This document shows, one piece after another, positions 1 to 64,000 of a DNA stretch of 64,000 nt. The stretch is from an uncultured Candidatus Saccharibacteria bacterium (GTDB lineage Bacteria > Patescibacteriota > Minisyncoccia > Phycocordibacterales > Zambryskibacteraceae): positions 18,823 through 82,822 of the forward strand of contig CAZFAS010000001.1 in assembly GCA_964516975.1 (NCBI GenBank), read 5' to 3'. The notes below the pieces were generated by a model. The model saw nothing but the letters and a program-made list of their open reading frames with translations. It did no database searches and had not been told where the DNA came from. Made by a program: the position numbers and the translations under genes. Every line of letters starts with the position of its first letter. Within the stretch, counting starts at the first letter, position 1.

Positions 1-993
1 TGGCAGTCGCTTATGGTACAAGTTCCAAATGTACCCGACGTCTCAGTGCCAGAGGGTGATAGCGACGCCGAAAATAAAGAAGTTAAAGTATGGGGAGAGA
101 AGCCAGTTTTTGACTTTGAGCCAAAAAATCATATTGAGCTCATGGAAAATCTTGATATGGTTGATTTTGAACGTGGTACGAAGGTAGCAGGATTTCGTGG
201 GTATTTTTTGAAAGGTGACGGTGTTCTTTTGAATATGGCATTGTGGAATTTTGTAATGGATCATTTTTTAGAGAAGGGAGACTTTATGCCACTTATGACA
301 CCATCAATGGTACGACGAGAACCATTCATGGGAACTGGATATTTACCACAAAGTGAAGAAGATTTGTATAAGACTCAAGATGGTGATTATCTTTCTGGCA
401 CCGCAGAAGTTGCAACTATGGGATTTCTTATGGATGAAGTGATTCCAAAAGAGAAATTACCAATGAAGTTTATCGCATTCTCACCATGTTTTCGACGAGA
501 AGCAGGAAGTCATGGAAAAGATGTAAAAGGTTTGTATCGTGTGCATGAGTTTTTCAAACTTGAGCAAGTCGTACTCTGTGAAGCAAGTCACGAAACATCA
601 GTTCGTTTTCATGAGGAGCTCACTATGAATTCTGAGGAGATGCTTCAGAAACTCAATATTCCATATCATGTTGTGGTAAATTGTGGCGGAGATCTCGGCC
701 TCGGACAGGTTAAGAAATACGACATAGAGTCGTGGAGACCTGGCCAAAATGCATACGGTGAAACTCATTCGTCTTCATATTTTCATGATTTTCAAACAAG
801 AAGATTAAATATTAGATACAAAAATGAGGATGGTAGATTACAATTCGTGCATTCTCTTAATAATACTGCACTCGCGACTCCAAGAATCCTTATTTCAATT
901 ATTGAAAATTATCAGCAGGCAGATGGTTCAATAAAGATCCCTGATGCACTTGTGAAATACATGGGGGGTAGAACTGTAATAACGAAGAAGTAG
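1..993 (+). CDS. serS: seryl-tRNA synthetase, C-terminal catalytic core; 5' end lies outside the window (partial)
   Basis: Class II aaRS motifs (FRGYFLKGDG, FSPCFRREAGSHGKDVKGLYRVHEF, TALATPR). The ORF track opens at 13, but the protein lacks the N-terminal coiled-coil arm, so the gene continues upstream. Confidence 0.85.
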   Translation, partial: WQSLMVQVPNVPDVSVPEGDSDAENKEVKVWGEKPVFDFEPKNHIELMENLDMVDFERGTKVAGFRGYFLKGDGVLLNMALWNFVMDHFLEKGDFMPLMTPSMVRREPFMGTGYLPQSEEDLYKTQDGDYLSGTAEVATMGFLMDEVIPKEKLPMKFIAFSPCFRREAGSHGKDVKGLYRVHEFFKLEQVVLCEASHETSVRFHEELTMNSEEMLQKLNIPYHVVVNCGGDLGLGQVKKYDIESWRPGQNAYGETHSSSYFHDFQTRRLNIRYKNEDGRLQFVHSLNNTALATPRILISIIENYQQADGSIKIPDALVKYMGGRTVITKK

Positions 994-994
994 T

Positions 995-1807
995 ATGCGA
1001 CAACTACGGTCGCCCAAATTAGTACAAAAAAGACGCCAGCGCCTTATCATAAGGACTATGTTCGTGGTACTCGCAGTTTTTATTATTGTTGGCATTCCGG
1101 TTTCAATCGCAAGCATTCCATCAATGAGAGTTAGTGATGTTTCAGTTACTGGTGCAGTGGTGGTGCCTCAAGTTGATATTCAGAATTTCGTAAAACAGAA
1201 AATTTCTGAAAAGCACTTATTCCTGTTTCCAAAGAGCAATGTCGCACTTTTTCCTGAGAAAGAAATTGAAAATCTAATCACTAAGAATTACCCAAGAGTT
1301 GAAACTGTTACGATTACATTCCCCACATTTAAAAGTGCTCGAATCGAGATTGCTGAGAGAAAAACTTTTGCAATATGGTGTAAGAGTGAGGATTCACAGG
1401 ATTGTTATAGTTTAGATTCGCATGGATATATTTTTGATCACGCACCAATTGTAACTCCGAGTGTATTTTTCATATATCGTGGAGAGGTTGCAGATAATCC
1501 TGTAGGACAGACATACCTCGCTAACGGATTATTTGAAAAAATGAATACTTTTCTTGAGAGAGTGCACAAGCTCGGTCTTGCAATAGAAAGTGTTTCAAAT
1601 ATTGGAGATGATCAATATGAGCTTTTTGTGAAAGATGACACTAAAATACTTTTTACCCTACGTGATGGAAATGAGAAAATGATTTCTAACCTAAGTTCAA
1701 TCATTGAGAATAAAACAGTGACAGTGCAAAATGATGGAACACTCGATGTTTCACTGGTTGATTTACGACATGGGAACAAAGTTATAATAAAGAAAAAAGG
1801 TGAGTAG
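995..1807 (+). CDS. ftsQ: FtsQ/DivIB-like cell-division protein (basic N-terminus, one TM, POTRA-like domain)
   Basis: Layout is KR-rich cytoplasmic tail, a hydrophobic TM (FVVLAVFIIVGIPVSIA), then a POTRA-like segment (VSDVSVTGAVVVPQVDIQNFV). It starts 2 nt after the serS stop. Confidence 0.5.
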   Translation: MRQLRSPKLVQKRRQRLIIRTMFVVLAVFIIVGIPVSIASIPSMRVSDVSVTGAVVVPQVDIQNFVKQKISEKHLFLFPKSNVALFPEKEIENLITKNYPRVETVTITFPTFKSARIEIAERKTFAIWCKSEDSQDCYSLDSHGYIFDHAPIVTPSVFFIYRGEVADNPVGQTYLANGLFEKMNTFLERVHKLGLAIESVSNIGDDQYELFVKDDTKILFTLRDGNEKMISNLSSIIENKTVTVQNDGTLDVSLVDLRHGNKVIIKKKGE

Positions 1808-1865
1808 GTAGACATAATCCACCGTTAGTTGTGCGTATATTAATGAGACGAGGTATAATTTCTAT

Positions 1866-2252
1866 ATGTATTTTTTGCTATTCTTACCATATTATATTCG
1901 CTGGCATTATAGTAGAGCGATATCTGATCTCACATCTAATCTTAAAGAGATAGTAACTTTTATACTTCGTTTCTTTTCAGTAGCAATATTATTTAGGACT
2001 TTATTTGCGCCGTGGAAAAGGTTGGGGGAAGGTTATGCAAAGGGATTTGATCCTGCAGATTTTTTTCAAACATTGTTGCTGAATATTATATTGCGCATTG
2101 TTGGTCTAGTAATACGCTTGGTTACAATTATTATTGCGTTGTCACTCTTTGTAATTGGAGTTGCTTTGTCTCTAATAATTTTTGCTATTTGGGTATTATT
2201 CCCAATATATTTGGCATTTATTTTGGCGCTCTCTATTAAATATTTCTTCTAA
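1866..2252 (+). CDS. small integral membrane protein (hypothetical)
   Basis: 128-aa ORF with three or four hydrophobic helices. Its stop directly abuts the ATG of the following gene. Confidence 0.35.
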   Translation: MYFLLFLPYYIRWHYSRAISDLTSNLKEIVTFILRFFSVAILFRTLFAPWKRLGEGYAKGFDPADFFQTLLLNIILRIVGLVIRLVTIIIALSLFVIGVALSLIIFAIWVLFPIYLAFILALSIKYFF

Positions 2253-2253
2253 T

Positions 2254-4617
2254 ATGAACTTCCAGCATTTCAAACAAGGGCTTCAAGATTTTGTTCCAGC
2301 TATTTATCTTGAAAAAAGCATATCTCACCGCGCAAGAAGGGCAATTATCGATATTCTTCTTGTTCTTTCTGTAATTGCACTATTATTTAGTTCAGGTTTA
2401 TTTATAGAAGTGAAATCGGGTGTAACAGGACTATTTTTTCTTCTTATATTTGCTGCGAGTATCTTTATTGCTATTGATTCTTTTTATTACTCTTTATTTT
2501 TTCGAGAAAATGAGGAGAAATATTTGTTCGAACTAACAATGATGTCATTATCTGGAAAGGATAGTGATGCTACAAAGGCGTTTATACTTTCAAAGTTCGG
2601 TTCGAAGATACTGTATAGACTTGGTGTTGAAAGTAATTCAGTAGCAGATTTTTTAAATTCAAGGAAAAATGTTATTTCAAAAGAATCACTTCAGTTTGGC
2701 GGAGGAGTAACAGTGGAGTCATATTTCGAGGCGCTTCTAAATGCAGATACGGAATTTAAGAACTTCCTATCGCTTCACGGTGCAACACTTGAAATTATCG
2801 TTCATACTGCAAAACTAGTTTTTAGTCTTGATAGGGTAATAGTAAATAAAGAACGCTGGTGGTCATCAAATAATCTTAGAAATATTAAGGCAATAGGTAC
2901 CGACTGGGCATACGGAGCCGCATACACACTTTCGCGTTGGAGTTCTCCATTACAATTTTCAGCTTCTTTAAACGATGAGTTGCATGAGAAAGAAATTATT
3001 AGCTTAGAGAACATTCTTTCAAAAAGTAAGGGGACTAACGTCCTACTTGTAGGTGAAGAAGGTTCTGGGAAAATGGAAGTTCTCGAAGGATTAGGCAGAA
3101 AAATAGAAAGAGGAAGTAGCTCGACACTAAGAAATAAAAAAATCTTGGTACTTGATGGATCAGGGTTTGCAGCATATGCAAATGAAAAATCTGCATTTGA
3201 AAAACTTTTGATTGAATTACTTATTGATGCACAGCATGCTGGAAATATTATTCTTGTAATACCAGATTTTCCAGCACTTATTCGAGATGGTCTAGCGCTC
3301 GGTATAGATATTCAGAGTTTATTAAATCCATATCTATCTGCATCAAACATACAACTTGTTGGGATAAGTGATGAAGCAGAGTTTCATAAGATAATTGAAC
3401 CAAATCAAAGTATTACAACACACTTTGAAACACTTGCTGTGAAGAGTGAGGGTGTCGATAAAATACTTTCCATATTCGAAGATGAAATTTTGGAGCTCGA
3501 AGGGCGTGAAGGAGTTACTTATTCATATCCAGCTTTATTTGAGGCAGTAACTGATGCAGAGCGATATTTCGTAGGATCATCACTCTTCGCTCGGGCTCAA
3601 GAACTTCTCACTGAATCAGCATCAAAAGCTCGTAGTTTAGGAAGGGGAGTTGTACTTCCGGAAGATATCCTTTCACTTATAAAAACAAAAACTGGCATAC
3701 CAACAGGAGTTATAGATTCAATTGAGAAGGAAAAGTTACTGAACTTAGAGACTATGCTTCATGAAAGAGTTATTGGTCAAAATGAAGCAATAAAATCGAT
3801 TAGCGATGCACTTCGCAGGGCGCGAGCTGGTATTGCAAATCCCAAAAGACCAATGGGATCTTTTCTCTTTCTTGGCCCAACTGGTGTTGGTAAAACAGAA
3901 ACAACAAAGGCTCTTGGTGAAATATTCTTTGGACAAAATGCAAAGATACTAAGGCTTGATATGTCTGAGTACAATACTCCCGACGCTCTAAACCGGCTAA
4001 TTGGATCATTTGATAGTGGTACACCAGGAGTATTAACCTCTATGATACGAGAAAATCCGTATGGCGTGCTCCTCCTCGATGAATTTGAAAAGACTGATCG
4101 AAAAGTTCTTGACCTCTTTTTGCAAATTCTCGATGAAGGAATATTTTCTGATGTTCAAGGCAGAAGAGTGAGTGCACGCAACCTTATTGTTATAGCAACA
4201 TCAAATGCTGGAAGCCAAAATATTTTCGAAACAGTACAAGCTGGTAAAGATCTAGCTTCTAGCAAGGATGCAATCATCGAGTCTATTGTTCGTGAGGGTA
4301 TTTATAAGCCAGAACTTCTTAACCGTTTTGATGGGGTAATACTTTTCCATCCACTTACGGAGTCTGACCTAAAAGAAGTTGCCAAGATTATGCTTAAACG
4401 TTTGGAATGGAGACTTAAAGAAAGAAACATAACTCTTGTAGTGAATGACGCACTCGTGCAATTCCTTGTGAAAAAAGGTAGTGATCCAAAGTTCGGTGCG
4501 AGACCTCTTAATCGCGCAATTCAGGATACAGTGGAAAAGATCATTGCAGATAGAATAATTGCTGGAACTTTAACTCCTGGATCGTCACTTGAACTTACTG
4601 ATGCAGATTTAGTTTAA
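2254..4617 (+). CDS. ClpA/ClpB-family AAA+ ATPase with an N-terminal two-TM membrane anchor and a degenerate first ATPase module
   Basis: The D2 module is canonical: GPTGVGKTE Walker A, LLLDEFEK Walker B, sensor and arginine finger, and the ClpB-type C-terminal domain (GARPLNRAIQ). The D1 module carries GEEGSGKM and ILVLDGS in place of GxxGxGKT and hhhhDE. The N-terminus has two hydrophobic helices. The start was moved to the ATG at 2254 because the track start at 2182 overlaps the previous ORF. Confidence 0.8.
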   Translation: MNFQHFKQGLQDFVPAIYLEKSISHRARRAIIDILLVLSVIALLFSSGLFIEVKSGVTGLFFLLIFAASIFIAIDSFYYSLFFRENEEKYLFELTMMSLSGKDSDATKAFILSKFGSKILYRLGVESNSVADFLNSRKNVISKESLQFGGGVTVESYFEALLNADTEFKNFLSLHGATLEIIVHTAKLVFSLDRVIVNKERWWSSNNLRNIKAIGTDWAYGAAYTLSRWSSPLQFSASLNDELHEKEIISLENILSKSKGTNVLLVGEEGSGKMEVLEGLGRKIERGSSSTLRNKKILVLDGSGFAAYANEKSAFEKLLIELLIDAQHAGNIILVIPDFPALIRDGLALGIDIQSLLNPYLSASNIQLVGISDEAEFHKIIEPNQSITTHFETLAVKSEGVDKILSIFEDEILELEGREGVTYSYPALFEAVTDAERYFVGSSLFARAQELLTESASKARSLGRGVVLPEDILSLIKTKTGIPTGVIDSIEKEKLLNLETMLHERVIGQNEAIKSISDALRRARAGIANPKRPMGSFLFLGPTGVGKTETTKALGEIFFGQNAKILRLDMSEYNTPDALNRLIGSFDSGTPGVLTSMIRENPYGVLLLDEFEKTDRKVLDLFLQILDEGIFSDVQGRRVSARNLIVIATSNAGSQNIFETVQAGKDLASSKDAIIESIVREGIYKPELLNRFDGVILFHPLTESDLKEVAKIMLKRLEWRLKERNITLVVNDALVQFLVKKGSDPKFGARPLNRAIQDTVEKIIADRIIAGTLTPGSSLELTDADLV

Positions 4618-4655
4618 GAATTTGTTTCTTTTTCAAATTCTAGTATATTCCTCGT

Positions 4656-5693
4656 ATGAATACTTCAGGGTTTTGGGATAAACTTCATAAACCAATTTTT
4701 GTATTGGCGCCAATGGCAGATGTCACTGATGCGTCTTTTCGCTACATTATTGCAAAATATTCAAAGTATGCGGGAAAAGATATTGGTGCCTATGGAGAGA
4801 AAAATATTCCACATGCAGAGAATGAATATCCCCATGTATTATGGACTGAGTTTGTTTCTGCAGATGGATTAGTTCTTGCGCCTGAGGAGGGAAAAAAGAA
4901 ACTTATGCGTGATCTTATGTTTACGCCCGCTGAGAGACCAATCGTTGCTCAATTCTTTACTTCGAAACCAGAAAATATGCGAAAGGCAGCTGTAATAGCA
5001 AAAGAGCTTGGTTTTGATGGAGTAGACATCAATATGGGCTGTCCAGATAAAGGTATCGAAAAACAGGGTGCTGGTGCTGCAATGATAAAAACACCCAAAC
5101 TCGCAAGAGAGATAATCAGAGCTGCGAAAGAGGGAGGACAAGATCTTCCAGTCTCTGTGAAGACTCGTATTGGATACAATAGAGATCAACTTGAAGAGTG
5201 GCTTCCAGAATTACTTGCTGAGGAGCCAGCTCTTATCACTATTCATGCAAGAACTCGAAAAGAAATGTCAAAAGTTCCAGCACGATGGGAACATGTAAAA
5301 AGAGCGGTTGAAATTCGGGATCAGTTAAAAAGCAAGACTCTTATTTTTGGAAATGGAGACGTTCTCAGTATCGAGGACGCAAGGAAGAAAGTTACAGAAA
5401 CAGGGTGTGATGGTGTGATGTTGGGTAGAGCAATATTTGGGAATCCATGGGTCTTTCGTGATCCTGTGTATACTCCGAGTATTAAGGAAAAATTGGAAGT
5501 ACTCATAGAGCATACGAAACTCTATGAAAAACTTCTTGGTGATATAAAAAGTTTTTCTATAATGAAGAAACATTTTAAAGCTTACGTGGACGGATTTGAT
5601 GGTGCAAAAAAACTTAGAGTTGAACTTATGGATACACAGTCCGCTTTAGAAGTAGAAGTAAAAATTCGAGAGTTTCTTGAGAGCTGTGCATAG
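4656..5693 (+). CDS. dus: tRNA-dihydrouridine synthase (Dus family, TIM-barrel flavoenzyme)
   Basis: VLAPMADVTDASFR, DINMGCPDK, and a C-terminal helical tRNA-binding domain. Confidence 0.8.
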   Translation: MNTSGFWDKLHKPIFVLAPMADVTDASFRYIIAKYSKYAGKDIGAYGEKNIPHAENEYPHVLWTEFVSADGLVLAPEEGKKKLMRDLMFTPAERPIVAQFFTSKPENMRKAAVIAKELGFDGVDINMGCPDKGIEKQGAGAAMIKTPKLAREIIRAAKEGGQDLPVSVKTRIGYNRDQLEEWLPELLAEEPALITIHARTRKEMSKVPARWEHVKRAVEIRDQLKSKTLIFGNGDVLSIEDARKKVTETGCDGVMLGRAIFGNPWVFRDPVYTPSIKEKLEVLIEHTKLYEKLLGDIKSFSIMKKHFKAYVDGFDGAKKLRVELMDTQSALEVEVKIREFLESCA

Positions 5694-5791
5694 CTATTTA
5701 CAAAAAAAACAGGAGTAGTATAGTTTTTTAAGAGTAGTACATGTGGTACCAGTTTAGATCCTGCAGTTTCGTCCAACACACAGGAGAAGGT

Positions 5792-6079
5792 ATGGCAAAG
5801 GGAAAGGGTGGGAAAGAGAGCAAAGAACGGGAGCATGCACCAAGTGTTCCGCAACTGCCCGCAGTGTTCCGTGATGTGGAAAGGAAGATGAATACCAGCT
5901 GGGCGTCTCGAATAGCAACTGGTGAGTTCAACATCGAGAATCTTCATGGGGATGATCCCTCTGAGGGATTAGAAACCCAAGATTTCGACGATTTGAGCTT
6001 GCAAGAGCTGTCGGGATTCCAGGTATTCCCAACCATGAACCACTTCAAGCGAAGCCTCATGAGTAAGAGGAATCGCTAG
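5792..6079 (+). CDS. hypothetical small acidic protein (GC-richer than surroundings)
   Basis: RBS AGGAGAAGG precedes the ATG at 5792 (the track ORF begins at 5741). A hairpin terminator follows. No recognisable domain. Confidence 0.35.
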   Translation: MAKGKGGKESKEREHAPSVPQLPAVFRDVERKMNTSWASRIATGEFNIENLHGDDPSEGLETQDFDDLSLQELSGFQVFPTMNHFKRSLMSKRNR

Positions 6080-6106
6080 AGTATGAGGGAAGAGATCTGA
6101 AAACAA

Positions 6107-6137
6107 GGGCGAACCAATGTGGTTCGCCCTTTCTTAT
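6107..6137 (+). terminator. rho-independent terminator (gggcgaacc/ggttcgccc stem plus T-run)
   Basis: Perfect 9-bp stem with a 5-nt loop, followed by tttcttattt. Confidence 0.6.
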
Positions 6138-6225
6138 TTACTTTGTGAGTTAAATGTGTTATTTTCTAACAAGGTTTTTTCCGTAGTTCTTTCTATCACG
6201 AGTTTCTTTCATCAGGGGCTGGAAT

Positions 6226-6891
6226 ATGAACATAAAGGCGGTTTTGCAACTCCTACCGTGTGTTGCTATCTTGGCTTCGTGTGGAAACACGACTAAGGTA
6301 TACATCACGAATCCGTCGTACCCGCCAGAGCAACAAGGAAGTTATAGACTCAGAATTGCACCACATCAGTTTGTTGGTGAGATGGGCGATAAGATTCAGA
6401 TCATTATCGATCGGTCAGTGCCGGTCGGTGTTTCTGACTCTGTTATCTTCCGAACGAGTTCATCAAGCACAGTAAGTGTGTCCGCAAATGGTATCGTGTC
6501 ACTTAATTCGCCAGGTTTGGCGAGAGTGTATGCGAAGCTGTTCGCCGATAGTGCGTATGTTGATACACTTGTTGTTACTGTGAACAATCGTACAGCACTT
6601 ACGATTAAGTTCGGAGCAGACTCAGTTCGTGTTCAAGTTGGCAAGAGCTACGATATTCCGGTTCAAGTCAAAGGAAAGGCAGGAGTCACTACTGACTTCA
6701 CCTGTGCTTCCTTGGATGTTTCGGTAGTACGTGCTAATGCCGTGCTTACAGACGGGGTCTGCAGGGTTACACCGGTTGTGGTGAATCCGAAAGGTTCGAA
6801 TTCACCCGTAATTGTCACTGCAACTACGGTTGCAGTCGATGCTGTTACTGGTCGTATGACAACCGGTACTCGTGTATACGTTGATCCATAG
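6226..6891 (+). CDS. lipoprotein with Ig-like (Big_2-type) beta domains
   Basis: Lipobox signal peptide (MNIKAVLQLLPCVAILASCG). The rest is beta-rich with a V/T repeat pattern. It is moderately GC-rich. A bidirectional terminator follows. Confidence 0.5.
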   Translation: MNIKAVLQLLPCVAILASCGNTTKVYITNPSYPPEQQGSYRLRIAPHQFVGEMGDKIQIIIDRSVPVGVSDSVIFRTSSSSTVSVSANGIVSLNSPGLARVYAKLFADSAYVDTLVVTVNNRTALTIKFGADSVRVQVGKSYDIPVQVKGKAGVTTDFTCASLDVSVVRANAVLTDGVCRVTPVVVNPKGSNSPVIVTATTVAVDAVTGRMTTGTRVYVDP

Positions 6892-6895
6892 GATC

Positions 6896-6929
6896 TAAAC
6901 AAAAGCGGAGCAAGTGCTCCGCTTTTTCT
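6896..6929. terminator. bidirectional hairpin terminator between convergent genes
   Basis: aaaagcggagcaagtgctccgctttttc, with A-run and T-run flanks. Confidence 0.55.
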
Positions 6930-7942
6930 TATGCTTCTTTATGTTTTGAAAATGTGAGATAGATACCAATCGGTACCCAAATCCAATATGAGACAAGGCG
7001 GAAAAGGAGTGTTGCAAGTATTGCATTGTGAGATTCAATTCCAAATGCGCTAAAAATAAGCACGAGTGATGCTTCAGTTACTCCCGGTTGTCCAGGAATA
7101 AGTGTGAGGAGTGAAAGGAGAAGTGAGAGAAGATATCCAAAGATTACGAGTGCATAGGGGACAGAAGTTCCAAATGCAAGGAAAGATATATAGAGCATAG
7201 TAATATCGAGGAGAAAATAAATTGTAAATAGAAAGAAAACAGCTGCTGCTCTTTTGCCCTGAGCAAAAAAAAGTGGGAAGTTCTCTTCAAGTTTATTTAT
7301 ACCACTGACAATTTTGGAGGTTACATCATCCTCCTCAAATGCAAACGGAATTACATAGCGAATAACATGAATAATTTTTTCTATAATTCTATGAAGAAGG
7401 GCACCTTTATTTTTTTTAATCAGGAAGTACCATAAAAAGATTGCCCCAATTACAGCAACTGAAAAAATAAGAAGTGCTACTTTAGGAATAAGCGAAATAT
7501 AATTATGCGGAATGATAAGTGCGCTTAAAATGAAGAAGATGACATATTGTGAGAATAGCAGAACCACCCACGCTGTTTCAAGAAAGATAATCGATGATAT
7601 TGAGAGCTTAAGACGCTTATAGGCAATGTAACTTGTGATAGATCCACCTGCAATTGGCATGATCTTATTACCAAATTCATTCATAATTGAGATTTTAAAA
7701 TTATTTATGAGTGATGTTTTTTCCCCGACAAAATCAAGAAGGGTGTTTGATGTTACAGCATTCACTGCGAAGCTTAAAATCTGAAGCGCAAAAACTGTAA
7801 GTAAGAGCCATTTGTTTGATTCAAGAAAAATCGATCTAATTTCTTTCGGGTCTTTGAGCATAATATACGAAAGAAAGGCAATAGAAATAATAATAAGTAT
7901 AAAACTCATTATTTTGCGTTTTGTATCCTTACTTTTTGCCAT
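6929..7942 (-). CDS. UPF0104 / lysyl-phosphatidylglycerol-synthase-TM-like (flippase-like) polytopic membrane protein
   Basis: About 8 TM helices and the family motif NxFGNKIMPIAGGSITSYIAYKRL. The start was set at the ATG at 7942 (MAKSKDTKRK). The track extends the ORF to 8260, which overlaps the pilin gene and encodes an implausible W/Y-rich peptide. Confidence 0.5.
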   Translation of the reverse strand: MAKSKDTKRKIMSFILIIISIAFLSYIMLKDPKEIRSIFLESNKWLLLTVFALQILSFAVNAVTSNTLLDFVGEKTSLINNFKISIMNEFGNKIMPIAGGSITSYIAYKRLKLSISSIIFLETAWVVLLFSQYVIFFILSALIIPHNYISLIPKVALLIFSVAVIGAIFLWYFLIKKNKGALLHRIIEKIIHVIRYVIPFAFEEDDVTSKIVSGINKLEENFPLFFAQGKRAAAVFFLFTIYFLLDITMLYISFLAFGTSVPYALVIFGYLLSLLLSLLTLIPGQPGVTEASLVLIFSAFGIESHNAILATLLFRLVSYWIWVPIGIYLTFSKHKEA

Positions 7943-7947
7943 CACAT

Positions 7948-8115
7948 TTATTCGAAGTTTTTTGCTAGTGTGTATCCTACCCAGATACCTGCAAGCCCAC
8001 CGCATGCAGAAAGGATTATTGATGAAAACGATATGTTGCTGATGCCCCAAAAAGTTGGTATGTATCCACCAATAATAGATCCAATGGTAATACAGAGAAA
8101 AATCAATTTCTTCAT
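7948..8115 (-). CDS. GlsB/YeaQ/YmgE-like small stress-associated membrane protein (55 aa)
   Basis: Not in the ORF track because it is under 60 aa. Sequence: MKKLIFLCITIGSIIGGYIPTFWGISNISFSSIILSACGGLAGIWVGYTLAKNFE. Two hydrophobic helices carry Gly-zipper motifs. Confidence 0.4.
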   Translation of the reverse strand: MKKLIFLCITIGSIIGGYIPTFWGISNISFSSIILSACGGLAGIWVGYTLAKNFE

Positions 8116-8183
8116 ATTTTAAGTATAACAGGGAATTGAGGTCAATTGAGTTAACAAAAAAACCGCCAAGGGCGGTTTTTTTG

Positions 8184-8672
8184 TTAGCGAACAACCTCCA
8201 GTGCCGTTGTTCTAGGTATCGATGGCTCAGTTGTTGAGGCGATAACATGAACTCTCCCATTCGATTCTACGTATACTTGATAGCCAGTATCGTTTCCTGA
8301 AGCTGATGTTGGGTCTGAGGGCATAATAGACATATACATTGGTACTAAACATGAGAGATCTATGCCTGTTCCAGCGCCATTTGATATTTGCTGAGCGCTG
8401 GCAGGTAAAGTTGGGCAACTAATACTTGCAGTTGGAGAGTTGAATACTCCTTTGTTGTCTGCCATTCTCTGCCCAATAGCATTCAAAATAGTATTGATGT
8501 TGCTGTGTCTTTGAGAATCTCTTGCTTGAGCAAACTGTCGTGCTGGGTTAATAGCAACTATAACGATAGCAGCAAGTACTGCTATGATTCCAATAACAAC
8601 AAGAATTTCAATAAGTGTAAACCCTTTTGAGCCAACTTTTTTTGATACAGCTGGCTTATGAAAGATATTCAT
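8184..8672 (-). CDS. type IV pilin / pseudopilin (prepilin-type N-terminal cleavage/methylation domain)
   Basis: Prepilin motif ...GSKG|FTLIEILVVIGIIAVLAAI, and a C-terminal Cys pair (the disulfide loop). The ATG at 8672 is preferred. The track start at 8705 is a GTG that adds 11 aa to the leader. Confidence 0.8.
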   Translation of the reverse strand: MNIFHKPAVSKKVGSKGFTLIEILVVIGIIAVLAAIVIVAINPARQFAQARDSQRHSNINTILNAIGQRMADNKGVFNSPTASISCPTLPASAQQISNGAGTGIDLSCLVPMYMSIMPSDPTSASGNDTGYQVYVESNGRVHVIASTTEPSIPRTTALEVVR

Positions 8673-8811
8673 ATATTTGGTATAATTTAATAAATAAGTA
8701 CTCACATGTACTTGTGAACACTGTATACCAATGATTACCTGAGTTCAAGGAAATCAGAATTTGCCAAGTATGAAAGAATATGTGTTATTTATATACTAAA
8801 TAAACTAATAT

Positions 8812-9054
8812 ATGAAAAAGACAATGTGTGAAAGCTGTATGATGCCGTTCGATAAAGATACTGGTGTGCGTGAATCAGATAAATATTGCAGCCTTTGTTT
8901 TAAGAACGGGAAACTATGTTATGAGGGAAATGATTTGAAGGAGTTTCAAGCGGTATGTTACAAAAGTATGAGGTCAAGGGGAATAGGTTTACTCAAAGCA
9001 AAATTATTTACTTTTATGATACGATTTGCTCCACGCTGGAAAAATAATACCTAG
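8812..9054 (+). CDS. small zinc-ribbon domain protein
   Basis: N-terminal CxxC...CxxC pattern (MKKTMCESCMMPF...KYCSLCFKNGKLCY). Confidence 0.45.
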   Translation: MKKTMCESCMMPFDKDTGVRESDKYCSLCFKNGKLCYEGNDLKEFQAVCYKSMRSRGIGLLKAKLFTFMIRFAPRWKNNT

Positions 9055-9109
9055 TTATTTTTTATAGCATTGTCTATCGAAATCAAGTAATTCAGCATAT
9101 AATATTTAT

Positions 9110-9508
9110 ATGAAAGGATATAAACAAAATATTGAATCAGTTGTGCGTGAAAATTCTGATTTCCGAAGAGTTTTATATACAAGCAAGTTTAGCCAGTTAG
9201 TTGCTATGAGTCTTTTGCCATTAGAGGAAATTGGTTTAGAGGTTCATGAAACAAATGATCAGTTTTTTCGATTTGAGAGCGGAGTTGGCAAAGTAATTAT
9301 CAATGAAAACGAATATGATGTTGCTGATGGGGATGCAGTTATAGTACCCGCAGGAAGTAAACACAATGTGATAAATACATCTACTGATCAAAGTCTTAAG
9401 TTATATACTATATATTCTCCTGCACACCATAAAGATGGGATTGTTCGTGCAACAAAACATGAAGCTGAACAGGATGGCCCAGAATTTGATGGAGTGACAA
9501 CAGAATAG
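9110..9508 (+). CDS. cupin-fold small protein
   Basis: GDAVIVPAGSKHNVINTS is a cupin motif-2-like strand. 132 aa, beta-rich. Confidence 0.6.
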   Translation: MKGYKQNIESVVRENSDFRRVLYTSKFSQLVAMSLLPLEEIGLEVHETNDQFFRFESGVGKVIINENEYDVADGDAVIVPAGSKHNVINTSTDQSLKLYTIYSPAHHKDGIVRATKHEAEQDGPEFDGVTTE

Positions 9509-9509
9509 T

Positions 9510-10475
9510 ATGAAAAAAAAATCCAAAGGATATACAACACTAACGCTAGTACTTGTGAGTGCATTTGTTATTGCTATAGGAGTTTTCTTTTATATGAGAT
9601 CCGGTAATTCAGAAAACGCTCTTCTTAAAAAACAGGCGGATTTGAAAGCTCAACTTGCAAATGCAAAGTCAAAGCTTGGAAATGAGAAAGATAAGTTAAA
9701 TGATGCAGAAAAGGCTTTTCGTGTAGCATTTCCATTTTATGACTTTGTAGATGATCAGCTTGTTGCAATGAATCAGGCAGTAAATAGAACTGATGTACTT
9801 TTTCAAAATCCACTGACAGAAAATCCAGTATTAAAAATAAAGACAAGTAATCCAGAAGTACAAAAGAATATTGAAGATAAGAGAACGATAATAAATGAGA
9901 TTCTTCAGGATTGGAGAAGTAGGGTTGATGTAACACTTGCTGGGAAAATAGATAAGGCAACACTTGATCAATTAAAAAAGGATTCGCTCACTATAGAGTC
10001 GTATGTAAATGATTTAAATGCATATGTTGATTCACTTACTCCTGCAAACTCCGGACTCTCACAGTCTCAGATTCAAAGTTATCAGCAAATGATTGACTCT
10101 GTTATTCAGGAAATTAAAGATGCGATTAATTCCATAGATACAACTGGTAGTACTCTTCAGAATCCTGATCCAAGTGCTCAGCAAAATGTTCAATCCCCAA
10201 CAACTCAACAAACAGTAGTGAATAATGCTCAAGCAGAGGTTACTTTTATTGAGCAACAACTAGCTAATGTTGAAGCTCAAATAGATGCAAGTAATCAAAA
10301 TGATCCACAGTCACAAAATCAAACTCCAGTAGATCAAACTCAGCCCACAGTAGGGGACCAAAGCACTGACAATTCAAATGCAACAGATACTGGGACAACA
10401 ATCTTTTTCCCAACACAACCAATCAATGTAACCCCAGGCGCCCCTCGACTTATACAGGGTACAAATAAGGACTAG
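9510..10475 (+). CDS. membrane-anchored coiled-coil, Gln-rich protein (hypothetical)
   Basis: Its start overlaps the cupin stop by 1 nt. The N-terminus is a hydrophobic anchor that is pilin-like but lacks E5. It continues with a long helical KQADLKAQLANAKSKL... region and a Q/T/N-rich low-complexity tail. Confidence 0.5.
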   Translation: MKKKSKGYTTLTLVLVSAFVIAIGVFFYMRSGNSENALLKKQADLKAQLANAKSKLGNEKDKLNDAEKAFRVAFPFYDFVDDQLVAMNQAVNRTDVLFQNPLTENPVLKIKTSNPEVQKNIEDKRTIINEILQDWRSRVDVTLAGKIDKATLDQLKKDSLTIESYVNDLNAYVDSLTPANSGLSQSQIQSYQQMIDSVIQEIKDAINSIDTTGSTLQNPDPSAQQNVQSPTTQQTVVNNAQAEVTFIEQQLANVEAQIDASNQNDPQSQNQTPVDQTQPTVGDQSTDNSNATDTGTTIFFPTQPINVTPGAPRLIQGTNKD

Positions 10476-10529
10476 TATAATACTAAGATAGTATTGACAA
10501 ATACATTAAATTATGTATAATTTTTTATT

Positions 10530-11438
10530 ATGCAAATAATTAGATCAGCTGCCTTTTCTGTGCAAATAGGGGCACCAGAAACAATACTTAATTTTCAGGA
10601 ATATAGCCAATTTAAATATGGGCATAAGCCTACCATTTTGAAATTTGCTAAAAAAATGGTTGATGGGTTGTTTGCGATTATGCCAATTTCTAAATTAATA
10701 AAAAATAATCAGGATATAGTGATTATCACATCTCCATTCTGGCATACCCCACCGTCAGTATATCCACTTGCACTTGAGGTACATAAATTAATTAATGAGA
10801 AGCTTTTGGATAATAAAGCAAATGCAATTAAGTTCGTTAAGATTAGCCGCTCATCTGCACCATCTTGTGATTTTAGTAAGTTAACCGTTGAAGAAAGAAA
10901 ACTTAATATGCAAAGGAATAAGCTTTCTATTGATGAAGATTCTGTGAGAGATAAGACTGTTATTTTTATTGAAGATGCGAGAATTACAGGCGCGCATGAA
11001 GAAAAAACCATTGTCTGTTTAGAACAGGCGGGGGCAAAAAAGGTCATTTTGCTTTACCTTATTGATGTTAAAAATGGAAAAAATGACCCTGATATTGAAA
11101 ATAGATTAAACCATGCCGTGATTAATTCAATTGATGAATTGTATAAATTAATGAGAAAACCTGATGAATATGTTTTAAACAGCCGTTCTGTTCGTTTTGT
11201 CTTATCTTGGGCTGATCATAAGGAACTTAAAAAGTTTTTTGCAAAAATTTCCTCGGTTATTTTAGATGAACTATACAGTGCGTCTATTACCGATGGGTAT
11301 GGACTTATGGAGAAATATGCGCAAGGATTCGAATTGTTACGTGCAGAGGTCAAAAGTAGAAACAAACAACAACTTGTACCTAGTCTCATAAATAAGGCAA
11401 ATGCTTTTATCAAGAAAGCATACGTCTTAACATTCTAG
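10530..11438 (+). CDS. phosphoribosyltransferase (PRTase)-fold protein, paralog A
   Basis: Degenerate PRPP-binding loop KTVIFIEDARITGAHE. It shares motifs with the ORF at 12140 (QEYSQFKYGHKP vs QAYSKFKYGD; DARITGAHEEK vs DIRITGTGERK; YGLMEKYAQGFELL vs YSVLSKYGQSYGLL). Confidence 0.5.
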   Translation: MQIIRSAAFSVQIGAPETILNFQEYSQFKYGHKPTILKFAKKMVDGLFAIMPISKLIKNNQDIVIITSPFWHTPPSVYPLALEVHKLINEKLLDNKANAIKFVKISRSSAPSCDFSKLTVEERKLNMQRNKLSIDEDSVRDKTVIFIEDARITGAHEEKTIVCLEQAGAKKVILLYLIDVKNGKNDPDIENRLNHAVINSIDELYKLMRKPDEYVLNSRSVRFVLSWADHKELKKFFAKISSVILDELYSASITDGYGLMEKYAQGFELLRAEVKSRNKQQLVPSLINKANAFIKKAYVLTF

Positions 11439-11442
11439 TTAT

Positions 11443-12135
11443 ATGAATACAATCACATGTGTTTGTTTTGATGTCTGGAACACGATTTTACAAAGTAATC
11501 CAGATTTCAAAAAACAAAGAATTCAAATTATTGCAGAGGCGTTTTCTTCTGAACCGTCTATAATTGCAAAAATTGCAAATGAAATCGATATCGAATTCGA
11601 TAAGATTACTGATCTCACTGGTCGGGATTTTAATTGTGCCGATAGATTAAAATTGATTGCTTCGAAACTTAAAAAGGATTCGTATTGTAATGAAGAGTTT
11701 TTGAAACAATTGGAGGATAATATCGATCAAGCTTTTTTGCGATTTCTACCTTCTCTCAAAAGTGATGATGTGATCATTGCGCTTGAACAACTTAAACAGA
11801 AGAACGTGACTATTTGTTTGTTGAGTAATACGGGTTTTATTAGTGGGGTATACATGAGAAAAGCACTTGGTCTGCTTGGAGTTATGAAATTTGTTGATTA
11901 TTCATTTTTTTCAGATGAAATCAAAATTGCAAAGCCAAACCCAGAAATATTTGCTTTTGTGACTCGTACAATGGGTTGCATGCCATATAACGTGTTGCAT
12001 GTTGGAGATAATGTTCTAGCTGATTATGAAGGAGCCATAAAATTTGGTATGAACGCTTTGCTTCTGAATACAAAAGAGACCATTTCAAACAGCGCAACTA
12101 TACATTCACTATCTGAGCTTCTTGTAAAAATATAA
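11443..12135 (+). CDS. HAD-superfamily hydrolase
   Basis: Motif I-like CFDVWNTIL, motif II LLSNTG, and motif III/IV K...GDNVLADYEGAIKFGMNALLL. The second motif-I Asp is replaced (DVWNT). Confidence 0.65.
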   Translation: MNTITCVCFDVWNTILQSNPDFKKQRIQIIAEAFSSEPSIIAKIANEIDIEFDKITDLTGRDFNCADRLKLIASKLKKDSYCNEEFLKQLEDNIDQAFLRFLPSLKSDDVIIALEQLKQKNVTICLLSNTGFISGVYMRKALGLLGVMKFVDYSFFSDEIKIAKPNPEIFAFVTRTMGCMPYNVLHVGDNVLADYEGAIKFGMNALLLNTKETISNSATIHSLSELLVKI

Positions 12136-12139
12136 AATT

Positions 12140-13012
12140 ATGAACAGTCTAAAACAAAGTATATTGGCTTTATCTACTCTGCACATTGAACAAGGCACGG
12201 TTTATGATGAAGAAGGTAATGTGTTTGATGCGCAGGCGTATAGTAAGTTTAAGTATGGTGACGCAAGGGAGGCGGAGCGTTATGGTATTAAACTTGCACA
12301 AGAGTTTATTAAACAAAATCAAGATATTTTTTTAGGTGAAGACCATGAAACAAATTTTATAATTGCCGAGCATCCTCGTAAGTATATTCTCAAGGGAGCA
12401 AATGTTATTTCTCGACATTTTCAAAACTATTTGAATTTATATCTGGTATCAAACGGAAAGAACCCAATTATGTCAGTCCCTATATTTATGAGCTCTGTTT
12501 TTGAAGGGGATTACGGAACCTTTGATAAGGTAATTCGGGACAAGGTTATGAGTAAACAACAGTTTTTTACATCAACAGAATTATTTCAAAATAAACACAT
12601 CATATTAGTGGATGATATCCGGATTACAGGAACAGGGGAAAGGAAGATCGCATCATTTTTAGAAGAGTTGAATCCTGAGAGTGTTCACTTCTTGTATGTT
12701 GCAAAATTAAATCAAAACCAAGCAGATAGTAATCCAGAAATTGAAAGTCTGATTAACCATGTTTGGATGAATGATCCAGAAAGACTTATAGAAATCATGA
12801 ATACAGACTATTTTGCACTAAACGCACGGGTTGCAAAACATGTACTTACTCTTAATGGTCAAACACTTGTTCAATTTCTTTCAAAAATAACAGACACGCG
12901 TATTAAAGAATTATATTTTGCAGTTATCTCTGATGGTTACTCAGTTTTGTCAAAATATGGTCAATCTTATGGTCTATTGGAATATGAGTTTAATAAACGT
13001 TTTCGGAATTAA
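12140..13012 (+). CDS. phosphoribosyltransferase (PRTase)-fold protein, paralog B
   Basis: Good type-I PRTase PRPP loop KHIILVDDIRITGTGE. Paralog of the ORF at 10530..11438. Confidence 0.55.
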   Translation: MNSLKQSILALSTLHIEQGTVYDEEGNVFDAQAYSKFKYGDAREAERYGIKLAQEFIKQNQDIFLGEDHETNFIIAEHPRKYILKGANVISRHFQNYLNLYLVSNGKNPIMSVPIFMSSVFEGDYGTFDKVIRDKVMSKQQFFTSTELFQNKHIILVDDIRITGTGERKIASFLEELNPESVHFLYVAKLNQNQADSNPEIESLINHVWMNDPERLIEIMNTDYFALNARVAKHVLTLNGQTLVQFLSKITDTRIKELYFAVISDGYSVLSKYGQSYGLLEYEFNKRFRN

Positions 13013-13037
13013 AGCAAATAAAAGGTTAAAAATAACC

Positions 13038-13065
13038 TTGACAAATCCTTATAATCTGCTATAAT
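13038..13065 (+). promoter_or_regulatory. sigma-70-like promoter (TTGACA, 16-nt spacer, TATAAT) at the low-GC/high-GC boundary upstream of terC
   Basis: Exact consensus hexamers at 13038-13043 and 13060-13065. An ~85-nt leader with a hairpin (acgcgtgtctca...tgagcacgcgt) precedes the terC ATG. Confidence 0.5.
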
Positions 13066-13156
13066 ACCGCTAGATTTACTGATGGAACCTTGAATGCCGC
13101 GTGTCTCATTTTGAGCACGCGTATGTGGGAAAACAACAACTCCTGGGAGGAACCCG

Positions 13157-14038
13157 ATGGACGCTGTTCATGGCCTCATCACGAACTTCATGACTCATCT
13201 GCCCTCGGCGGCGGAGCTCATGAGTGCAGTGCCAGTGATTCTGTCATTGGTGTTGATCGAGGGCTTGCTCTCGGTAGATAATGCCATGGCGATTGCCGCC
13301 ATGGCTTCGGTGTTACCGAAGAACAAGCAGAAGCTCGCACTTCGGCTGGGTATCATCGGAGCGTACGCGTTTCGCGGTATTTCGCTGGGGTTCGTCGCGT
13401 TCATCGCGGAGAACCACTGGCTGAAGTTCGCTGGTGCCTGCTATCTGGTGTACCTCATGTGCCATGGGCTTCTCATTGAGGAGTCTGAAGACGAGGGTAG
13501 TCATGGGACTGTGGTGCAGAAGTCGATGTTGGTCACGATCATACAGATCGAGATCATGGATCTCTCGCTTTCGCTTGATAATGTTGTCGCTGCAGTAGCG
13601 ATGGACAAGCGATTGTGGGTGGTGTGCACGGGTGTCTTCATCGGCATCTTAGCCTTGCGGTTCATCGCGGGCTACTGCATTCGACTCATCGAAAGGTTCC
13701 CGATCTTGAAAAAGACGGCGTTCCTCTTGATTGGGTTCGTCGGCGCAATCTTGGCCTTCGAGCTCACGATGGACATGGTAAATAACCATGTCGAAGTCAC
13801 GAGCTTCGAGAAGTTCCTCGGCATCATCACGATCACTACGATGTCTCTGCTCTACGGCCACACGGTCGCGGGACGCAAGTGGCTTGGCCCGGTTGTCACG
13901 ATCGGGATGCCGGCTGTCGTCGTTCTGAACAAGGTGTTGTCATATGCTTTGTTGCCGTTTGAGATGGTCTTTGTGGGTCTCAAGAAGACCTACAAGTTCA
14001 TCACTGGCGGCGACAAACCCCACACGCACGTCGCGTAG
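13157..14038 (+). CDS. terC: TerC-family integral membrane protein
   Basis: Duplicated TerC signature (EGLLSVDNAMAIAAMAS and DLSLSLDNVVAAVAM), about 7 TM helices, RBS GGGAGG. GC-rich codon usage. Confidence 0.8.
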   Translation: MDAVHGLITNFMTHLPSAAELMSAVPVILSLVLIEGLLSVDNAMAIAAMASVLPKNKQKLALRLGIIGAYAFRGISLGFVAFIAENHWLKFAGACYLVYLMCHGLLIEESEDEGSHGTVVQKSMLVTIIQIEIMDLSLSLDNVVAAVAMDKRLWVVCTGVFIGILALRFIAGYCIRLIERFPILKKTAFLLIGFVGAILAFELTMDMVNNHVEVTSFEKFLGIITITTMSLLYGHTVAGRKWLGPVVTIGMPAVVVLNKVLSYALLPFEMVFVGLKKTYKFITGGDKPHTHVA

Positions 14039-14191
14039 TAGACGAATGGAAGCGTAAGCTTCCCGGAATACTCTGGGTGAGTCCGTTAAGCTCACCCTCT
14101 TTAACGAGAATCTGATCGAATGATCGGAACCTCGTAGAGAGCAATGGTGCTTTCTATGTTCGTTGAAAACTTCAACCATAGGTAAATCGAC

Positions 14192-15385
14192 ATGGGCAAG
14201 CCAACTGTGTTTGGCCTGACCTCGGTGCGGCCGGTACTTGACGCAAGTCAAGCAAACCTGCCAGTGCCAGTGAGTCAGATCGACACTGGCGCTATCGTGC
14301 TCAAGGAAGCTCAGCTTCCCGATGCCGAACAGCGCCTTGCGAAACTCGACTTCCGGTCGATTTCGCAAGCTGAGATCGTCACGATCGGTCTTCCGGAGGA
14401 ACAGCACCTTTCCACAACTCTCGATGGTTTCATGGCTCGTCTTAACAGGACTGATGCCAAGGAAACATTCGAACTCTTCACGCAAGTGAAGAAGGGAGTG
14501 GAAGATGCGAAACTTCCGGAGATAATCGAGAAGATTCAGAGTCCTGTGGAGCCTGGTATGTTTGCCAAGTTCACAGGTATGTTTCGCGGGAAGTCCGCGT
14601 CACAACTCAAAGACGAGTTGTTCAAGTCGATCAGTGACATGATTACTGGTCGCACAAAGACACTCGCCGATCTTCTCGCCAAGATGGAAGGGGAGATCAA
14701 GAGTAAACTCGCAGGTCTCCTTTCCGAACTTCAAGTGCAACAGCGCTTGAAGGAAAGCTACCTGATTCACTTTGGTGAATTCACGGTAGCTGCGGCGGTT
14801 GCGCGGGCCTTCCTTGAGAAGGCTCGTGCGGACGTTGCAGAAGAAGAAGCGACACTCGCTGCAAATCCGACGGATTCCGTGCAGCAAGCACGAGTCCAGG
14901 AGTTGCAGTCGAAGTTGGTTTTGCTCGAATCAAGGGCGCTTGCGCTCGAAGGGACGTACACTCGTTTGCCTGCAGACGCGCTGGTCATCCAGCAGTTGCA
15001 GCAAGCAGGTGTGAGTACGGTTCAGGAAGTTGCTACCACAATGAACCAGCGATTGTCATCCATCAAGATGACATTGTTGGCCATCAACGGCACGTTTCAA
15101 ATTCAAGGTGTGCAGATGCTCGCAGAGCGTTCTGCCACCATGGATCAGCAGTTGCTCGATGCACGCGGTCAGCTTTTGAAGCAGGTCGCGGGTACCGCAG
15201 CAGCTGCGCCCGGCAACAACCGCTTGGCTCAGGCCAAGCAGATCGAATCGGTTATCGCGCAGGTGCGTGAAGTCGATGAGATTGTCACCAAGGCACGTGA
15301 AGAATCAACCCAGAGGATGGCGGAGGCACGGACAAGTTTCGCTGCCGCCCGTCAGGAGCTCGCACGACTCGGCTCAGGCAACTGA
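14192..15385 (+). CDS. telA: TelA-family (toxic anion resistance) all-alpha protein
   Basis: Length and motif order match TelA: MFAKFTGMFRGKSASQL, then IDxI.....L-type helices, YLIHFGEFTVAAAVARAFLE, LESRALALEGTYTRLPADALVIQQLQQ. GC-rich. Confidence 0.6.
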   Translation: MGKPTVFGLTSVRPVLDASQANLPVPVSQIDTGAIVLKEAQLPDAEQRLAKLDFRSISQAEIVTIGLPEEQHLSTTLDGFMARLNRTDAKETFELFTQVKKGVEDAKLPEIIEKIQSPVEPGMFAKFTGMFRGKSASQLKDELFKSISDMITGRTKTLADLLAKMEGEIKSKLAGLLSELQVQQRLKESYLIHFGEFTVAAAVARAFLEKARADVAEEEATLAANPTDSVQQARVQELQSKLVLLESRALALEGTYTRLPADALVIQQLQQAGVSTVQEVATTMNQRLSSIKMTLLAINGTFQIQGVQMLAERSATMDQQLLDARGQLLKQVAGTAAAAPGNNRLAQAKQIESVIAQVREVDEIVTKAREESTQRMAEARTSFAAARQELARLGSGN

Positions 15386-15444
15386 TCGAGTGTTGTAGAA
15401 GTTTCCCTGTAGTTTATCGAAGTTCACTCAACTGGAGAATTCAC

Positions 15445-16056
15445 ATGGCGCTCAACCTGCCCCTTTCGAAGCCTGGCGACACTCATGTTCCGCTGAAGCT
15501 CAACCTTGCAAAGGGTGAACGCTTCACGGTCGAGCTCGCCTGGGACTCCAAGCACGACTTGGACGCGCACTGCCTCCTCATGGAGGATACGGGCGCGGGC
15601 AACAAGGTCACCTCGATGGAGAAAGTGCTTAGCACGTATAACAGCAGGAAGACCAACCGCAGTGGTGTGCTCGTGACGAACCCGAACGGTTCGTTCAGCA
15701 CGCCGTGCGGTTCGCTCACTCACTCGGGTGATGCTCGCGACGGTACCCTCACGGGTGTCGACGAGACCATCACTATCGAGGGGTCGAAAGTCCCCATGAA
15801 CATCGTCGAGATTCCGATCTTCGTCACGATTCATCCCGCATCGAGCGGGTTGTTCAAGGACGTGAAGGAAGCGACGATCAAGATCAAGGACGACAGCGGC
15901 AAGGAGCTTTGCTCTTTCCGTCTCACGTCCGAGTTCGCCAGCTTCAATGCTGTGCAGATGGGCTCGCTTCTGGTCGGCGCTAACGGCTGGGAGTTCTCAG
16001 CGGTCGGTGTCGGCTTCAACGGCGATTTCAACTCAGTCCTCGGGTCCTTTTCCTGA
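15445..16056 (+). CDS. terD: TerD-domain protein (tellurium-resistance TerD/TerE/TerZ family)
   Basis: Strong colinear match to TerD: LAKGERFTV, ELAWDS, DLDAHCLLM, LTHSGDARDGTLTGVDETITIEGSKVP...VEIPIFVTIH (Ca-binding GDN-type loop), WEFSAVGVGFNG. RBS GGAGAA. Confidence 0.85.
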   Translation: MALNLPLSKPGDTHVPLKLNLAKGERFTVELAWDSKHDLDAHCLLMEDTGAGNKVTSMEKVLSTYNSRKTNRSGVLVTNPNGSFSTPCGSLTHSGDARDGTLTGVDETITIEGSKVPMNIVEIPIFVTIHPASSGLFKDVKEATIKIKDDSGKELCSFRLTSEFASFNAVQMGSLLVGANGWEFSAVGVGFNGDFNSVLGSFS

Positions 16057-16068
16057 TACGGAGGCTAG

Positions 16069-17190
16069 ATGATGCCGGAGGAGAATTCAAACCTCTCCTC
16101 CGGCATCACGCCCGAGGAGAGGAAAGGGCCAACAGTCATTAAGACTGGAGGCCAAGAACGGAAACCGACTGTTATGGGAGGAGGGCAAACACCCACCTCC
16201 GTAACGCCGGCAGCACACAAACCAACGGTTATTACGGTCGGTGAACAACCTATCGAAAAACCTGAGGCGAAGGTAGTAAAGGCGAGTGTGATAGTTCCGC
16301 CAGTGGTAACAACGGTGAAAACCAATGTACTACATGGTGGCTCTCAACCTACGACGATGATCGGTTCGAAACGGAAGCGGCTTGCCGTGACGTTTGCAGA
16401 ACTTGAATCAAAGAATGTAGGGACAGAACATGAAGTGCTCAACGCTGCACTTGATCTTATCTTGATCACAAATCTTGATGAGTTAAGTGATAGAGATGTC
16501 GTGATGTGGGGGCATGAACTCCAACATCGCTTCGCAGGGCATGTCACTGAATGTCTCACACTCAGTCAGTCGGAGGATCTCAAAAACACGAGTCGTAACT
16601 TGTCTCGCATGTTGGAGATTCTTGAGTCAATCGATCTTCAAGCGGTATTCGTACCGCAAGGGGGTATTCTTTCTCGCTTCATGGCGAGATCGAACAAAAA
16701 GATTGACACCATCGAGGAACTTAAATTGGCTTGCGAAGAGATTCAACAGCTGATCGTGTTGCTCGATAAACGTCTCGATGGACTGCTGACACTCAAAGGA
16801 GATCTCGACACAGTGTCGAGAAAGATTGAGAGTGTTGGTAAGGAAATTGAGATGTCGATGATTGCAGCGTTGTATCTTGCAGATTATTTGTCACAAGGAG
16901 CTGATGCGAACCCTGTTCTCTCGCAACGCTTTGCGGAGCGAGGAATGAGTTTGACTCAGTCACTTGTACAAATTCGTACGAGCAGCTCGATGAGAGATAT
17001 TCAAATCGAGCAACCCCTTGCCATGATTGGAAGGGTGCAGGACGTAGCACTCGTTTTGGTTCCTGGTTTGATCGGGACAATCACATCTCTCAAGATGATG
17101 ACCGAACAAAATCAGAAACCAACAGTGACGACCGTCACTGAACTCGCAGACCAACTTGGACATATCGTCCAAAAACTCGGAGGTAGGTAG
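16069..17190 (+). CDS. TelA-like helical protein with an N-terminal Pro/Thr-rich KPTV tandem repeat
   Basis: Residues 20-75 carry three copies of an [RK]KPTV[IM]xxG(G)xQ motif. The remainder resembles the central TelA region (GGILSRFMARSNKKIDTIEEL...LLDKRLDGLLTLKGDLD...MIAALYLADYL). Confidence 0.4.
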   Translation: MMPEENSNLSSGITPEERKGPTVIKTGGQERKPTVMGGGQTPTSVTPAAHKPTVITVGEQPIEKPEAKVVKASVIVPPVVTTVKTNVLHGGSQPTTMIGSKRKRLAVTFAELESKNVGTEHEVLNAALDLILITNLDELSDRDVVMWGHELQHRFAGHVTECLTLSQSEDLKNTSRNLSRMLEILESIDLQAVFVPQGGILSRFMARSNKKIDTIEELKLACEEIQQLIVLLDKRLDGLLTLKGDLDTVSRKIESVGKEIEMSMIAALYLADYLSQGADANPVLSQRFAERGMSLTQSLVQIRTSSSMRDIQIEQPLAMIGRVQDVALVLVPGLIGTITSLKMMTEQNQKPTVTTVTELADQLGHIVQKLGGR

Positions 17191-17952
17191 ATGGCGCTCA
17201 GCCTCGATCTCAACAAGGCAGCTGCAAAGCTGTCGCTCGACCTCACCAAGAAGGGGGTCGACATGACCCAGATCTCTGCGGAGGTATCCTTCTGTCTTGA
17301 CGTTTCCGGTAGCTATCAGGACGAGCAGGAAGATGGTTCTACGCAGAAGTTACTCGAGCGGCTCGTGCCGTGGAGCATGGTGCTCGATCCGGACAAGCAG
17401 ATGGACGTGTTCACCTTCAGCAATGGTGAGGAAAACGCTCACCACGCTGGCATGATCACCCCGCAGACCGTCGACGGATTCATTCGCCGTAGTGTCATTG
17501 GCCGGGTTCCCGGATACGGCGGTGGTACGGACTACTCGTACGTGCTCGAGAAGAACCTTCGTCACTTCGGATGGTTGCCCAAGGCTTCGTCCGAGGCTCC
17601 CAAGAAGGGGATGTTCGGAGGACTGTTCGGTGGATCGAAGCCTGCATCGCAGGTGGCGGTCGCCAAGCGTCGCTCGTTGGTGATTTTCAACACCGACGGC
17701 GAAAACAACGACAAGTCACGAGTGACGCGCGTACTCGAGGAGTCCGAGCGTCGCAGCGATCTGGTGTACTTCCTCTTCATCGCGTATGCGAATGGAGGGG
17801 GCAAGTTCCCGTTCCTGCAGGAGATCGGCGATCGTTTCAGCAACACCGGGCTCGTGGTCATCAACGACATCAATCGTTGGTGTGCCCAGCCCGATGACGT
17901 GATCAACGAGCAGCTCATTGGCGAAGAACTCGTCGCATGGTTGAAGAAGTAA
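17191..17952 (+). CDS. von Willebrand factor A (vWA) domain protein, Ter-associated type (TerY / TerF-C-like)
   Basis: MIDAS DxSGS (CLDVSGSY) and a second metal-site segment LVIFNTDGENND. The ATG overlaps the previous stop, so the two genes are translationally coupled. Confidence 0.65.
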   Translation: MALSLDLNKAAAKLSLDLTKKGVDMTQISAEVSFCLDVSGSYQDEQEDGSTQKLLERLVPWSMVLDPDKQMDVFTFSNGEENAHHAGMITPQTVDGFIRRSVIGRVPGYGGGTDYSYVLEKNLRHFGWLPKASSEAPKKGMFGGLFGGSKPASQVAVAKRRSLVIFNTDGENNDKSRVTRVLEESERRSDLVYFLFIAYANGGGKFPFLQEIGDRFSNTGLVVINDINRWCAQPDDVINEQLIGEELVAWLKK

Positions 17953-17992
17953 AGCTCTTTCGATAGAGTGACCTTCGGGTTACTCTATCAAA

Positions 17993-18021
17993 GCGGCGCA
18001 CGTAAGTGTGCCGCTTTTTTT
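17993..18021 (+). terminator. rho-independent terminator closing the Ter island (preceded by a second hairpin at about 17962-17990)
   Basis: gcggcgcacgtaagtgtgccgc followed by TTTTTTT. Confidence 0.65.
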
Positions 18022-18143
18022 GACTTGGAAAGAAAAGTCTGGTATGTTTTTTTGAGTTCTTTACATCGAGAGATTGATAACCCTGCTCGGCACAGGTTTA
18101 TCACAGTGTCATTTGCCGAAACCCGCATGGAGCGTAACCGTAC

Positions 18144-18803
18144 ATGAGATGCTACACTTTCGCTGGTGGGGAATTCAAGCCTGGTATTGATGTAATTCAA
18201 GACCAGGGCACACATGCAATCCTTCTCGGTGACAAAATCGCTGAGCGAGGAGAGCGACTTCTTCTTCACCTTGATCAGGTGAATCTTCCCGAACTGAAGG
18301 ATGGAATGGTACATGAAGCTTCTCTCACTGAGAGATTTTTCATGGGAACCAACCACACTGTCATTTCAGGATCACCGTCATCTGAAAAGGGTGTCATTAT
18401 TCGTGCCAATGCAAGCACGAATGCAAAGTCGCGTGTTGCATGTCGAAGTGGTATCTTCCTGAAAAAAGGAGATCAAAAGGCCTCAATCCCGACAGAAATT
18501 GCTTCAGGACTTGTTCCTCATTTTTCTGAAGATGAGGAATTCATTGGCTTCGCTGTCGATGGTGTCTTTCAGCTTTTGGAGGGTACCCATCTTGTGGTAA
18601 GGCCATTTGGTGTCAAACATGATGACTATGAAAAGCAGATTGTCATCGTGTGTAGGATTGAGGATGGAATCGCTATCGCGAAGAAGTATTCATTTGCTAA
18701 GTTTCGCGAGTCTGTAAGGAAGTCGACTCCGATTACTGTGGTGGATGATCACAGGAATCATCCTCTTCGTATGACTAGGCTCCAAGCAACTTCTGTGCAC
18801 TAA
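18144..18803 (+). CDS. hypothetical protein (intermediate GC)
   Basis: 219-aa ORF with no recognised motif. A strong terminator follows. Confidence 0.4.
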   Translation: MRCYTFAGGEFKPGIDVIQDQGTHAILLGDKIAERGERLLLHLDQVNLPELKDGMVHEASLTERFFMGTNHTVISGSPSSEKGVIIRANASTNAKSRVACRSGIFLKKGDQKASIPTEIASGLVPHFSEDEEFIGFAVDGVFQLLEGTHLVVRPFGVKHDDYEKQIVIVCRIEDGIAIAKKYSFAKFRESVRKSTPITVVDDHRNHPLRMTRLQATSVH

Positions 18804-18813
18804 TCTCTCGAAA

Positions 18814-18852
18814 CGCCCCGTCCCGCAAAACTGCGGGACGGGGCTTATTTTT
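18814..18852 (+). terminator. rho-independent terminator (cgccccgtcccgc / gcgggacggggc)
   Basis: 12-bp GC stem followed by TTATTTTT. Confidence 0.7.
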
Positions 18853-19189
18853 ACAAAATTATCTGGTCAATCTTTGAAGCAAGTATGTAATCATTGTCAG
18901 AGAGTCCTCCGATAGCATGTGTAGTTAGAGAAAGTTTTACTTTATTCCATCCAAAAAGAAGAATATCCGGATGATGATTTTCTTGTTCTGCGATTTCTGC
19001 GACTTTGTTTATGAATTGGATAGCTTGTGCGAAATCTTTAAAAAGTAATATTTTTTCTATAGAAATGTCTTCATTCAAGTGCCATTCATTAATTCTCTTT
19101 AGGTGTTCAAGATTACTTGGTGTACTAAACTTCGGTACGTTTCCTTCACAAGGGACACAATGCTTTTGGTAGAGAGGAATATCACTCAT
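18851..19189 (-). CDS. pterin-4a-carbinolamine dehydratase (PCD/DCoH)
   Basis: EWHLNEDISIEK, ENHHPDILLFGWNKVKLSLTTHAIGGLSDNDYILASKID (the HHPD catalytic motif). Its ATG overlaps the LOG stop (TAATG). Confidence 0.75.
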   Translation of the reverse strand: MSDIPLYQKHCVPCEGNVPKFSTPSNLEHLKRINEWHLNEDISIEKILLFKDFAQAIQFINKVAEIAEQENHHPDILLFGWNKVKLSLTTHAIGGLSDNDYILASKIDQIIL

Positions 19190-19947
19190 TATTCGATTGG
19201 GTTAACTTTGAGTCCATCATAAGGAAGCATTCTGCGTATTGGAGCATTTTTAATTAATGAAATAATTTCGGTATCATCCTCAATGATATGAAAAAGATCT
19301 AGATCTTCAGCTTCGATCGTTCCACGAGAAAGTAATGTATGTTTGAAAAACTCGAGTACTTCTGTCCAATAGTCCTTACCAACAAGGATGACAGGAACTC
19401 TCGGAACTTTATGTGTTTGGAGTAATGTGACTATTTCTGCGAATTCATCGAGAGTTCCGAATCCTCCAGGGAAGAAAAGGAATGCCTCTGCAGAATATGC
19501 AAGACACACCTTTCTACTAAAGAAATAATAAAAATCCACATGATTTGTTAAGTATTGATTCATCACTTGCTCTCGAGGTAATCGGATTGTAAGTCCGATA
19601 GAGTTTCCTCCCGCTTCTTTTGCGCCTCGGTTTGCAGCTTCCATGATCCCAGGACCACCTCCACTTACAACTGTGTAGCCGAGATCCTTGACTATCCTTT
19701 TTGCCAATTCACGAGCATGAATATAGTACGGATGATCCTCTTTGAATCGTGTTGAACCAAAGAATGTTACTGATCTTGGGTAGCCTTCTAGAAACTGGAA
19801 TCCCTGACTGAATTCTCGGGATATTTCATAAATGCGTTCTACTGTTGCTTCCTGCATATCCGCAATACTAATAGGGTTTGGAGTCAGGAATTTTGTTGAA
19901 ATGTTTACAATTTTTTGTTCGTCCATGTATCTATAGTAGTCTCTCAA
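19189..19947 (-). CDS. LOG-family protein (TIGR00730; cytokinin-riboside-5'-phosphate phosphoribohydrolase-like Rossmann fold)
   Basis: VTFFGSTRF, GYTVVSGGGPGIMEAANRGA and PGGFGTLDEFAEI are LOG signatures. Confidence 0.8.
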   Translation of the reverse strand: MRDYYRYMDEQKIVNISTKFLTPNPISIADMQEATVERIYEISREFSQGFQFLEGYPRSVTFFGSTRFKEDHPYYIHARELAKRIVKDLGYTVVSGGGPGIMEAANRGAKEAGGNSIGLTIRLPREQVMNQYLTNHVDFYYFFSRKVCLAYSAEAFLFFPGGFGTLDEFAEIVTLLQTHKVPRVPVILVGKDYWTEVLEFFKHTLLSRGTIEAEDLDLFHIIEDDTEIISLIKNAPIRRMLPYDGLKVNPIE

Positions 19948-20029
19948 AAGCTCTTTTGCAATAAAATGTCAGTCTTTTACATTTAGTCTGTCATTGTTAT
20001 ACTAGTGTCATACAATATAAATATTTACT

Positions 20030-20527
20030 ATGCAAAAAATGAACAAAAAAACATGGATTGCTGTTACTGTTGCAATCTTTGTTGTAGGATTTTTCATGTT
20101 CGGGGGAGATATTATTGGTTTTTTCCAAGGAAAAGATACCACTCAAGTTGCATCAACTGAAAATGCTACGAATTTCATGCCTCAAAGTGTGGTGGTACAG
20201 GATGTCGTGACTGGCACTGGTGATGAAGTTGTGAATGGGGCACTACTTAGTGTTCATTATGTTGGTATGCTTTCAGACGGAAAAGTATTCGACAGTTCTC
20301 TAGCGAGAAGACAGCCATTTGAGTTTATTTATGGTGGTGGTCAGGTTATTTCTGGTTTGGAGCAGGGTATGGCTGGTATGAAGGTTGGAGGAAAGAGAAG
20401 AATCGTTATTCCACCAAGTCTCGGATATGGAGATAAAGATGCTGGACCGATACCTGCTAATTCAACGATCATTTTTGATATTGAACTTCTAAAGGTTACA
20501 AAACCGACCGGGTCAATCCAACGATAA
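20030..20527 (+). CDS. FKBP-type peptidyl-prolyl cis-trans isomerase with an N-terminal membrane anchor/signal
   Basis: LSVHYVGMLSDGKVFDSS...PFEFIYGGGQVISGLEQGMAGMKVGGKRRIVIPPSLGYG...IIFDIELLKV. Confidence 0.85.
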   Translation: MQKMNKKTWIAVTVAIFVVGFFMFGGDIIGFFQGKDTTQVASTENATNFMPQSVVVQDVVTGTGDEVVNGALLSVHYVGMLSDGKVFDSSLARRQPFEFIYGGGQVISGLEQGMAGMKVGGKRRIVIPPSLGYGDKDAGPIPANSTIIFDIELLKVTKPTGSIQR

Positions 20528-20536
20528 ATATATTAC

Positions 20537-20572
20537 AAAACCACATCGTGTATACACGATGTGGTTTTGTAA
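20537..20572 (+). terminator. rho-independent terminator (perfect 14-bp palindrome aaccacatcgtgta/tacacgatgtggtt)
   Basis: Hairpin followed by TTTTGT. Confidence 0.65.
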
Positions 20573-20588
20573 TTAGTGATATTTATGT

Positions 20589-21809
20589 TTGTATTATGGT
20601 ATGAAGCCACTATCATTTCGTATAGTAAAGAAAATCGACGGAGCTCTCGGTAGAGCTGGTGTGATAACAACAGCGCATGGTGAAATACAAACCCCTGCCT
20701 TTGTTACGGTGGGGACAAAGGCTACAGTTAAGGCGGTTACACCAGAACAAGTAAAGGGTCTTGGAGCGCAGGTCGTGCTTGCAAATACATATCATCTTTA
20801 TCTTCAGCCGGGAGATGAACTTGTAAAAAATGCTGGCGGACTAGGAAAGTTTATGAATTGGTCGGGTCCTACTATGACTGACTCAGGAGGATTCCAAGTA
20901 TTTTCACTCGGAGCCGCGTATGGAAAAGATATTTCTAAAATAACAAAAATTACTGACCCAAGTCTTCTTATCCCTGAGAGATCAATTGATCTAGAGTCAC
21001 CACCACTCGCAAAAATTGGCGCTGATGGGGTTTCATTTCGATCTCATCTTGATGGATCACTTCACTATATAAACCCTGAGAAGTCTATTGAGATACAACA
21101 CAATCTTGGTGCGGATATTATATTTGCATTTGATGAATGTACTTCACCAGCAGAATCACTTGTGTATCAAGAAGAGGCACTGAATAGAACTCATAGATGG
21201 GCAAAGAGAAGTCTGGATTATCACAAATCAAGACCAGAATCAGAGAAACAAGCACTCTTTGGTATTGTGCAGGGTGGAAGAGATGAGAATCTTCGAAAAA
21301 ATAGTGCACGTGAGATATCAGCAATGGATTTTGATGGTTTCGGCATCGGTGGATCATTTGCGAAAGAAGACATGAATAGTGCAGTGAGGTGGGTGAATGA
21401 AGTTTTGCCGGAGGATAAGCCGAGACACTTGCTCGGTATCGGTGAACCTGAGGATCTTTTTATGGGGGTGGAGCAGGGAGTGGATCTTTTTGATTGTGTC
21501 GCACCAACGCGAAATGCAAGAAATGGAACTCTGTATACCAAACAAGGGAAAATAAATATCTTAAATGCACAATATGTAAAAGATGTAAATCCGATCGACA
21601 GTGAGTGCTCATGCTATACCTGCTCACATTATACTCGCTCGTATATCGCGCATCTGTTTCGTGCAAAGGAAATGCTAGCGGGAACACTCGCAACTATCCA
21701 TAACTTGCACTTCATTATTTCACTTGTAGATACAATGAGGGAAGCGATTATTAATGAGAAATTTCAAGATTTTAAAAGTGCATTTTTGGATGAATACCAG
21801 CATAATTAA
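20589..21809 (+). CDS. tgt: queuine tRNA-ribosyltransferase
   Basis: LANTYHLYLQPG, TDSGGFQV, the catalytic DEC, and the zinc site CSCYTCSHYTRSYIAHL. Confidence 0.9.
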   Translation: MYYGMKPLSFRIVKKIDGALGRAGVITTAHGEIQTPAFVTVGTKATVKAVTPEQVKGLGAQVVLANTYHLYLQPGDELVKNAGGLGKFMNWSGPTMTDSGGFQVFSLGAAYGKDISKITKITDPSLLIPERSIDLESPPLAKIGADGVSFRSHLDGSLHYINPEKSIEIQHNLGADIIFAFDECTSPAESLVYQEEALNRTHRWAKRSLDYHKSRPESEKQALFGIVQGGRDENLRKNSAREISAMDFDGFGIGGSFAKEDMNSAVRWVNEVLPEDKPRHLLGIGEPEDLFMGVEQGVDLFDCVAPTRNARNGTLYTKQGKINILNAQYVKDVNPIDSECSCYTCSHYTRSYIAHLFRAKEMLAGTLATIHNLHFIISLVDTMREAIINEKFQDFKSAFLDEYQHN

Positions 21810-21884
21810 TTTTTGTATATTGACATACAATATATTAGTGCTATAATTTGAAAACTGTTCTTTAAACCCTTTCCATGGTGAGTA

Positions 21885-22292
21885 ATGCGCATTTTTTTGA
21901 TGGTTCTGGTCTTTCTCGGAAGTTTTTCACTTTCGGGGTGCATCGAAGTTAACAAGTACTACCCAACTGAACCGGTAGAGGCAAAGCTGGTCCTGCCGGC
22001 TTTCGATCCGGCGACAATCGTACTTTCAACAACGACTAGCGTAGAGTACTTGCAGGCAATCACGGTTGTTCCGCCTACGGGCGTGAACGTATGTGATGAC
22101 GTGATGTGGACCATTGTTGGTTCATCGATTCAGGAATCGGCAAGAATTTGTGAGAGATACCCAGATGGGAGCACTCGGATCGCGACTTCATTCCATACTC
22201 GTGCCCCGGGTGAGTCGAGAATTACCCTCACTCCCAAAAGCAATCCGAAGGGTGCAACTACCCTCCGGATCATCGTCAACGAAAAGGGATAA
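21885..22292 (+). CDS. small lipoprotein (hypothetical)
   Basis: Signal peptide plus lipobox LSGC. 135 aa, GC about 50%. A hairpin terminator follows. Confidence 0.45.
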   Translation: MRIFLMVLVFLGSFSLSGCIEVNKYYPTEPVEAKLVLPAFDPATIVLSTTTSVEYLQAITVVPPTGVNVCDDVMWTIVGSSIQESARICERYPDGSTRIATSFHTRAPGESRITLTPKSNPKGATTLRIIVNEKG

Positions 22293-22297
22293 TTGTA

Positions 22298-22327
22298 GCC
22301 GCAGGTCTATATGACCTGCGGCTTTTC
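22298..22327 (+). terminator. rho-independent terminator (ccgcaggtc/gacctgcgg)
   Basis: 9-bp stem, 5-nt loop, TTTTCG tail. Confidence 0.55.
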
Positions 22328-22598
22328 GTATCTATTGACATATATTGCATATGTGCTATTTTATAAAAGCATGAATAATTTCAGAGCACATACAAATAGT
22401 TTCGCTAAAAAGCACGAGTATAAGGCCCACACTCTCGTTGCTTATTTAGCCTAGCTGTTGTTATGTACATTATTCACATCTCTACACAAAAACGTCTCGG
22501 CTAGGTAAGCAGGGACGTTTTTTGTTTACCTAGGTTTGTTCTTTCACACATATGGTTGCTCTACCGTGGACATTGTCCAAAAAGAGCAGGAGTTTCAA

Positions 22599-23414
22599 AT
22601 GTCTGGTACAGAGAAGAAGTATCGCATTCTTGTAATTGAGGATAAACCCAGTAATCAGGAATCTGCAAGAAAGACTTTGGCAGGTCATGAAGTGACAATT
22701 ATCTCGAGTTTTGATGAGGCAATGGACATCATGTCAGTCAGGTACGACGAAGATAAGGTTGCAGAAATTCTATTTGCTGCAGGATTCCTTACTTTACCAG
22801 CACATGTACCAATTGACGTCAGGATTGCCTATAATAAGGCAACAAAGGAAGCTGAAAGTCAGTCAATCATACCATTCGAGTTTGATGTTGTGTTAACGGA
22901 TATGATGATGCCTGCAAGTTTAAGGACACTCGGTCCAAACGTAATCGATGATTTACGCAAACAGGTTCCATACGGGTTTATTATTGCACTTCGTGCATCA
23001 ATGATGCCGAGCGTAAAGTTTATTGCGATGGTCACTGATACAAATCATCATCAAGGTGTGATGAGTGCAGCACTCGATAACATCAGTAATGCATACTACC
23101 ACAAGGGATTCAAGCCAAACTTTGTTATTAATGGTAAGACAGTTATGTTTGTGCATTCTCCATTTATTTCTGAGGAAATTGGCTTAGGACCTTGTACTTG
23201 GTGCAAGGGTACTGGTGTTTGCGATACTTGCAATGGAAGGGGTGACTTTTATGGGAGAATATGTAGTTGTGTAGAAAAAGTTGGGCTTGGTATTTGTTCG
23301 TTCTGTAAGGGTACAAAGCAGAGTATGCAGAAGGAAGACCGAAAAGATTGGGGCACTGTGCTTCGTGACCTGACTGGAGGTGCCTGGTCAGAAAGTGAAC
23401 TGAGTGAAGAGTAG
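22599..23414 (+). CDS. receiver (REC)-like domain fused to a Cys-rich CxxCxGxG (DnaJ-type) zinc-finger tail
   Basis: KKYRILVIEDKPSNQ...VLTDMMMP gives a CheY-like acid pocket and phospho-Asp context. The C-terminus reads CTWCKGTGVCDTCNGRGDFYGRICSCVEKVGLGICSFCKGTKQ. The start was chosen at MSGTEKK. Confidence 0.45.
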   Translation: MSGTEKKYRILVIEDKPSNQESARKTLAGHEVTIISSFDEAMDIMSVRYDEDKVAEILFAAGFLTLPAHVPIDVRIAYNKATKEAESQSIIPFEFDVVLTDMMMPASLRTLGPNVIDDLRKQVPYGFIIALRASMMPSVKFIAMVTDTNHHQGVMSAALDNISNAYYHKGFKPNFVINGKTVMFVHSPFISEEIGLGPCTWCKGTGVCDTCNGRGDFYGRICSCVEKVGLGICSFCKGTKQSMQKEDRKDWGTVLRDLTGGAWSESELSEE

Positions 23415-23441
23415 ACAAACTCTGTTAACAATCAAAGTGAG

Positions 23442-23477
23442 CCCCGGAGCGCGTAGCGCTCCGGGGTTTTTGTTTTG
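23442..23477 (+). terminator. rho-independent terminator (ccccggagcgc gta gcgctccgggg)
   Basis: 11-bp GC stem followed by TTTTTGTTTTG. Confidence 0.7.
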
Positions 23478-23516
23478 TATTTTCATATTATGGCGTTCTC
23501 TGTATACTAGGATTCA

Positions 23517-25553
23517 ATGAGAGGAAGCCAAAAATTCAAAATCCGCACAGAGCATAAGCCGGCTGGAGATCAGCCAAAAGCTATTTCTGCGCTTGTCGAT
23601 GGTATCAGCAAAGGTCTGCAATATCAGACTCTATTAGGTGTGACAGGTTCAGGAAAAACATTTACAGCGGCAAATGTGATTGAAGCAGTGGGAAAGCCGA
23701 CACTTGTAATCGCACACAATAAGACTCTTGCTGCTCAGCTTGCTCAAGAGTACAAGGAATTTTTCCCAGACAATGCTGTGCACTATTTTGTATCGTATTA
23801 CGACTACTATCAGCCAGAAGCGTATATGCCTGTTACTGACACGTATATTGAAAAGGAAGCGCAGATAAATGAAGAGATAGAAAGACTTCGTCATGCTTCG
23901 ACACAGGCACTCTTAACGCGAAGTGATGTTATTGTGGTTGCATCGGTATCGTGTATTTACGGTTTGGGAAGTCCTATTGAATATGAAAAAGTAAATTTAA
24001 AGATCGCAAAGCGAGATAAGATTTCTCGCACAGATTTTATTCGAAAATTAGTGAACATTCATTTCGAGCGAACAAATGCAGATTTAACTCCTGGGACATT
24101 TAGAGCGCTCGGTAACGCCATAGAGATTATGCCTGTGTCTGAGAAAGTTGTATATCGTATTGAGATTAGTGGAAGTGAAATCGATACGATACAAAAGATT
24201 GATTCTGTTTCGAGAACAATATTAAAAGACATCGACGTGTTTTATTTGTTCCCAGCAAAACATTTTATTACTGCACCAAGTGAGCTTGAGCGAGCAATGA
24301 AAGAGATAAAGCGAGAACTTGATATACAACTTAAGAAATTTGATAAAGAAGGAAAGTTGCTTGAGGCTGAGCGACTGAAAAGAAGAACTTCATATGATCT
24401 TGCAATGATTCGTGAGATTGGCTATTGCTCGGGTATCGAAAATTATTCGAGACATTTTGCTGGTAAAAGGGAAGGAGAAGCTCCAGATACACTTCTTTCG
24501 TATTTTCCACATAAATCAGATGGTACGCCAGATTTCCTTACTATTATTGATGAATCCCATGTGAGTATTCCACAAATTGGAGCTATGTATAACGGGGATC
24601 AAGCAAGAAAACAGACGCTTGTAGAGCATGGCTTTAGATTACCGAGTGCAAAGGATAATAGACCATTACAGTTTCACGAATTTGAAGAAAGAGTTGGTCA
24701 AGTTATTTTCACTTCCGCCACACCTGGTAAATATGAAAAAGAAAAAAGTGAGCAAGTTGTTGAACAGGTGATTCGTCCAACCGGACTTGTCGATCCGGTG
24801 GTAGCAGTACGTCCAATTCAGGAAAAAGGTGCATATAAAGGCCAGATACTAGACTTTATTAGTGAAGCAGAAAAGACTATTGAAAAAGGTGGGAGAGTTA
24901 TTGCTACGACACTTACGAAAAAAATGGCTGAGGATCTGAGTGAGTATCTAAAGGAAAAAAAGATAGAAGCAAAGTATCTTCATAGTGATGTTAAAACAAT
25001 TGAAAGAATCGAGATTCTTACGGCATTTCGAAAGGGGGAGTTTGATTGTCTTGTTGGTGTAAATTTACTTCGAGAGGGCCTTGATTTGCCAGAGCTTTCA
25101 TTTATCGGGATACTTGATGCAGATAAAGAAGGTTTTTTACGATCTGAAACATCGCTTATTCAGATTATTGGACGAGCAGCACGAAATGTTAATGGAAGAG
25201 TGATACTGTATGCTGACACCATGACCGGATCTATGGAACGTGCGATCAGTGAAACAAATCGTAGAAGGACACTGCAACTCGAATACAATAAAAAACACGG
25301 TATTACTCCAAAAACTATTATCAAAAAGATTAAAGATATTACAGAAGAATTAAATCGTGAGCATGGAAAGGCGGTTGCAAGTCAACTTGCTATTGATGAT
25401 GTGATGTTTAAGAAAAATCCGCGTAAACTGATTCGTCAAAAGGAGTTACAGATGAATGCGGCGGTTAAAATCCTTGATTTCGAGTCTGCAGCGCTCTTGC
25501 GAGATGAGATTGCACAACTTGAAGCACGGTTAAAATCTGAAGGAACAAGATAA
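23517..25553 (+). CDS. uvrB: excinuclease ABC subunit B
   Basis: Helicase motifs GVTGSGKTF, DESH and the beta-hairpin region. The C-terminal UVR domain is DEIAQLEARL. Confidence 0.95.
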   Translation: MRGSQKFKIRTEHKPAGDQPKAISALVDGISKGLQYQTLLGVTGSGKTFTAANVIEAVGKPTLVIAHNKTLAAQLAQEYKEFFPDNAVHYFVSYYDYYQPEAYMPVTDTYIEKEAQINEEIERLRHASTQALLTRSDVIVVASVSCIYGLGSPIEYEKVNLKIAKRDKISRTDFIRKLVNIHFERTNADLTPGTFRALGNAIEIMPVSEKVVYRIEISGSEIDTIQKIDSVSRTILKDIDVFYLFPAKHFITAPSELERAMKEIKRELDIQLKKFDKEGKLLEAERLKRRTSYDLAMIREIGYCSGIENYSRHFAGKREGEAPDTLLSYFPHKSDGTPDFLTIIDESHVSIPQIGAMYNGDQARKQTLVEHGFRLPSAKDNRPLQFHEFEERVGQVIFTSATPGKYEKEKSEQVVEQVIRPTGLVDPVVAVRPIQEKGAYKGQILDFISEAEKTIEKGGRVIATTLTKKMAEDLSEYLKEKKIEAKYLHSDVKTIERIEILTAFRKGEFDCLVGVNLLREGLDLPELSFIGILDADKEGFLRSETSLIQIIGRAARNVNGRVILYADTMTGSMERAISETNRRRTLQLEYNKKHGITPKTIIKKIKDITEELNREHGKAVASQLAIDDVMFKKNPRKLIRQKELQMNAAVKILDFESAALLRDEIAQLEARLKSEGTR

Positions 25554-25556
25554 AAA

Positions 25557-25585
25557 ATCGCCACCTCGTAGAGGCGGCGATTTGA
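25557..25585. terminator. bidirectional terminator between uvrB (+) and a convergent lipoprotein gene (-)
   Basis: atcgccacctcgtagaggcggcgat, flanked by A-run and T-run. Confidence 0.6.
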
Positions 25586-25591
25586 ATTATT

Positions 25592-26299
25592 TCAGTCTCG
25601 AATTGTCATCTGTGCGTATTCTTCGGGACTAATACCAAGCTCTTTTGCGCTGAGCTTGAAGTCCTTAATGAAATTATTGAGACCCATATCACATGGCCAG
25701 CATTCAAGCAGGGCACCATTGTTAGCAGCAAGGTCGCCACTCATTATCCTGCTTGCGAATTCGTGAACTGTGCTATAGCTAAAGCCAAATGCTAGCGGAT
25801 CAAGCCCAACCTCATCTATAAGAAGGATTAGACTTTGCATTGTACCTAAAGCGTAGTCATCGCATAACATAGTTACGGCAGGTTCCTGTGTTACGTTCTC
25901 TGCATTTGGCTTTGTTTGGATGATCTCATGAGCTGCTTGTGCTAAGTTCTTTTCAATGTGTTCTAGGATTTCCGCACTATCAATAGGGATGGAATCTTTC
26001 CACTCACTTTTTCTTGCAATCATGTTTCGAACACCCACCCATTCTGTCGCTCTTTCCTTGCTACTACATAGATCACTACCAATTTTTGTAACACCGAATG
26101 CAATTGAGTCAGCTGAGAGGTTTTCCTTCACAACAAATTTCAAGAGTTCTATTGAGTCGCTTTTGGCTCGAAGATGCAATACTGGTGATGCATCAACCAT
26201 AACTTCTGGTGTCGTATCATTTTTGTCATTACTGTTATAACCACAGCAAGACATGATGATAACAACAGATCCTGTTAGAAGTAATGATATCGCCTTCAT
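25592..26299 (-). CDS. lipoprotein (hypothetical)
   Basis: Signal peptide with Cys (LLLTGSVVIIMSCCGYN). 235 aa, no recognised domain. Confidence 0.5.
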   Translation of the reverse strand: MKAISLLLTGSVVIIMSCCGYNSNDKNDTTPEVMVDASPVLHLRAKSDSIELLKFVVKENLSADSIAFGVTKIGSDLCSSKERATEWVGVRNMIARKSEWKDSIPIDSAEILEHIEKNLAQAAHEIIQTKPNAENVTQEPAVTMLCDDYALGTMQSLILLIDEVGLDPLAFGFSYSTVHEFASRIMSGDLAANNGALLECWPCDMGLNNFIKDFKLSAKELGISPEEYAQMTIRD

Positions 26300-26456
26300 A
26301 CTTACTCCTGGTATGTGTGGGATGTACTAAAAAGGGCATTCCGAGAATTAAAATATAAGTATTTTATATATCAGTCAAACGAGTAGTGCCTATTTCGAAA
26401 GATTATGTATAATATGGTTTCACCCCCCCAATGTCTTGAAAAGGGGACATTTTTCT

Positions 26457-29096
26457 ATGGAAAAACATACAAAACAGTTGAAATCCGATGAAAAGATTGT
26501 GGTGAAAGGTGCTCGTACGCACAATCTTAAAAACATTACAGTAGAAATGCCACGAAATAAGATGGTGGTTTTTACTGGTTTATCAGGATCAGGAAAATCA
26601 TCACTCGCATTCGATACTATTTTTGCTGAGGGGCAGCGAAGATACGTTGAGTCGCTTTCATCGTACGCTCGTCAGTTCCTACGACAGATGCAAAAACCAG
26701 ATGTAGATGAAATCCAAGGTCTTTCTCCTGCTATTTCAATCGATCAAAAATCAAGATCAAATAATCCGCGTTCAACCGTTGCAACAATAACCGAGATTTA
26801 TGACTACCTCAGAATTTTATTTGCGCGTGTTGGTCACCCGCATTGTTTGATATGTGGCGAAGAGATCAAAAGACTTTCAAATGAAGAAATAAAGAACTTT
26901 ATATTAGAGAAAATATGGGAAAAGAATGAATCATTAGCGAAAGAGAAGCGCTCGATCGATTTTCCATATTATGCTGAAATTTTTGCGCCAGTAGTTCGTG
27001 GAAGAAAAGGGGAATATTACCAGCTTCTCTATGATCTTCTTGGTAAGGGATATACAGAAGTAATGATTGATGGCTCAAGAAAGAAGCTTCGGGATCAGAT
27101 CATACTTTCAAAAACAAAACGACATGATATTGATGTTCTTGTAGATCAGATCAATGTAGCTGATTTCAAAGATGATGAAAGAAATGCTGAAGAAAGACTT
27201 TCTGAGTCGCTTGAAAAGGCGCTTTCCGAGTCTGATGGTCTTGTAAAGATAGTCTTTCGAGATATGAAATTGAAAAAAGATGATAGTCCAGAAGAATTCC
27301 TTATGTCCTCGAAGTTGTCATGTCCAAATGATGGATATTCATACCCTGAAGTTGAACCACGACTCTTTTCATTCAATTCTCCATATGGAGCATGTCCAGA
27401 ATGTAATGGTCTTGGTACGCAACACTTCTTCGGAGAGGAGCCATGTACAAGATGTAAGGGAGCTAGGCTTCGTGATGAAGCTCTTCATGTGCTTATCGCT
27501 GGGAAAAATATTGTGGATGTCTCATCACTTTCTATTAAGGATGCGAAAGAGTATTTTGAAAAAGCAAAATTAACACCCCGCGAAAAAAATATTTCGAAAG
27601 TAGTTCTTAAGGAGATTGAGTCGAGGTTAGACTTCATGATTAATGTTGGTATTGAGTATTTATCACTCAGTCGTAGAGCCCACACGCTTTCAGGTGGTGA
27701 GGCACAAAGAATTAGACTAGCCTCACAACTTGGTTCAGGACTTGTCGGCGCACTCTATGTGCTCGATGAGCCAACAATCGGCCTTCATTCTAGAGATAAC
27801 GATCGACTCATTAGGACACTTTTAAATTTGAGGGATTTAGGAAATACAATCATCGTTGTAGAGCACGACGAAGATACTATTTACGCTTCTGATTATATTA
27901 TCGATATTGGACCTGGTGCAGGGGTGCATGGAGGAAGTGTTGTTGTGTCTGACTATCTAGATAAACTTCTCATGGCGAAGAAGAATGATAGTGGCTCGAG
28001 CACTCTTGCATATCTTCGAGGGGAGGATCAAATAGAAATTCCAGAAAAAAGAAAAACAACAGAAAAAGGTTCAATCAGTATTCGTGGAGGAAAAGTATTT
28101 AATATAAAAAATCTTAACATCGATGTGCCACTTGGTCGCATGATAGCAGTTACAGGAGTATCGGGATCCGGGAAGTCATCTTTTGTGTACGAGATACTCC
28201 ACAGAAATCTTCAGGCTCGATTTGATAGACGGTACAGAACAGCTGAAGTGTATAACTGTAAGACATTCACTGGTACAGAATATCTCGGAAGATCAATTTT
28301 GATTGATCAGTCGCCGATTGGAAGAACGCCTCGATCTAATCCTGCAACATATACCGGAGCTTTTACTTTTATTCGTGAACTGTTTGCCGAAACGAGTGAA
28401 GCGAGAGCGCGTGGGTGGAAGGCGAATCGATTTTCATTCAATGTGAAAGGAGGACGATGTGAGACATGTCAGGGAAATGGAGAAATCGAAGTTGAAATGC
28501 ACTTCTTACCGACTGTGTATGTGCCATGTGATGTATGTAATGGAAAGCGATTCATGAAGGAGACACTAGAAGTGAAATATAAAAAGAAAAGTATTTACGA
28601 TGTGCTTCGTATGACGGTAGAAGAAGCACTCGATTTCTTCGAAGATATTCCTGCAATTTATGACAGACTAAAGACGATGAATGAAGTGGGGCTTGGATAT
28701 CTTGAGCTTGGGCAATCTGCAACAACACTTTCTGGAGGAGAGGCTCAGCGCGTGAAAATATCTGCAGAACTGTATAGACCACACTTACAAAAGACAATGT
28801 ATCTACTTGATGAGCCAACTATCGGTTTGCATTATGATGATGTAAAAAAACTCATCGAGATCTTGCAAAAACTTGTTGATAAAGGTAACACTGTGCTTGT
28901 TATTGAACATAACCTTGATCTTATTAAAAGTGCAGATTATGTTATCGATATTGGACCTGAAGGTGGTGATGGTGGTGGTCAGATTGTTGCGAAGGGGACA
29001 CCAGAGGAAGTTGCAAATGTTGATAAGTCCTATACCGGACAATATTTACGAAAAGCACTGAAGCAAAGATCGAGGCGAACAAAAAAGGATGAATAA
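26457..29096 (+). CDS. uvrA: excinuclease ABC subunit A
   Basis: Two ABC modules ([26 protein letters not shown]; LSGGEAQR twice) and zinc modules (CPECNG...CTRCKG; CETCQGNG...CDVCNG). The ATG at 26457 is preceded by a GGGGA RBS. Confidence 0.95.
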
Positions 29097-29130
29097 AAGA
29101 ACGGCCGAGACAAAGTCTCGACCGTTTCTA

Positions 29131-29325
29131 TTATCGGAGCATCTCTCCGCATTCTTCGCATGATCCGTCACCTCTCACCAGTCTTGTTGGGTCGAGGTGA
29201 TGAGGGCAGTTCCTGCGTAGTTCTTCGATTCGTTGTCGTTCTTCTGCAGTCGAACACTTGCGTTCTTTGATGCTGGTCATGATTTGACCGATTTGAGCCG
29301 CGACGCTTATCTGCTGTCCGTTCAT
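29131..29325 (-). CDS. small zinc-ribbon-like protein (64 aa), paralog 1
   Basis: The C-terminus reads RRNCPHH...GSCEECGEML, a C-x-H-x13-C-xx-C pattern. It resembles the ORF at 29741..29938. Convergent with uvrA. Confidence 0.35.
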   Translation of the reverse strand: MNGQQISVAAQIGQIMTSIKERKCSTAEERQRIEELRRNCPHHLDPTRLVRGDGSCEECGEMLR

Positions 29326-29389
29326 GGAAGTCTCCTTGGTTGTACTATCTACGTTGAAGTATAGTACACAGATGCAAATTATGTATATG

Positions 29390-29417
29390 TTGACAAAGTG
29401 CGTATTTAGTGTATTAT
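29390..29417 (+). promoter_or_regulatory. sigma-70-like promoter (TTGACA, 16-nt spacer, TATTAT)
   Basis: -35 at 29390-29395 and -10 at 29412-29417. It drives the small ORF at 29458. Confidence 0.5.
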
Positions 29418-29457
29418 GCTATATGGAAGTATATTCAAAACCCCTAGGAAAGGAGAG

Positions 29458-29664
29458 ATGATGCGTATTTTTAGTCGCTTCATGTCGGCGATTGCGATGC
29501 TCGCACCGAGCATCCCAGTCATCCCTCCGGAGCTCATCTCGAAGGTGAGTTCCAAGCGGCGACATGAGAGCAACGGTATCATTCGTCGCATCAGCAAGAA
29601 GCAGATGCGATCGGATTTCCGGGCCAAGGCCCGGGGGGCGAAGAGTTTCAAGGGTATGCGGTAG
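29458..29664 (+). CDS. small basic protein (68 aa, hypothetical)
   Basis: Strong RBS AGGAAAGGAGAG, then ATGATG. Flanked by a consensus promoter and a clean intrinsic terminator. The track ORF at 29416 is a longer version. Confidence 0.4.
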   Translation: MMRIFSRFMSAIAMLAPSIPVIPPELISKVSSKRRHESNGIIRRISKKQMRSDFRAKARGAKSFKGMR

Positions 29665-29667
29665 TGA

Positions 29668-29701
29668 GGCGCCCATCCACTATGTGGATGGGCGCTTTTT
29701 C
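29668..29701 (+). terminator. rho-independent terminator (gcgcccatccac tat gtggatgggcgc plus TTTTT)
   Basis: 12-bp perfect stem. Confidence 0.7.
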
Positions 29702-29740
29702 ATATAGAAAAAAGCCGGAGAAAATCTCCGGCTGTCTTGA

Positions 29741-29938
29741 TTACTCAAGATATGCACCACATTCACCGCACTGTGTTCCAGCTGGGTCGATTGACTGCTT
29801 CTTATGTGGAAAGTGCGAGCATGATCTTTGCAGTGAGGTAAGCTCTGCTTGTTCATGCTGAGCAAGGTCTACAGATCTTGCTCTAAGAACAAGCTCCCAT
29901 GCACGTAAGCTATGTGCAGTTCTATCAATTTTGCTCAT
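29741..29938 (-). CDS. small zinc-ribbon-like protein (65 aa), paralog 2
   Basis: QRSCSHF...GTQCGECGAYLE, with the same C-x-H...C-xx-C spacing as paralog 1. Its start overlaps the stop of the upstream ORF (ATGA). Confidence 0.35.
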   Translation of the reverse strand: MSKIDRTAHSLRAWELVLRARSVDLAQHEQAELTSLQRSCSHFPHKKQSIDPAGTQCGECGAYLE

Positions 29939-30225
29939 GTTTCCTCCGGATCGCTTCTGAGAAAGGACTTACCAGTCTTCAGGTCAAATTCACCGAAGCT
30001 TGAAAGAAATTCCTCCGCTGCCTCAATTAGAGTGTTGAGTTGCGATGGAATTACGCTGTAGCCGTTTTCGATTAGTGTAGGATCTCCTATAGGGCAATTA
30101 AGTTGATTTACTAACTGCCGAATGCATATGGCTGCTGACAGGGTGATCTCAGTAAGGGTGTTTTCACCTGCAACAAGGTCAATATATACGGCGTCTTGAT
30201 CTCTAAGTTTCCTTAGATGAACCAA
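29935..30225 (-). CDS. hypothetical 96-aa protein (TTG start only), co-oriented with zinc-ribbon paralog 2
   Basis: No internal Met. The only start is the TTG at 30225. The palindrome tacctgcgtatggcaggta sits immediately upstream. Confidence 0.3.
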   Translation of the reverse strand: MVHLRKLRDQDAVYIDLVAGENTLTEITLSAAICIRQLVNQLNCPIGDPTLIENGYSVIPSQLNTLIEAAEEFLSSFGEFDLKTGKSFLRSDPEET

Positions 30226-30231
30226 TAAATA

Positions 30232-30250
30232 CCTGCGTATGGCAGGTAGA
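30232..30250. promoter_or_regulatory. perfect palindrome (acctgc-gtatg-gcaggt) in the divergent promoter region between the small-protein operon and uvrC; candidate operator
   Basis: 7-bp arms with a 5-nt spacer. Confidence 0.3.
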
Positions 30251-30364
30251 ATCCATTGATGACCTGCTTTCCCAGCAGTCTAGTAATGTCTTCTGATTCG
30301 TTATGGCCAGATGCTCTGAGTATTTTCCCAAAGTTTACACCACCCATACTGTTGTATCTCCTTA

Positions 30365-31693
30365 TTGTGGAAGGAACTTGCGAAAACCCAAATAATTAGT
30401 ATCATAGATGTCGTGACTAGTCAAGATTTCCAAAAAACAGAGCTTCCGGAAACTCCCGGTGTATATTTCTTTCGGAAGGGGAAGGAAATTCTTTATGTAG
30501 GAAAAGCAACTTCTCTCAAAGATAGGGTTCGAAGTTATTTTTCTCGAGACCTTATCAACACTCGGGGTCCTTTTATTGTCAGTATGGTTGAAGAAGCAGA
30601 AAGTATAACGTATGAGCAATCAGACTCTGTGCTTGAAGCACTGATCATGGAAGCTCAGTTCATAAAGAAACTTCAACCAAAATATAATTCACGCGAAAAA
30701 GACGATAAAAGTTATAATTATGTTGTCATTACTGATGAAAAATGGCCACGAGTGCTCGCAGTACGCGGGAGGAATGCACTTCAGAAGTCACTTTCATATA
30801 CAGTGAAAGAAAGCTTCGGCCCATTTCCACAAGGTACGCAACTCAAACTTGCACTTAAAATAATAAGGAGGATTTTTCCATATCGAGATGAAAAATGTAC
30901 ACCTCTTGAGATTCAGAAAGAGGCAAAATCATTTCGATTACCGAAGGCATGCTTTAATCGTCAGATTGGGTTATGCCCTGGTGTGTGCACAGGAGATATA
31001 ACTGCTACAGATTACAAAAAAACAATTCGACATATTACGCTTTTTTTTGAAGGCAAGAAAACAAAGCTCATAACAGAACTTGAAAAAGAAATGAAACTTG
31101 CCGCAAAGCAAAAGAAGTTCGAATTAGCCCAAGATATAAAAGGTAAGATCTTTGCACTTGGACATATTCAAGATGTATCCCTCATTAAAGAAGAGGTAGC
31201 ACAAAGAGAGCTTATTAAACACGATAGTGTGTATCGCATAGAAGCGTATGATATAGCGCATTTATCTGGAAGAAATACAGTGGGTGTGATGGTTGTAATG
31301 CAAAATGGGGAGTTTGAAAAAAATGAATATAGAAAATTTAAAATTCGGGGTAAAGGCGGAAAAGTAACGGTTGATGATACAAAAAATCTAAGAGAAGTGC
31401 TTGAAAGAAGACTTGGTCATGCTGAATGGAAATTGCCAAATCTTATCGTAATAGATGGTGGTGTCGCTCAGTATAATCTCGCGCACGAGGTGCTAAAGGA
31501 AAGAGGTTTTAATATTGAAATTGTGAGCGTTGTAAAAGATGATAAACATAAAGCAAGAGAAATACTTGGTAAAAAAGGGAAGATCCATGCTCATGAAAGA
31601 GAAATATTGCAAATCAATCTAGAAGCACATCGATTTGCTATTGCGTACCATAAAAATCTTAGAAAATTTCCTTTTCGGATACCAAAAAAATAG
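30365..31693 (+). CDS. uvrC: excinuclease ABC subunit C, short form lacking the C-terminal (HhH)2 domain
   Basis: GIY-YIG (PGVYFFRKGKEILYVGKATSLKDRV...), the UvrB-interacting UVR segment (ELAQDIKGKIFAL), and the RNase-H-like endonuclease domain (LIVIDGGVAQYNLAHEVL). The protein ends about 60 aa after that domain. Non-ATG start (TTG or an in-frame GTG). Confidence 0.85.
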   Translation: MWKELAKTQIISIIDVVTSQDFQKTELPETPGVYFFRKGKEILYVGKATSLKDRVRSYFSRDLINTRGPFIVSMVEEAESITYEQSDSVLEALIMEAQFIKKLQPKYNSREKDDKSYNYVVITDEKWPRVLAVRGRNALQKSLSYTVKESFGPFPQGTQLKLALKIIRRIFPYRDEKCTPLEIQKEAKSFRLPKACFNRQIGLCPGVCTGDITATDYKKTIRHITLFFEGKKTKLITELEKEMKLAAKQKKFELAQDIKGKIFALGHIQDVSLIKEEVAQRELIKHDSVYRIEAYDIAHLSGRNTVGVMVVMQNGEFEKNEYRKFKIRGKGGKVTVDDTKNLREVLERRLGHAEWKLPNLIVIDGGVAQYNLAHEVLKERGFNIEIVSVVKDDKHKAREILGKKGKIHAHEREILQINLEAHRFAIAYHKNLRKFPFRIPKK

Positions 31694-31727
31694 TAGCGAA
31701 CCACATATTCCCTGTGATGTGGTCTGC

Positions 31728-31766
31728 AGAGCCGTTCATCGTTTCGATGAACGGCTCTTTCCATTT
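31728..31766 (+). terminator. rho-independent terminator (agagccgttcatcg/cgatgaacggctct)
   Basis: 14-bp stem followed by ttccattt. Confidence 0.6.
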
Positions 31767-31867
31767 ATATAAAAATTAAAATTTGCTATATTTTTAGAAA
31801 TGTTGTGTAACGTGATTGTGGATAACTTTTTGTTGACAGGAAATATGTATATGCTACATTAGTCTCT

Positions 31868-32422
31868 ACCTCAAGAGCACCGCAAGGTACTCGAAAGGTA
31901 ACCGGTAGTACCTTCAAATTCCCTAATGCTTCAAGCGTTCCCAGACTAGTCCCCTCAAAAGGACAATCCGGAATTGCATCCGAAGCCTAGGGTTGGCTCA
32001 CAGTGAGCCAGTTAGTAGGGGTGAAAATCCTCTACAAACAAAATGGTTCGTAAAACCAAATTATGTTGCGAGTCGAAAGACAACCAACACAAAATGGCGA
32101 TACTACCTCTGGTAGTATCACGATAGTTCGTACCGTGATGGCGACCCAAAAAGTCGTCGAATGGGATCAAAATATCCTGACACAGGCCAAGCGACCTCAA
32201 AAATCGCAAAGCACTGATCAAGACCAAAGATTACCCAGCCATGGTATGGGTCATGTACGCGCTGCCTCACTCGAAAGAGAACGGCAAGCCGGCACGCTCC
32301 CTTGGAGCGAAGTGCACACGCACTGACCACGCAGTGGGGCTCCACTGCAGTGACTAGCTTTTCCAAGGAAAAGCACCATATCTGTAACGGCCTGTCATCC
32401 TTGCGATGGCAGGCCGTTTTCT
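31868..32422 (+). ncRNA. rnpB: structured ncRNA, candidate RNase P RNA (promoter at 31833-31861, intrinsic terminator at 32387-32422)
   Basis: About 550 nt with no credible ORF; only short overlapping ORFs appear on both strands. GC-rich relative to flanks. Contains P4-like AAAGGACAAUCCGG (31957-31971), compared with bacterial AGGAAAGUCCGG. Contains UAGGGGUGAAAAUCC (32026-32040), compared with AGGGUGAAA. Contains AGAGAACGGCAAGCCGGC (32276-32293), compared with ACAGAANCCGGCUUA. Upstream TTGACA, 16-nt spacer, TACATT. Confidence 0.4.
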
Positions 32423-32453
32423 CATTGAGAATTGAGTGTATAATAAAGTCACT

Positions 32454-33437
32454 ATGTCACTTGGAATTTCACATCCAGGAAAAATTCGAGTTGGAGTTCT
32501 CCGTGGTGGGAGATCTCATGAATACAGCGTCTCTATGCAGACGGGCTTACATGTCTTGAAAAACTTACCTGAAAAGTATGTCCCGATAGATATTTATATT
32601 TCAAAGGAAGGTGTATGGCATGTCGGTGGTCTTGAAAGAAATCCAACAAAAGCACTTGAACAGGTTGATGTGGTCTGGAATGCATTGCATGGTAAATATG
32701 GCGAGGACGGCAAGGTGCAAACTATTTTAGACACTCTTAAGAAACCATATACAGGCTCTCGAGCGCTCGCGAGCAGTATGGGAATGCATAAAGGCTTTTC
32801 AAAGGCCGCGTTTTCAATGTTTGGATTACAAACACCACATCATATAATCCTGAGTCCGAAGGATAATGTAAGGAAGAATTTGATTGAAATATTCCAATCA
32901 TTTCCACAGCCGTCAATTGTTAAACCAGTCGATGGGGGATCATCAATCGCTGTTACGGTGACGTATGATTTTTCTTCATTTGAAAGAGCAGTTGAATTAG
33001 CTTTTCGGCATTCTGGTTCGGTAGTTGTTGAGGAGTACATAAAAGGACGTGAGGCAACATGTGGTGTTATAGAAGGGACTGATAATAAGTCGATATTTGC
33101 ACTTATACCAGTTGAATTAGTTCCAGACGAGTCGAAACTTTTTTTTGATTATCAAGCAAAGCACGGCAATGGTGGAAGTATGGTATGCCCGAGTACTTTT
33201 TCAGAAGATATCAAACAAGAAATTCAAAATTTAGCAATTGAGGCCCATAGAGCACTTGGATTGCGTCACTATTCAAGATCAGATTTTATCGTGTCACCAC
33301 AACGTGGAATCTTTTTACTTGAAGCGAATTCGTTACCAGGATTGGCGCAAGGTTCTTTGTTTCCAGTTTCTCTTGAGGCAAGCGGACTTACTCTTTCAGA
33401 TTTTCTTGATCATGTCTTAACATTAACTATAAAATAA
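32454..33437 (+). CDS. ddl: D-alanine--D-alanine ligase (ATP-grasp)
   Basis: N-terminal VGVLRGGRSHEYSVSM, central EEYIKGREATCGVI, C-terminal NSLPGL. A TATAAT at 32439-32444 lies inside the track's longer ORF, so the ATG at 32454 was chosen. Confidence 0.85.
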   Translation: MSLGISHPGKIRVGVLRGGRSHEYSVSMQTGLHVLKNLPEKYVPIDIYISKEGVWHVGGLERNPTKALEQVDVVWNALHGKYGEDGKVQTILDTLKKPYTGSRALASSMGMHKGFSKAAFSMFGLQTPHHIILSPKDNVRKNLIEIFQSFPQPSIVKPVDGGSSIAVTVTYDFSSFERAVELAFRHSGSVVVEEYIKGREATCGVIEGTDNKSIFALIPVELVPDESKLFFDYQAKHGNGGSMVCPSTFSEDIKQEIQNLAIEAHRALGLRHYSRSDFIVSPQRGIFLLEANSLPGLAQGSLFPVSLEASGLTLSDFLDHVLTLTIK

Positions 33438-33484
33438 GGCTAATTAGAGCCATATTGTGATTATTGAAAGAAGTGTTATGATTA

Positions 33485-34486
33485 GTGTTACGTATGAAAT
33501 TTCCAGTAATTATTCGACAGAGTCCTCTTGTACTTATACAAAGAATAATTGGAGTTGATTTTGTATTCTCTTTCTTTCTATTTTTTGTTTCTTTTTTGAC
33601 AAACTATCAGGCTTTGTATCAGGAGACACTCGGACATCTTTTTAAGCGATATGATATTTTCCTTTTCTTGTTCGCGTCTGTAAGTCAGCTCGCTATCACG
33701 CTCATTGTTTTCTTTTTTTGGCAAAATGAAGAATATAGAATTAAGGAAAAAGAATTACTTTTTCGTGGCGGATTTTTTTCAAGCAAAGAGCATTCAATAC
33801 TATTAAAGAATGTTACTGCAGTTGAATACAAGAAAAGCCTACTTGAGATGTTGCTTTCATATGGAACTATAGTCGTGCACTATGTTGGGTCTGCAAAGCC
33901 TTTTTATATTAGAAGTGTAGAAACTGCCGAAATTTACGCAAATATTATTAAAGATGCAGTAGATCGGTCACTTTCACGAAAACCCGAAGAAAGTAAAAAG
34001 ATGCCAATATTGGATTTAGTTCTTGAAGGGGAGAGTTCAAAACTAGAGCTCAAACAGACCTTTCGTTGGGATGTAAAGCTTAAAGATACCAATAAGGCAC
34101 TTGAAAAAGCTGTTATAAAAACGGTCGCCGCTTTTCTCAATTCTGATGGAGGAAACTTAATTATTGGTGTCGATGATAGTGGAAGTATTTACGGTCTTGA
34201 GGATGACTATAATTCACTTGTGAGAAAAGATAGGGATGGATTTGAAAATCATTTCAATCAAGTGATTAAAAATATGATAGGGGCAGAATTCCGAAGGTAC
34301 ATAGATTTGAGTTTTGAGAAAATTGAGGATAAGGATGTCTGTCTTGTGAGTGTTTCGCCATCTCCTAAGCCTGTATATGTAACTGTAAATGGTGATGAAG
34401 AATTCTTTATTCGTACGGGTAATACTACAAGTCCTCTAAAAGTAAGTGAAGTGAATTCTTATATTGAAACTCGTTGGCAAAAATAG
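33485..34486 (+). CDS. membrane-anchored protein: two TM helices, a bacterial PH (bPH_2/YdbT-like) domain and a C-terminal AlbA_2/Schlafen-type DNA-binding domain
   Basis: Two N-terminal hydrophobic helices, then FRGGFFSSKEHSILLKNVTAVEYKKSLLEMLLSYGTIVVHYVG (bPH_2-like). The C-terminus reads LEGESSKLELKQTF...AVIKTVAAFLNSDGGNLIIGVDDSGSIYGLE (AlbA_2 signature). Confidence 0.55.
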   Translation: MLRMKFPVIIRQSPLVLIQRIIGVDFVFSFFLFFVSFLTNYQALYQETLGHLFKRYDIFLFLFASVSQLAITLIVFFFWQNEEYRIKEKELLFRGGFFSSKEHSILLKNVTAVEYKKSLLEMLLSYGTIVVHYVGSAKPFYIRSVETAEIYANIIKDAVDRSLSRKPEESKKMPILDLVLEGESSKLELKQTFRWDVKLKDTNKALEKAVIKTVAAFLNSDGGNLIIGVDDSGSIYGLEDDYNSLVRKDRDGFENHFNQVIKNMIGAEFRRYIDLSFEKIEDKDVCLVSVSPSPKPVYVTVNGDEEFFIRTGNTTSPLKVSEVNSYIETRWQK

Positions 34487-34517
34487 AAACTCCGCACCTT
34501 GTGGTGCGGAGTTTTCC
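34486..34517 (+). terminator. rho-independent terminator (ctccgcacc/ggtgcggag)
   Basis: 9-bp stem with a ttgt loop and TTTTCC tail. Confidence 0.6.
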
Positions 34518-34796
34518 TAACGGAACTGCTCATAGTCCGGATGACCAGAGCAATGTCCAACATACCGAATCATGGGGATTATACCGAACTTTTTTCTGAG
34601 CATCTCTGTACCTTTGAGGCAAAGAAACGGTCCTCCATTTTCCGATATGAATTCTGGGTCATAGCTGACATGAAGAAAGGGACATTGTACTTCCTTCCCA
34701 TGCATACACGTGTGGCCTTCATGATCTCTGGGAAACATGGTTGTCCTTTCAAGGGTTCTCATACAAGAATAGTGTTTTCACTATTTTAGTCAAATT

Positions 34797-34825
34797 AAAA
34801 CCCCCGCCTAAGGGCGGGGGGTTTT
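34797..34825. terminator. bidirectional terminator (aaaacccccgcc taa gggcggggggtttt)
   Basis: Perfect stem with A-run and T-run flanks. Located 3' of the minus-strand SWIB gene. Confidence 0.65.
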
Positions 34826-34832
34826 AATAGCT

Positions 34833-35087
34833 TTATGAGAGATGCTTTGAAACAAGTTTTGTCATTTCAAACATATTTACCGTAGCCTTTCCTCCAAACA
34901 CCTTCTTGAGAGTCTCATCAGCATTGATGTTTCTCTTATTCTTAGCGTCTTGAAGATTGTTACTCTTAATATATACCCACAATTTCTTCACAACTTCTGA
35001 TCGAGGCATAGGACCTGCTCCCACAACTGCTGCGAGATCAGAGCTTATGTTCATCGGCTTCATAAATGCTGAATTAGGTTTTGCCAT
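34833..35087 (-). CDS. SWIB/MDM2-domain protein
   Basis: PSDLAAVVGAGPMPRSEVVKKLWVYIKSNNLQD is a canonical SWIB-domain core. 84 aa. Confidence 0.7.
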   Translation of the reverse strand: MAKPNSAFMKPMNISSDLAAVVGAGPMPRSEVVKKLWVYIKSNNLQDAKNKRNINADETLKKVFGGKATVNMFEMTKLVSKHLS

Positions 35088-35239
35088 TGTTTTCTTTTAT
35101 GCCACACCATGCGGTATAGCGGATTAATACTAAACTGACCTATATATACTGGCCTATAAGGGGAATTCTTGCAAGTACCCCTATGGGGAGGGGGAAAGTC
35201 TTTGTAATCGCGGCTTGGTATCGTGAATGACTATTCACG

Positions 35240-35560
35240 ATATACCTGCGCGCTTCACACAAGCACAAAATCTCTTGCAGAGCAGGTGTTTGTGGTCACG
35301 AATAACCCGTAGCTCGACAGCTACGGGTTTTCTCGACCCCGCCTCGTCTGTTTTGTGTACTCACAAAACATGACTGCGGCTTCCACAAACGCACAAAATC
35401 CCGCGCAGGGGTATGTCTTTGTGGTCAGGAATAATTTTGATTTCGTCAAATCAAAATTTTCACGACCCTGACTCGGCTGTCCCGCTTACTAGCGGGACAT
35501 GCCTCCGTCTTCCACAGCATCAAAAAAACCTGCCGCAGGGCAGGTGTTTTTTGTATGCTG
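35240..35560. repeat. about 2.7 degenerate tandem copies of a ~126-129-bp hairpin-rich unit, ending at the 3' end of tRNA-Ala
   Basis: Unit cores align at 35251-35305, 35377-35434 and 35506-35563: c(g/t)(c/g)cttc(c)acaaa(c/g)(g)cacaaaat...gcag(a/g)gcaggtgt.tttgtgg. Each unit contains inverted repeats, for example ccacaaa...tttgtgg, cccgtagc...gctacggg and aattttgattt cgtc aaatcaaaatt. Confidence 0.6.
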
Positions 35561-35633
35561 TGGACCCTACCGGATTCGAACCGGTGACCTCCTCATTGCA
35601 AATGAGGCGCTCTACCAACTAAGCTAAGGGCCC
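35561..35633 (-). tRNA. tRNA-Ala (anticodon UGC), 73 nt, no encoded CCA
   Basis: The reverse complement folds as a cloverleaf: acceptor GGGCCCU/AGGGUCC with G3:U70 (the Ala identity pair), D-arm GCUU-AGUUGGUA-GAGC, anticodon stem CCUCA, loop UUUGCAA, stem UGAGG, T-arm ACCGG-UUCGAAU-CCGGU, discriminator A. Confidence 0.85.
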
Positions 35634-35735
35634 AAAAAAATGCAGAAAACTTGAACTAAACAAGTATAGTCAACAAGGGCTCAAAAATCAAGAAATAGGC
35701 TCTGAGATACCCACAATTCTACTACAGGAAAAGCT

Positions 35736-36185
35736 TTGGTGGTGTATACTATACCCATGTCTACAGATTATACTCACGCGCGTTCAGCACCTGTTATTGT
35801 CATTTTTGTCAAATACAGGGAAAAATTTTTATTAGTAAAGAGAAGTCCAAAGATGTTGACCTATCAGGGCTTATGGTCATGTCTTGCAGGTTTTGTTGAT
35901 GATGAGAAGACGATGGAAGAAAAAGTTATTTTTGAAATTGAGGAGGAACTCGGTCTTAAGGCATCAGATGTTAAGGAAATTAAGAAGGGTGATACTTATC
36001 TCTTTGTTGACAATGATTTGAATCGTGAATGGATAAGACATATATATTTAGTAGAAATTATGAACCCAAATGTAAAGCTTTCGTGGGAGCATACTGAGCT
36101 TGTGTGGGTAACTCCGGAAGAAGCAAAAACCTACGAATCAACTCCTGGTTTTAAAGAGGATTTAGATAAGATATTAAAGATGTAG
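35736..36185 (+). CDS. NUDIX hydrolase
   Basis: Nudix box GFVDDEKTMEEKVIFEIEEELGL. Confidence 0.75.
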   Translation: MVVYTIPMSTDYTHARSAPVIVIFVKYREKFLLVKRSPKMLTYQGLWSCLAGFVDDEKTMEEKVIFEIEEELGLKASDVKEIKKGDTYLFVDNDLNREWIRHIYLVEIMNPNVKLSWEHTELVWVTPEEAKTYESTPGFKEDLDKILKM

Positions 36186-36194
36186 TTTATTTGC

Positions 36195-37448
36195 ATGAAA
36201 TTCTCTTACGGTTCTAGTTCTACTTCGCATCAAAATATATCTTCAGACTTACATTCTGAATTAATTTCAAAGTCGCTCGAACTCAAAAAACATGCTACAT
36301 GTACAGATTTTTCACATCCTGAGGATTTTATTTCTCTGGTAAGTGGTGGAACAGATGTTGCTTTAGCTGAAGAAATAATAAGTAAGCTCGGATCAAGTGT
36401 ACGATGGGTATTTGTTGTTGGAATTGGAGGTACTAATCTAGGTGCTGAAGCAGTATATGAAGCACTGAAGTTAACTCGAGACACGCAGTATCCGGAAGCA
36501 ATATTCTTTGATGCAATAGACGATCTGCAGATGGATGCTTTTCAAACAACTCTTGGAAAAATAGAATCAAAAGATTTATTTGTTCTCCTTATTATCAGTA
36601 AATCTGGGGAAACGCTTGAGACTTTGGCAAATGCACACATTGTAAGTAAAAAACTTGAAGAAAAATTCGGATCAATCGCAGAGAGAACTGTTGTTCTTAC
36701 GAAAGAAGGTTCACCATTGTGGAACGAAGTAGCCCCACAGACAAATAAAGTCCCTCTGAGAGATTCGATTTCTGATCGCTACTCAGTTTTTAGTGTTATC
36801 GGGCTTTTACCGTTAGGACTTCTTGGCTTCAATATTGAGCTATTCGTCTCAGGCGCAAAGAATGTGCTGACTGATTTTAGTAGCAATGAATCAAATCATG
36901 TTATCGATTCATCAGAGTTCGTGCAAAATCAATACATGCTTGGCAAAACAATTCGAGACTATTTCTTTTTTGTTCCCGAACTAGAAGTCTTAGGAAAATG
37001 GAATCGGCAATTGGTTGCGGAGAGTTTGGGTAAGGATGGCGAGGGGATACTACCCACAGTATCGATTGGCACCACAGATCTTCATTCTATGGCCCAACTG
37101 TATTTCGCTGGAAATACAAATAGGATGACCACATTTGTAGTTGTACATACAATGAATTCAAATCCTATTTCAAACACTGAGGTTATCCAAGGTGACGGTC
37201 TCGATGGTAAGAATACGGAGGTCATAGTCGATACAATTTACGAAAGCGTGAAGCGATCTTACGTAGAACATGATCTTGTATTTCAAGAAATTGCACTCGA
37301 TGGAATAAACGAGGATGCGATTGGTGAGTATATGATGAGTATGATGCTTGAAACAGTTATGGTTGCCTATGTGTGGGGTGTGAATGCATTTAACCAGCCC
37401 GCAGTGGAGGATTATAAAAATCGTGCCCATGAGTCGTTACTTTCGTAG
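36195..37448 (+). CDS. pgi: glucose-6-phosphate isomerase (short archaeal/bacterial-type PGI)
   Basis: SIS-domain signatures VFVVGIGGTNLGAEAVYEAL and LIISKSGETLETLAN. Confidence 0.7.
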   Translation: MKFSYGSSSTSHQNISSDLHSELISKSLELKKHATCTDFSHPEDFISLVSGGTDVALAEEIISKLGSSVRWVFVVGIGGTNLGAEAVYEALKLTRDTQYPEAIFFDAIDDLQMDAFQTTLGKIESKDLFVLLIISKSGETLETLANAHIVSKKLEEKFGSIAERTVVLTKEGSPLWNEVAPQTNKVPLRDSISDRYSVFSVIGLLPLGLLGFNIELFVSGAKNVLTDFSSNESNHVIDSSEFVQNQYMLGKTIRDYFFFVPELEVLGKWNRQLVAESLGKDGEGILPTVSIGTTDLHSMAQLYFAGNTNRMTTFVVVHTMNSNPISNTEVIQGDGLDGKNTEVIVDTIYESVKRSYVEHDLVFQEIALDGINEDAIGEYMMSMMLETVMVAYVWGVNAFNQPAVEDYKNRAHESLLS

Positions 37449-37460
37449 TACAATAAGAAC

Positions 37461-38297
37461 ATGAATATTTTATTTGATATTGGTGGCACTCGTACTCGAA
37501 TTGCAAAATCTCATGGTGCAGATTCTTTTGATGAACCTGTAATTTTTGAAACACCAAAAAGTTATACTGAAGGCATTGAACAGATAAAAAAAGTTATACA
37601 AAATATTGCAGGTGAAGAAAAAATCGATCTTGTTGTCGGAGGGTTTGCTGGACCTATCGATCGTAAAACTTCTACTATTATTGCAAGTCCAAATCTTCCT
37701 GATTGGGTAGAGAAGCCTTTGAAAAAGGATTTGGAAGATTTTACTCACAGTGCGGTATATCTAGAGAATGATTCTGCGATGGTAGGGCTAGGTGAAGCAT
37801 TGTATGGATCAGGTAAGGGTTTTCCTATTGTAGTGTATATCACGATAAGTACTGGAGTTGGTGGGGCTAGGATTGTGCATGGGAAAATCGACGAGCGTGT
37901 TATAGGGTTTGAACCTGGTCATCAGATTGTGGACATGGACAATAGTGTATATCCGGATAATGCAGGCCACGATCTGGAGTCTATGATTGGGGGAAGGTGG
38001 GTAGAGGCTCGTATGGGAAAAAAGGCTCACGAAATCACTGATGAGGCGTTTTGGGACACAATAGCTCGAATTTTAGCCGTTGGACTAAATAATACGATTA
38101 TGCACTGGTCTCCCGATGTAGTAGTTTTAGGGGGTTCAATGATGAAAAAGATAGGTGTTCCAATTGTGAGAGTTGAAGCACACCTAAGACAAATGGTAAA
38201 AATATATCCCGTACTTCCACCAATCGTGAAAGCTGAGTTTGAGCATGATGGGGGACTCTATGGCGCATTGGCTTATATAAAAAATTTAAAATCTTAA
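37461..38297 (+). CDS. ROK-family sugar kinase (glucokinase-like)
   Basis: N-terminal FDIGGTRTRIA, LENDSAMVGLGEALYGSGKG, GGARIVHG. Confidence 0.75.
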   Translation: MNILFDIGGTRTRIAKSHGADSFDEPVIFETPKSYTEGIEQIKKVIQNIAGEEKIDLVVGGFAGPIDRKTSTIIASPNLPDWVEKPLKKDLEDFTHSAVYLENDSAMVGLGEALYGSGKGFPIVVYITISTGVGGARIVHGKIDERVIGFEPGHQIVDMDNSVYPDNAGHDLESMIGGRWVEARMGKKAHEITDEAFWDTIARILAVGLNNTIMHWSPDVVVLGGSMMKKIGVPIVRVEAHLRQMVKIYPVLPPIVKAEFEHDGGLYGALAYIKNLKS

Positions 38298-38304
38298 AAA
38301 CAGA

Positions 38305-38532
38305 ATGCTAAAAAATTTCTTAATGAGAAAGTTAATAGAATCAAAGATGAAGGATGTTCCGAAAGAGCAACAGGAAATGATTTTCTCAATGCTTGAAAAG
38401 AACCCTGAATTTTTTGAAAAAATTGCCACCGAAATTCAAGCAAAAATTTCTGGTGGAATGGATCAAATGGAAGCAACAATGAAAGTGATGCAAGCTCACG
38501 AAGCAGAACTAAGAGCCATAGCAGGAAAGTAA
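38305..38532 (+). CDS. small helical protein (hypothetical)
   Basis: 75 aa. A bidirectional terminator follows. Confidence 0.35.
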   Translation: MLKNFLMRKLIESKMKDVPKEQQEMIFSMLEKNPEFFEKIATEIQAKISGGMDQMEATMKVMQAHEAELRAIAGK

Positions 38533-38540
38533 ATAAAACA

Positions 38541-38566
38541 AACCGCGCAAAAGCGCGGTTTTATTA
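38541..38566. terminator. bidirectional terminator (aaccgcgc aaaa gcgcggtt)
   Basis: Perfect 8-bp stem with A/T flanks. Confidence 0.6.
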
Positions 38567-38791
38567 AATGTCCATTTGAATCCGTTTACCATCATTACAA
38601 CGAAAAAGCTTTGGGTTATCACCGCCACATTGATTCAAAACTTGACGGACAAAATGTAGTGCTTTTGCATCAGGTTCATTTTGCTCTTCAGCAGTAATTG
38701 AAATTTGAACAGTTTGCAGATCCTCGCTACCGTCGGACTTTTTTATGTCACGGTAAAAGATATACGCAATTCTGTTTACAGTAGGTGGCAT
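38564..38791 (-). CDS. hypothetical 75-aa protein
   Basis: ORF only. It is convergent with the upstream genes and divergent from the giant gene. Confidence 0.3.
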   Translation of the reverse strand: MPPTVNRIAYIFYRDIKKSDGSEDLQTVQISITAEEQNEPDAKALHFVRQVLNQCGGDNPKLFRCNDGKRIQMDI

Positions 38792-39384
38792 AAAGGCCTC
38801 ATGATTTAGTTAAGAACTCACTGCAAAGAATATATCATCACGAGAATTTATGTCCAATTTTAAATTTCTAAATATATAAGTGTTGATAACTTTTTTCATA
38901 AAAATTTTAGAACTGTGTCAAAAAAAATTGAAGAGTGTAAAAGTGAAAAAACTTTTTTCTTTGAGTTGTAAAAATAGGGTATATATTTACTAAGAAATTC
39001 TTAAATATAAATAAATTCGGTTCTTAATCCGAGATGAGTGAGCGCACTTTGAGTTTCACAAATAAATATAAATTCACTACCATAAGTCACATGCAGTTAT
39101 CGCTAAATAGTAAGGTTTATAAATGTTTATATATGTTATTTTTAGTAATTCTCGATTAAACTTTTGTGAAACAAGCTATATAAAATGCATTTGATTATAT
39201 TTCGAGAAATAATTCTTAGATAATACAGTGAATTTTCCATTATGAATTATTTGCCTTTGAAAGTATTTTGTATTGTATTTTTTTGAAACAGAAATACCAC
39301 AAATTATTTTCTATAAAATTTAAAAAATTGATTCAAAATATGCTTACAAATCTGACCAAATTTAATTTACCCTCAGAGTGAATA

Positions 39385-42300
39385 TTGATACCATTTGTGT
39401 GTATGTTTTTTCGATTTTTACCAAGGCAAATTTTAAAAATATCTTCAGTATATTTTACTGTTGTTCTTGTACTTATTTTTGCAATTGCTCCACGCATAAT
39501 TTTTGCTGACGAAGCAAGTAATGTTGATGCCATTGTGACAACCGAAGTGAGTAGTGTGGTTACTTCGACCGTTCCTGAACAGCAAGGCGCGCAACAGGAG
39601 AACTCTATTGTAGATCCAGTTGTTAGTACATCAGTACCAGAGGTTGTTGGCAATGATTCAGCTACCACGTCAAATGTCGAATCAAGTTATGAGGCTGGAG
39701 ATGTTATAGCAACTTCCACATCGGAAATAGCTGTTTCAACAACAACGGATTCAACATTGCCAAATAATGTGGTGATTGATGAATCGGGATCGTCGACTCC
39801 TTCTTTCGCTGCTACTTCTACTCCGAACTCTAGTGATTCTTCTTTTGTACCGAGTCTAGATGCTGTAAGTGGCGCTTCTAGTAGTAGTGTGCCAACATCA
39901 ACGGTTCCAAGTATTGTCGAGCAAGACACACAGACAGGAAAGACTTTGACGATCTCAGCAACCCCCGAGCAAGAGCTTATTACTCCTATGGTTAATATTC
40001 CCGTAAAAACGGAGATACCAGAGATCTTTAAAATTGGTCAGGAAAACCAAATACAAGTGAAGTGGCAGAACAACGGAAATCAGGAAATGCAGTTTACTGC
40101 TCTTGATGAAGACGGAAATGGATACATTGATCATATTGAGTGGATCGTACCTCATTTATCTACGCAGACGTTTTCTATTATTTACATTTCGCATGCGCTC
40201 CAGCTTGATCCAAACAAGAATGTCATTGCTGATATTTATGACCAAGTAAAGGATAAAGATGGTACCTATGCTTATCTATCTGATAGTCAATTCGTTCGTG
40301 CGACATTTGAACATATTTTGGATAATACGAAAGATATAACATTGTATGCTAAGCCACATAATGAAGGATCATCAGTAAAGATTGAAGTATATACTTTGAA
40401 TGGTGATTTAGTTGCTGTATTCGATGCAATAGACCATGAAGGTAAGTATCGAGTATTGCTTACTAACTTGTCTACATCTACTGACACTTTTGATTTGAAA
40501 ATAATAGGCGATGTTGATATTGATCAAATTATTGATCCGGCACCAGCAACAGCTTATTGGGTTGGCGGAACGGGTAATTGGTCAGATGCTGCAAATCACT
40601 GGGCATCTTCATCTGGCGGAGCTCCTGGCGCCGGTAACGCTCCTGATGCTACGAGTAATGTAGTTTTCGATGCTTCATCAGGAGGAGCTGCGACAGTTGT
40701 CACCATTGATTCAAGCGCTACTGTTGGTTCAATGACAATTAGTGCATATACAGGCACCATTATTCAAAATGCAAATCTCACGATAACAAATTCTGGCGGT
40801 CAATCTGGAAATTATGTACAAAATTCCGCAGTTACATTTACTGCAACAAATCCTGGAACAAATACACTTACTGTCACGGGAAGTTTTGCAATTAATGCGG
40901 GAACTTTTAGAAGATACACAGGATTAGGAATTAGTTCAGATCCTTTTCTTATTTATGATGTGTATGGTTTGCAAGGAATGAAGACTTCAACTTCAAGTGC
41001 ATACAAATTAAATAATAATATTAATGCTGCTACAACTACTGGGTGGAATTCTGGTGCAGGTTTTGATCCAATCGGAAATGGATTCCCAAATACCTTCGGA
41101 GGAATTTTCGACGGTAATGGTTACACGATTAGTAACTTATTTATTAGTACTACCACATCAAGTTATGTTGGTTTGTTTGGATACATTACAAATGTCGTTA
41201 AGAATGTAAATCTTTCGAATGTTACTATCGCAGCAACAAGTACAAATGGAACAGCAGGATCAACAGGTTCATCAGGTTCTGATGGATCTGCAACATCAGC
41301 TGGAACAGCAGGTGGTGCTGGTACGGCAGGAAGTACTTTATATTTAGGAGGTATTGCTGGTTATAACACTGGAACAATTACAAATGTAAGTGTGACAGGA
41401 AGTATTACCGGTGCAGGTGGTGCTGGTGGAAATGGTGGAAATGGTGGTAATGGAGGAAATATAAATAGCGGATCAAACACTGCCGGGGCTGGAGGAAATG
41501 CGGTAAGTAATGCGGCTGCTACTGGTGGACTCGCATATGTGGGAGGAATTGTCGGGTATTCACAACAAGGAAGTATTACGACTGCCACAAGTTCGGCAAC
41601 TATTTTAGGTACTGGTGGTGCTGGCGGATCGAGTGGTAATGCAGGTAACGGTGGAAACGGATCAGTTGGGGGTGTTGGAACAGGTATTGGAGGAGCCGGT
41701 GGTGCTGCGGGAGTTGCGGGTGCAGGAAACATTGCATATGTTGGCGGACTTGTTGGCTGGGTTCAGACTGGGACGATCACTTCATCATTTGCAACTGGAA
41801 ATGTTACAGCAAAGGGAGGTGCGGGAGGTAATGCTGGTACATCGGGAACTGGAGGAAATGCTGGTGTTGGCGCTGGAGGTGCAAATATTGGTGGTATTGG
41901 AGGCGCAGGTGCGGCAGGAGGTGCAGCTGGCGCATCATATGCAGGTGGACTTGTTGGAAACAATTTAGGGACAATTCAAAATGGAAGCTTTGCAACTGGT
42001 AATGTTCAATCGATTGCAGGAACACCAGGTACAGCATCGGCAGGAAGTGCAAGTGGCGCCTCAGCTTCAGGTTCAATAGCAACTGCTGCATCAAGTGCAA
42101 CCGCAACAGGAGGAGCCGGAGGTGCAGGAGCAATAGCATATGCTGGAGGACTTGTTGCTCAAAATGGTACATCTGGAATCATAACCGGTACATCTACCAT
42201 TGTGTATGCAAGTGGAACAGTCACAGCCACTGGATCAGCGGGAAGAAATGGTGCTGCTGGTGGTGCCGGTGGTAGTGCTAGTTTAACTACATCAGGTACT

Positions 42301-45300
42301 GGAGGTGTTGGGGGTGCTGCCGGAAATGGTGGTGCGGGGGGTGCTGTATACGCAGGTGGATTAGTTGGTTTGAATGCGGGGACTGTAATTTCCGCAAGTT
42401 CAAATACTGGGCTCATCACAGTAAATGGCGGTAATGGTGGAATCGGTGGTACAGGTGGTGCAGGAGGAGCGAAGGGTTCAGCTGGTACATCAGGTGCAGG
42501 TGGCGCTTCTGGTACAGGAGGATCTGCAGCTGTTACTTCAACATACGCTGGTGGATTAGTTGGTAGTAACACTGGATTTATACAAACGGCATCTTCGACA
42601 AATGCAGTTAGTGCACAAGCTGGTACTGGCGGTGCCGGGGGAACTGGAGTGGCAGCACAAACAGGACTTGCAGGTCTTGCCGGGGGAACTGGAGGAGCTG
42701 CTGGCATACTATATATAGGAGGTATTGCGGGTAACAGTACCCTTTCAATAGCTGATAGTTATCACACTACTGGTGCTATAAATGGAACTGCGGGAAATGG
42801 AGGTGCAGCAGGAGCAGGTGGTGCCGGTGGTACATGGTCAGGAGGAACTGCTGGTGCTGCAGGAACTGCAATTATCGGAGGTGTTGTATATGCGGGAGGT
42901 ATTGTTGGAAATAATACAGGTACAACAATCATTAATTCGTATTCGACATCTGATGTTACCGGAACATCAGGAACTGGTGGTGCGGGAGCAAACGGTGGTG
43001 ATGGTTATACATTTACAGCAGGTGTGGCTGGAATTGGTGGAAGTGTCGGTTTAACAGGAGGTATTGCTTATGTTGGTGGTGTCGTTGGATATTTGAACAA
43101 TGGTGAAATTACAAATTCATATTCAACTGGGATAATTACAGCAGACGGTGGTAACGGAGGAAATGGTGGTAACGGAGGAAATGGTGGCGCTGGGTCAGCA
43201 GGAACTGGAGGAGCGGGCGGTGCTGGTGCAGCGGGTGGTGCGGGAGGAGCTGCATTCGCTGGTGGAGTTGCAGGAAATATAGTACTTGGTGTTGTTACAA
43301 ATAGTTACAATACTGGAAATGTAATTGCAATTGCAGGAAATGGCGGTAATGCAGGAAATGGCGGTAACGGAGGAAATGGTGGTACAAATTTTGCAGGTGG
43401 AACTGGAACTGTTGCCGGTGCTGGTGGCGCTGGTGCAGTTGCAACAGCAGGAGGTGTTGCTGGACAAAGTGCGGGAGTAATTCAAGCAAATTCGTATTCA
43501 ACAGGAAATGTAACTGCAACTGCAGGTAGTGCACAAGTTGGCGGAACTGGTGGTAACGGAGGTGCGTCAGCTGGAACATTTGTTGGTGCTGGAGCTGTAG
43601 GTGGTGCAGGTGGAGCGGGTGGCGCTGGTGCAATTGCATATGCTGCAGGTATTGTTGGAAACAACACAAACACTATCCAGAATTCTTATGCGGGTGGGAC
43701 AATTTTGGCGACAGCATCAGCGGGTGCAAATGGTGGCGCTGCTGGTCTTGGTGGAAGTAATGCAACAGGAGGTTCATCAAGTACTGGAGCAGCAGGTGCA
43801 AACGGTGGAGCAGGTGGAGCAGGTGCAGTTGCATACGCAGGAGGTATAGCAGGATTAAATACAGCAATAATTACAAATACATATATTGAATCTGGATCAG
43901 CAACTGCCGCTGGAGGTGCAGGTGGTGCTGGTAATACTGGAGGTGCAGGTGGAGTAGCAGGCACAGGTGCATTGGGCGCTACTGGAGGTACAGGTGGAGC
44001 AGGTGGAGCAGGAGCAATCGGTTACGCTGGTGGATTAATTGCATTTAATTCTGCAGGAACAATAAATAACTCTCATGCATTTATACTTGCAAGTTCAACT
44101 TCGGGCTCTTCGGGTAATGGTGGAACTGGTGGTGCTGGTGGTTATGCAAGCACTGGCGGAACAGGTGGTATTGGTGTTGTGGGTGCTGCAAGTTATGCAG
44201 GAGGTGCTGTTGGAATGAATACTGGAATAATAAGCAATGTATATGCAACAGGAAATGTGATTGCACGTGGTGGTGCAGGAAGCTCAAATGGTGGTGGTGG
44301 AAACGGTGGAACAAGTAGTACTTCAGCAGGAGGTGCGGGAGGTGCAGCTGGTGCTGCTACAACGAACCTCGGAGGAGTAGCATACGCTGGTGGACTTGTT
44401 GGTTTTAATTCAACAAACGGAATTATTCAAAGCGCTTCACATGCAAGTGGCAATGCGACTTCAACAGGTGGTGTTGGTGCAAGTGGTTTAACAGGCGGAT
44501 CTGGTGGTACGTCAACAGGTGCATTTACTGGAGGTGTCGGCATTGCTGGAGGTCCAGGACTTTCAGGTGGAGTTGCAGCTTCAGGGGGTTTAGTTGGATT
44601 TAATTCTGGATCTGTCGCTTCAGATTCTTATGCAAGTGGAAGTGTTTATGCAAATGGCGGTGCTGGTGGTAATGGGGGTAATGGAGGTAATGGAGGCGCG
44701 AGTGGAGCAGGTGTTGTTGGAGTTGCAGGAGTTGGTGGTGGAGTGGGACTTGCTGGAGGTGCTGCATACGCAGGAGGAGTGATTGGAAACGATAGTGTAC
44801 TTGGTACAACAATTTCAATTCCGAATACTACTGGAAGTGTGAATTCACTTGGTGGCACTGGTGGCAACGGCGGAAACGGAGGTAATGGAGGTAATGGTGG
44901 AAGTTCAACTGGTGCAATAGGAGGAGCGGGAGGAATAGCAGGTGCAGGAGGAAACGGTGGACTTGCAGCAAGTGGAGGAATCATGGGACTAAATGTTGGA
45001 GTAATCCATGATGTCACGTATACGATTACATCAATTAATGCACTTGGCGGTGTTGCTGGAACGGGTGGTACAGGAGGAAATGCTGGTGCATCAGGAAATG
45101 TTTCTGGTTCAGCGGGAGCAACTGCGGGTGCTGGTGGTGCTGGTGGAATTGGAGGTGCAACATACATTGGCGGACTTGTCGGAGACAACTCTGGTGTAAT
45201 TGTTGATTCAATAGTAATTGGAAGTTTAACTGCAACTGGTAGAAATGGTGGAAATGGTGGCGTGGGAGGTACTGGTGGAGATGGAACGTTAGGTACTGGT

Positions 45301-48300
45301 GGACATGCTGGTGGTGTGGGTGGTGCTGGTGGTAACGGTTCATCTGGTGGAGCTGTGTACATTGGAGGACTTGTTGGACAGGGAAACGGTAATATTCAAA
45401 AGTCGCAAGCAGTTGGTGGAACAATAACAGTAACTTCAGGTGGAAATGGCGGTACTGGTGGTGCGGGTGCTGCAGGAGGTGCAGGAGGTACTGGTAGTGG
45501 AAAAAATGGAGTAGGTGGAGCAGGTGGTACTGGAGGAGTTGTAGGACCTGTATACGCTGGCGGTGCTATAGGATTCAATTCATTAGTATCAGTATTAATT
45601 GATACAGTTTATTCAACGAATAATGTGTCCGTTACTGCAGGTTCAGGAGGAAATGGGGGTGCAGGTGTTGCTGGGGTAAACGGAGCAGCAGGAAGTGCAG
45701 GTGGTGGAGGGGGTGGAGGAGGTGCAGTTGGTGTTGCGGTATATGGTGGAGGACTTGAAGGATATAACTCTGGTGCTGCACAAAATATTTTTAATTCATA
45801 TGCAACTGGCAATGTTACTGTAAATGGTGGCAATGGTGGTACAGGGCAAGTTGGAGGTACAGGAGGTGCAGCAATAAGTGCAGTTGTTGGAGGTGCAGGA
45901 GGTGCAGGTGGAATTGGAGGTGCAGGAGGTTTTGCATATGGTGGTGGACTTGTTGGGTTTACAAATGCATTAGTATCAATCGCATCAACATCTGCAACAG
46001 GTAATGTCACTGTTATTGCAGGTAATGGCGGTAATGCTGGCAATGGCGGAGCAGGTGCACTTGGCGGAGCAGGTCAGGTTGGAGGTGCTGGCGGAGCAGG
46101 AGGTGCTGCTGGACTAGGTGGAGCGTCATACACCGGAGGTTTGGTTGGTCTCGTAACTTCAGGTGACATTGTAAATTCATTTTCAACTGGAATAATTCAA
46201 GGTACATCAGGTAATGGAGGTAACTCTGGCGCAGGAGGTGCTGGAGGTGCGGGAGGTTCAGGAGTGACAGGAACAATTGGTACCGCAGGAACACTTGGAG
46301 CAAATGGAGGTGTAAATTACACAGGAGGTTTAGTTGGTGATAACACCTCATCAATTGTTAGTTCATATCATAGTGGTGGTGCTATCTCTGCTACAAGTGG
46401 TAATGGTGGTAATGGTGGAGCGGGCGGTAATGGTGGAGCATCTGGAAGTATTACGAACGGTACAGCTGTTGCTGGCGGTGCAGGTGCAAACGGTGGAGTT
46501 GGCGGTGCGGTTTCTGTTGGAGGTCTTGTGGGAAGAAATGGAGTAACAGCATTATCTGCAGTTATTACGAGCTCGTATGCGACAACAAATGTTACAGCTC
46601 TTGGTGGTAACGGAGGAAATGGAGGAGTTGGAGGAAATGGAGGTGATGGATCTTCAGGTACAAATCATATTGGTGGAGTTGGCGGTGCGGGAGGAGCAGG
46701 AGGTGCTGCAGCAACTGGTCTTGCAGGATCAGTACAGGCTGGTGGACTTGTTGGTCAAAATATTTTAGGAACAATTACTGGTAGTTATGCTCAGACTGGT
46801 ACAGTAACAGCGACAGGAGGTACTGGCGGTTCAGCTGCACTAGGTGGAACTGGTGGAGTGGGAACAGGTACGGCAGTATATGGTGCTGGTGGAGCAGGTG
46901 CTGCAGGAGGCGCAGGTGGATCTGTATATGCAGGTGGACTTGTTGGTTATACAACTGGTGTTGTTGAGGGCGGATCATATTCTAAAACGACACTTAATCT
47001 ATTTGGTGGATCTGGTGCAAATGGTACAAATGGTATTACTGCAAGTGCAAATACCGGAGCTGCGGGAAGTGTTCCTGGTGGTGGAGGTGCATCTGGAATA
47101 ATTTATGCTGGTGGACTTATTGGATACACAACTTCTGATGTTGTTTCTTCTTATGCAAGCTATGATGCTGGCACGGGAAAAGGCAATATCACAGTAACTG
47201 GAGGAACTCCAGGTAATGGTGGTAATGCAGGAAGTGGTGGATCTGGTCTTGTTGCAGGTGGAGCAGGTGGTGCGGGAGCAGTAGCTACGCTTGGAACAGG
47301 AGGTGCATCATCAGGAGCATTTGTTGGAGGACTTCTTGGATTTAGCTCAGGAGTAATAACATCATCATACGCAGAATCTCTCAGTATTTCTGGAACTGAG
47401 CAGACTGGTGGAACAGGAGGTAATGGGGGAAATGGAGGTGCGGGTGTTGGAGCAAATAACGGAGGTGTTGGTGCAATTGGTGGTGCAGGTGGAGCTGGAG
47501 GTGTGAGAGGTTTCGGTGGACTTGTTGGTGATTACTTACCAACACTTGGTTCAATACAGGGTAATTCATATTCAACTGTAACAATTTCAGTAGTTAGCGG
47601 TAATGGTGGTAATGGAGGTAATGGTGGTAATGGAGGAACATCTGGTGCGAGTCAATCAAGTGGAACTGCTGCTGTTGCGGGTGTTGGTGGTGCAGGTGGA
47701 GCAGGAGCGGCTGCATATGGTGGTGGGCTCGTAGGACGTATCACAGGTACCACACAGGTTATACAAGTTGCAAATTCATACGCAAGTGGAAACGTTTCAG
47801 TTACAAGTGGTAATGGTGGTAATGGTGGTACAGGTGGAAATGGAGGAAATGGATCAACAGGAAGTTCAACTCATGCTGGAGCAGCTGGTGGACTTGGTGG
47901 AGTCGCGGGTGTTGGCGGTGAGGCAGATGCTGGCGGTCTTGTTGGGCTCAGTAACTTAACAACAGGATCCGTAGATTATATTTCTGTATATGCAACGGGT
48001 TATGCAAGTTCAACAGCAGGAAACGGTGGGACACAAGGGACTGGCGGTAATGGTGGTGCATCTGCTAGTGGTGCAGCAGGTGGAGCTGGAGGTGGAGCAG
48101 TGTTAACTCCACCAGCTGGAGGTGCGGCTTATGCAGGAGGGCTTATAGGCATAAATAGAATTACAACAACGCCAGGACAAAGTGACATAATAAATTCATA
48201 TTCAACTGGTTTAGTAAGTGCAAAGGGAGGAGTAGGTTCTATTGGGAATCAAGGAGGTAATGGTGGTACTGGAGGAACAATCGGTGGTGCAGGTGGAGCT

Positions 48301-51300
48301 GGAGGTGCATCAGGAATTGGTGGTGAAGCAGATGCTGGAGGTCTTGTAGGATTATCAAGTGTGACAACTGGTTTTGTGCATTATCAAAATAGCTTTGCAA
48401 CAAATGGTACAGTTACTGCAATTGGTGGAGCATCAGGTGCTGGTGGAAGTGCAGGAAGTTCAACTGCAGGTGGGTCAGGTGCAGGAGGAACAACAGGAGC
48501 ATCTGGTGCAAGTGCGGCTGGAGGTGCGGCATATGCTGGAGGATTAATTGCACAACTGAACGCAACAGCAAGTAATAACCAATTAGTTACAGCAAGTTAT
48601 TCAACTTTATCAGTAAGTGCAACTGGTGGAGCAAGTGGTAATGGTGCAAATGGAGTAATTGGTGGCGCTGGTGGAACAGCATCAATCGGAGGTGTTGGTG
48701 GATCAGGTGGAGTGTCTGGAGCTGGAGGTGCTGCGTATGCAGGAGGGCTTATTGGTACAAACGGAACAGCAGCACTTGCTGGTGGTGGTGTAATTGAAAG
48801 TGGATCCTATGCTACTGGTGATGTTAATTCAATAAGTGGTGTTGTTGGATCTGCGGGTACTGGTGGCGCTGGTGGAGCAAGCAATAGTGGTACTGCAACG
48901 TTAGCGGCTGGTGGAGGAACAGTTGGTACCACTGGTGCTGGAGGTGCAGCATACGCAGGTGGGCTTGTTGGAATTAATGCAGCAACCGGCGTAATTCTTA
49001 ATTCATATGCAGCTGGAAGTGTAACTTCGCTTGCAAGAAATGGTGGTCAGGGTGGTACAGGTGGAAATGGAGGTGATGCATCATTAAGTACAGGTACGGG
49101 AGGACCCGGAACAATTGGAGGTGCTGCTGGTGCAGGTGGCGATAGCTATGCGGGAGGACTTATCGGATATAACGTAAATGCACTTAACACAGTTACAACG
49201 AGTTATTCAACTGGCACAACGATAAGTGGAACAAGTGGAAATGGAGGTCAAGGTGGTACAGGTGGAAATGGAGGAAGTGCAGGTATAGCTGCTGCGGGTG
49301 GAGCTGCTGGTGCAGGTGCAACTGCTGGTGCTGCTGGCACATTATATGTAGGAGGTTTGATTGGAAGAAATGATGGAACCGTACTTCTATATTCATATTC
49401 GACATCAAATGTTGTTGGAGTTGCGGGTACTGGTGGCGCTGGTGGAAACGGAGGTAATGGTGCAAATGGTGCAGTTGGAACATCGGGTAATGGAGGAAAT
49501 GGAGGAGTAGGTGGCTCAGCCACTGCTGGAGGCGCAGGAGGTATCGCTTATATTGGTGGATTTGTTGGAAGAAATGAGACCACAAGAGTAATAAAAGATT
49601 CATACGCTCTTGGAACCGTGACTGCAAGTGGTGGTGCTGGAGGTGCAGGAGGTGTTGGTGGCAATGGTGGCAATGGTGGTAATGGTGCGTCTGCAGGAAC
49701 AGGTGGTACAGGAGGCAATGCAGGCGCAAGTGGTGCAGGGACGGTAGGAGGTGTTAAGTATGGTGGAGGATTTGCAGGTTATAATTTCGGTACAATTTCT
49801 ACTGTTTATTCTGTTGGTACAGTTTCTGTCACAGGATCAAATGGTGGTGCCGCTGGTAATGGTGGTAATGCAGGTAATGGAGGTAATGGAGGTGCAAGTG
49901 GTGCAGGTGGTATAGGTGGAAATCAGGGAGCAACATCAAATGCTGGAAATGGAGGAGTTCTTCATGCTGGAGGTTTGATCGGATATAATTTTACTGCAGG
50001 TGTACTTTCTAATTCATGGACAGCTGGAAGTGTTGTAACTTTTGGAGGTGCGGGTGGTGCAGCAGGTATTCGAGGAACAGCGGGAACTGGTGGAGATGGT
50101 GGAACTCTTGCGGGTGGAGCTGGAGGTGCAAGTGTTGTTGGAAGTGCAGGTGGAGCTGGCGGAGCAAGTATAGCGGGAGGTCTCATTGGTTCAAATATAA
50201 CCACAGGATCATTTAGTAATAGTTATGCATCCACAACTGTGACGATGACTGGTGGAAATGGTGCAGATGGTGGCGTTGGTGGATCTGGTGGTAATGGAGG
50301 AACTGGTGGATCCGGCGGATCTGGAAATGGCGGTGCAGGTCAAGCTGGCTCATTAGGAGGTGCTGGTGGTAATGGTGGCGCAGTAACAGGAGGAGGTTTG
50401 GTTGGTGATAATACAGGTGCAATTACTAACGCGTATGCATTAGGAAATATTATTGCGAGCGCGGGTATTCCTGGTGCTGGTGGAATTGGAGGTGCTGGTG
50501 GTAATGGTGGCGCAGCTGGTGGTGGAAGTGTTGGCTCAAATGGAAGTGGTGCGAATGGTGGAGGAGGTGGAGCGGGTGCAAACGCTTTAGTTGGAGGGTT
50601 GCTTGGTAGCCATGCAACTTCACTTGCATCAAGTACGTATTCTGTTGGCGTACCAACAGCAACAAAGTCATCAGGTGGCGTAGGTGGGGCAGGTGGTGCA
50701 GCAGGAACAGGAGGTTCAGGAGGTAGCGCTGGCTCAACTGGAGCAGCCGGATCTTCAGCAGCACTCCAGTATGCGGGTGGTATTGTCGGCAATCCTGTAA
50801 GTGGAACGTGGGCATCAAGTTATTGGGATGTTACAACTTCAGGAAAAACTGATGGAGCGGGGAATGCAACAACTCCGACAAACACAGTAGGAAAAACTAC
50901 TACGCAGATGAAACAGCAAGCAACATTTGTTGGTTGGGACTTCACCATTTTCCCAGTTTGGGACATTGTGGCGGCATCAACATATCCATACTTTAATTAT
51001 CAAACTTCTCCAGATGCTCCAACAAATGTTACTGCTATTGCTGGAAATGGTCAGGCGACAATCACGTTTACTCCGCCAGCAAATATGGGAGGTGGGCAAA
51101 TACTATCTTATACCGTAACATCTTCTCCTGGTGGATTTACAGCAACTGCAGGGGCTTCACCTATAGTTGTTACTGGTTTAACAAACGGCGTTGTGTACAC
51201 ATTTACTGTTACAGCAACAAATGCAAATGGTACCAGCGTCTCTTCAGCAACTAGTAACGCTGTCACACCAGCAACAGTTCCGGATGCACCAACAATCGGC

Positions 51301-54300
51301 ACTGCAACTGCTGGAAATGGTCAGGCAACAATAACCTTTACTCCGCCTGTTTCAAATGGAGGTTCAACGATTTTGTATTACACAGTTTCGTCTAATACGG
51401 GAGGATTTACAGTATATGCTGGGTCATCACCTGTCGTTGTAACTGGTCTCTCAAATGGCACACCATATACATTTACCGTGACAGCAACAAATGCAGTTGG
51501 GACAAGTTCAGCATCAGCAACTACAAATTCTGTCACACCAGCAACAGTTCCGGATGCACCAACAATTGGCACTGCAACTGCTGGAAATGGTCAGGCAACA
51601 ATCACATTTACTCCACCAGTATCAAACGGAGGAAGTGCTATTACGTATTACACAGTCACATCAAACTCAGGCGGATTCACTGCGTATGGTGGTTCATCAC
51701 CAATTACAATCACAGGTCTCTCAAATGGAACACCATATACATTTACCGTGACAGCAACAAATGCAGTTGGGACAAGTACAGCATCATCTGCAAGTAATTC
51801 AATTACACCTGCCACCGTCCCAGACGCACCAACTTCTGTTACGGCAGTTCGAGGAAATGGTCAGGCAACAATCACATTTACTCCACCAGTATCAAACGGG
51901 GGGAGTGCTATTACGTATTACACTGTGTACTCAAACACGGGTGGATTCACCGCAACTGGTGGAAGTTCGCCAATTACGATTACAGGATTAAATAATGGAA
52001 CGGCATATACATTTACTGTAAAAGCTACAAATGCGATTGGTACAAGTTCTGCTTCTGCAACAAGTAATTCCGTGACTCCGGCAACAGTTCCGGATGCACC
52101 GACAGGTGTAACAGCAGTTCGAGGAAATGGCGAAGCTACGATTTCATTTAGTGCACCTTCATCTGATGGAGGTTCATCAATTATTAGATATACGGTTACT
52201 TCAAGCATTGGTGGGTTAACTGCAACTGGTGCAAGTTCGCCAATTACAATCACAGGTCTTTCTAATGGGACTTCGTATACGTTTACTGTTACTGCCACAA
52301 ATGCGATTGGCACAAGCACAGCATCATCTGCAAGTAATTCGATTTCACCTGCTACTGTTCCAGATGCACCAATTATAGGAACTGCAACTGCAGGAAATGG
52401 CGAAGCTACGGTTACATTTTCGCCACCAGTAAATGATGGATATTCATCAATCCTGTATTACACTGTTTCGTCTAATACTGGTGGATTTACAGTATATGCT
52501 GGGTCATCACCTGTCGTTGTAACTGGTCTCTCAAATGGCACAACATATACATTTACTGTAACTGCCACAAATGCAGTTGGTACAAGTACAGCGTCAAGTC
52601 CGACAAATTCTGTGATGCCAGTTACTGTACCAAGTGCTCCAACATCTGTTAGTGCTACAGCCGGAAATGGTGAAGCTACGATTTCATTCACAGCATCTGC
52701 ATCTGATGGTGGTAGTGCGATAACAACGTATACTGTCACTTCTAATACTGGTGGATTCACTGCAACCGGTGGAAGTTCACCAATTACAGTAACTGGCCTC
52801 TCAAATGGCACAACATATACATTTACCGTGACAGCAAGTAATGCGTACGGAACAAGTTCTGCCTCCGCAACTACAAACTCTGTTACACCTGCCACCGTCC
52901 CAGACGCACCAACTTCTGTTACGGCAGTTCGAGGAAATGGTCAGGCAACAATCACATTTACTCCACCAGTATCAAACGGGGGGAGTGCTATTACGTATTA
53001 CACTGTGTACTCAAACACGGGTGGATTCACCGCAACTGGTGGAAGTTCGCCAATTACGATTACAGGATTAAATAATGGAACGGCATATACATTTACTGTA
53101 AAAGCTACAAATGCGATTGGTACAAGTTCTGCTTCTGCAACAAGTAATTCCGTGACTCCAGCAACAGTTCCAGATGCACCAACAATCGGCACTGCAACTG
53201 CTGGAAATGGTCAGGCGACAATCACATTTACTCCACCATCAAATACTGGAGGCTCGTCTATTTCATACTATACAGTATCGTCTAATGTCGGTAATTTTGT
53301 CGCTTATAGTGCAAGTTCACCAGTAACTATTTCAGGGCTTTCGAATGGCACAACATATACGTTTACTGTAACTGCCACAAATGCAGTTGGGACAAGTACA
53401 GCGTCAAGTCCGACAAATTCTGTAGTGCCTGCTACGGTTCCTGATGCCCCAACTTCTGTTACAGCAGTACGAGGTGATGGTCAGGCAATAATCTCATTTA
53501 CTCCGCCTGTTTCAAACGGAGGTAGTACGATTACAACATATACAGTTGCATCAAATATTGGCGGATTTGTTGCTACGGGTGGAAGTTCTCCAATCATAAT
53601 TACCGGTCTTTCCAATGGGACTTCATACACATTTACTGTTACAGCAAAAAATAGTGTTGGTACAAGTGCGAGTTCAACACCATCAAATTCTATAACACCT
53701 GCTTCTACGCCAGGATCACCGACAGGTGTAACAGCAGTTCGAGGAAATGGTGAAGCTACGATTTCATTTAGTGCACCTTCATCTGATGGAGGTAGTGCTA
53801 TTACATATTACACAGTCACATCAAACACGGGTGGATTCACTGCGTATGGTGGTTCATCACCAATTACAATCACAGGTCTTTCAAATGGAACACCATATAC
53901 GTTTACCGTGACAGCAACAAATGCAGTTGGTACAAGTTCTGCTTCTGCAACAAGTAATTCCGTGACTCCAGCAACAGTTCCGGATGCACCAACTTCTGTT
54001 ACTGCCGTACGTGGTGATGGTGAGGCAACAATCACATTTACTCCATCAGTATCAAACGGAGGGAGTGCTATTACGTATTACACTGTGTACTCAAACACGG
54101 GTGGATTCACCGCAACTGGTGGAAGTTCGCCAATTACGATTACAGGATTAAATAATGGAACGGCATATACATTTACTGTAAAAGCTACAAATGCGATTGG
54201 TACAAGTACTTCATCTGGAACAAGCAATGCTGTAACTCCGGCAGGTGCACCTGGAACACCAACAGGTGTAACTGCCGTACGTGGTGATGGTCAAGCAACA

Positions 54301-55959
54301 ATCTCATTTACTCCGCCTGTTTCAAACGGAGGCAGTGCGATTACTACATATACCGTTACTTCTAATATTGGTGGATTCACAGCAACGGGGGGTTCATCAC
54401 CAATTACAATTACAGGATTAAATAATGGAACAACGTATACATTTACGGTGACTGCAAGTAATGCAGTTGGTACAAGTACTGCATCGAGTGCTTCAAATTC
54501 TGTAACTCCAGCAACAGCACCAGATGCACCCACAAATGTCGCTGCAAGTATCGGAGATACAAGTGCAACAGTGACATGGTCAACACCAGCATTTAATGGA
54601 GGATCTGCAATTACTCTATATACAGTAACTGCAAGTAGTGGGGGCCATACTGCCACGAGCACAGGAAATTCAGCAGTGGTTCTTGGTCTCACGAATGGCT
54701 TTTCGTATACATTTACTGTAACTGCAAGTAATGCAGTTGGAACAAGCACATCATCAGGAACAAGTAATGCTATTACTCCAGCAACTGTACCAGGTGCACC
54801 GACAAATCTTGCAGCTACTGTTCAGGATAGCAGTATTGATTTGTCATGGACCGCACCAGCATCAAATGGCGGTACTCCAATAACCGATTATGTTATCGAA
54901 TACAAACTTTCAAGTGGAGGCACATGGGCAACATTTAGTGATGGTGTAAGTACAAGCCCATTTGTTACAGTCACAAGTCTTTCAAATGATAATTCGTACG
55001 ATTTTAGAGTTGTAGCAAAAAATTTGATTGGACTTGGTGCATCTTCTACTCCAGTAAGCGCAACTCCAGGTGCACCAGCACAGGTTTTGATACAAGGATT
55101 TTCAAATACGACTGTTCCAACAATTGGAACAAATGTTCGAATAACAAATGAAGGTTCAGTTGCGTATGAATATCAATATACGTGGTGCATTACAGATTCA
55201 AGTAGTAATCAATGTGGTGGAGGAGATGATATTTTTAGTTCAACAGCTGCAAAACTAGTTCAACCAGCTGAAAACTTCGATACCACATTAAATTCTACTG
55301 TTCCAACTCCTGGAAATTATTGGTTTCATATAAATGTAAATTTTGGATCAGATTCATCACAGGCTAGTCAATCATTTACAGCTATTCCATCTGGACCTGC
55401 TACAGCTCCTGGCGCACCGACAATTGGAACCGCAACAGCAGGTGATGGTCAAGCAGTTGTAACATTTAGTGCGCCAATAAGTAATGGTGGGTCAGCAATT
55501 ACGTATTACACAGTAACATCAGATATTGGGAATTTTGTAGTATATGGCGCTTCATCTCCAATAACAATTACCGGTCTTTCTAATGGAACAGCGTATACAT
55601 TTACTGTTACCGCTACAAATGCAGTTGGTACAAGTACTGCATCGAGTGTTTCAAACTCTGTAACTCCAGCTGCTGCTTCAAATGGTAATACTGGCGGTGG
55701 TAGTTCAGGTGGTGGTGGAGGGGGAGGGGGCGGAGGTTCATCCACACCAGTGCCAATTTCCAATGTTCCAGGCACCTATAAGCTTTCAGATTTAAATAAT
55801 GATGGAAAAGTAAATTCAGTCGATTTCTCTATTTTACTTGCATTCTGGAAGACAAAAGGTCCATTTAAAAATCCAAAAGTCGATATAAATAAAGATGGAA
55901 AAGTTGACTCTATTGATTTTTCAATCATGTTGTATGATTGGGATAAAAGAAATTTCTAA
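39385..55959 (+). CDS. giant secreted surface protein (5,524 aa): signal/anchor, Ser/Thr-rich linker, ~190-aa beta domain, dozens of GLUG-type Gly-rich repeats, 16 FN3 domains, poly-Gly linker, C-terminal dockerin
   Basis: Uninterrupted 16,575-nt ORF. N-terminus MFFRFLPRQILKISSVYFTVVLVLIFAIAPRIIFA|DEA. Recurrent [AY][AV]GG[LI]VGxNxGxIxNSY[AS]TGxV...GGxGGxGGxGG units (GLUG motif as in IgA-protease-like surface proteins). 16 units of about 90 aa match FN3 (PDAPTxVTAxxGNGQATITFTPPxSNGGSxITxYTV...GLxNGTxYTFTVxATNAxGTS). Tail DLNNDGKVNSVDFSILLAFW...DINKDGKVDSIDFSIMLYDW. The track start is a TTG at 39385; the first ATG is at 39403. Confidence 0.85.
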   Translation: MIPFVCMFFRFLPRQILKISSVYFTVVLVLIFAIAPRIIFADEASNVDAIVTTEVSSVVTSTVPEQQGAQQENSIVDPVVSTSVPEVVGNDSATTSNVESSYEAGDVIATSTSEIAVSTTTDSTLPNNVVIDESGSSTPSFAATSTPNSSDSSFVPSLDAVSGASSSSVPTSTVPSIVEQDTQTGKTLTISATPEQELITPMVNIPVKTEIPEIFKIGQENQIQVKWQNNGNQEMQFTALDEDGNGYIDHIEWIVPHLSTQTFSIIYISHALQLDPNKNVIADIYDQVKDKDGTYAYLSDSQFVRATFEHILDNTKDITLYAKPHNEGSSVKIEVYTLNGDLVAVFDAIDHEGKYRVLLTNLSTSTDTFDLKIIGDVDIDQIIDPAPATAYWVGGTGNWSDAANHWASSSGGAPGAGNAPDATSNVVFDASSGGAATVVTIDSSATVGSMTISAYTGTIIQNANLTITNSGGQSGNYVQNSAVTFTATNPGTNTLTVTGSFAINAGTFRRYTGLGISSDPFLIYDVYGLQGMKTSTSSAYKLNNNINAATTTGWNSGAGFDPIGNGFPNTFGGIFDGNGYTISNLFISTTTSSYVGLFGYITNVVKNVNLSNVTIAATSTNGTAGSTGSSGSDGSATSAGTAGGAGTAGSTLYLGGIAGYNTGTITNVSVTGSITGAGGAGGNGGNGGNGGNINSGSNTAGAGGNAVSNAAATGGLAYVGGIVGYSQQGSITTATSSATILGTGGAGGSSGNAGNGGNGSVGGVGTGIGGAGGAAGVAGAGNIAYVGGLVGWVQTGTITSSFATGNVTAKGGAGGNAGTSGTGGNAGVGAGGANIGGIGGAGAAGGAAGASYAGGLVGNNLGTIQNGSFATGNVQSIAGTPGTASAGSASGASASGSIATAASSATATGGAGGAGAIAYAGGLVAQNGTSGIITGTSTIVYASGTVTATGSAGRNGAAGGAGGSASLTTSGTGGVGGAAGNGGAGGAVYAGGLVGLNAGTVISASSNTGLITVNGGNGGIGGTGGAGGAKGSAGTSGAGGASGTGGSAAVTSTYAGGLVGSNTGFIQTASSTNAVSAQAGTGGAGGTGVAAQTGLAGLAGGTGGAAGILYIGGIAGNSTLSIADSYHTTGAINGTAGNGGAAGAGGAGGTWSGGTAGAAGTAIIGGVVYAGGIVGNNTGTTIINSYSTSDVTGTSGTGGAGANGGDGYTFTAGVAGIGGSVGLTGGIAYVGGVVGYLNNGEITNSYSTGIITADGGNGGNGGNGGNGGAGSAGTGGAGGAGAAGGAGGAAFAGGVAGNIVLGVVTNSYNTGNVIAIAGNGGNAGNGGNGGNGGTNFAGGTGTVAGAGGAGAVATAGGVAGQSAGVIQANSYSTGNVTATAGSAQVGGTGGNGGASAGTFVGAGAVGGAGGAGGAGAIAYAAGIVGNNTNTIQNSYAGGTILATASAGANGGAAGLGGSNATGGSSSTGAAGANGGAGGAGAVAYAGGIAGLNTAIITNTYIESGSATAAGGAGGAGNTGGAGGVAGTGALGATGGTGGAGGAGAIGYAGGLIAFNSAGTINNSHAFILASSTSGSSGNGGTGGAGGYASTGGTGGIGVVGAASYAGGAVGMNTGIISNVYATGNVIARGGAGSSNGGGGNGGTSSTSAGGAGGAAGAATTNLGGVAYAGGLVGFNSTNGIIQSASHASGNATSTGGVGASGLTGGSGGTSTGAFTGGVGIAGGPGLSGGVAASGGLVGFNSGSVASDSYASGSVYANGGAGGNGGNGGNGGASGAGVVGVAGVGGGVGLAGGAAYAGGVIGNDSVLGTTISIPNTTGSVNSLGGTGGNGGNGGNGGNGGSSTGAIGGAGGIAGAGGNGGLAASGGIMGLNVGVIHDVTYTITSINALGGVAGTGGTGGNAGASGNVSGSAGATAGAGGAGGIGGATYIGGLVGDNSGVIVDSIVIGSLTATGRNGGNGGVGGTGGDGTLGTGGHAGGVGGAGGNGSSGGAVYIGGLVGQGNGNIQKSQAVGGTITVTSGGNGGTGGAGAAGGAGGTGSGKNGVGGAGGTGGVVGPVYAGGAIGFNSLVSVLIDTVYSTNNVSVTAGSGGNGGAGVAGVNGAAGSAGGGGGGGGAVGVAVYGGGLEGYNSGAAQNIFNSYATGNVTVNGGNGGTGQVGGTGGAAISAVVGGAGGAGGIGGAGGFAYGGGLVGFTNALVSIASTSATGNVTVIAGNGGNAGNGGAGALGGAGQVGGAGGAGGAAGLGGASYTGGLVGLVTSGDIVNSFSTGIIQGTSGNGGNSGAGGAGGAGGSGVTGTIGTAGTLGANGGVNYTGGLVGDNTSSIVSSYHSGGAISATSGNGGNGGAGGNGGASGSITNGTAVAGGAGANGGVGGAVSVGGLVGRNGVTALSAVITSSYATTNVTALGGNGGNGGVGGNGGDGSSGTNHIGGVGGAGGAGGAAATGLAGSVQAGGLVGQNILGTITGSYAQTGTVTATGGTGGSAALGGTGGVGTGTAVYGAGGAGAAGGAGGSVYAGGLVGYTTGVVEGGSYSKTTLNLFGGSGANGTNGITASANTGAAGSVPGGGGASGIIYAGGLIGYTTSDVVSSYASYDAGTGKGNITVTGGTPGNGGNAGSGGSGLVAGGAGGAGAVATLGTGGASSGAFVGGLLGFSSGVITSSYAESLSISGTEQTGGTGGNGGNGGAGVGANNGGVGAIGGAGGAGGVRGFGGLVGDYLPTLGSIQGNSYSTVTISVVSGNGGNGGNGGNGGTSGASQSSGTAAVAGVGGAGGAGAAAYGGGLVGRITGTTQVIQVANSYASGNVSVTSGNGGNGGTGGNGGNGSTGSSTHAGAAGGLGGVAGVGGEADAGGLVGLSNLTTGSVDYISVYATGYASSTAGNGGTQGTGGNGGASASGAAGGAGGGAVLTPPAGGAAYAGGLIGINRITTTPGQSDIINSYSTGLVSAKGGVGSIGNQGGNGGTGGTIGGAGGAGGASGIGGEADAGGLVGLSSVTTGFVHYQNSFATNGTVTAIGGASGAGGSAGSSTAGGSGAGGTTGASGASAAGGAAYAGGLIAQLNATASNNQLVTASYSTLSVSATGGASGNGANGVIGGAGGTASIGGVGGSGGVSGAGGAAYAGGLIGTNGTAALAGGGVIESGSYATGDVNSISGVVGSAGTGGAGGASNSGTATLAAGGGTVGTTGAGGAAYAGGLVGINAATGVILNSYAAGSVTSLARNGGQGGTGGNGGDASLSTGTGGPGTIGGAAGAGGDSYAGGLIGYNVNALNTVTTSYSTGTTISGTSGNGGQGGTGGNGGSAGIAAAGGAAGAGATAGAAGTLYVGGLIGRNDGTVLLYSYSTSNVVGVAGTGGAGGNGGNGANGAVGTSGNGGNGGVGGSATAGGAGGIAYIGGFVGRNETTRVIKDSYALGTVTASGGAGGAGGVGGNGGNGGNGASAGTGGTGGNAGASGAGTVGGVKYGGGFAGYNFGTISTVYSVGTVSVTGSNGGAAGNGGNAGNGGNGGASGAGGIGGNQGATSNAGNGGVLHAGGLIGYNFTAGVLSNSWTAGSVVTFGGAGGAAGIRGTAGTGGDGGTLAGGAGGASVVGSAGGAGGASIAGGLIGSNITTGSFSNSYASTTVTMTGGNGADGGVGGSGGNGGTGGSGGSGNGGAGQAGSLGGAGGNGGAVTGGGLVGDNTGAITNAYALGNIIASAGIPGAGGIGGAGGNGGAAGGGSVGSNGSGANGGGGGAGANALVGGLLGSHATSLASSTYSVGVPTATKSSGGVGGAGGAAGTGGSGGSAGSTGAAGSSAALQYAGGIVGNPVSGTWASSYWDVTTSGKTDGAGNATTPTNTVGKTTTQMKQQATFVGWDFTIFPVWDIVAASTYPYFNYQTSPDAPTNVTAIAGNGQATITFTPPANMGGGQILSYTVTSSPGGFTATAGASPIVVTGLTNGVVYTFTVTATNANGTSVSSATSNAVTPATVPDAPTIGTATAGNGQATITFTPPVSNGGSTILYYTVSSNTGGFTVYAGSSPVVVTGLSNGTPYTFTVTATNAVGTSSASATTNSVTPATVPDAPTIGTATAGNGQATITFTPPVSNGGSAITYYTVTSNSGGFTAYGGSSPITITGLSNGTPYTFTVTATNAVGTSTASSASNSITPATVPDAPTSVTAVRGNGQATITFTPPVSNGGSAITYYTVYSNTGGFTATGGSSPITITGLNNGTAYTFTVKATNAIGTSSASATSNSVTPATVPDAPTGVTAVRGNGEATISFSAPSSDGGSSIIRYTVTSSIGGLTATGASSPITITGLSNGTSYTFTVTATNAIGTSTASSASNSISPATVPDAPIIGTATAGNGEATVTFSPPVNDGYSSILYYTVSSNTGGFTVYAGSSPVVVTGLSNGTTYTFTVTATNAVGTSTASSPTNSVMPVTVPSAPTSVSATAGNGEATISFTASASDGGSAITTYTVTSNTGGFTATGGSSPITVTGLSNGTTYTFTVTASNAYGTSSASATTNSVTPATVPDAPTSVTAVRGNGQATITFTPPVSNGGSAITYYTVYSNTGGFTATGGSSPITITGLNNGTAYTFTVKATNAIGTSSASATSNSVTPATVPDAPTIGTATAGNGQATITFTPPSNTGGSSISYYTVSSNVGNFVAYSASSPVTISGLSNGTTYTFTVTATNAVGTSTASSPTNSVVPATVPDAPTSVTAVRGDGQAIISFTPPVSNGGSTITTYTVASNIGGFVATGGSSPIIITGLSNGTSYTFTVTAKNSVGTSASSTPSNSITPASTPGSPTGVTAVRGNGEATISFSAPSSDGGSAITYYTVTSNTGGFTAYGGSSPITITGLSNGTPYTFTVTATNAVGTSSASATSNSVTPATVPDAPTSVTAVRGDGEATITFTPSVSNGGSAITYYTVYSNTGGFTATGGSSPITITGLNNGTAYTFTVKATNAIGTSTSSGTSNAVTPAGAPGTPTGVTAVRGDGQATISFTPPVSNGGSAITTYTVTSNIGGFTATGGSSPITITGLNNGTTYTFTVTASNAVGTSTASSASNSVTPATAPDAPTNVAASIGDTSATVTWSTPAFNGGSAITLYTVTASSGGHTATSTGNSAVVLGLTNGFSYTFTVTASNAVGTSTSSGTSNAITPATVPGAPTNLAATVQDSSIDLSWTAPASNGGTPITDYVIEYKLSSGGTWATFSDGVSTSPFVTVTSLSNDNSYDFRVVAKNLIGLGASSTPVSATPGAPAQVLIQGFSNTTVPTIGTNVRITNEGSVAYEYQYTWCITDSSSNQCGGGDDIFSSTAAKLVQPAENFDTTLNSTVPTPGNYWFHINVNFGSDSSQASQSFTAIPSGPATAPGAPTIGTATAGDGQAVVTFSAPISNGGSAITYYTVTSDIGNFVVYGASSPITITGLSNGTAYTFTVTATNAVGTSTASSVSNSVTPAAASNGNTGGGSSGGGGGGGGGGSSTPVPISNVPGTYKLSDLNNDGKVNSVDFSILLAFWKTKGPFKNPKVDINKDGKVDSIDFSIMLYDWDKRNF
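40540..50800 (+). repeat. GLUG-motif / glycine-rich repeat region of the giant protein (roughly 50 degenerate units of about 60-70 aa)
   Basis: Periodic YAGGLVG...NSYSTGNV...GGNGGNGGNGG pattern at the protein level. The DNA is dominated by GGT/GGA/GCA/GCT codons. Confidence 0.7.
51804..52079 (+). repeat. 276-bp segment identical to 52884-53159 (copy 1)
   Basis: Base-for-base identity by inspection of the sequence lines. The offset is exactly 1,080 bp, which equals four FN3 units. Confidence 0.85.
52884..53159 (+). repeat. 276-bp segment identical to 51804-52079 (copy 2); a third, ~190-bp identical copy lies at about 54025-54213
   Basis: Same as above. The ORF track also shows duplicated antisense ORFs with identical translations at 51918-52319 and 52998-53192. 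Confidence 0.85.
55746..55956 (+). other. dockerin module (two Ca-binding loop-helix segments) at the C-terminus of the giant protein
   Basis: DLNNDGKVNSVDFSILLAFW and DINKDGKVDSIDFSIMLYDW match the DxNxDGxVNxxD-F/helix dockerin repeat. A GGGSSGGGGGGGGGGSS linker precedes it. Confidence 0.75.
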
Positions 55960-55960
55960 G

Positions 55961-56845
55961 ATGAGAAGTTTATTACAAAAATTAATTTTACTGAGCGTCT
56001 TAACTTATGTTGTACCAACGTATGCATATGGTTCTACTATTTTTCTTACAACAGAATCAAAGAAAATTTCTGTGGGTGATACAGTCGTTGTTTCGGTAAT
56101 GTTAAACACAGAAGACGTGCTCACAAATGCGGTTGAAGGGTCAATCATTTTTGACCCAAAGGACGTAAATTATACAGTGGATGTAAGTGATGCGGGATCA
56201 AAACTTTCAATTTGGCCTACAAAACCAACATATAATCAAGTTGGCCATATCATTACGTTTGTTGGCGGAGAGCCACTCGGCTTTACGTCAAAGTCTGCGA
56301 AACTTTTTGATATTATTATCACTCCACAAAAAGCTGGGAATATAACTTTAAAGCCAAGTAATTTTTTAAGTTATAGAAATGACGGAAAGGGAACAGTCGA
56401 TAAATCATCTGTAAGTAGCTTCACGTTATCTGTTGAACAATTGGGTAGTGGTGAGCAAAATCATAATGAGTGGAAAGATGTTGTGGCGGCAGATAAGACA
56501 TCACCTGAGGAATTTATAATTGAAAGTGGCAGCGATCCCTCTGTTTTTGATGGAAAAAAATTTATAACTTTTCATACTAAAGACCTTGAGTCAGGGATCG
56601 ATCATTATGAAGTCATCGAAGGTGATCTACCGGCTGTAAGATCTGATGGGCAATATGTATTACTAAATCAGAATGCAAATCAAAAAATTACAGTCATTGC
56701 ATATGATAAAGCGGGAAATAACAGAGTAGTAGTTTTTAATTACGAAAATATGCAAACAAGTAGCAAGCAAATCTTTTTTGGTGTATTTCTTGCAATACTT
56801 TTAATGGGAATAATTGTATTATATAGAAAGCAGAAAAATAATTAG
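55961..56845 (+). CDS. cohesin-domain protein 1: signal peptide, cohesin-like beta-sandwich, second beta domain, C-terminal TM anchor
   Basis: The ATG at 55961 is 2 nt after the giant-gene stop (the track start at 55895 overlaps the giant gene). Signal MRSLLQKLILLSVLTYVVPTYAYG. Domain ...ISVGDTVVVSVMLNTEDVLTNAVEGSIIFDPKDVNYTVDVSDAGSKL...LFDIIITPQKAGNITL. C-terminal TM FFGVFLAILLMGIIVLYRKQKNN. Confidence 0.65.
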   Translation: MRSLLQKLILLSVLTYVVPTYAYGSTIFLTTESKKISVGDTVVVSVMLNTEDVLTNAVEGSIIFDPKDVNYTVDVSDAGSKLSIWPTKPTYNQVGHIITFVGGEPLGFTSKSAKLFDIIITPQKAGNITLKPSNFLSYRNDGKGTVDKSSVSSFTLSVEQLGSGEQNHNEWKDVVAADKTSPEEFIIESGSDPSVFDGKKFITFHTKDLESGIDHYEVIEGDLPAVRSDGQYVLLNQNANQKITVIAYDKAGNNRVVVFNYENMQTSSKQIFFGVFLAILLMGIIVLYRKQKNN

Positions 56846-56850
56846 TTCAT

Positions 56851-58587
56851 ATGATTCGTTCACAGTACTCATATCGTTTCTTTCAAAGAATTATTTATAT
56901 AGCTTTATTGCTTTGTGTTTTTATACCACAAAGTAATGTTTTTTCAGCGACTTTATCTATTATCCCGAGCCTGTCACAAGTAAATGCAGGTAATATCATC
57001 AACGTGTCAGTTGCAGTAAACACACAAGGTGTTGCTGTAAATAATAGTGAGGCAATAATTCAGTTCCCTCCAGATTTACTCCAAGTAGTTTCTGTGGACA
57101 ATAGTAGCTCTATATTTTCACTTTGGGTTGAAAACCCATCTTTCTCAAACTCTACTGGACAAGTTTCATTTAATGGCGGCGCTCCTAATCCTGGCTACAC
57201 AGGTAATAATGGTAGAATTTTATCAGTTACTTTTTTAGCAAAAAAAGCAGGAACCGCAACAATTCTTATTGGCGATTCATCAGTGAGAGCAAATGATGGA
57301 TTAGGTACTGATGTTTTGTCGACTAAATCTTCAGCAACTATTAACATTAGTAATTCTGCAGTACCAGTTTCCCAGCCTGAAGTTGCAGTACCAAGTCAAC
57401 CAAAGAATGATCAGGCGCTTATTGTTACGTCCTCAACTCATCCACAACAAAAAACATGGTACAACCTAAAGACAGCACTTCTTTCATGGAATAACCCAAG
57501 TGATGCCACTGCAATAAAGACTTTTTTTGGCTCTCATGCTGATTCTGATACGAGTGTTCTTTATACACCAGCAATTTCTAGTAAAAAAATTGAATCAATT
57601 GATGATGGAATTTGGTACTTCCATGTAAATTATAAGACTGCTCGTGGCTGGTCACCAATTACTCACTACAGACTCCAGGTTGACTCAACAAGTCCAAAAG
57701 ATTTTTCAATGCAACTTAAGAAAAGTGATTTTGGAGGTGCAACTGTGGTTCTTCAGGCTTCAGATGCTTTGTCAGGCGTCGATCACTTTACTATATCTGT
57801 TGATAATGAGAAGCCGATCGTTGTACCTGCAGATCAGAGCGGTTCTGCATCAACGTATCTTCCAATCAATTCGACAGGTACACATACTGTTGTAGGAAGG
57901 GTATACGATAGTGCTGGAAATGTTTCTGAAACTTCTTCAAATATTGAAACAAGTGTCCCGGCCTCACTTACAATCGACTCATATCCATCTGCAATTAAGG
58001 TAAATGAAGTCATCGACTTAACTGGCACTTCGCCATATCCAAATGCAACTCTTTCAGTATCAATTCAAAGGGGAGCTGATTCCATACAAACCTTTAATGT
58101 AACGTCAGATGGTTCATCAAAGTATCACTTTGTAAGTAGACCAATTGAACAAACAGGTGCGTATACAGTATGGGTCAATCTAATACAAGATGACGGAAGT
58201 ATTATTTTGACATCAAGAAAGGTAAAAATTGAGGTTTCAAAACCTATTATTCTTCAGATTGGATCATATACGACAACACTTATGACAGTTCTTACACCAC
58301 TTCTCGCACTTATTATTCTATTTATACTTCTTATATATTATGGCTGGCATAGGTTCTTTATCTTGAGAAAGAAAATGAGGGGAGACCATAAACTTATTGA
58401 GGAAAAAGTTCATCGATCACTTAAAATGCTATCTGAAGAGGTCACGAAGCAACTTTCGGCTGTTGAGAAAACAAGTTCTCGCAGAAAAGTATCTGCTGAT
58501 GAGAAAAAAGCCATCCTTGAACTTAAGAGTGCAATTGCAGATATTGATTCTTATATCGAAAAACAGATAGATTCATTAGAAAAATAA
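56851..58587 (+). CDS. cohesin-domain protein 2: signal peptide, cohesin-like domain, Ig-like domains, C-terminal TM plus cytoplasmic coiled-coil tail
   Basis: Signal MIRSQ...LLLCVFIPQSNVFSA. Cohesin pattern TLSIIPSLSQVNAGNIINVSVAVNTQGVAVNNSEAIIQFPPDLLQVVSVDNSS...GRILSVTFLAKKAGTATILIGDSSVRAND. TM LMTVLTPLLALIILFILLIYYGW, followed by a charged helical tail. Confidence 0.7.
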   Translation: MIRSQYSYRFFQRIIYIALLLCVFIPQSNVFSATLSIIPSLSQVNAGNIINVSVAVNTQGVAVNNSEAIIQFPPDLLQVVSVDNSSSIFSLWVENPSFSNSTGQVSFNGGAPNPGYTGNNGRILSVTFLAKKAGTATILIGDSSVRANDGLGTDVLSTKSSATINISNSAVPVSQPEVAVPSQPKNDQALIVTSSTHPQQKTWYNLKTALLSWNNPSDATAIKTFFGSHADSDTSVLYTPAISSKKIESIDDGIWYFHVNYKTARGWSPITHYRLQVDSTSPKDFSMQLKKSDFGGATVVLQASDALSGVDHFTISVDNEKPIVVPADQSGSASTYLPINSTGTHTVVGRVYDSAGNVSETSSNIETSVPASLTIDSYPSAIKVNEVIDLTGTSPYPNATLSVSIQRGADSIQTFNVTSDGSSKYHFVSRPIEQTGAYTVWVNLIQDDGSIILTSRKVKIEVSKPIILQIGSYTTTLMTVLTPLLALIILFILLIYYGWHRFFILRKKMRGDHKLIEEKVHRSLKMLSEEVTKQLSAVEKTSSRRKVSADEKKAILELKSAIADIDSYIEKQIDSLEK

Positions 58588-58599
58588 ATGCATATAAAT

Positions 58600-58627
58600 A
58601 GCCACCTCTATGAGGTGGCTTGTTTTC
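58600..58627 (+). terminator. rho-independent terminator (agccacctc tatg aggtggct)
   Basis: 9-bp stem followed by tgttttc. Confidence 0.6.
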
Positions 58628-58869
58628 AGTCGATGAAGGTCTCGTGTACCTTCGGGTTCATTATGAATTCTCGTAGCCATAGGAAGGCTCGAAAAATCTG
58701 ATTCGGGAAGATTACACTTACTGAAAAAATGCCCAGGATAATCGCGGCACTTCTTATAACGCTTATCATGTATACTCCCGTTTGATTTTCTTTTGAAATA
58801 ATATCACAAATATCTATCTTGTCTAGTAATATACATATGCTACTATTAACACTCATATTTTTAAATATT

Positions 58870-59871
58870 ATGAAATTATCTATTGGAATTGTGGGCTTAC
58901 CGAATGTTGGCAAATCAACATTGTTTAATGCCCTTACAAAAAAATCTGTACCAGCAGAAAACTATCCATTTTGCACAATCGACCCATCGGTTGGTGTAGT
59001 TCCTGTACCCGATGAGAGACTTGGAAAGCTTTCAGCTTTTAGTAATTCAGCAAAAACAATTCCAGCAGTAGTTGAGTTTGTAGATATCGCAGGTCTTGTA
59101 AAAGGAGCTTCAGAAGGCGAAGGTCTAGGAAATAAGTTTCTTTCAAATATTCGAGAAGTTGATGCCATAGCAGAGATGGTTCGAACATTTAAGGATGATG
59201 ACATCATCCACGTCCATGGAAAAGTTGATCCATTGTCTGACATAGGTGTAATTAATCTCGAGCTCGTGCTTGCTGACAGTGAAACAGCAACGAAAAGACT
59301 AGGAAATATCGGAAGAGATATCAAGAGTGGGAGTAAAGAGGCAGTTGCAGAAGAGGCAGTATTGAGAAAGATCGATGAAGTATTAAAAGCTGGAAATCTC
59401 GCTCAGACTGCAAATCTCACTGATGATGAAGAAAAGATTATTCGTGGTATGCATCTTCTCACCATGAAACCAATTCTCTATATATTGAACACTTCTGAAG
59501 CAAATGAGAATGTTGCTGATGAGATTGCAAGCCAAATACATGGTAAGACGGTGAAAGTTGATCCAGTGTTCGGAACAGGATTTGATGATCTGATAACGTC
59601 TAGCTATGAGTTACTTGGTCTCATGACGTATTTTACAACCGGTGAAGATGAAACACGTGCGTGGACAGTGCCGATCGGTTCTATAGCACCAGAGGCGGGA
59701 ACAGCGATTCATACTGACTTTAAAGATAAATTTATCCGTGCTGATGTTATTGCCTGGGATAAACTCCTTGAAGCTGGATCATATGCAAAAGCAAAGGAAA
59801 AAGGCTGGGTGAGAACAGAAGGGAAGGAATATATTGTCCAAGACGGTGATGTTATTGAGTTTAAAGTTTGA
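58870..59871 (+). CDS. ychF: ribosome-binding ATPase YchF (Obg-family GTPase)
   Basis: IVGLPNVGKSTLFNALT (G1), DIAGLVKGAS (G3), NxxD, and the C-terminal TGS domain (EGKEYIVQDGDVIEFK). The ATG at 58870 was chosen; the track's TTG start adds an implausible hydrophobic leader. Confidence 0.9.
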   Translation: MKLSIGIVGLPNVGKSTLFNALTKKSVPAENYPFCTIDPSVGVVPVPDERLGKLSAFSNSAKTIPAVVEFVDIAGLVKGASEGEGLGNKFLSNIREVDAIAEMVRTFKDDDIIHVHGKVDPLSDIGVINLELVLADSETATKRLGNIGRDIKSGSKEAVAEEAVLRKIDEVLKAGNLAQTANLTDDEEKIIRGMHLLTMKPILYILNTSEANENVADEIASQIHGKTVKVDPVFGTGFDDLITSSYELLGLMTYFTTGEDETRAWTVPIGSIAPEAGTAIHTDFKDKFIRADVIAWDKLLEAGSYAKAKEKGWVRTEGKEYIVQDGDVIEFKV

Positions 59872-59914
59872 GAAATTTGACAAAATTCTATTATATGATA
59901 TTTTCTAAGTAGTC

Positions 59915-60160
59915 GTGTCCTTAACCTACAGATGGAGATCTCAACTAATGAAGTCTGAAACTTCGAGCAAAGAAATTGTTAGTTGGATTGTTATGTTTGA
60001 AGTGCCAGATTGTCCCGGGGCACCTTTTACTACAATTAGTGAAAGAAGAGCAACAATCGAGGCTCCAGATGATTATGAAGAAGCCAAGAAAATTGCAATT
60101 TCTTATCTCAACGGGCTTAAGAATGGAGCGAAGGGCCGAGGTTTGTGGAGAAAGGAGTGA
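59915..60160 (+). CDS. hypothetical small protein (81 aa)
   Basis: ORF only. A hairpin follows (ccccacca...tggtgggg). Confidence 0.3.
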   Translation: MSLTYRWRSQLMKSETSSKEIVSWIVMFEVPDCPGAPFTTISERRATIEAPDDYEEAKKIAISYLNGLKNGAKGRGLWRKE

Positions 60161-60252
60161 TTAGTAATTACCCCACCAGTAACAAAAGTGAATGGTGGGG
60201 TTTCTCTTTGTTAACATACTAAATTAGTACTACAATACTCAGCAGATCTTCT

Positions 60253-60435
60253 TTGGGAGAGTTCTGTATGAAAATTATCATAACCAAGCGTGGAACTGGA
60301 TATCACGCTGAAGTAGAAGGTCGTACAGAGATCTTCGGCAATGGGAAGACTTCTGACGAGGCGCTTGGTGAGCTCATTCATGCAAGTGCAGGCTTATTTA
60401 ACATACAGCTTGAGTACAGAGATAAGGTCAAATAG
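60253..60435 (+). CDS. hypothetical small protein (60 aa)
   Basis: ORF only. A hairpin follows (ccccactg...cagtgggg plus TTTTT). Confidence 0.3.
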   Translation: MGEFCMKIIITKRGTGYHAEVEGRTEIFGNGKTSDEALGELIHASAGLFNIQLEYRDKVK

Positions 60436-60502
60436 TCTAAAGCCCCACTGATAAGCTACGGCAAACAGTGGGGTTTTTCATATTTAGGAGTATAATTGCT
60501 TT

Positions 60503-61468
60503 ATGGAACCACAAAATACAAATAATCCTGTTAAACAGGAAATGGGCGCACCAAAGATGTCAGCACTCGATTTCTTCCTTCATTTAGGAGTTATTGTAGT
60601 GCTATATGTCATGGTTGGATTTTTACTTAATCTCGTTTTTACAGTTATTAATGTTGCGTATCCTCAGGTAGCTACAAATTATTACTATTATCAACCTTCT
60701 ATAAGTTTCCCTGTTGCAGCACTTATTGTGTTATTTCCTTTATTTGTTTTGCTTTCTTGGCTTGTGTACAGGAGTTATGACGTAGATATAGCAAAAAAGC
60801 ATTTAAGTGTAAGAAAATGGCTTACGTATTTAACACTATTCCTTACTGGTGGTGTTATTGCAGGAGATTTAATCACAGTTATTTATTACTATCTTGATGG
60901 TCAAGAGTTGAGTGTGTCATTTATGCTCAAAGCACTCACACTCCTACTAGTGTCGTTAGTTATATTCAGCTATTATCTTCGAGATTTGCAGAGTAAAATT
61001 AGTTCAGCTCAAAGGAAAATCTGGACGATTATTGCTGCTGTTATGATATTACTTTCGATTATTGCTGGTTTTTGGGTTATAGGTTCACCTCGGAATCAGC
61101 GACTTATGCGATATGATGCACAAAAAGTTTCTGATCTTCAGAATATTCAGAGTCAGATTTTGTCATACTGGCAGATGAAAGGAATTCTTCCAGTTACTCT
61201 TGATGCATTGAGAGATTCGACAACGTATTTTTCTATTCCACTCGATAGTCAAACTGGAAAACAATACGAATATAGTACTGATGGAAAACAATCGTTTAGA
61301 ATGTGCGCTACGTTTAATCTAAAATCTGCTAATGAAAATACTTCCCCAAGAGTAAGTAATGCGATGTACTATGTTGGTATGGAGAATGAAAATTGGAAAC
61401 ATGATGCAGGGTATACTTGTTTTTCAAGAACAGTCGACCCAGAACGGTATCCCGTCATAAAAAGATAA
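60503..61468 (+). CDS. polytopic membrane protein with a C-terminal soluble domain (hypothetical)
   Basis: Four or five N-terminal TM helices and a ~130-aa hydrophilic C-terminal domain. A strong terminator follows. Confidence 0.5.
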   Translation: MEPQNTNNPVKQEMGAPKMSALDFFLHLGVIVVLYVMVGFLLNLVFTVINVAYPQVATNYYYYQPSISFPVAALIVLFPLFVLLSWLVYRSYDVDIAKKHLSVRKWLTYLTLFLTGGVIAGDLITVIYYYLDGQELSVSFMLKALTLLLVSLVIFSYYLRDLQSKISSAQRKIWTIIAAVMILLSIIAGFWVIGSPRNQRLMRYDAQKVSDLQNIQSQILSYWQMKGILPVTLDALRDSTTYFSIPLDSQTGKQYEYSTDGKQSFRMCATFNLKSANENTSPRVSNAMYYVGMENENWKHDAGYTCFSRTVDPERYPVIKR

Positions 61469-61473
61469 GGATG

Positions 61474-61506
61474 AAAAAAGCGACTTTGTCAGAGTCGCTT
61501 TTTTCT
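61474..61506 (+). terminator. rho-independent terminator (agcgact ttgtcag agtcgct plus TTTTTTC)
   Basis: 7-bp stem with a strong T-run. Confidence 0.65.
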
Positions 61507-61525
61507 TGTAGTATGAGGAAAATCT

Positions 61526-63841
61526 ATGAAATCATACGACCATTCAGATATTGAGAAAAAGTGGCAGAAAAAGTGGGATGATGAAAGGCTGTACGAAGCA
61601 AAAAATTCTCCTGACAAAGAAAAATACTACGTGCTTATGGAATTTCCATATCCATCTGGTGAAGGACTTCATACTGGTCATGTACGTGGATATACCGCGA
61701 TGGATATAGTCGCTCGTAAGAGGCGCATGGAGGGGAAAAACGTACTATTTCCCGTTGGTTGGGATGCATTTGGTCTACCTACAGAAAATTATGCTATCAA
61801 AACAGGACTACAACCGACCGTTATTACGAAGAAGAACACTGATAATTATCGAAATCAATTCAAATCTCTCGGTATGTCATTTGACTGGTCTCGCGAGATA
61901 AATACAACAGATCCAAAGTACTACAAATGGACGCAGTGGCTTTTCCTTCAATTCTTAAAACATGATTTGGCATATAAGTCGAAAATGCCTATCAATTGGT
62001 GCCCGAAAGATAAAATTGGTCTTGCCAACGAAGAAGTGGTAGATGGGAAATGTGAACGCTGTGGTACATCTGTAGAAAAAAGAGAGAAGGAGCAATGGAT
62101 GCTCGCTATTACAAAGTACGCGGATCGACTCGATAGTGATCTCGATACAGTGAATTATCTCGAGAGAATCAAGACTCAACAGCGAAATTGGATCGGAAAG
62201 AGTGAAGGAGCTGAAATAAGTTTTAAGTTGCAAGTTTCAAGCTCCGAAGATAAATACATAAAAGTTTACACAACACGTCCTGATACGATTTTTGGCGCAA
62301 CGTATCTTGTTGTGTCTCCAGAGCATGAAATTCTTAAAAATAATGAATTAGGGATTATAAATTACGATGAAGTTATGGCATACGTCGCTGACGTAAAAAA
62401 TAAAACAGATATTGAGAGAACTTCGGAAGTTAAAGAGAAAACCGGTGTTGAATTGAAAGGAATAAAAGCTATCAATCCTGCTACAAATGAAGAAATCCCA
62501 GTGTGGGTAGCAGATTATGTGCTTGTACATTACGGAACGGGTGCAATCATGGCTGTTCCGGCAGATGATGAAAGAGACAGCGCGTTTGCAGAAAAATTTG
62601 GTCTTCCCATTATCCGTGAATACAAAAAGGCAGGTTTCAATGATTTTGGAACAAAATCAGTCCGATTTAAACTTCGTGATTGGGTATTTTCAAGACAAAG
62701 ATATTGGGGGGAACCTATTCCAGTTATACATTGTGAAAAATGCGGGATTGTACCTGTTCCCGAGAAGGATCTCCCTGTCGTACTTCCAGAAGTTGAGAAT
62801 TACCAACCAACTGATAATGGAGAATCGCCACTTGCTACGATTGAAAGCTGGGTAAATGTAACTTGTCCTCAGTGTGGTGGCATGGCAAAGCGGGAGACTG
62901 ATACGATGCCAAATTGGGCTGGCTCATCATGGTATTTTTTGCGATATACCGACCCTCATAATGATGACTATTTTGCAGGGTCAGATGCATTAAAATATTG
63001 GACTCCTGTTGATTGGTATAACGGTGGAATGGAACACACAACACTCCACCTTTTGTATTCAAGGTTCTGGCATAAGTTTCTCTTTGATTTGAAGCTTGTT
63101 CCTACAAATGAGCCTTACATGAAGCGAACTTCGCATGGCTTTATTCTCGGTGAATCAGGAGAAAAAATGTCTAAATCAAGGGGGAATGTCATTAATCCTG
63201 ACGATGTTGTGAAAAACTTTGGGGCAGATACGCTCCGGTTGTACGAAATGTTCTTAGGCCCATTTGATCAATCTGCATCGTGGTCTACTGATGGTATTGT
63301 CGGGCCAAGGAGGTTTATTGAGAGGGTGTGGAGATTGAGAGAAAAAATCAACGAGAATGTTGAACAATTTGTAACTGATAAAATTGAAGAATCATTACAC
63401 AAAACTCTCAATAAAATAAATATTGATATTGAAAGGTTTGGTTTTAATACCGCAGTGGCATCATTGATGGTTTGTTTAAATGAGATTGAACGGTTTGAGA
63501 TTATTAGAAAAAATGATTTTGAATTCTTCTTGAAGCTTCTTGCTCCTTTCGTTCCTCATGTTGTGGAAGAACTTTGGGAATCTCTCGGAAATCAAGGAAG
63601 TATCCATAGTACTGCGTGGCCTACTTACGATGAAAGTATGGTTAATCAAAGTGGAGTGACCATCGCAGTCCAAATAAATGGGAAAGTAAGGGCTACCATT
63701 GACGTGTCTGCCGAAATAGGTCAAGAAGAGCTTGAAAAAATTGTACTGGACTTGGACGAAGTGAAGAAGTGGGTTGGGGATAACACAATTTCTCGTATTG
63801 TCTATGTAAAAAATCGCTTGATAAATATCGTTTTGGCTTAA
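61526..63841 (+). CDS. leuS: leucyl-tRNA synthetase
   Basis: HIGH-type motif HTGHVRGY, the KMSKS motif (KMSKSRGN), the CP1 editing region and the zinc motif CERCG. Confidence 0.95.
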   Translation: MKSYDHSDIEKKWQKKWDDERLYEAKNSPDKEKYYVLMEFPYPSGEGLHTGHVRGYTAMDIVARKRRMEGKNVLFPVGWDAFGLPTENYAIKTGLQPTVITKKNTDNYRNQFKSLGMSFDWSREINTTDPKYYKWTQWLFLQFLKHDLAYKSKMPINWCPKDKIGLANEEVVDGKCERCGTSVEKREKEQWMLAITKYADRLDSDLDTVNYLERIKTQQRNWIGKSEGAEISFKLQVSSSEDKYIKVYTTRPDTIFGATYLVVSPEHEILKNNELGIINYDEVMAYVADVKNKTDIERTSEVKEKTGVELKGIKAINPATNEEIPVWVADYVLVHYGTGAIMAVPADDERDSAFAEKFGLPIIREYKKAGFNDFGTKSVRFKLRDWVFSRQRYWGEPIPVIHCEKCGIVPVPEKDLPVVLPEVENYQPTDNGESPLATIESWVNVTCPQCGGMAKRETDTMPNWAGSSWYFLRYTDPHNDDYFAGSDALKYWTPVDWYNGGMEHTTLHLLYSRFWHKFLFDLKLVPTNEPYMKRTSHGFILGESGEKMSKSRGNVINPDDVVKNFGADTLRLYEMFLGPFDQSASWSTDGIVGPRRFIERVWRLREKINENVEQFVTDKIEESLHKTLNKINIDIERFGFNTAVASLMVCLNEIERFEIIRKNDFEFFLKLLAPFVPHVVEELWESLGNQGSIHSTAWPTYDESMVNQSGVTIAVQINGKVRATIDVSAEIGQEELEKIVLDLDEVKKWVGDNTISRIVYVKNRLINIVLA

Positions 63842-63935
63842 TCTTGACAGCTACTTGACTCATTTTCCATAAAATGATACAACAAACAGTACGTATTTCG
63901 GATAAAACACATTATTTATAGTAAAATAGCAAATC

Positions 63936-64000
63936 ATGAGTGATTCAAAGACCATAAAATTCAAGCCAAAACAAGTCACAAAACGACTTCTTTCGGTGTT
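63936..64000 (+). CDS. 5' end of an ORF running off the window (MSDSKTIKFKPKQVTKRLLSV...), unassigned
   Basis: ATG at 63936 in an open frame to the window end. No recognisable motif in the ~21 aa visible. Confidence 0.2.
   Translation, partial: MSDSKTIKFKPKQVTKRLLSV

Follow-up and report, generated by a model that had tools for sequence, protein, structure and literature searches.

A PRTase_3–HAD–PRTase_3 gene triad beside Ter genes in a Saccharibacteria genome is a duplicated form of the enzyme module that accompanies Ter systems

Ter systems are widespread among plasmids, pathogens and phages, and the nucleoside-like product predicted for them has, to our knowledge, never been identified. 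The accompanying enzymes were described by Anantharaman, Iyer & Aravind (2012) as a module whose two-enzyme form consists of a phosphoribosyltransferase (PRTase) and a HAD hydrolase; in the five-enzyme form these are joined by another PRTase, an ATP-grasp enzyme and a TIM-barrel lyase. Two summaries of that study (PMC11994780, PMC7824862) have the biosynthetic module always include the PRTase and the HAD and predict its product to be a pyrimidine-derived ribonucleoside, and TerB is said to accompany the module nearly always (PMC11994780). A comparable two-step chemistry has been shown experimentally for the Haemophilus influenzae b (Hib) capsule, where the PRPP-using transferase CriT is followed by the HAD 5-phosphatase CrpP (PMC10299916).

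In the window (the whole 64,000-nucleotide stretch of DNA analysed here, from an uncultured Candidatus Saccharibacteria bacterium), three open reading frames separated by 4-nt gaps, PRT_A, HAD and PRT_B, precede genes for TerC, a 397-aa protein (p397), TerD, a 373-aa weakly TelA-like protein (p373) and a TerF-type vWA protein, in that order (Table 1). The initial annotation had described a co-directional PRTase–HAD–PRTase triad running into a terC promoter with Ter genes downstream, and this description was upheld: the three frames lie on one strand, a perfect sigma-70 site separates PRT_B from terC, and TerC, TerD and the vWA-TerF-like protein were all recognised by Pfam. The triad is a real, conserved, duplicated form of the known Ter-accompanying enzyme module. 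As the PRTase family concerned, PF15610, was, we take it, built from Ter-associated operons, the core interpretation of the triad was already known, and it is supported here.

Table 1. Features of the triad and the adjoining Ter block, in window coordinates.
Feature	Coordinates	Strand	Match or remark
Promoter-like site P1, TTGACA–16 nt–TATAAT, 12/12, just 5' of PRT_A	10494..10521	+	
PRT_A, A-type PRTase_3 paralogue, 302 aa	10530..11438	+	PF15610 E 1.3e-33
HAD-IA hydrolase, 230 aa, C1 helical cap	11443..12135	+	PF00702/PF13419 E 1.5e-16
PRT_B, B-type PRTase_3, 290 aa	12140..13012	+	PF15610 E 4.4e-44
Promoter-like site P2, TTGACA–16 nt–TG-TATAAT, 12/12, low-GC part of spacer before terC	13038..13065	+	
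TerC family membrane protein, YkoY subtype, 293 aa, GC3 0.75	13157..14038	+	PF03741 E 7.5e-44
p397, helical Ala-rich protein	14192..15385	+	First gene of conserved 4-gene cassette
TerD domain protein, 203 aa, GC3 0.79	15445..16056	+	PF02342 E 2.5e-24
p373, possibly distant TelA-like	16069..17190	+	PF05816 TelA E 1.2e-4, below cut-off
vWA protein, TerF C-terminal type, 253 aa	17191..17952	+	PF10138 E 9.2e-16
Intrinsic-terminator-like hairpin, 12 pairs then T run, closing the Ter block	17990..18017	+	

Both PRTases matched PF15610 (PRTase_3, PRTase ComF-like; 264 profile positions) above its gathering cut-off of 28.7 bits, PRT_A with 117 bits over positions 19-263 and PRT_B with 151.3 bits over positions 12-258. 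They share 28% identity over ~270 residues (BLASTP E 1e-29), which excludes chance resemblance and makes them true paralogues, as had been proposed from their PRPP loops and shared flanking motifs; both loops were found. The loop of PRT_A, VIFIEDARITGAHE (residues 144-157, nt 10959-11000), holds the acidic pair E148-D149, and that of PRT_B, IILVDDIRITGTGE (residues 154-167, nt 12599-12640), carries D158-D159 and T163-G164, which are invariant or nearly so; both proteins retain an acidic pair and a TG loop, along with nine residues that do not vary in the family. PRT_B has an N-terminal YSKFKYG motif and a family-specific C-terminal helical extension (~residues 200-290); its AlphaFold2 model (pLDDT 92.4, pTM 0.90) shows the core of a type I PRTase and was matched best by PyrR and HGPRT in Foldseek (E ~1e-5). 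PRT_A, where SCDF replaces the family GDYG motif, belongs to a distinct A-type clade; wherever the neighbours of A-type genes were readable a B-type copy was present, with the A-type gene always upstream of its partner. By family score both proteins are PF15610 members, the type I fold is that of the PRT_B model, and transferase activity is predicted. The initial annotation had pointed to TRSP-type PRTases for comparison, and on this point it is corrected: Pfam gave PRTase_3 (ComF-like) only, and TRSP/PRTase_2 and PRTase_1 identities were rejected. A literature search by the PF15610 family names found no paper and no assayed member.

The hydrolase encoded between them, for which the best NCBIfam match was DREG-2/CTE7, has motif I F-D10-V-W12-N-T14 (nt 11470-11484), with Trp at the position of the second Asp. 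The altered motif I (DVWNT) noted earlier is therefore confirmed, and it is family-wide, D-x-W-x-T being the family signature and invariant in every complete member examined; when motif conservation was measured in two sets of 75 and 61 relatives, Trp12 was invariant (75/75 and 59/59). Asp10 and Thr14 of the phosphatase pattern DxDx(T/V) are present, and the pattern itself is broken by Trp12 at the +2 position. Motifs II (S128-N-T130), III (K164-P) and IV (G-D189-N-x-x-A-D194) of the superfamily were all found, together with the Rossmannoid core and cap, and the nucleophile Asp, S128-N-T130, K164, D189 and D194 are invariant in the 75 Ter-linked relatives. The AlphaFold2 model (pLDDT 95.7, C1 cap) has 2om6 as its nearest solved structure (TM 0.83); the next folds are L-2-haloacid dehalogenases, which counts against a phosphatase mechanism, and the lack of the general acid/base Asp may make ordinary phosphomonoester hydrolysis slow or dependent on another residue. 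The Mg2+-binding Asp189 of motif IV is kept, and retention of this Asp is atypical of dehalogenases. With 46 bits where TIGR01428 demands 125.4, an identity as L-2-haloacid dehalogenase was rejected. In two sister clusters (L014 and L016) the HAD is replaced by a canonical DxD HAD-IIB enzyme, and for this reason phosphatase is the most likely predicted role of the window enzyme. The proposal that it is not a standard phosphatase thus stands for the catalytic detail, Trp12, and probably fails for the role, given the DxD HAD-IIB substitutes and the retained metal and phosphate motifs.

A genome scan with a 10-sequence alignment yielded 84 loci other than the window. The PRTase was adjoined by a HAD in 74 of the 84 and had Ter-family genes (TerD, TerC, TelA or vWA) within 10 kb in 71, and the 13 loci with no recognised Ter gene were mostly on short contigs; the linkage spans three phyla and phages. 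In Capnocytophaga L021, the sole full-length non-Ter locus examined, no gene of purine or pyrimidine salvage adjoins the pair, and no homologous locus examined sits among salvage genes, so that the co-occurrence with Ter genes on which the earlier reading depended was borne out. The 8-gene order is found again in at least five further lineages (L007, L095-L097, L012, L013, L014, L148), where the flanking genes differ, and no housekeeping genes, sought to calibrate divergence, were shared by the window and the flanks of related loci. In Bacteroidota, Flavobacterium and Chryseobacterium among them, a HAD–PRTase_3 pair is flanked on both sides by TerD genes. Two phage records, one of a Phapecoctavirus, carry a HAD-PRTase_3-macro-TerC...TelA block, and PRT_B has relatives in 157 phage records. 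The 201-aa gene 5' of the phage HAD was considered as a hidden PRTase and rejected, with no similarity (hhalign E 0.21). Natural fusions include an 841-aa protein (P0004) with the order PRTase_3-HAD-PRTase_3 as in the window, HAD-PRTase_3 proteins (P0005 and P0006 by Pfam; P0007, P0009 and P0015, with the same two parts, by sequence) and double PRTase_3 single chains (P0008, P0016). At two loci, L093 and L047, the Ter-specific C-C bond lyase (PF15617) and an ATP-grasp enzyme (PF15632) stand beside two PRTase_3 genes and a HAD, which connects the triad with the five-enzyme module of the literature; the ATP-grasp and lyase are also present in the relative L039.

Among the Ter genes, TerC scored 178 bits with TIGR03716 (cut-off 138.5). 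p397 gave no family match, and orthologues of it were found in every relative of the cluster as well as on GC-rich contigs; its identity as TelA was unsupported (hhalign E 0.046), and BLASTP found no significant similarity between p397 and p373. A comparison of p373 with Bacteroidota TelA (hhalign E 8.8e-4, probability 23%) weakly suggests a distant TelA-like protein. P1 and P2 are the only perfect (12/12) matches among 20 sigma-70-like sites in positions 9000-20000 (11 kb), a total that shows no excess over shuffles, and the P2 element ACCTTGACAAAT...TATA(A/C)T is kept at the equivalent place in L007 and L014. P1 probably drives the enzymes and P2 the Ter genes, both being predicted strong promoters; no terminator-like site was found in the spacer between PRT_B and terC, and read-through from the triad into the Ter genes is possible. 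A conserved 5'UTR RNA before terC was rejected, the promoter alone being conserved, as was a riboswitch there, considered for the YkoY-subtype TerC: an Rfam search of 9000-20000 (E up to 1) returned only a chance Chlorobi-1 match inside p397.

We consider it reasonably likely, at a probability of about 0.6, that the triad, with its two predicted PRTase_3 enzymes and one HAD, is the small-molecule-making arm of a Ter-type stress/defence system. The analysis shows the order of the genes, their families, the predicted folds, the conserved motifs, the conserved linkage and the natural fusions; we infer every chemical step, the acceptor, the product and the product's target. PRT_B, with PRPP and Mg2+, would move the phosphoribosyl group to a base-like nucleophile with release of pyrophosphate, and PRT_A would be either its obligate heteromer partner or a second transferase. 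The HAD would then strip the 5'-phosphate to give a riboside, with Asp10 as nucleophile, Asp189 and Asp194 binding Mg2+, and Trp12 occupying the usual place of the acid/base Asp; the riboside may act on, or be sensed by, the adjacent TerD, TerC, TelA-like and vWA proteins. Some features of the window count against this mechanism, as do the 13 homologous loci where no Ter gene was recognised. No match to TerB was found by Pfam among the ten open reading frames of 9510-18803, and TerB is said nearly always to accompany the module (PMC11994780); in the window cluster Pfam found neither the ATP-grasp enzyme nor the TIM-barrel C-C lyase that would make a special base. With two promoters, the enzymes and the Ter genes might also be regulated separately.

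Other roles for the enzymes were weighed against this small-molecule reading. The PRTase_3 proteins might instead ribosylate a hydroxyl or amine of a metabolite, envelope polymer or protein, with the HAD trimming the 5-phosphate by the CriT/CrpP logic; experiments on the Hib capsule have established this pair of steps (PMC10299916), the window HAD matches the HAD domain of the T. composti ribofuranosyl transferase 7shg (sequence E 4.9e-8, Foldseek E 1.8e-12), the window cluster encodes no base-making enzymes, and a macro domain adjoins PRTase_3 in phages. We nevertheless judge it unlikely, as the PRTase_3 fold resembles base-using type I PRTases (PyrR, HGPRT) and is unlike CriT, and the conserved neighbourhoods hold no glycan or envelope biosynthesis genes. 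It is similarly doubtful that one paralogue, most likely PRT_A, is non-catalytic and serves as a regulatory or ligand-sensing subunit, as PyrR does for RNA and nucleotides, leaving a single transferase reaction. Type I PRTases work as dimers, and that habit would suit such a subunit, as would the pairing of A-type genes with a following B-type gene wherever readable, the A-B and A-HAD-B fusions, the standing of PyrR as best structural match of PRT_B, and SCDF in place of GDYG; however, PRT_A keeps the acidic pair (E-D, like HGPRT), the R-I-T-G loop and the nine invariant residues, which argues for activity.

Saccharibacteria are generally considered salvage-dependent, and this presumed dependence, along with weak matches that fall below the thresholds of the APRT, HGPRT, OPRT-like and Prs models, would fit ordinary nucleotide salvage by two salvage PRTases and a 5'-nucleotidase that lie beside Ter genes by chance. 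Those matches reach just 13-20 bits against cut-offs of 113-296, short of what the equivalog models demand, whereas Ter linkage holds at 71/84 loci in three phyla and phages, the full-length non-Ter locus L021 has no salvage genes beside its pair, and the PRTase_3 family motifs and helical tail are missing from salvage enzymes, all of which makes the salvage explanation very improbable. A role as ComFC-like DNA-uptake factors, or as a ShosT-like toxin that depletes PRPP or nucleotides, appears more remote again. The Pfam name 'ComF-like', a weak TIGR00201 comF match (E 5e-4), weak PADLOC ShosT matches (E 9e-5 to 5e-4) and a nearby type IV pilin-like gene (8184-8705) speak for it, but the comF match reaches ~20 bits where 233.55 are required, the surveyed neighbourhoods showed neither a ComFA helicase nor a DprA-like ShosA partner, and it is a HAD rather than a helicase that constantly accompanies the PRTases. 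As a known defence system the locus was rejected, PADLOC having given only the weak ShosT matches, which reflect the common PRTase superfamily.

The composition of the locus changes sharply between its two parts. The three triad genes have a GC3 of 0.27, whereas the five Ter genes range from 0.48 to 0.79 and the other genes of the window from 0.17 to 0.42, so that the GC step between triad and Ter block is real; the same split is seen in diverged relatives, and the p397-TerD-p373-vWA cassette occurs on its own on an Agrobacterium plasmid and on contigs of 58-73% GC. In composition the triad resembles the host and the Ter cassette is foreign; together with these occurrences, this supports the assembly from two sources that the initial annotation had put forward. 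We raise, as a speculative and rather unlikely extension, that in Saccharibacteria-type bacteria a resident A/B PRTase_3 heteromer and Trp-for-Asp HAD would make a riboside unlike the classical Ter product, and would also provide a fixed docking site for GC-rich Ter cassettes repeatedly captured from unrelated high-GC bacteria, or else that the cassettes would be held GC-rich by selection in an AT-biased genome. The GC mosaic, kept across diverged genomes, offers a clean case in which to study the attachment of foreign effector cassettes to resident enzymes in reduced genomes. Stripped down to three small enzymes, lacking any that make a base and having natural single-chain fusions among its relatives, the cluster is a convenient start for finding the product in vitro, and the invariant HAD Trp and the A/B PRTase pair are concrete mutant targets. 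The known picture of Ter systems is unchanged by the window cluster.

Several described proteins and loci resemble parts of this cluster. The HAD shares the motif I FDVWNTLL with 2om6 (E 3e-19, TM 0.83), the archaeal P. horikoshii protein PH0253, a structural genomics deposit called 'probable phosphoserine phosphatase' by its title. CriT/CrpP of the H. influenzae b capsule polymerase Bcs3 and the T. composti ribofuranosyl transferase 7shg likewise combine a PRPP-using transferase with a HAD that removes a 5-phosphate (PMC10299916), although CriT has a catalytic fold unlike classical PRTases, a polymer substrate and no Ter linkage, and CrpP is described with the common HAD phosphatase mechanism. 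The phage block (Phapecoctavirus SKA64, Pseudomonas phage PsgM04F) has an identical motif I, FDVWNT, and the order HAD, PRTase_3, TerC, but it differs in its single PRTase and extra macro domain, lacks TerD and vWA genes, and adjoins anaerobic ribonucleotide reductase genes. In Bacteroidota Ter loci a D-x-W-x-T HAD also lies directly 5' of PRTase_3, with the order TerD-HAD-PRTase_3-TerD-TerD-TelA-x-TerD-TerD-vWA-...-TerY_C-PP2C in Flavobacterium; these loci differ by a single PRTase_3, many TerD paralogues, canonical TelA, TerY-type phosphatase and vWA genes, and a uniform composition with no GC step. The HAD differs from that of the enterobacterial ter plasmids: the window HAD matched 98 records, none enterobacterial, whereas TerD matched 2572. 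Like the described Ter module, the window encodes PRTase and HAD together, its PF15610 PRTases and HAD adjoin TerD, TerC, TelA-like and vWA genes, and the linkage is conserved. The second PRTase of the five-enzyme form is present and its ATP-grasp and lyase are absent, as is TerB, and with its two PRTase_3 genes the window cluster stands between the published two-gene and five-gene forms.

Three co-directional, adjacent open reading frames were confirmed on the + strand with 4-nt gaps, and the two proteins flanking the HAD hydrolase are paralogues, as proposed in the initial annotation, with PRT_A and PRT_B sharing 28% identity over ~270 residues (E 1e-29). Both had been read as phosphoribosyltransferase (PRTase)-like and both proved to be members of PF15610, PRTase_3 "PRTase ComF-like", matching the general Pribosyltran model weakly. 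The family is small (633 proteins at E ≤ 0.001 when 1.84 billion cluster representatives were scanned in full with HMMER), and we take it to be one defined from the linkage of PRTase/HAD genes to tellurite-resistance stress (Ter) genes. The features of the cluster are listed below.

Features of the triad, the Ter block and other parts of the window
Feature	Coordinates	Strand	Annotation
Perfect sigma-70 consensus site	10494-10521		just 5' of PRT_A
PRT_A, 302 aa	10530-11438	+	PF15610, E 1.3e-33
HAD-IA hydrolase, 230 aa	11443-12135	+	PF00702, E 1.5e-16
PRT_B, 290 aa	12140-13012	+	PF15610, E 4.4e-44
Perfect sigma-70 consensus site	13038-13065		just 5' of terC
Inverted repeat CGCGTG...CACGCG	~13099-13122		short, in terC 5'UTR
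TerC	13157-14038		YkoY subtype, TIGR03716, 178 bits
p397, 397 aa	14192-15385		without family
TerD	15445-16056		
p373, 373 aa	16069-17190		weak TelA match
vWA protein	17191-17952		TerF type
Strong terminator-like hairpin	17990-18017		closes Ter block
Promoter-like site	18020-18048		of 219-aa orphan
Orphan, 219 aa	18144-18803	+	intermediate GC, 0.45
Strong terminator-like hairpin	18815-18844		with the first hairpin, brackets the orphan
Single ORF, 5524 aa	39385-55959	+	GC2 0.66, GC3 0.17

The sites before PRT_A and terC were the only perfect sigma-70 consensus sites in the 11-kb stretch, and no terminator-like site was found in the gap between PRT_B and terC. TerC belongs to a riboswitch-associated subtype, yet its 5'UTR (13066-13156) matched neither yybP-ykoY nor any other Rfam element at E up to 1, and conservation of the terC upstream region in the homologous loci L007 and L014 was confined to the promoter element ACCTTGACAAAT...TATAAT. 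The 219-aa orphan matched nothing in Pfam, NCBIfam, PHROG or PADLOC. Among the surveyed loci it was present in the near-identical contigs L001-L003 only and absent from related clusters. The window (GC ~38%) also includes a type IV pilin-like gene, and its 5524-aa ORF, with a GC skew of 0.29-0.48 across 41-51 kb, probably encodes a giant repetitive surface protein.

An AlphaFold2 model of PRT_B (pLDDT 92.4, pTM 0.90, from a 19-sequence alignment) agreed with the predicted PRTase fold, its first 150-200 residues resembling type I PRTases when compared with the PDB by Foldseek (top matches PyrR and HGPRT; E ~1e-5, target TM 0.45-0.56) and residues ~200-290 being modelled as a helical extension outside these matches. 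Profile searching of PDB sequences matched the PRPP loop of PurF, HGPRT, APRT and Prs and nothing beyond the loop. Invariant in 40 relatives were S35, K38 and G40 (YSxFKYG motif), R133, D159, G164, E167, E202 and R230. PRT_A groups with its orthologues and with the N-terminal part of the fusion protein P0004 in a distinct A-type clade, and the A-type copy always lay alongside and 5' of the B-type copy wherever neighbours were readable.

The altered motif I noticed in the HAD is real but is not a one-off. The form F-D-h-W-x-T was found in 75 distinct HADs from the surveyed loci, with Asp10, Trp12 and Thr14 invariant, as were S128-N-T130, K164-P and G-D189-N-x-x-A-D194; among 61 further homologues taken from databases, all 59 with a complete N-terminus had the Asp and the Trp. 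The best NCBIfam similarity was to the REG-2-like and CTE7 groups, with scores under their cut-offs. The closest solved structure was 2om6 from Pyrococcus horikoshii (FDVWNTLL, E 3e-19), to which the HAD model (pLDDT 95.7) aligned at TM 0.83, followed by L-2-haloacid dehalogenases, NANP, HDHD3 and the HAD domain of the ribofuranosyl transferase 7shg. Judged by these motifs, the change is confined to the general acid/base position, with everything needed for the aspartyl-phosphate and Mg2+ mechanism kept. At two loci (L014, 3526-4353; L016, 10848-12203) PRTase_3 is partnered by an S6PP-like HAD-IIB protein with canonical DIDDT or DLDDT in place of the D-x-W-x-T HAD-IA, and this non-orthologous displacement argues for dephosphorylation as the partner's role. 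We infer that the window HAD is a phosphatase and that Trp12 is a mechanistic or specificity peculiarity, so that the description "not a standard phosphatase" holds for the acid/base position but probably not for the role.

Linkage to Ter genes was surveyed in 84 loci outside the window (80 from a scan with one genome per species, 4 from exact-protein look-ups and phage records), whose called ORFs were searched with profiles from the window proteins and a Flavobacterium Ter locus. A HAD gene lay directly beside PRTase_3 in 74/84 loci, and one or more genes of the Ter families were found within 10 kb in 71/84, in line with the linkage originally proposed; five of the 13 loci without a Ter gene were contigs of <9 kb. 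In the one full-length exception inspected, Capnocytophaga L021, the pair was flanked by genes for an RmlD-like reductase, a cytochrome c peroxidase and a DUF4130 protein, with no salvage genes beside it. The triad also scored far under the cut-offs of salvage equivalogs and of ComF. Taken together, these results argue against the salvage context that had been named as the competing explanation: that the triad consists of plain salvage enzymes is very improbable, and a ComFC-like or ShosT-like role, against which the ComF score speaks, marginally more so.

The interpretation in the initial annotation was essentially right, and the reading that we favour, with a probability of about 0.6, is the Ter model summarised in the literature, adapted to the triad form. 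The PRTase_3 pair would move 5-phosphoribosyl from PRPP onto a base-like acceptor, the HAD would take off the 5'-phosphate, and the riboside product would act on the neighbouring TerD, TerC, TelA-like and vWA proteins. The order of transferase and HAD phosphatase is the one proven by experiment for CriT/CrpP of the Hib capsule polymerase, where a HAD 5-phosphatase acts after the PRPP-using transferase (PMC10299916). By analogy with CriT/CrpP, the acceptor may be other than a free base, which we consider unlikely here. There is a similarly small chance that PRT_A is a non-catalytic partner, since it retains all family-invariant residues, with an acidic pair E-D in place of D-D.

The nearest relatives of the window cluster are in metagenome-assembled genomes of Saccharibacteria and other Patescibacteria, and the same eight-gene order recurs between wholly different flanks (L007, L095-L097, L012, L013, L148, L014). 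To judge by its pilin-like gene, its 5524-aa ORF and its GC of ~38%, the window itself probably belongs to such a genome. L095-L097 encode HAD and PRT_B as a single 513-aa protein, and the two are fused also in L013 and L148. Among natural single-chain fusions every pairing is represented: PRTase_3-HAD-PRTase_3 in the window gene order (P0004, 841 aa), HAD-PRTase_3 by Pfam (P0005, P0006), HAD and PRTase_3 parts visible in the sequence (P0007, P0009, P0015), double (P0008, P0016) and triple PRTase_3 (P0032, P0038), and PRTase_3 with an S6PP-type HAD (P0055). A rearranged Saccharibacteria cluster (L053, 4664-12435) carries TerD(-), vWA, a PspA/IM30 protein, TerC(-), HAD, a double-PRTase_3 fusion and a third PRTase_3, its TerD having a GC at third codon positions (GC3) of 0.96 vs ~0.42 in the host.

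The proposal that triad and Ter block came from two sources was supported by composition, gene context and phylogeny. Composition breaks at ~13080-13090, about 15-25 nt 3' of the terC promoter, with GC3 of 0.27 in the triad genes, 0.17-0.42 in other window genes and 0.48-0.79 in the Ter genes. The cassette p397-TerD-p373-vWA stands alone on Agrobacterium tumefaciens plasmid pQ15_94_5 (L091, 7759-11507; 391 aa, TerD, 358 aa, vWA; identities to the window 53%, 48%, 36% and 50%), adjoining a CDF transporter and a heavy-metal P-type ATPase close to a type IV secretion locus, which hints at a metal-related role in its GC-rich homes. A metagenome scan with the p397 profile gave 67 loci, ~55 of them contigs of 58-73% GC on which the p397-led cassette was either whole or truncated at a contig end, with no TerC, PRTase_3 or HAD beside it; TerC preceded the cassette on low-GC contigs only (L147, L148), in L148 together with PRTase/HAD genes. 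In a neighbour-joining p397 tree (56 sequences, 388 columns, 100 bootstraps), the clades window + L007 + L095 and L013 + L147 + L148 each appeared in 100% of replicates and Patescibacteria-type sequences were jointly monophyletic in 0/100. The window clade adjoins a large high-GC clade, with rooting unreliable owing to long-branch effects, and we therefore read the direction of transfer from composition alone. These data support the joining of a host-composition enzyme module and its promoters to a cassette at home in GC-rich bacteria.

The same split is seen in L007, L095, L013/L148 and L053, the triad being host-like vs a GC3 of 0.44-0.79 in the Ter genes (window 13157-17952, L007 11005-15860, L095 4794-9615, L013 8753-13812). 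Between window, L007 and L095, per-protein identities were 40-76%. Where residues are conserved, third-base identity at four-fold degenerate sites was 0.23-0.50 observed vs 0.28-0.36 expected from composition for triad genes, and 0.32-0.51 vs 0.25-0.32 for Ter genes, which places the former about at saturation and the latter modestly above; no housekeeping gene common to these loci was available for calibrating divergence. Had the Ter block been gained once, before the lineages split, its codon use should since have drifted to the AT-rich pattern of the hosts. Repeated capture of GC-rich cassettes behind one and the same enzyme module may account for the split; alternatively, something may hold the Ter genes GC-rich.

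Ter-linked blocks differ in form between groups. Flavobacterium, Chryseobacterium and relatives have TerD-HAD-PRTase_3-TerD-TerD-TelA-x-TerD-TerD, then TerY-type vWA and PP2C genes. PRT_B relatives occurred in 157 phage records, chiefly Escherichia phages, and the two inspected, Phapecoctavirus phage SKA64 (L009, 4706-11889) and Pseudomonas phage PsgM04F (L010), both ~150 kb, carry directly 3' of ribonucleotide reductase genes a 201-aa unknown, a HAD with FDVWNT identical to that of the window, PRTase_3, macro domain, TerC, several small ORFs, SprT-like (annotated in SKA64) and TelA. On a Rhizobium leguminosarum plasmid (L092, 8956-11233), PRTase_3 adjoins a 'cysteine protease StiP domain' gene in a region of IS elements, and the plasmid's incomplete gene table lists no HAD between the two genes; StiP is listed in a Bacillus Ter biosynthetic module (PMC11994780). 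On a short 37% GC contig (L008, 116-1694), PRTase_3 overlaps the start of a vWA-TerF-like gene without an intervening HAD, and an AAA/nSTAND3-like ATPase gene follows. The HAD of enterobacterial ter plasmids differs from that of the window, which matched 98 plasmid records, 0 of them enterobacterial (window TerD, 2572 records).

Linkage of PRTase and HAD to Ter genes was already published; added here are the duplicated A/B PRTase_3 form that, with its fusions, is typical of Patescibacteria, the Trp found throughout the HAD family at its acid/base position, and evidence for a Ter effector cassette that is foreign by composition and phylogeny, yet stably attached. Published Ter biosynthetic modules have two or five enzymes, always including PRTase and HAD, with a pyrimidine-derived ribonucleoside as predicted product (PMC11994780; PMC7824862). 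No ATP-grasp, lyase or TerB was found among the window cluster proteins; in L093 and L047, two PRTase_3 genes and a HAD stand alongside the Ter-specific C-C bond lyase (PF15617) and ATP-grasp (PF15632), which links the triad to the five-enzyme module. With its second PRTase, the window triad is intermediate between the two- and five-enzyme forms.

Follow-up and report, generated by a model that had tools for sequence, protein, structure and literature searches.

A putative Ter-type stress-response system of two adjacent operons, one of them GC-rich, in a Patescibacteria genome

Organisation of the locus

The window analysed here is a 64,000-nucleotide stretch of a metagenomic contig, to which all coordinates refer. 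Its host is a Patescibacteria (CPR) bacterium, whose LeuRS shares 62-66% identity with proteins of Nomurabacteria, Parcubacteria and Paceibacterota. Two operons follow each other on the forward strand, the first encoding phosphoribosyltransferases (PRTases) and a HAD-family phosphatase, the second consisting of five co-directional open reading frames:

10494..10521, forward strand: perfect sigma-70-type promoter (TTGACA, 16 nt, TATAAT) heading the PRTase/HAD operon
10530..11438, forward strand: PRTase_3 a, a ComF-like phosphoribosyltransferase (Pfam PF15610, 1.3e-33; GC3 0.28)
11443..12135, forward strand: HAD-family phosphatase (Pfam PF00702, 1.5e-16; GC3 0.27)
12140..13012, forward strand: PRTase_3 b (Pfam PF15610, 4.4e-44; GC3 0.27)
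13038..13065, forward strand: perfect (12/12) sigma-70-type promoter with extended TG, of the TerC-to-vWA operon; kept in loci L011 and L015
13157..14038, forward strand: TerC-family membrane protein, YkoY/MeeY subfamily (Pfam PF03741, 7.5e-44; GC3 0.75)
14049..14178, forward strand: conserved structured RNA leader with hairpins P0-P4, between TerC and g2, from intergenic conservation and a covariance model
14192..15385, forward strand: g2, a divergent TelA-like helical protein of 397 aa (distant TelA homology; GC3 0.60)
15445..16056, forward strand: TerD-domain protein of 203 aa (Pfam PF02342, 2.5e-24 over the full length; GC3 0.79)
16069..17190, forward strand: g4, a second, distantly TelA-like protein of 373 aa (Pfam TelA, 1.2e-4; GC3 0.48)
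16070..16108, forward strand: perfect 15-bp hairpin at the g4 start, conserved in L011 and L015 (z -4.0, -3.3 and -5.0)
17191..17952, forward strand: vWA-TerF-like protein with MIDAS motif (Pfam PF10138, 9.2e-16; GC3 0.75)
17962..18021, forward strand: double hairpin/terminator, a 12-bp stem with UUCG loop followed by a 12-bp stem and T-run

The upstream operon

The first promoter ends 9 nt upstream of the ATG and the mRNA would therefore be nearly leaderless. The HAD phosphatase also matches HAD-IA and nucleotidase-like models in NCBIfam. In Ter systems PRTases and HAD enzymes constitute a 'signal synthesis' module whose product is thought to be a nucleoside-like signal (PMC7824862). Orthologues of PRTase_3 a adjoin Ter genes in six other loci (L011, L015, L019, L020, L025 and L165), in L011, L019 and L165 a single gene combines the HAD with the second PRTase, and in L163 a HAD gene and a single PRTase_3 gene are linked to Ter genes. 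In both L011 and L015 the PRTase_3-HAD-PRTase_3 genes (10530-13012) accompany the GC-rich half, and their divergence parallels that of the Ter genes. A preliminary description had delimited a five-gene island beginning with TerC; this is too narrow, because the low-GC genes form part of this known kind of Ter system and travel with it. The functional unit is the GC-rich genes plus the upstream low-GC operon.

The GC-rich operon

The second promoter lies where the preliminary description had placed it, but its reading as a native element that betrays domestication does not hold. The TTGACAAAT...TATAAT promoter occurs at the same site in L011 and L015 and is therefore part of the cluster.

TerC scores 178 bits against the YkoY subfamily model TIGR03716 (cut-off 138.5). 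No yybP-ykoY riboswitch (RF00080) was found upstream of it between 12900 and 13300, either at the Rfam gathering score or at E<=10, and its 5'UTR folds with a z of -1.1. The TerD-domain protein matches 2KXT (8.4e-13) and 3IBZ (3.4e-9) in the PDB; it is no textbook representative, however, since its Ca2+ loop is degenerate, reading GDARDGTLTGVDE in the window against GDNRTGEGDGDDE in 2KXT. The vWA protein, whose start directly abuts the g4 stop, scores 59 bits against PF10138 (gathering score 29.4) and carries the DxSxS signature of a MIDAS site as D37-V-S39-G-S41, as had been claimed. The double terminator is likewise where it had been put: the first hairpin spans 17962-17989 (by eye), and an intrinsic terminator hairpin at 17990-18017 precedes the T-run.

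Profile searches thus recover TerC, TerD and vWA-TerF-like domains above threshold, whereas the two proteins originally listed as TelA family members appear TelA-like by distant or transitive homology only, both falling under the Pfam threshold. In g4, TelA (PF05816) reaches 21.7 bits where the gathering score is 30, and six of 18 g4 orthologues match the family. Window g2 has no Pfam match, TelA included, and only one of its 20 orthologues matches TelA (5.4e-9). A link is provided by protein P0489, which matches the g2 profile at E 9e-21 and scores 43 bits against TelA, above the gathering score; hhalign aligns g2 with g4 at 93% probability (E 3.5e-7). An AF2 model of g2 (pLDDT 70.7) consists of three helices of roughly 55-95 residues and gave no significant fold match in the PDB. 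The repeats described in g4 as KPTV are present as PTVIG repeats, the PTV(I/M) motif occurring three times within the first 60 residues and once close to the C-terminus; g2 bears a KPTVFG motif at its N-terminus.

Comparison with known Ter systems

Ter-dependent stress-response systems were defined by Anantharaman, Iyer and Aravind (2012) and summarised by Iyer et al. (2021); they combine PRTase/HAD 'signal synthesis', TerD/TerB sensors, TerC, and TelA and TerF-vWA sub-membrane components (PMC7824862). The locus resembles them in uniting PRTases, a HAD phosphoesterase, TerD, TerC, TelA-like proteins and a TerF-type vWA protein in one neighbourhood. It differs in its CPR host, its single TerD paralogue, TelA-like proteins under the Pfam threshold, a two-toned composition, an RNA leader within the operon, and the absence of TerB, ATP-grasp and TerY-kinase/phosphatase parts; for TerB, neither Pfam nor NCBIfam gave a match among the ORFs of 4.6-21.8 kb. 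A Ter system need not always contain TerB.

The ter operons confer resistance to tellurite, phage and colicins (PMC8193136). The enterobacterial terZABCDEF/terWXY cluster of the IncHI2 plasmid R478 and of prophage-like elements shares with the window TerC, TerD, a TerF/TerY-type vWA protein and a mobile, island-like character. In contrast, it has four to five TerD paralogues (TerZ/A/D/E/F) and TerB but no TelA, as opposed to one TerD and no TerB here; the window TerC is of the YkoY subfamily, and its TerD scores only 52 bits relative to the Klebsiella protein (2KXT), from which it also departs in the Ca2+ loop.

A further counterpart is provided by quartets on the plasmids Agrobacterium pAtK224c and Sphingobium pSYA3-1 and in Novosphingobium pentaromativorans, in which g2, TerD, g4 and vWA follow each other exactly as in the window, with identities of 52-53% for g2, about 50% for vWA, about 46% for TerD and 34-37% for g4. 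These quartets have a GC3 of 0.70-0.81 and PTV(I) motifs in g4, and both TelA-like genes are annotated as hypothetical proteins only. They lack adjacent TerC or PRTase/HAD genes and adjoin P-type ATPase, CDF and CorA metal transporters instead; the covariance model of the RNA leader found no instance in them at E<=1.

With respect to TerC, the family members MeeF and MeeY supply exported Mn enzymes with their metal, and Bacillus subtilis MeeY (YkoY) acts in Mn2+ export (PMC10550928). The window protein matches the YkoY subfamily model, but its gene is the first of a TerD/TelA/vWA operon and lacks the yybP-ykoY Mn2+ riboswitch that controls MeeY.

Distribution and relatives

The Ter module is common among Patescibacteria, and the description of the locus as uncommon for a reduced genome has to be abandoned: candidate-phyla names are attached to 13 of the 23 TerD-bearing genome loci, with three low-GC bins in addition. 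The core quartet occurs in many phyla as well as on the Agrobacterium, Sphingobium and Novosphingobium plasmids. Two diverged relatives are L011 (TerD 76% identical to the window copy), with its fused HAD and second PRTase, and L015 (72%), in which no separate HAD was detected; both share the cluster of seven to eight genes in different neighbourhoods. Outside this clade the nearest g2 relatives are proteobacterial (50-56%), most other CPR copies reaching 31-45%. No donor stands out: the best outside identities peak at 50-62%, and the per-gene neighbour-joining trees disagree with one another.

Nothing in the surroundings points to the site of an insertion: the neighbouring genes contain no integrase or transposase Pfam domains, no direct repeats flank the block, and the only tRNA lies at 35.5 kb, away from its edges. 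PADLOC 2.0 reported no defence-system match, only weak similarity of the PRTases to ShosT (9e-5 to 5e-4).

Base composition and contiguity

The abrupt switch from AT-rich to GC-rich DNA noted at the outset is borne out by windowed GC, by GC3 and by oligonucleotide signatures. In 500-nt windows, GC is 0.31-0.38 in the left flank (8.5-13.0 kb), 0.51-0.58 across 13.0-18.0 kb apart from a trough of 0.46-0.48 at 16.25-17.2 kb, and 0.36-0.45 beyond 18.0 kb. The genes of the block have a GC3 of 0.48-0.79 against 0.21-0.34 in housekeeping genes, while GC1 and GC2 rise only slightly. The dinucleotide distance delta* between block and genome is 122, compared with 40 +/- 14 (maximum 70) in size-matched controls (n=36 segments), and the tetranucleotide correlation is -0.04 compared with 0.94. 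The GC-rich half is compositionally foreign to its genome.

This break is the sole point in favour of an assembly or binning chimera in which the block stems from another organism. In assemblies from JGI, Logan and ENA, ten conspecific contigs match the window at 99.6-100% identity, and all ten contain the cluster; four (L001, L002, L004 and L006) span the left junction and nine (all but L004) the right one. Because these independently assembled metagenome contigs cover both junctions, the block is not a chimera, and the loci L011-L014 and L015 display the same junction architecture; we regard the probability of an artefact as negligible.

Origin of the GC-rich half

Horizontal acquisition had been proposed on account of the composition. 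A foreign origin is plausible, because the module is scattered over phyla and occurs on conjugative alphaproteobacterial plasmids, and its nearest g2 outside the clade is proteobacterial; a simple or recent event is not supported. Recent transfer of five genes from a high-GC donor, placed behind a native low-GC promoter and still unameliorated, would account for the sharp GC3 step at each end and the foreign dinucleotide and tetranucleotide signatures, and in other phyla the module is indeed a mobile one. Yet the L011 and L015 clusters share the step, the promoter and the per-gene GC3 values, although four-fold sites are near saturation between the window, L011 and L015 lineages (0.33-0.51 observed versus 0.25-0.32 expected). 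Furthermore, counts of GC>AT and AT>GC changes fit the stationarity expectation in a parsimony test that is weak at saturation, PRTase and Ter genes co-diverge, and no close GC-rich donor was found (best TerD <=62%, g2 <=56%). We consider a recent transfer improbable. Since promoter and GC3 profile match in diverged relatives with near-saturated synonymous sites, the acquisition must be old, and the block appears to have been kept GC-rich.

The conserved profile could also be read as a gene-specific equilibrium, upheld by codon or mRNA selection or by biased gene conversion, for which no transfer is needed. Among the Ter genes, TerD, vWA and TerC nearly always lead in GC3 and g4 comes last, with PRTase and HAD below g4 in most loci that have them; of 14 CPR-type loci with GC3 determined gene by gene, 12 follow this ranking, the GC of their hosts spanning 0.39-0.65, and the exceptions are L020 and, in part, L025. 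G-ending NNR codons make up 0.84-1.0, above the proteobacterial orthologues. Between the window and L015, delta* is as low for block versus block (39) as for host versus host (37), compared with 123-147 for block versus host, and the profile has persisted despite near-saturated synonymous sites. Against such an equilibrium, the GC3 offset of 0.45 far exceeds codon bias of the kind normally linked to expression, ClpB, FKBP and MetK-type genes do not rise above baseline GC3, and the orthologues in Cytophagales and in one 'Rickettsiales' MAG are fully host-like at a GC3 of about 0.40; the stationarity test, moreover, loses power at saturation. An equilibrium that makes transfer superfluous as an explanation is unlikely, if less so than a recent transfer. 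Most probably the GC-rich half came from a GC-rich source, either a GC-rich CPR bacterium or a quartet of the kind found on proteobacterial plasmids, at a time before the window lineage parted from L011 and L015, and would have retained its GC3-rich codon usage ever since.

A Ter-type system and its possible mode of action

The reading we favour, and hold to be somewhat more likely than not, is that of a chromosomal, TerD-centred Ter-type stress-response system of two adjacent operons in a Patescibacteria bacterium, with an anciently acquired GC-rich half. By analogy with described systems, the low-GC operon (10.5-13.0 kb) may produce a nucleoside-like signal by means of its two ComF-like phosphoribosyltransferases and HAD phosphatase. 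The second operon (13.04-18.02 kb) would supply a YkoY/MeeY-type TerC as membrane metal transporter, beside which the TelA-like, TerD and vWA proteins are predicted to gather at the membrane. This assembly might react to envelope, metal or phage stress, its candidate inputs being the product of the PRTase and HAD enzymes as well as divalent cations, namely Ca2+ on TerD, Mn2+/Ca2+ via TerC and metal at the MIDAS site. Each operon has a consensus promoter of its own, with the RNA leader ahead of g2 and the start-codon hairpin, coupling g4 to TerD, as putative further layers of control.

RNA elements

The leader of about 130 nt stops 13 nt short of the g2 ATG. Its covariance model has 26 instances in 19 Ter loci (E 1e-5 to 1e-33), at a fixed position 5' of g2, g4 or TerD. 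Pairing is retained at 90% compared with 74% in shuffles, none of 500 shuffles scoring as high, with double changes at 19 of 27 pairs, and the single-sequence fold has a z of -4.05. A search against Rfam 15 gave no match at the gathering score, the best being a partial hairpin match to an SRP model (E 0.22); judged from sequence comparison, this covarying RNA of Ter loci is apparently an undescribed element.

It may well act between cistrons in RNA processing or stability, or as a site at which one of the operon's own proteins binds in autoregulation, and not as a ligand switch; we rate this a strong contender, though a little short of even. Up to two copies occur per operon, invariably intercistronic (after TerC, TerD and, once, g2), the minimum free energy folds are plain tandem hairpins, and a proposed loop-linker pseudoknot is not above chance. 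Switching, on the other hand, is suggested by the segment GUAGAGA, which can pair with CUCU upstream or UCUCUAC downstream in two mutually exclusive helices, both with compensatory changes, and by the CU-rich 3' arm of P3, which in the window and L011 complements the downstream Shine-Dalgarno sequence (by eye only), an arrangement typical of translational switches.

More speculatively, the RNA could represent a new riboswitch class for the PRTase/HAD product or a divalent cation, with the GC3 of TerC, TerD and vWA actively maintained in AT-rich CPR genomes across saturating divergence; we entertain this combination as a tentative, rather doubtful possibility. If true, such a riboswitch would for the first time give direct access to the small-molecule signal that has long been postulated for Ter systems, and the maintained GC3 would reflect a gene-specific compositional equilibrium and not the scar of an unameliorated transfer.

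The hairpin at the g4 start sits 12 nt downstream of the TerD stop. It begins one base past the first AUG of a tandem pair (the called start, 16069) and encloses the second (16072-16074), and its CCUCC arm is complementary to nearby GGAGG sequences. The hairpin would probably make translation of g4 depend on that of TerD.

Two operons form one Ter unit

Ter systems are widespread and are tied to metal, envelope and phage stress; their mechanism is debated. The GC-rich block of the window encodes a protein system of this known kind. A preliminary description had taken it for a horizontally acquired island of five genes, an observation that is confirmed here and an interpretation that is supported in part. 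The genes and signals of the region are the following:

10494-10521 (+), second perfect 12/12 promoter, ending 9 nt upstream of the first PRTase start codon (ATG)
10530-13012, operon 1 (low GC): PRTase_3, HAD phosphatase, PRTase_3
13038-13065 (+), sigma-70 promoter, 12/12, extended TG, of the TerC operon
13157-17952, operon 2 (GC-rich): TerC, g2, TerD, g4, vWA
14049-14178 (+), structured RNA leader of ~130 nt directly 5' of g2, from a covariance model
14192-14215 (in g2) and 16069-16250 (in g4), PTV(I/M)G motif regions, with orthologues in loci L011-L040
16070-16108 (+), perfect 15-bp hairpin at the g4 start, 12 nt past the TerD stop
17962-18021 (+), double hairpin and T-run after operon 2

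The promoter at 13038-13065 and the double hairpin terminator are both present where they had been placed. The idea that this is a native promoter pointing to domestication did not stand: the TTGACAAAT...TATAAT promoter upstream of TerC is kept in the window and in its closest relatives by TerD, the loci L011 (GCA_964627145.1; 76%) and L015 (a MAG labelled Saccharibacteria; 72%), and is therefore part of the cluster rather than a native host promoter capturing an insert. Both relatives carry essentially the same cluster, in the order PRTase-(HAD)-PRTase-TerC-g2-TerD-g4-vWA; in L011 the HAD and the second PRTase are fused, and in L015 no HAD was detected. The three clusters lie in wholly different genomic surroundings, and in rough NJ trees window, L011 and L015 group as one clade in each of the seven gene families examined, PRTases included. 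The functional unit extends beyond the GC-rich block and takes in the low-GC PRTase-HAD-PRTase genes directly upstream, which have their own promoter and co-occur with the Ter genes in L011 and L015; a five-gene island is accordingly too narrow a view. The promoter of these genes lies only 9 nt from the PRTase ATG, which implies a nearly leaderless mRNA.

Three neighbours were considered as members and rejected, a cupin (9110-9508), a 321-aa protein (9510-10475) and a 219-aa protein (18144-18803), since their homologues adjoin Ter genes in no other locus. The 219-aa ORF, on the (+) strand just past the terminator, has an intermediate GC3 (0.40), no family match and a strong terminator of its own (18815-18844).

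The five proteins of the GC-rich operon

The first and last genes were identified correctly in the preliminary description. TerC (PF03741, 7.5e-44 in Pfam) belongs to the YkoY/MeeY subfamily (TIGR03716, 178 bits at a cut-off of 138.5), and the last gene encodes a TerF-type vWA protein (PF10138, 9e-16) that has the DxSxS MIDAS motif and is without a sequence relative in the PDB. The supposedly textbook TerD does have a solid TerD domain (PF02342, 2.5e-24 in Pfam), but its subfamily is divergent: its score against Klebsiella TerD (2KXT) reaches only 52 bits, and the canonical acidic GDNRTGEGDGDDE of the Ca2+ loop has become GDARDGTLTGVDE. The 5' ends of the TerD and vWA genes (15445-15458 and 17191-17204) share 14 nearly identical nucleotides, ATGGCGCTCA[A/G]CCT, reading MALNL and MALSL, a similarity that may echo the TerD-vWA fusion in TerF.

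The assignment of g2 and g4 to TelA is less direct. The g4 protein matches PF05816 at 1.2e-4 and 21.7 bits, under the gathering score of 30, and the window copy of g2 is without any Pfam match. Kinship of both to TelA does hold by transitive sequence evidence: one g2 orthologue matches TelA at 5.4e-9, 6 of 18 g4 orthologues match it weakly, and comparison of the g2 profile with that of g4 gives a match of 93% probability. Searching the full database with the g2 profile HMM recovers a compact family of 186 representatives, one of which, P0489, matches the profile at E 9e-21 and is itself a genuine Pfam TelA (43 bits). In an AlphaFold model (pLDDT 70.7), g2 folds into three long bundled helices, each roughly 55-95 residues; a fold search of this model against the PDB gave only generic coiled-coil matches (best E 0.09, none significant), and the g2 and g4 profiles found nothing under E 0.19 among PDB sequences. 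The KPTV repeats reported for g4 are real. They correspond to a PTV(I/M)G peptide motif that occurs in 2-6 copies in the N-terminal region of g4 orthologues from several phyla (L011-L040), often with a single PTV(I)G copy at the g2 N-terminus, and that may, to judge from the sequences, be a docking motif.

The hairpin at 16070-16108 starts one base past the first of two tandem AUGs and encloses the second. It is kept in L011 and L015 (z -3.3 to -5.0) and probably couples translation of g4 to that of TerD.

Composition and origin of the GC-rich block

The abrupt compositional switch is evident by every measure applied. GC in 500-nt windows goes from 0.31-0.38 at 8.5-13.0 kb to 0.51-0.58 at 13.0-18.0 kb, dips to 0.46-0.48 in g4 and returns to 0.36-0.45 downstream of the block. 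GC3 amounts to 0.75 in TerC, 0.60 in g2, 0.79 in TerD, 0.48 in g4 and 0.75 in vWA, compared with 0.21-0.34 in the window's housekeeping genes; the offset resides nearly entirely in third codon positions, GC1 and GC2 being raised only a little. Island and genome differ by a dinucleotide delta* of 122 (size-matched control segments, n=36: 40 +/- 14, maximum 70), and the tetranucleotide correlation with the genome is -0.04 (controls 0.94). A chimeric contig, the misassembly that had been a concern, is ruled out because both junctions are bridged by independently assembled contigs: ten contigs from JGI, Logan and ENA samples match the window at 99.6-100% identity, and the left junction is crossed by four of these and the right by nine. 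One conspecific contig, L005, departs from the window past its position 5844 (window 20393), after the FKBP gene, and has a glycosyltransferase where the window has TGT, which is either strain variation or local misassembly.

A compositional island is in itself ordinary. A foreign origin is favoured here by the composition, by the patchy, phylum-mixing distribution and plasmid carriage of the genes, and by g2, whose nearest relatives outside the clade are proteobacterial (50-56%; Devosia, Pleomorphomonas, Agrobacterium plasmids), most other CPR copies having 31-45% identity. For the proposed acquisition from a high-GC donor, a foreign origin is plausible and a recent date is not. A GC-rich Uhrbacteria cluster with TerC (L024) has 51% (g2) and 57% (TerC) identity to the window and the nearest dinucleotide signature among outside sequences; on these similarities, a GC-rich CPR cluster of this type would be a donor-type candidate as close as Proteobacteria. 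NJ trees by gene are discordant, g2 grouping with alphaproteobacterial plasmids and TerD and TerC not, and the naming of one donor was dropped because of these conflicts and the low identities.

The transfer is not recent, since the same step and GC3 profile recur in L011 and L015 and four-fold sites are near the composition expectation. The flanks in L015 have GC3 0.19-0.34 and the island 0.51-0.77, the step in L011 is likewise abrupt, and across the three loci GC3 is 0.72-0.75 for TerC, 0.59-0.63 for g2, 0.74-0.79 for TerD, 0.48-0.55 for g4 and 0.72-0.75 for vWA. Identity at four-fold sites of conserved residues is 0.33-0.51, where composition alone would give 0.25-0.32. By parsimony, GC>AT and AT>GC changes number 187 and 108 in the Ter genes, and 37 and 73 in the PRTase genes; both ratios are near the p/(1-p) expectation of stationarity. 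Our reading of these comparisons is that the acquisition would be old and the GC3-rich codon usage unusually persistent since, possibly maintained; selection, biased conversion or slow amelioration may be the cause.

A similar ranking is found elsewhere. In most other CPR-type loci (host GC 0.39-0.65) TerD, vWA and TerC have the top GC3, g4 is lowest among the Ter genes, and PRTase/HAD genes, in most loci having them, are lower still (L019, L021, L022, L024, L161-L165); exceptions are L020, where g2 is highest, and in part L025. The Cytophagales and "Rickettsiales" copies have fully host-like GC3. G-ending NNR codons in TerC, TerD and vWA reach 0.84-1.0, exceeding GC-rich proteobacterial orthologues. 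No classic highly expressed genes, sought for a comparison with expression-linked codon bias, are present among the relatives' flanking genes. The PRTase/HAD genes of L011 (2204-4664) have GC3 0.34-0.36, under the flanking genes of that host (0.37-0.59), so that both cluster halves deviate from the host, in opposite directions. Two-tone composition across synonymous-saturated lineages cautions against equating every GC step with recent transfer, and may exemplify gene-specific codon usage that is being maintained.

A structured RNA leader

Between TerC and g2 lies a 153-nt spacer that is conserved among window, L011 and L015 far above synonymous sites. It contains the leader RNA, copies of which include:

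L011, 5673-5799
L015, 7642-7771
L019, 8502-8663 and 10639-10804

A covariance model built from five sequences recovers the window element and 25 more instances in 18 other Ter loci (26 in 19; E 1e-5 to 1e-33), and as an independent check the element was found in 5 of 5 loci fetched after the model was built. All 26 instances are intercistronic and on the coding strand: 17 immediately precede g2, six precede g4, with a further one at a contig end, and two precede TerD. Paired cells make up 90% (74% in shuffles, none of 500 reaching the observed value), both sides have changed in 19 of 27 base pairs and slid controls are 39-51% paired, figures that carry some bias toward the structure because the alignment was fitted to the model. 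Single-sequence folds give z -2.5 to -4.05.

The GUAGAGA segment has alternative partners, an upstream CUCU (closing P2) or a downstream UCUCUAC (P3), and the CU-rich 3' arm of P3 is, by eye, complementary to the g2 Shine-Dalgarno region. These mutually exclusive helices suggest a switch, and we infer the layout of a translational one. Rfam 15 holds no family for the leader and literature searches for a Ter-linked RNA motif found no description; it is apparently undescribed so far. The covariance model did not find it in proteobacterial and Bacteroidota quartets (g2-TerD-g4-vWA).

A pseudoknot between the P1 loop (UCCG) and an upstream CGGA was no better than shuffled loops. A metagenome scan with the pattern AGTCCGTNAAKCTNRCCC gave 120 loci, none with Ter genes; the covariance model found only five weak matches in 100 of them, and the loci are chance matches to the pattern. 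As for a riboswitch 5' of TerC, there was no Rfam match and the fold of the 5'UTR was not significant.

Host and distribution

The window is chromosomal (class II aaRS, ClpB, Dus, UvrABC, Ddl, PGI, YchF, LeuRS). Its LeuRS is nearest, at 62-66%, to proteins named Nomurabacteria, Parcubacteria, Paceibacterota, Minisyncoccia and Patescibacteria, identifying the host as a CPR/Patescibacteria bacterium. The cluster had been thought uncommon for a reduced genome. On the contrary, 13 of the 23 genome loci recovered with a TerD profile bear candidate-phyla names (Saccharibacteria, Nomura-, Uhr-, Morani-, Adler- and Kaiserbacteria) and three more are low-GC bins with a CPR-type cluster, the remainder being Acidovorax, Rhodoferax, Gemmatimonadaceae, Verrucomicrobium and Cytophagales-type genomes and a "Rickettsiales" MAG. 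Literature searches for Ter in CPR found nothing relevant. The core g2-TerD-g4-vWA is also present on alphaproteobacterial plasmids (Agrobacterium, Sphingobium, Novosphingobium; some conjugative), where it adjoins genes for metal transporters (P-type ATPase, CDF, CorA) and the TelA-like pair is annotated as hypothetical only. An unverified contig from human faeces (L040; MT836679.1, "Bacteriophage sp.") has a quartet with the same identities and the GC3 of Agrobacterium pAtK224c; it is probably plasmid or contaminant DNA, not phage.

Proposed mechanism

Three features rise above the ordinary: the cluster-intrinsic, lineage-persistent two-tone composition, the prevalence in CPR, and the apparently undescribed leader RNA. 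CPR bacteria, with their very small genomes, commonly retain a Ter system, which argues for a basic role in the episymbiotic lifestyle. We know of no identification of the proposed nucleoside-like Ter signal; a conserved RNA adjoining the supposed signal-making enzymes is a concrete, testable entry that could make this long-postulated signal approachable.

The protein families, from which all steps are drawn, suggest how the system might work. TerD and TerB have been described as sensors, TerC as the membrane component, TelA and TerF-vWA as sub-membrane components, and PRTase/HAD enzymes as a proposed "nucleoside-like signal" synthesis module (PMC7824862). TerC would move Mn2+ or Ca2+ across the membrane in the manner of MeeY, a TerC protein involved in exoenzyme metalation (PMC10550928). 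TerD would bind divalent cations, the two TelA-like helical proteins and the MIDAS vWA protein would form a sub-membrane assembly, perhaps docked by the PTVIG motifs, and the PRTase/HAD operon would produce a small-molecule signal. The output may be tolerance to envelope, metal or oxidative stress, or to phage; enterobacterial ter operons confer tellurite, phage and colicin resistance (PMC8193136). PADLOC recognised no defence system.

Other observations

A giant ORF at 39385-55959 (+) encodes 5524 aa (25% Gly, rich in Ala, Thr and Ser; GC2 0.66, GC3 0.17) and accounts for the plateau of GC 0.49 and GC-skew 0.35-0.45 at 42-51 kb. Its N-terminus carries a TM or signal segment and its C-terminal part an FN3-like region in which there are two dockerin-like repeats; a GLUG motif is also present. 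Two small genes for predicted lipoproteins (6226-6891 and 21885-22292, (+)), neither of a Pfam family, are moderately elevated in GC3 (0.42 and 0.54), and the gene at 33485-34486 (+) combines a bacterial PH domain and a Schlafen/AlbA_2 domain in one protein.

Follow-up and report, generated by a model that had tools for sequence, protein, structure and literature searches.

A candidate surface-display cassette in Patescibacteria: a dockerin-tailed protein encoded next to two membrane-anchored cohesin proteins

Introduction

Type-I dockerins bind cohesins with high affinity, building cellulosomes, and cohesin and dockerin modules are also known outside cellulosomes in both bacteria and archaea. 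In C. thermocellum, cellulosomes are anchored through type-I and type-II cohesin-dockerin pairs and the scaffoldins SdbA, OlpA and OlpC (PDB 1ohz, 3ul4 and 4dh2). Non-cellulosomal modules include the A. fulgidus cohesin (2xdh), C. perfringens GH84C and GH33 cohesin-FN3 (2w1n, 2vo8) and modules of ANME archaea (PMC9012536). Those modules are scattered on enzymes, toxins and multi-domain proteins, and their partners are usually unknown or unlinked.

A large fraction of bacterial diversity belongs to the Patescibacteria (CPR), most of which appear to live attached to other cells. To our knowledge, the surface molecules used for attachment are largely unknown in uncultured Parcubacteria-type lineages. 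Ultra-small and episymbiotic bacteria have very large or essential dockerin-type Ca2+ envelope proteins that are thought to be attachment-related (bioRxiv 10.1101/2023.11.21.568195; PMC10633639), among them SEML1_0315, an essential dockerin-domain envelope protein of Saccharibacteria (PMC10633639). Here we analysed a 64,000-nt stretch of DNA, referred to as the window, from an uncultured Candidatus Saccharibacteria bacterium. A first-pass annotation had placed a dockerin-tailed giant protein and two membrane-anchored cohesin proteins at 39385-58587, and every feature it described there was found in place. The three genes, called D, B and C in their order on the plus strand, form a cassette of which no description was found in the searchable literature.

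Results

Gene D (39385..55959, plus strand, as are all features below) encodes a predicted secreted, dockerin-tailed giant surface protein with an ORF of 5,524 codons when counted from a TTG. The more likely start is the ATG at 39403 (MFFRFLPRQILK...), which would give a signal-peptide-like N-terminus ending IFA|DE. The predicted Sec signal peptide spans 39403..39507 (MFFRFLPRQILK...APRIIFA|DE), with the cleavage site placed from the sequence. A hydrophobic N-terminal leader was found in 32/39 complete D orthologues. With only one hydrophobic segment (aa 15-42), D lacks any membrane anchor besides this leader. The N-terminal head domain (39937..40539; aa 185-385) gave no significant match in a Pfam search, and its homologues were close patescibacterial fragments only. 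It is followed by a Gly-rich region of GLUG motifs (41164..51003), delineated by motif count, composition and Pfam Glug. Gly accounts for 35% of aa 641-3560, and the region holds 33 motifs of the form [YFAV][AVIT]GG[LIVFA][VIALEM][GA] (such as YAGGLVG), with a median of 65 aa from one to the next. Its strong GC skew is due to the GGN codons. A fibronectin type III (FN3) array of ~15 domains (51007..55068) was recognised from Pfam fn3 and its tandem period: at the DNA level a 270-nt unit recurs 12.4 times at 70% identity, and YTFTV motifs occur once per 90 aa. The GLUG and FN3 content ascribed to the giant was borne out by Pfam, with 39.5 bits for Glug (PF07581; cutoff 20.5; aa 601-900) and 460.5 bits for fn3 (PF00041; above threshold in 16 stretches, at least 16 repeats). 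Downstream of the array lie a pre-dockerin module (55069..55395; ..PAQV.I....NV.ITNEG...EY.Y.WC....N.CGG.DD.F...AAK...), a last FN3 domain (55396..55680; Pfam fn3) and, from the sequence, a Gly/Ser-rich flexible linker 5' of the dockerin (55681..55788). The pre-dockerin module had no Pfam match and is present in the consensus of 43 D orthologues that are otherwise dissimilar; the poly-Gly linker is also kept in the orthologues.

The giant ends in a type-I dockerin (55789..55956) of two near-identical Ca-loop plus helix repeats. Type-I dockerins are defined by a duplicated segment of ~22 residues, consisting of a 12-residue Ca2+ loop (D-x-N/D-x-D-G-x5-D) and then a helix. Both segments that had been quoted for the C-terminus of D, DLNNDGKVNSVDFSILLAFW and DINKDGKVDSIDFSIMLYDW, are present, and they form a tandem duplication, DLNNDGKVNSVD-FSILLAFW and DINKDGKVDSID-FSIMLYDW, with a separation of 31 residues. 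Searching the last 99 aa with Pfam Dockerin_1 (PF00404) gave 52.1 bits (E 7.5e-14), above the Pfam cutoff of 22.9, in agreement with the proposed identity of the tail. PF00404 also matched 40/43 complete orthologous cargo proteins, and no module of the cassette is better conserved than the dockerin (63% mean pairwise identity at 69 loci). The D dockerin would fold in a Ca2+-dependent manner and bind its cognate cohesin with high affinity, which synteny and covariation (below) support indirectly.

Gene B (55961..56845) starts with an ATG at 55961, separated by a 1-nt spacer from the TAA stop codon of D (55957-55959), and encodes a short membrane-anchored cohesin protein of 294 aa, identified by AF2, Foldseek and its homologues. 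It comprises a signal peptide (55961-56032), the cohesin (56033-56440), an Ig-like domain (56492-56746), a TM helix (56762-56824) and a basic tail (RKQKNN; 56825-56842). Gene C (56851..58587), whose ATG at 56851 lies 5 nt past the stop of gene B, encodes the long membrane-anchored cohesin protein (578 aa). Here a signal peptide (56851-56946) and the cohesin (56947-57354) are followed by a linker, three beta domains (57415-58242), a TM helix (58267-58344) and a helical cytoplasmic tail (58345-58584). Each protein thus begins with a hydrophobic leader and carries one TM helix near its C-terminus, and the topology that had been claimed for them, with a basic tail in B and a helical tail of ~80 aa in C, was confirmed. 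The leader and the C-terminal TM helix are kept in 66-67 of 67-69 B/C orthologues. The cohesin is always the membrane-distal domain of these anchors, and their two stalk lengths are conserved.

The cohesin profile proposed as a check of these two proteins (Pfam PF00963) returned nothing at E<=1 for either, so that at face value this check failed. The domain was examined through predicted structures and homologues. The AF2 model of B (pLDDT 90.8) had cohesins as 49 of its 50 top Foldseek matches in the PDB, and more than 205 B homologues were found. The predicted structures have the nine-stranded beta-sandwich (jelly-roll) fold of cohesins. Solved cohesins were almost all of the matches of B and C; CLIPPER (9ifr) was the one non-cohesin adhesin domain, and the full-length C model was also similar to multi-Ig S-layer proteins such as 7ptp_A. 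A profile of the B and C cohesin domains had the R. flavefaciens ScaB cohesins as its best PDB sequence matches (E 4.9e-4). PF00963 was matched at E<=0.01 by 14/43 C orthologues (best 4.2e-8); C-like proteins exceeded its cutoff of 24.1 bits at L148 (37.9 bits) and, for one protein, at L156 (30.1 bits), and two B orthologues fell just under it (20.3 and 23.3 bits). Together, the predicted folds, the PDB matches of the family profile and the PF00963-positive orthologues support the assignment of the ~140-aa N-terminal beta domain of both proteins as a cohesin, as had been suggested. Comparison by hhalign (probability 100%) indicates that B and C are paralogues. Conservation of the cohesin is far higher in C than in B (54% vs 37% mean identity).

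The three genes are preceded by an AT-rich non-coding region of ~850 nt (38534..39384), the presumed promoter region, in which promoter-like matches occurred at chance level only. A terminator-like hairpin of the gene preceding D lies at 38540-38561. Another terminator-like hairpin (58600..58620), 13 nt past the stop of gene C, has a 9-bp stem with 6 GC pairs; it is a consensus match only, with a weak T-tail, and probably marks where the D-B-C transcription unit ends. Across the window there are exactly one dockerin ORF and two cohesin-like ORFs; dockerin proteins encoded elsewhere in the genome may share these anchors. The 20 other window ORFs scanned held no glycoside hydrolase (GH), CBM or sortase, consistent with the claim that none is nearby. 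GH and CBM were likewise not found in the giant or in 43 orthologous cargo proteins, and SLH and sortase gave no matches.

To determine how widely the arrangement is conserved, we searched from both sides. A relative of gene C was present in 285 GTDB species representatives. The loci of the best 80 of these were fetched, and 7 were cut by contig ends, leaving 73 informative loci. In 66/73, D, B and C share a strand and are only a few nt apart; the exceptions include gene C alone in 5 and a degraded B in 1. Starting from the dockerin, we obtained at least 513 metagenome matches, and the best 80 comprised 47 D-B-C loci, 8 D-B loci that were cut, 5 other cut loci and 20 without an adjacent B. Ten of these 20 were inspected: 8 are a variant cassette of D, Hsp20 and cohesin genes, 1 has D with a tandem array of five cohesin genes, and only 1 lacks a nearby cohesin gene. 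The first-pass annotation had regarded two cohesin anchors for one dockerin as unusual; among the 73 informative loci, this is instead the rule.

The cargo encoded by D varies from 247 to 5,524 aa, with most proteins short (median ~500 aa), and the giant in the window is one extreme of a hypervariable gene. MG2, Ig or FN3 were the only domains found in the 43 complete orthologues, and no enzyme domain was found among them. Cargo differs even between close relatives: 503 aa in one locus and at least 1,651 aa in another, although their C proteins are 72% identical. Since the cassette is conserved across hundreds of these ultra-small bacteria with such variable cargo, it is probably a general patescibacterial way to hang variable proteins on the surface.

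Pairwise distances between dockerins correlated with those between B cohesins (r 0.57) and C cohesins (r 0.59), compared with r 0.11, 0.00 and 0.03 for the other domains of C. Within the main type only, the contrast was weak (r 0.35-0.40 for the cohesins vs 0.21-0.24). In a clade of nine loci, VNSVDFSILL of dockerin repeat 1 is replaced by VNLVDFSIAA and VDSVDFSILL of repeat 2 by VDLIDFSIMA, so that both repeats have exchanged Ser for Leu and Leu-Leu for Ala-Ala or Met-Ala. The cohesins of the same clade have a Gly→Ile change at the homologous strand-6 position in both B and C, and strand 3 of the C cohesin has changed from INN to NAA. The nearest relative by C backbone (L006) is of the main type in all three modules. 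The dockerin-covarying residues lie in predicted strands 3 and 6 of both cohesins, with strands numbered in order rather than superposed, and would be on the canonical 8-3-6-5 dockerin-binding sheet. The signal comes mainly from one clade-level event, and since the dockerin, gene B and the start of gene C form one uninterrupted stretch of DNA, their recombination as a block could mimic coevolution.

Discussion

From the domain identities, topology features, conserved synteny and covariation of D, B and C we infer physical binding between them, and consider it likely that the cassette is a self-contained surface-display unit in which a variable secreted protein is tethered non-covalently to membrane-anchored cohesin stalks. 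D would be exported by Sec and, once its leader is removed, would have no membrane anchor of its own. Its Ca2+-binding dockerin, on the flexible Gly-rich linker, would then engage the membrane-distal N-terminal cohesin of B, C or both. These would be paralogous type-I membrane proteins (N-out, C-in) whose Ig-like stalks differ in length, with a single domain besides the cohesin in B and three in C; C would in addition have a helical cytoplasmic tail of ~80 aa. The outcome would be a hypervariable, non-enzymatic cargo held non-covalently at the cell surface, here a GLUG/Gly-rich rod with 16 FN3 domains and an N-terminal head. Most likely it acts as an adhesin or attachment fibre, presumably for attachment to host or prey. 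The earlier proposal that the giant is displayed on two membrane cohesin proteins, with no link to cellulosomes, is supported by PF00404, topology, synteny and the coordinated switch.

Two features of the dockerin suggest that B and C are each genuine partners: its halves are almost perfectly symmetric, and its two repeats evolved in parallel with the two cohesins. As for stoichiometry, B and C could be bound alternately, in a dual binding mode, or together. A more elaborate version, which we regard as speculative and rather improbable, has the pseudo-symmetric dockerin holding B and C simultaneously, one per helix face, in a heterotrimeric transmembrane clamp. The long cytoplasmic helix of C would report cargo engagement or load to the inside of the cell, the clades would use orthogonal codes (Ser/Leu-Leu with Gly-Gly vs Leu/Ala-Ala with Gly-Ile), and the cassette would serve Parcubacteria-type Patescibacteria as their principal, swappable organelle of host recognition. 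It is also possible, if doubtful, that a single cohesin protein binds the dockerin and that its paralogue has another role; for example, C might serve as a stalk or signal via its cytoplasmic helical tail, or B might act like a chaperone or as a competitor. B and C do differ in architecture, with the 80-aa cytoplasmic tail in C alone; variant cassettes retain a C-like cohesin only, C stands alone at 5 loci, and its cohesin is the better conserved (54% vs 37% mean identity). However, in the variant clade Gly→Ile arose at the homologous position in each cohesin along with the changes in the two dockerin repeats, distances among B cohesins and among C cohesins correlate equally well with those among dockerins, and B and C occur together in 66/73 informative loci.

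The same tethering would also be compatible with a cargo that belongs to a surface coat or an S-layer-like part of the envelope instead of being an adhesin, with the stalks holding a variable layer at two fixed distances from the membrane. The short cargo of most loci (median ~500 aa) with only MG2/Ig/FN3-type domains, the two conserved stalk lengths, the similarity of the full-length C model to multi-Ig S-layer proteins (7ptp_A) and the near-universal occurrence of the cassette in the lineage sampled, which a structural part of the envelope should show, would fit. We nevertheless consider a coat unlikely, as cargo that shifts among close relatives is more typical of adhesins and antigenically variable proteins than of lattice formers, and a 5,524-aa Gly-rich/FN3 rod is unlike known S-layer subunits. 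An uncleaved N-terminal segment of D could serve as a second anchor; the giant would then not be a free fibre but would form an arch or closed loop on the cell, or else bridge the distance to a neighbour. The leader does have a long hydrophobic stretch (~20 residues, aa 22-41), but an A-x-A-like site (IFA|DE) follows its hydrophobic core. In addition, with the ORF starts chosen, no hydrophobic N-terminus was detected in 7/39 complete D orthologues, which shows no conserved need for anchoring at this end; we think a doubly anchored giant very unlikely. The three genes might finally be co-regulated neighbours whose products do not bind, the dockerin being a Ca2+- or glycan-binding module and the cohesin folds generic beta-sandwich spacers. 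B and C of the window score under the Pfam cohesin threshold, their fold is a common jelly-roll that also matched CLIPPER (9ifr), and the passage of PMC9012536 that cites Peer et al. 2009 describes many non-cellulosomal modules as having no demonstrated partner. This reading is hard to reconcile with a dockerin that adjoins a cohesin gene at nearly every locus from either search side, that is the best-conserved module of an otherwise hypervariable protein and that switched type in coordination, through its helices, with the cohesin strands; the cohesin is, moreover, membrane-distal in every case. We give it hardly any credence.

As a surface-display unit, the D-B-C cassette is an easily recognised and conserved candidate attachment mechanism, pairing fixed membrane stalks with a rapidly diversifying secreted protein. 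The conserved dockerin (63% mean pairwise identity) flags the cargo gene in any genome. Its two natural dockerin/cohesin types, with reciprocal small-for-large residue swaps, offer testable specificity determinants, and the cassette could be a compact natural cohesin-dockerin pair useful for protein engineering. It would extend cohesin-dockerin biology to a minimal system with a TM-helix anchor, no scaffoldin and no enzymes.

Among described systems, the giant Omnitrophota dockerin-type proteins (bioRxiv 10.1101/2023.11.21.568195) and SEML1_0315 (PMC10633639) resemble D. The Omnitrophota giants contain numerous internal repeats of the dockerin and TSP3 types and carry TM anchors themselves. 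The SEML1_0315 gene stands by itself between a hydrolase and a tRNA, and adjacent cohesin anchor genes have not been reported for either system. TMEM132 and other eukaryotic cohesin-Ig-TM adhesion molecules share the layout of C, with an extracellular cohesin-homology domain, tandem Ig-like domains, one TM helix and a cytoplasmic tail (PMC6030884). They are eukaryotic, have no known dockerin partner and compare with C by layout and cohesin fold only. A cellulosome, in which a multi-cohesin scaffoldin, usually with a CBM, gathers dockerin-bearing glycoside hydrolases, was considered and rejected: the cassette has one cohesin per anchor and no multi-cohesin scaffoldin, no glycoside hydrolase or CBM was found in the giant or in 43 orthologous cargo proteins, and each anchor is one C-terminal TM helix rather than SLH or sortase. 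One cargo gene and two paralogous single-cohesin anchors instead form a compact, operon-like unit. Unlike the known non-cellulosomal modules, D-B-C keeps its three genes together in synteny throughout a phylum-level radiation, and its cargo is non-enzymatic.

The dockerin gene and its surroundings

Gene D (39385-55959), which encodes the giant cargo protein, and genes B (55961-56845) and C (56851-58587), which encode a short and a long membrane-anchored protein, are packed end to end on the plus strand. D comprises 5,524 codons counted from a TTG, B 294 aa and C 578 aa. The D stop codon (TAA, 55957-55959) is separated from the B start codon (ATG, 55961) by one base, and the B stop from the C ATG by five. 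An unusually long, AT-rich non-coding stretch of ~850 nt (38534-39384) precedes D; promoter-like matches within it were no commoner in our promoter scan than in shuffled sequence, which is chance level. A terminator-like hairpin (58600-58620) lies 3' of C. The flanking genes have housekeeping functions (PGI, ROK kinase, NUDIX, Ddl, UvrABC, YchF and LeuRS), and the host genome is small and low in GC (~0.38). The window ORFs scanned included no glycoside hydrolase, CBM or sortase, in agreement with the first-pass annotation, which had noted none nearby. A protein identical to that of gene C was found in the same gene neighbourhood on several metagenome contigs, all of which end inside the repetitive D gene.

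Two other regions of the window were observed. A GC-rich island on the plus strand (13157-17952; 0.52-0.55 versus ~0.38 elsewhere) encodes TerC, a 397-aa protein without assignment, TerD, a weak TelA-like protein and a vWA-TerF-like protein, and is a tellurite/stress 'Ter' cluster, probably of horizontal origin. Adjoining Ddl, a plus-strand ORF (33485-34486) joins a bacterial PH domain (bPH_2) to a Schlafen AlbA_2 domain and could be defence- or stress-related.

The most plausible start of D appears to be the ATG at 39403; the N-terminus read from it has a basic n-region followed by a hydrophobic core and IFA|DE. This leader is the only hydrophobic segment in D; downstream of it lies a stretch rich in Ser/Thr and then a head domain of ~200 aa. 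The head belongs to no recognisable family, with no significant Pfam match, and a homology search with it returned only fragments and generic GLUG proteins, giving no clue to function. The Gly-rich region spans ~3,200 aa (35% Gly over aa 641-3560) and contains 33 GLUG-like core motifs ~65 aa apart (Pfam Glug, 39.5 bits). At 42000-50000 the GC skew is very strong (0.35-0.45) and GC is raised (0.49), both only within these repeats; the skew results from GGN/GCN codon usage and is unrelated to replication. About 15 FN3 domains follow (Pfam fn3, 460 bits), and the 270-nt FN3 repeat is only 70% identical and is therefore not an assembly artefact. The C-terminal part consists of a 109-aa module with two conserved Cys, one further FN3 domain, a Gly/Ser linker and the dockerin; the pre-dockerin module had no significant Pfam match. 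The dockerin scored 52.1 bits against a Pfam cutoff of 22.9 and has the canonical duplicated Ca2+ loop plus helix with nearly identical halves, which bears out the earlier reading of the giant's C-terminus.

B and C carry N-terminal cohesin domains

The first-pass annotation had also assigned a cohesin domain to B and C. The Pfam cohesin model did not match either window protein, phmmer searches of both against PDB sequences returned nothing relevant, and a full-length gene C profile gave only marginal Ig/FN3-type matches in the PDB. The assignment nevertheless stood on three other lines of evidence, paralogy, predicted structure and sequence-level matches, which together establish the N-terminal domain of both proteins as a cohesin, spanning aa 25-160 in B and aa 33-168 in C. 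Profile-profile comparison revealed that B and C share this domain and a 'SGIDHY' Ig-like domain (probability 100%, E 2.5e-41), which identifies them as paralogues. AlphaFold2 models built from 42-43 orthologues were confident (pLDDT 90.8 for B and 86.1 for C) and consisted of a leader helix, a nine-strand beta domain, further beta domains (one in B, three in C) and a TM helix, which in C runs on into a long cytoplasmic helix. Pfam returned nothing significant for C domains 2 and 4. Cohesin-level PDB matches needed a profile of the B and C cohesin domains only, the best sequence matches being R. flavefaciens ScaB cohesins (E 4.9e-4). Pfam Cohesin was reached by 14 of 43 gene C orthologues and by more distant C-like proteins (best 37.9 bits, cutoff 24.1).

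The signal peptide and single C-terminal TM helix described earlier for B and C were upheld: the leader, the TM helix and the positive residues after it are kept in 66-67 of 67-69 orthologues. With this conserved topology, the cohesins lie extracellularly, at the end farthest from the membrane. A protein identical to that of gene B is named '2-phospho-L-lactate guanylyltransferase (CobY/MobA/RfbA family)' in JGI/IMG. This is likely a mis-annotation, because the name is incompatible with an architecture of signal peptide, cohesin, Ig and TM helix.

D-B-C is a conserved cassette

Gene C has hundreds of full-length homologues in Patescibacteria, in bins that include Wolfe-, Niyogi-, Taylor-, Nomura-, Zambryski-, Wildermuth-, Komeili-, Doudna-, Magasanik- and Falkowbacteria; a few are named 'cohesin domain-containing protein' at NCBI. 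For gene B, homologues number more than 205, and no precomputed Pfam domain is recorded for any of those listed. When one genome per GTDB species was scanned, a gene C relative was present in 285 species. We surveyed the best 80 of these 285 loci by applying B, C and dockerin HMMs to the ORFs they contain. The order D-B-C, on one strand and with spacers of a few nt, was found at 66 of the 80 loci, with the dockerin at the extreme C-terminus of D in all 66. Seven loci were cut at a contig end, one had an apparent B-C fusion (an 865-aa ORF, L072:6790-9387), one a degraded B (a truncated remnant, L043:9558-9965) and five gene C alone (L064, L065, L075, L080 and L083). D-B-C is thus a conserved cassette and not a one-off.

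A second survey started from the dockerin and covered the best 80 of at least 513 metagenome matches. D-B-C was present at 47 loci, D-B followed by the contig end at 8, and a contig end right after D at 5, while B was absent directly downstream at 20. Ten of these 20 were examined, and eight (L138, L143, L147, L148, L150, L158, L160 and L163) contained a variant cassette of a ~640-aa D (Big_6/Big_13 plus dockerin), Hsp20 and one C-like cohesin protein of ~510 aa (e.g. L148:4255-12155). This C-like protein is above the Pfam cohesin cutoff (PF00963, 37.9 bits). Its gene is followed by an ORF of ~1,200 aa whose end weakly resembles BclA_C, and at L148 an ABC transporter lies upstream of the cassette. 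Of the remaining two, one (L156:1119-7982) has five cohesin-like genes in tandem downstream of a gene for a 289-aa dockerin protein, the expansion here affecting the anchors and not the cargo, and the other (L164) has no nearby cohesin gene. A phage origin or use of the dockerin was ruled out within the viral contig collection, which contained no relative of it. Many cassette MAG records (L007-L086) are titled 'uncultured Candidatus Saccharibacteria' or 'Gammaproteobacteria'; these titles look generic or wrong, because both the homologues and the genes present point to Patescibacteria of the Parcubacteria/Paceibacteria type.

A hypervariable cargo

Apart from the window protein with its 5,524 aa, complete D proteins are 247 to 1,202 aa long. 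Related giants at L007, L009 and L070, cut by the 10-kb flank at lengths of at least 3,123-3,330 aa, are likewise Gly-rich/GLUG plus FN3. Even close relatives can differ widely in cargo; in one example with 72% identical C proteins, the cargoes are 503 aa and at least 1,651 aa long. A Pfam search of 43 complete D proteins detected Dockerin_1 in 40, MG2 in 20, Big_6 in 7 and fn3 in 2, together with a few small domains that occur sporadically, each in no more than two proteins; none of the 43 gave a match to a glycoside hydrolase, a protease or any other catalytic domain. The pre-dockerin module, a poly-Gly linker and the dockerin are what the D proteins have in common. Of all modules in the cassette, the dockerin is the most conserved, with a mean pairwise identity of 63%, compared to 54% for the C cohesin, 37% for the B cohesin and 30-45% for other domains. 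The C-terminal 80 aa of D, used as query in an exhaustive search, matched 3,463 proteins (E ≤ 1e-3); among the best matches, those that were single and C-terminal lay in proteins of 72-2,177 aa.

Dockerin and both cohesins covary

Correlation of dockerin and B HMM scores was judged too crude and was replaced by domain-wise distance matrices. Across 69 triplets, dockerin distances correlated with those of the B cohesin (r 0.57) and the C cohesin (r 0.59), with Mantel p ≤ 5e-4 for both, and were uncorrelated with those of the other C domains (r 0.11, 0.00 and 0.03), which correlate strongly among themselves (0.73-0.80). Most of the dockerin-cohesin signal comes from a clade of nine loci. In this clade, VNSVDFSILL of the main type is replaced by VNLVDFSIAA in dockerin repeat 1, and VDSVDFSILL by VDLIDFSIMA in repeat 2. 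Strand 6 changes from SFVGGxP to xFSGIxP in the B cohesin and from SFNGGxPNPG to NFEGIxLNPG in the C cohesin, where strand 3 also changes from INN to NAA. The strand-6 Gly replaced by Ile is G103 in B and G110 in C. The 8-3-6-5 sheet of the cohesin is the dockerin-binding face in solved complexes, and the changed cohesin residues would fall within it, on strands 3 and 6, provided that the predicted strands are counted consecutively. The dockerin changes affect loop residue 11 and the first turn of the helix, which are, we presume, the classical recognition positions, and the reciprocal small-for-large swaps between dockerin and cohesin look compensatory.

The same pattern could be produced by block transfer, as the dockerin-coding DNA runs on without a break through gene B into the 5' end of gene C. 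The type switch is essentially one evolutionary event, and among main-type loci the contrast is modest. The non-cohesin domains of the nine-locus clade diverge no more than in any other clade, and its nearest relative by C backbone, L006, has the main type in all three modules. Since the two dockerin repeats and the two cohesins are all conserved and switched in concert, we favour the view that B and C may both be real dockerin partners, either alternately (a dual binding mode) or simultaneously.

Proposed tethering and comparison with known systems

Collectively, these results best support non-covalent tethering of D on the cell surface by B and/or C. D, which would have no anchor of its own, would be exported by Sec, and its C-terminal dockerin would bind the cohesin at the tip of B and/or C, type-I membrane proteins that would form stalks of two lengths. 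The composition and hypervariability of the cargo and the lifestyle of cultivated relatives (e.g. PMC10633639) suggest that D is a putative adhesin or host-attachment protein. The main functional rival is that D is instead a coat or S-layer-like component.

D-B-C would work like the anchoring of cellulosomes. However, it was rejected as a cellulosome, as the features that define one (scaffoldin, enzymes, CBM, and SLH or sortase anchor) are all absent. SEML1_0315, an essential dockerin protein of Saccharibacteria, was likewise rejected as a cassette member because it lies outside any such cassette. Cohesin and dockerin modules themselves are already known, and the cassette arrangement is apparently undescribed; we found no description in the literature searched, which is no proof of its absence. 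The layout of gene C parallels that of eukaryotic TMEM132 proteins (PMC6030884). D-B-C belongs with the non-cellulosomal cohesin-dockerin modules, such as those of A. fulgidus, C. perfringens and ANME archaea (PMC9012536). In contrast to these, it is a fixed, lineage-wide triad, in which two paralogous, TM-anchored cohesin proteins accompany a single, non-enzymatic and hypervariable cargo.
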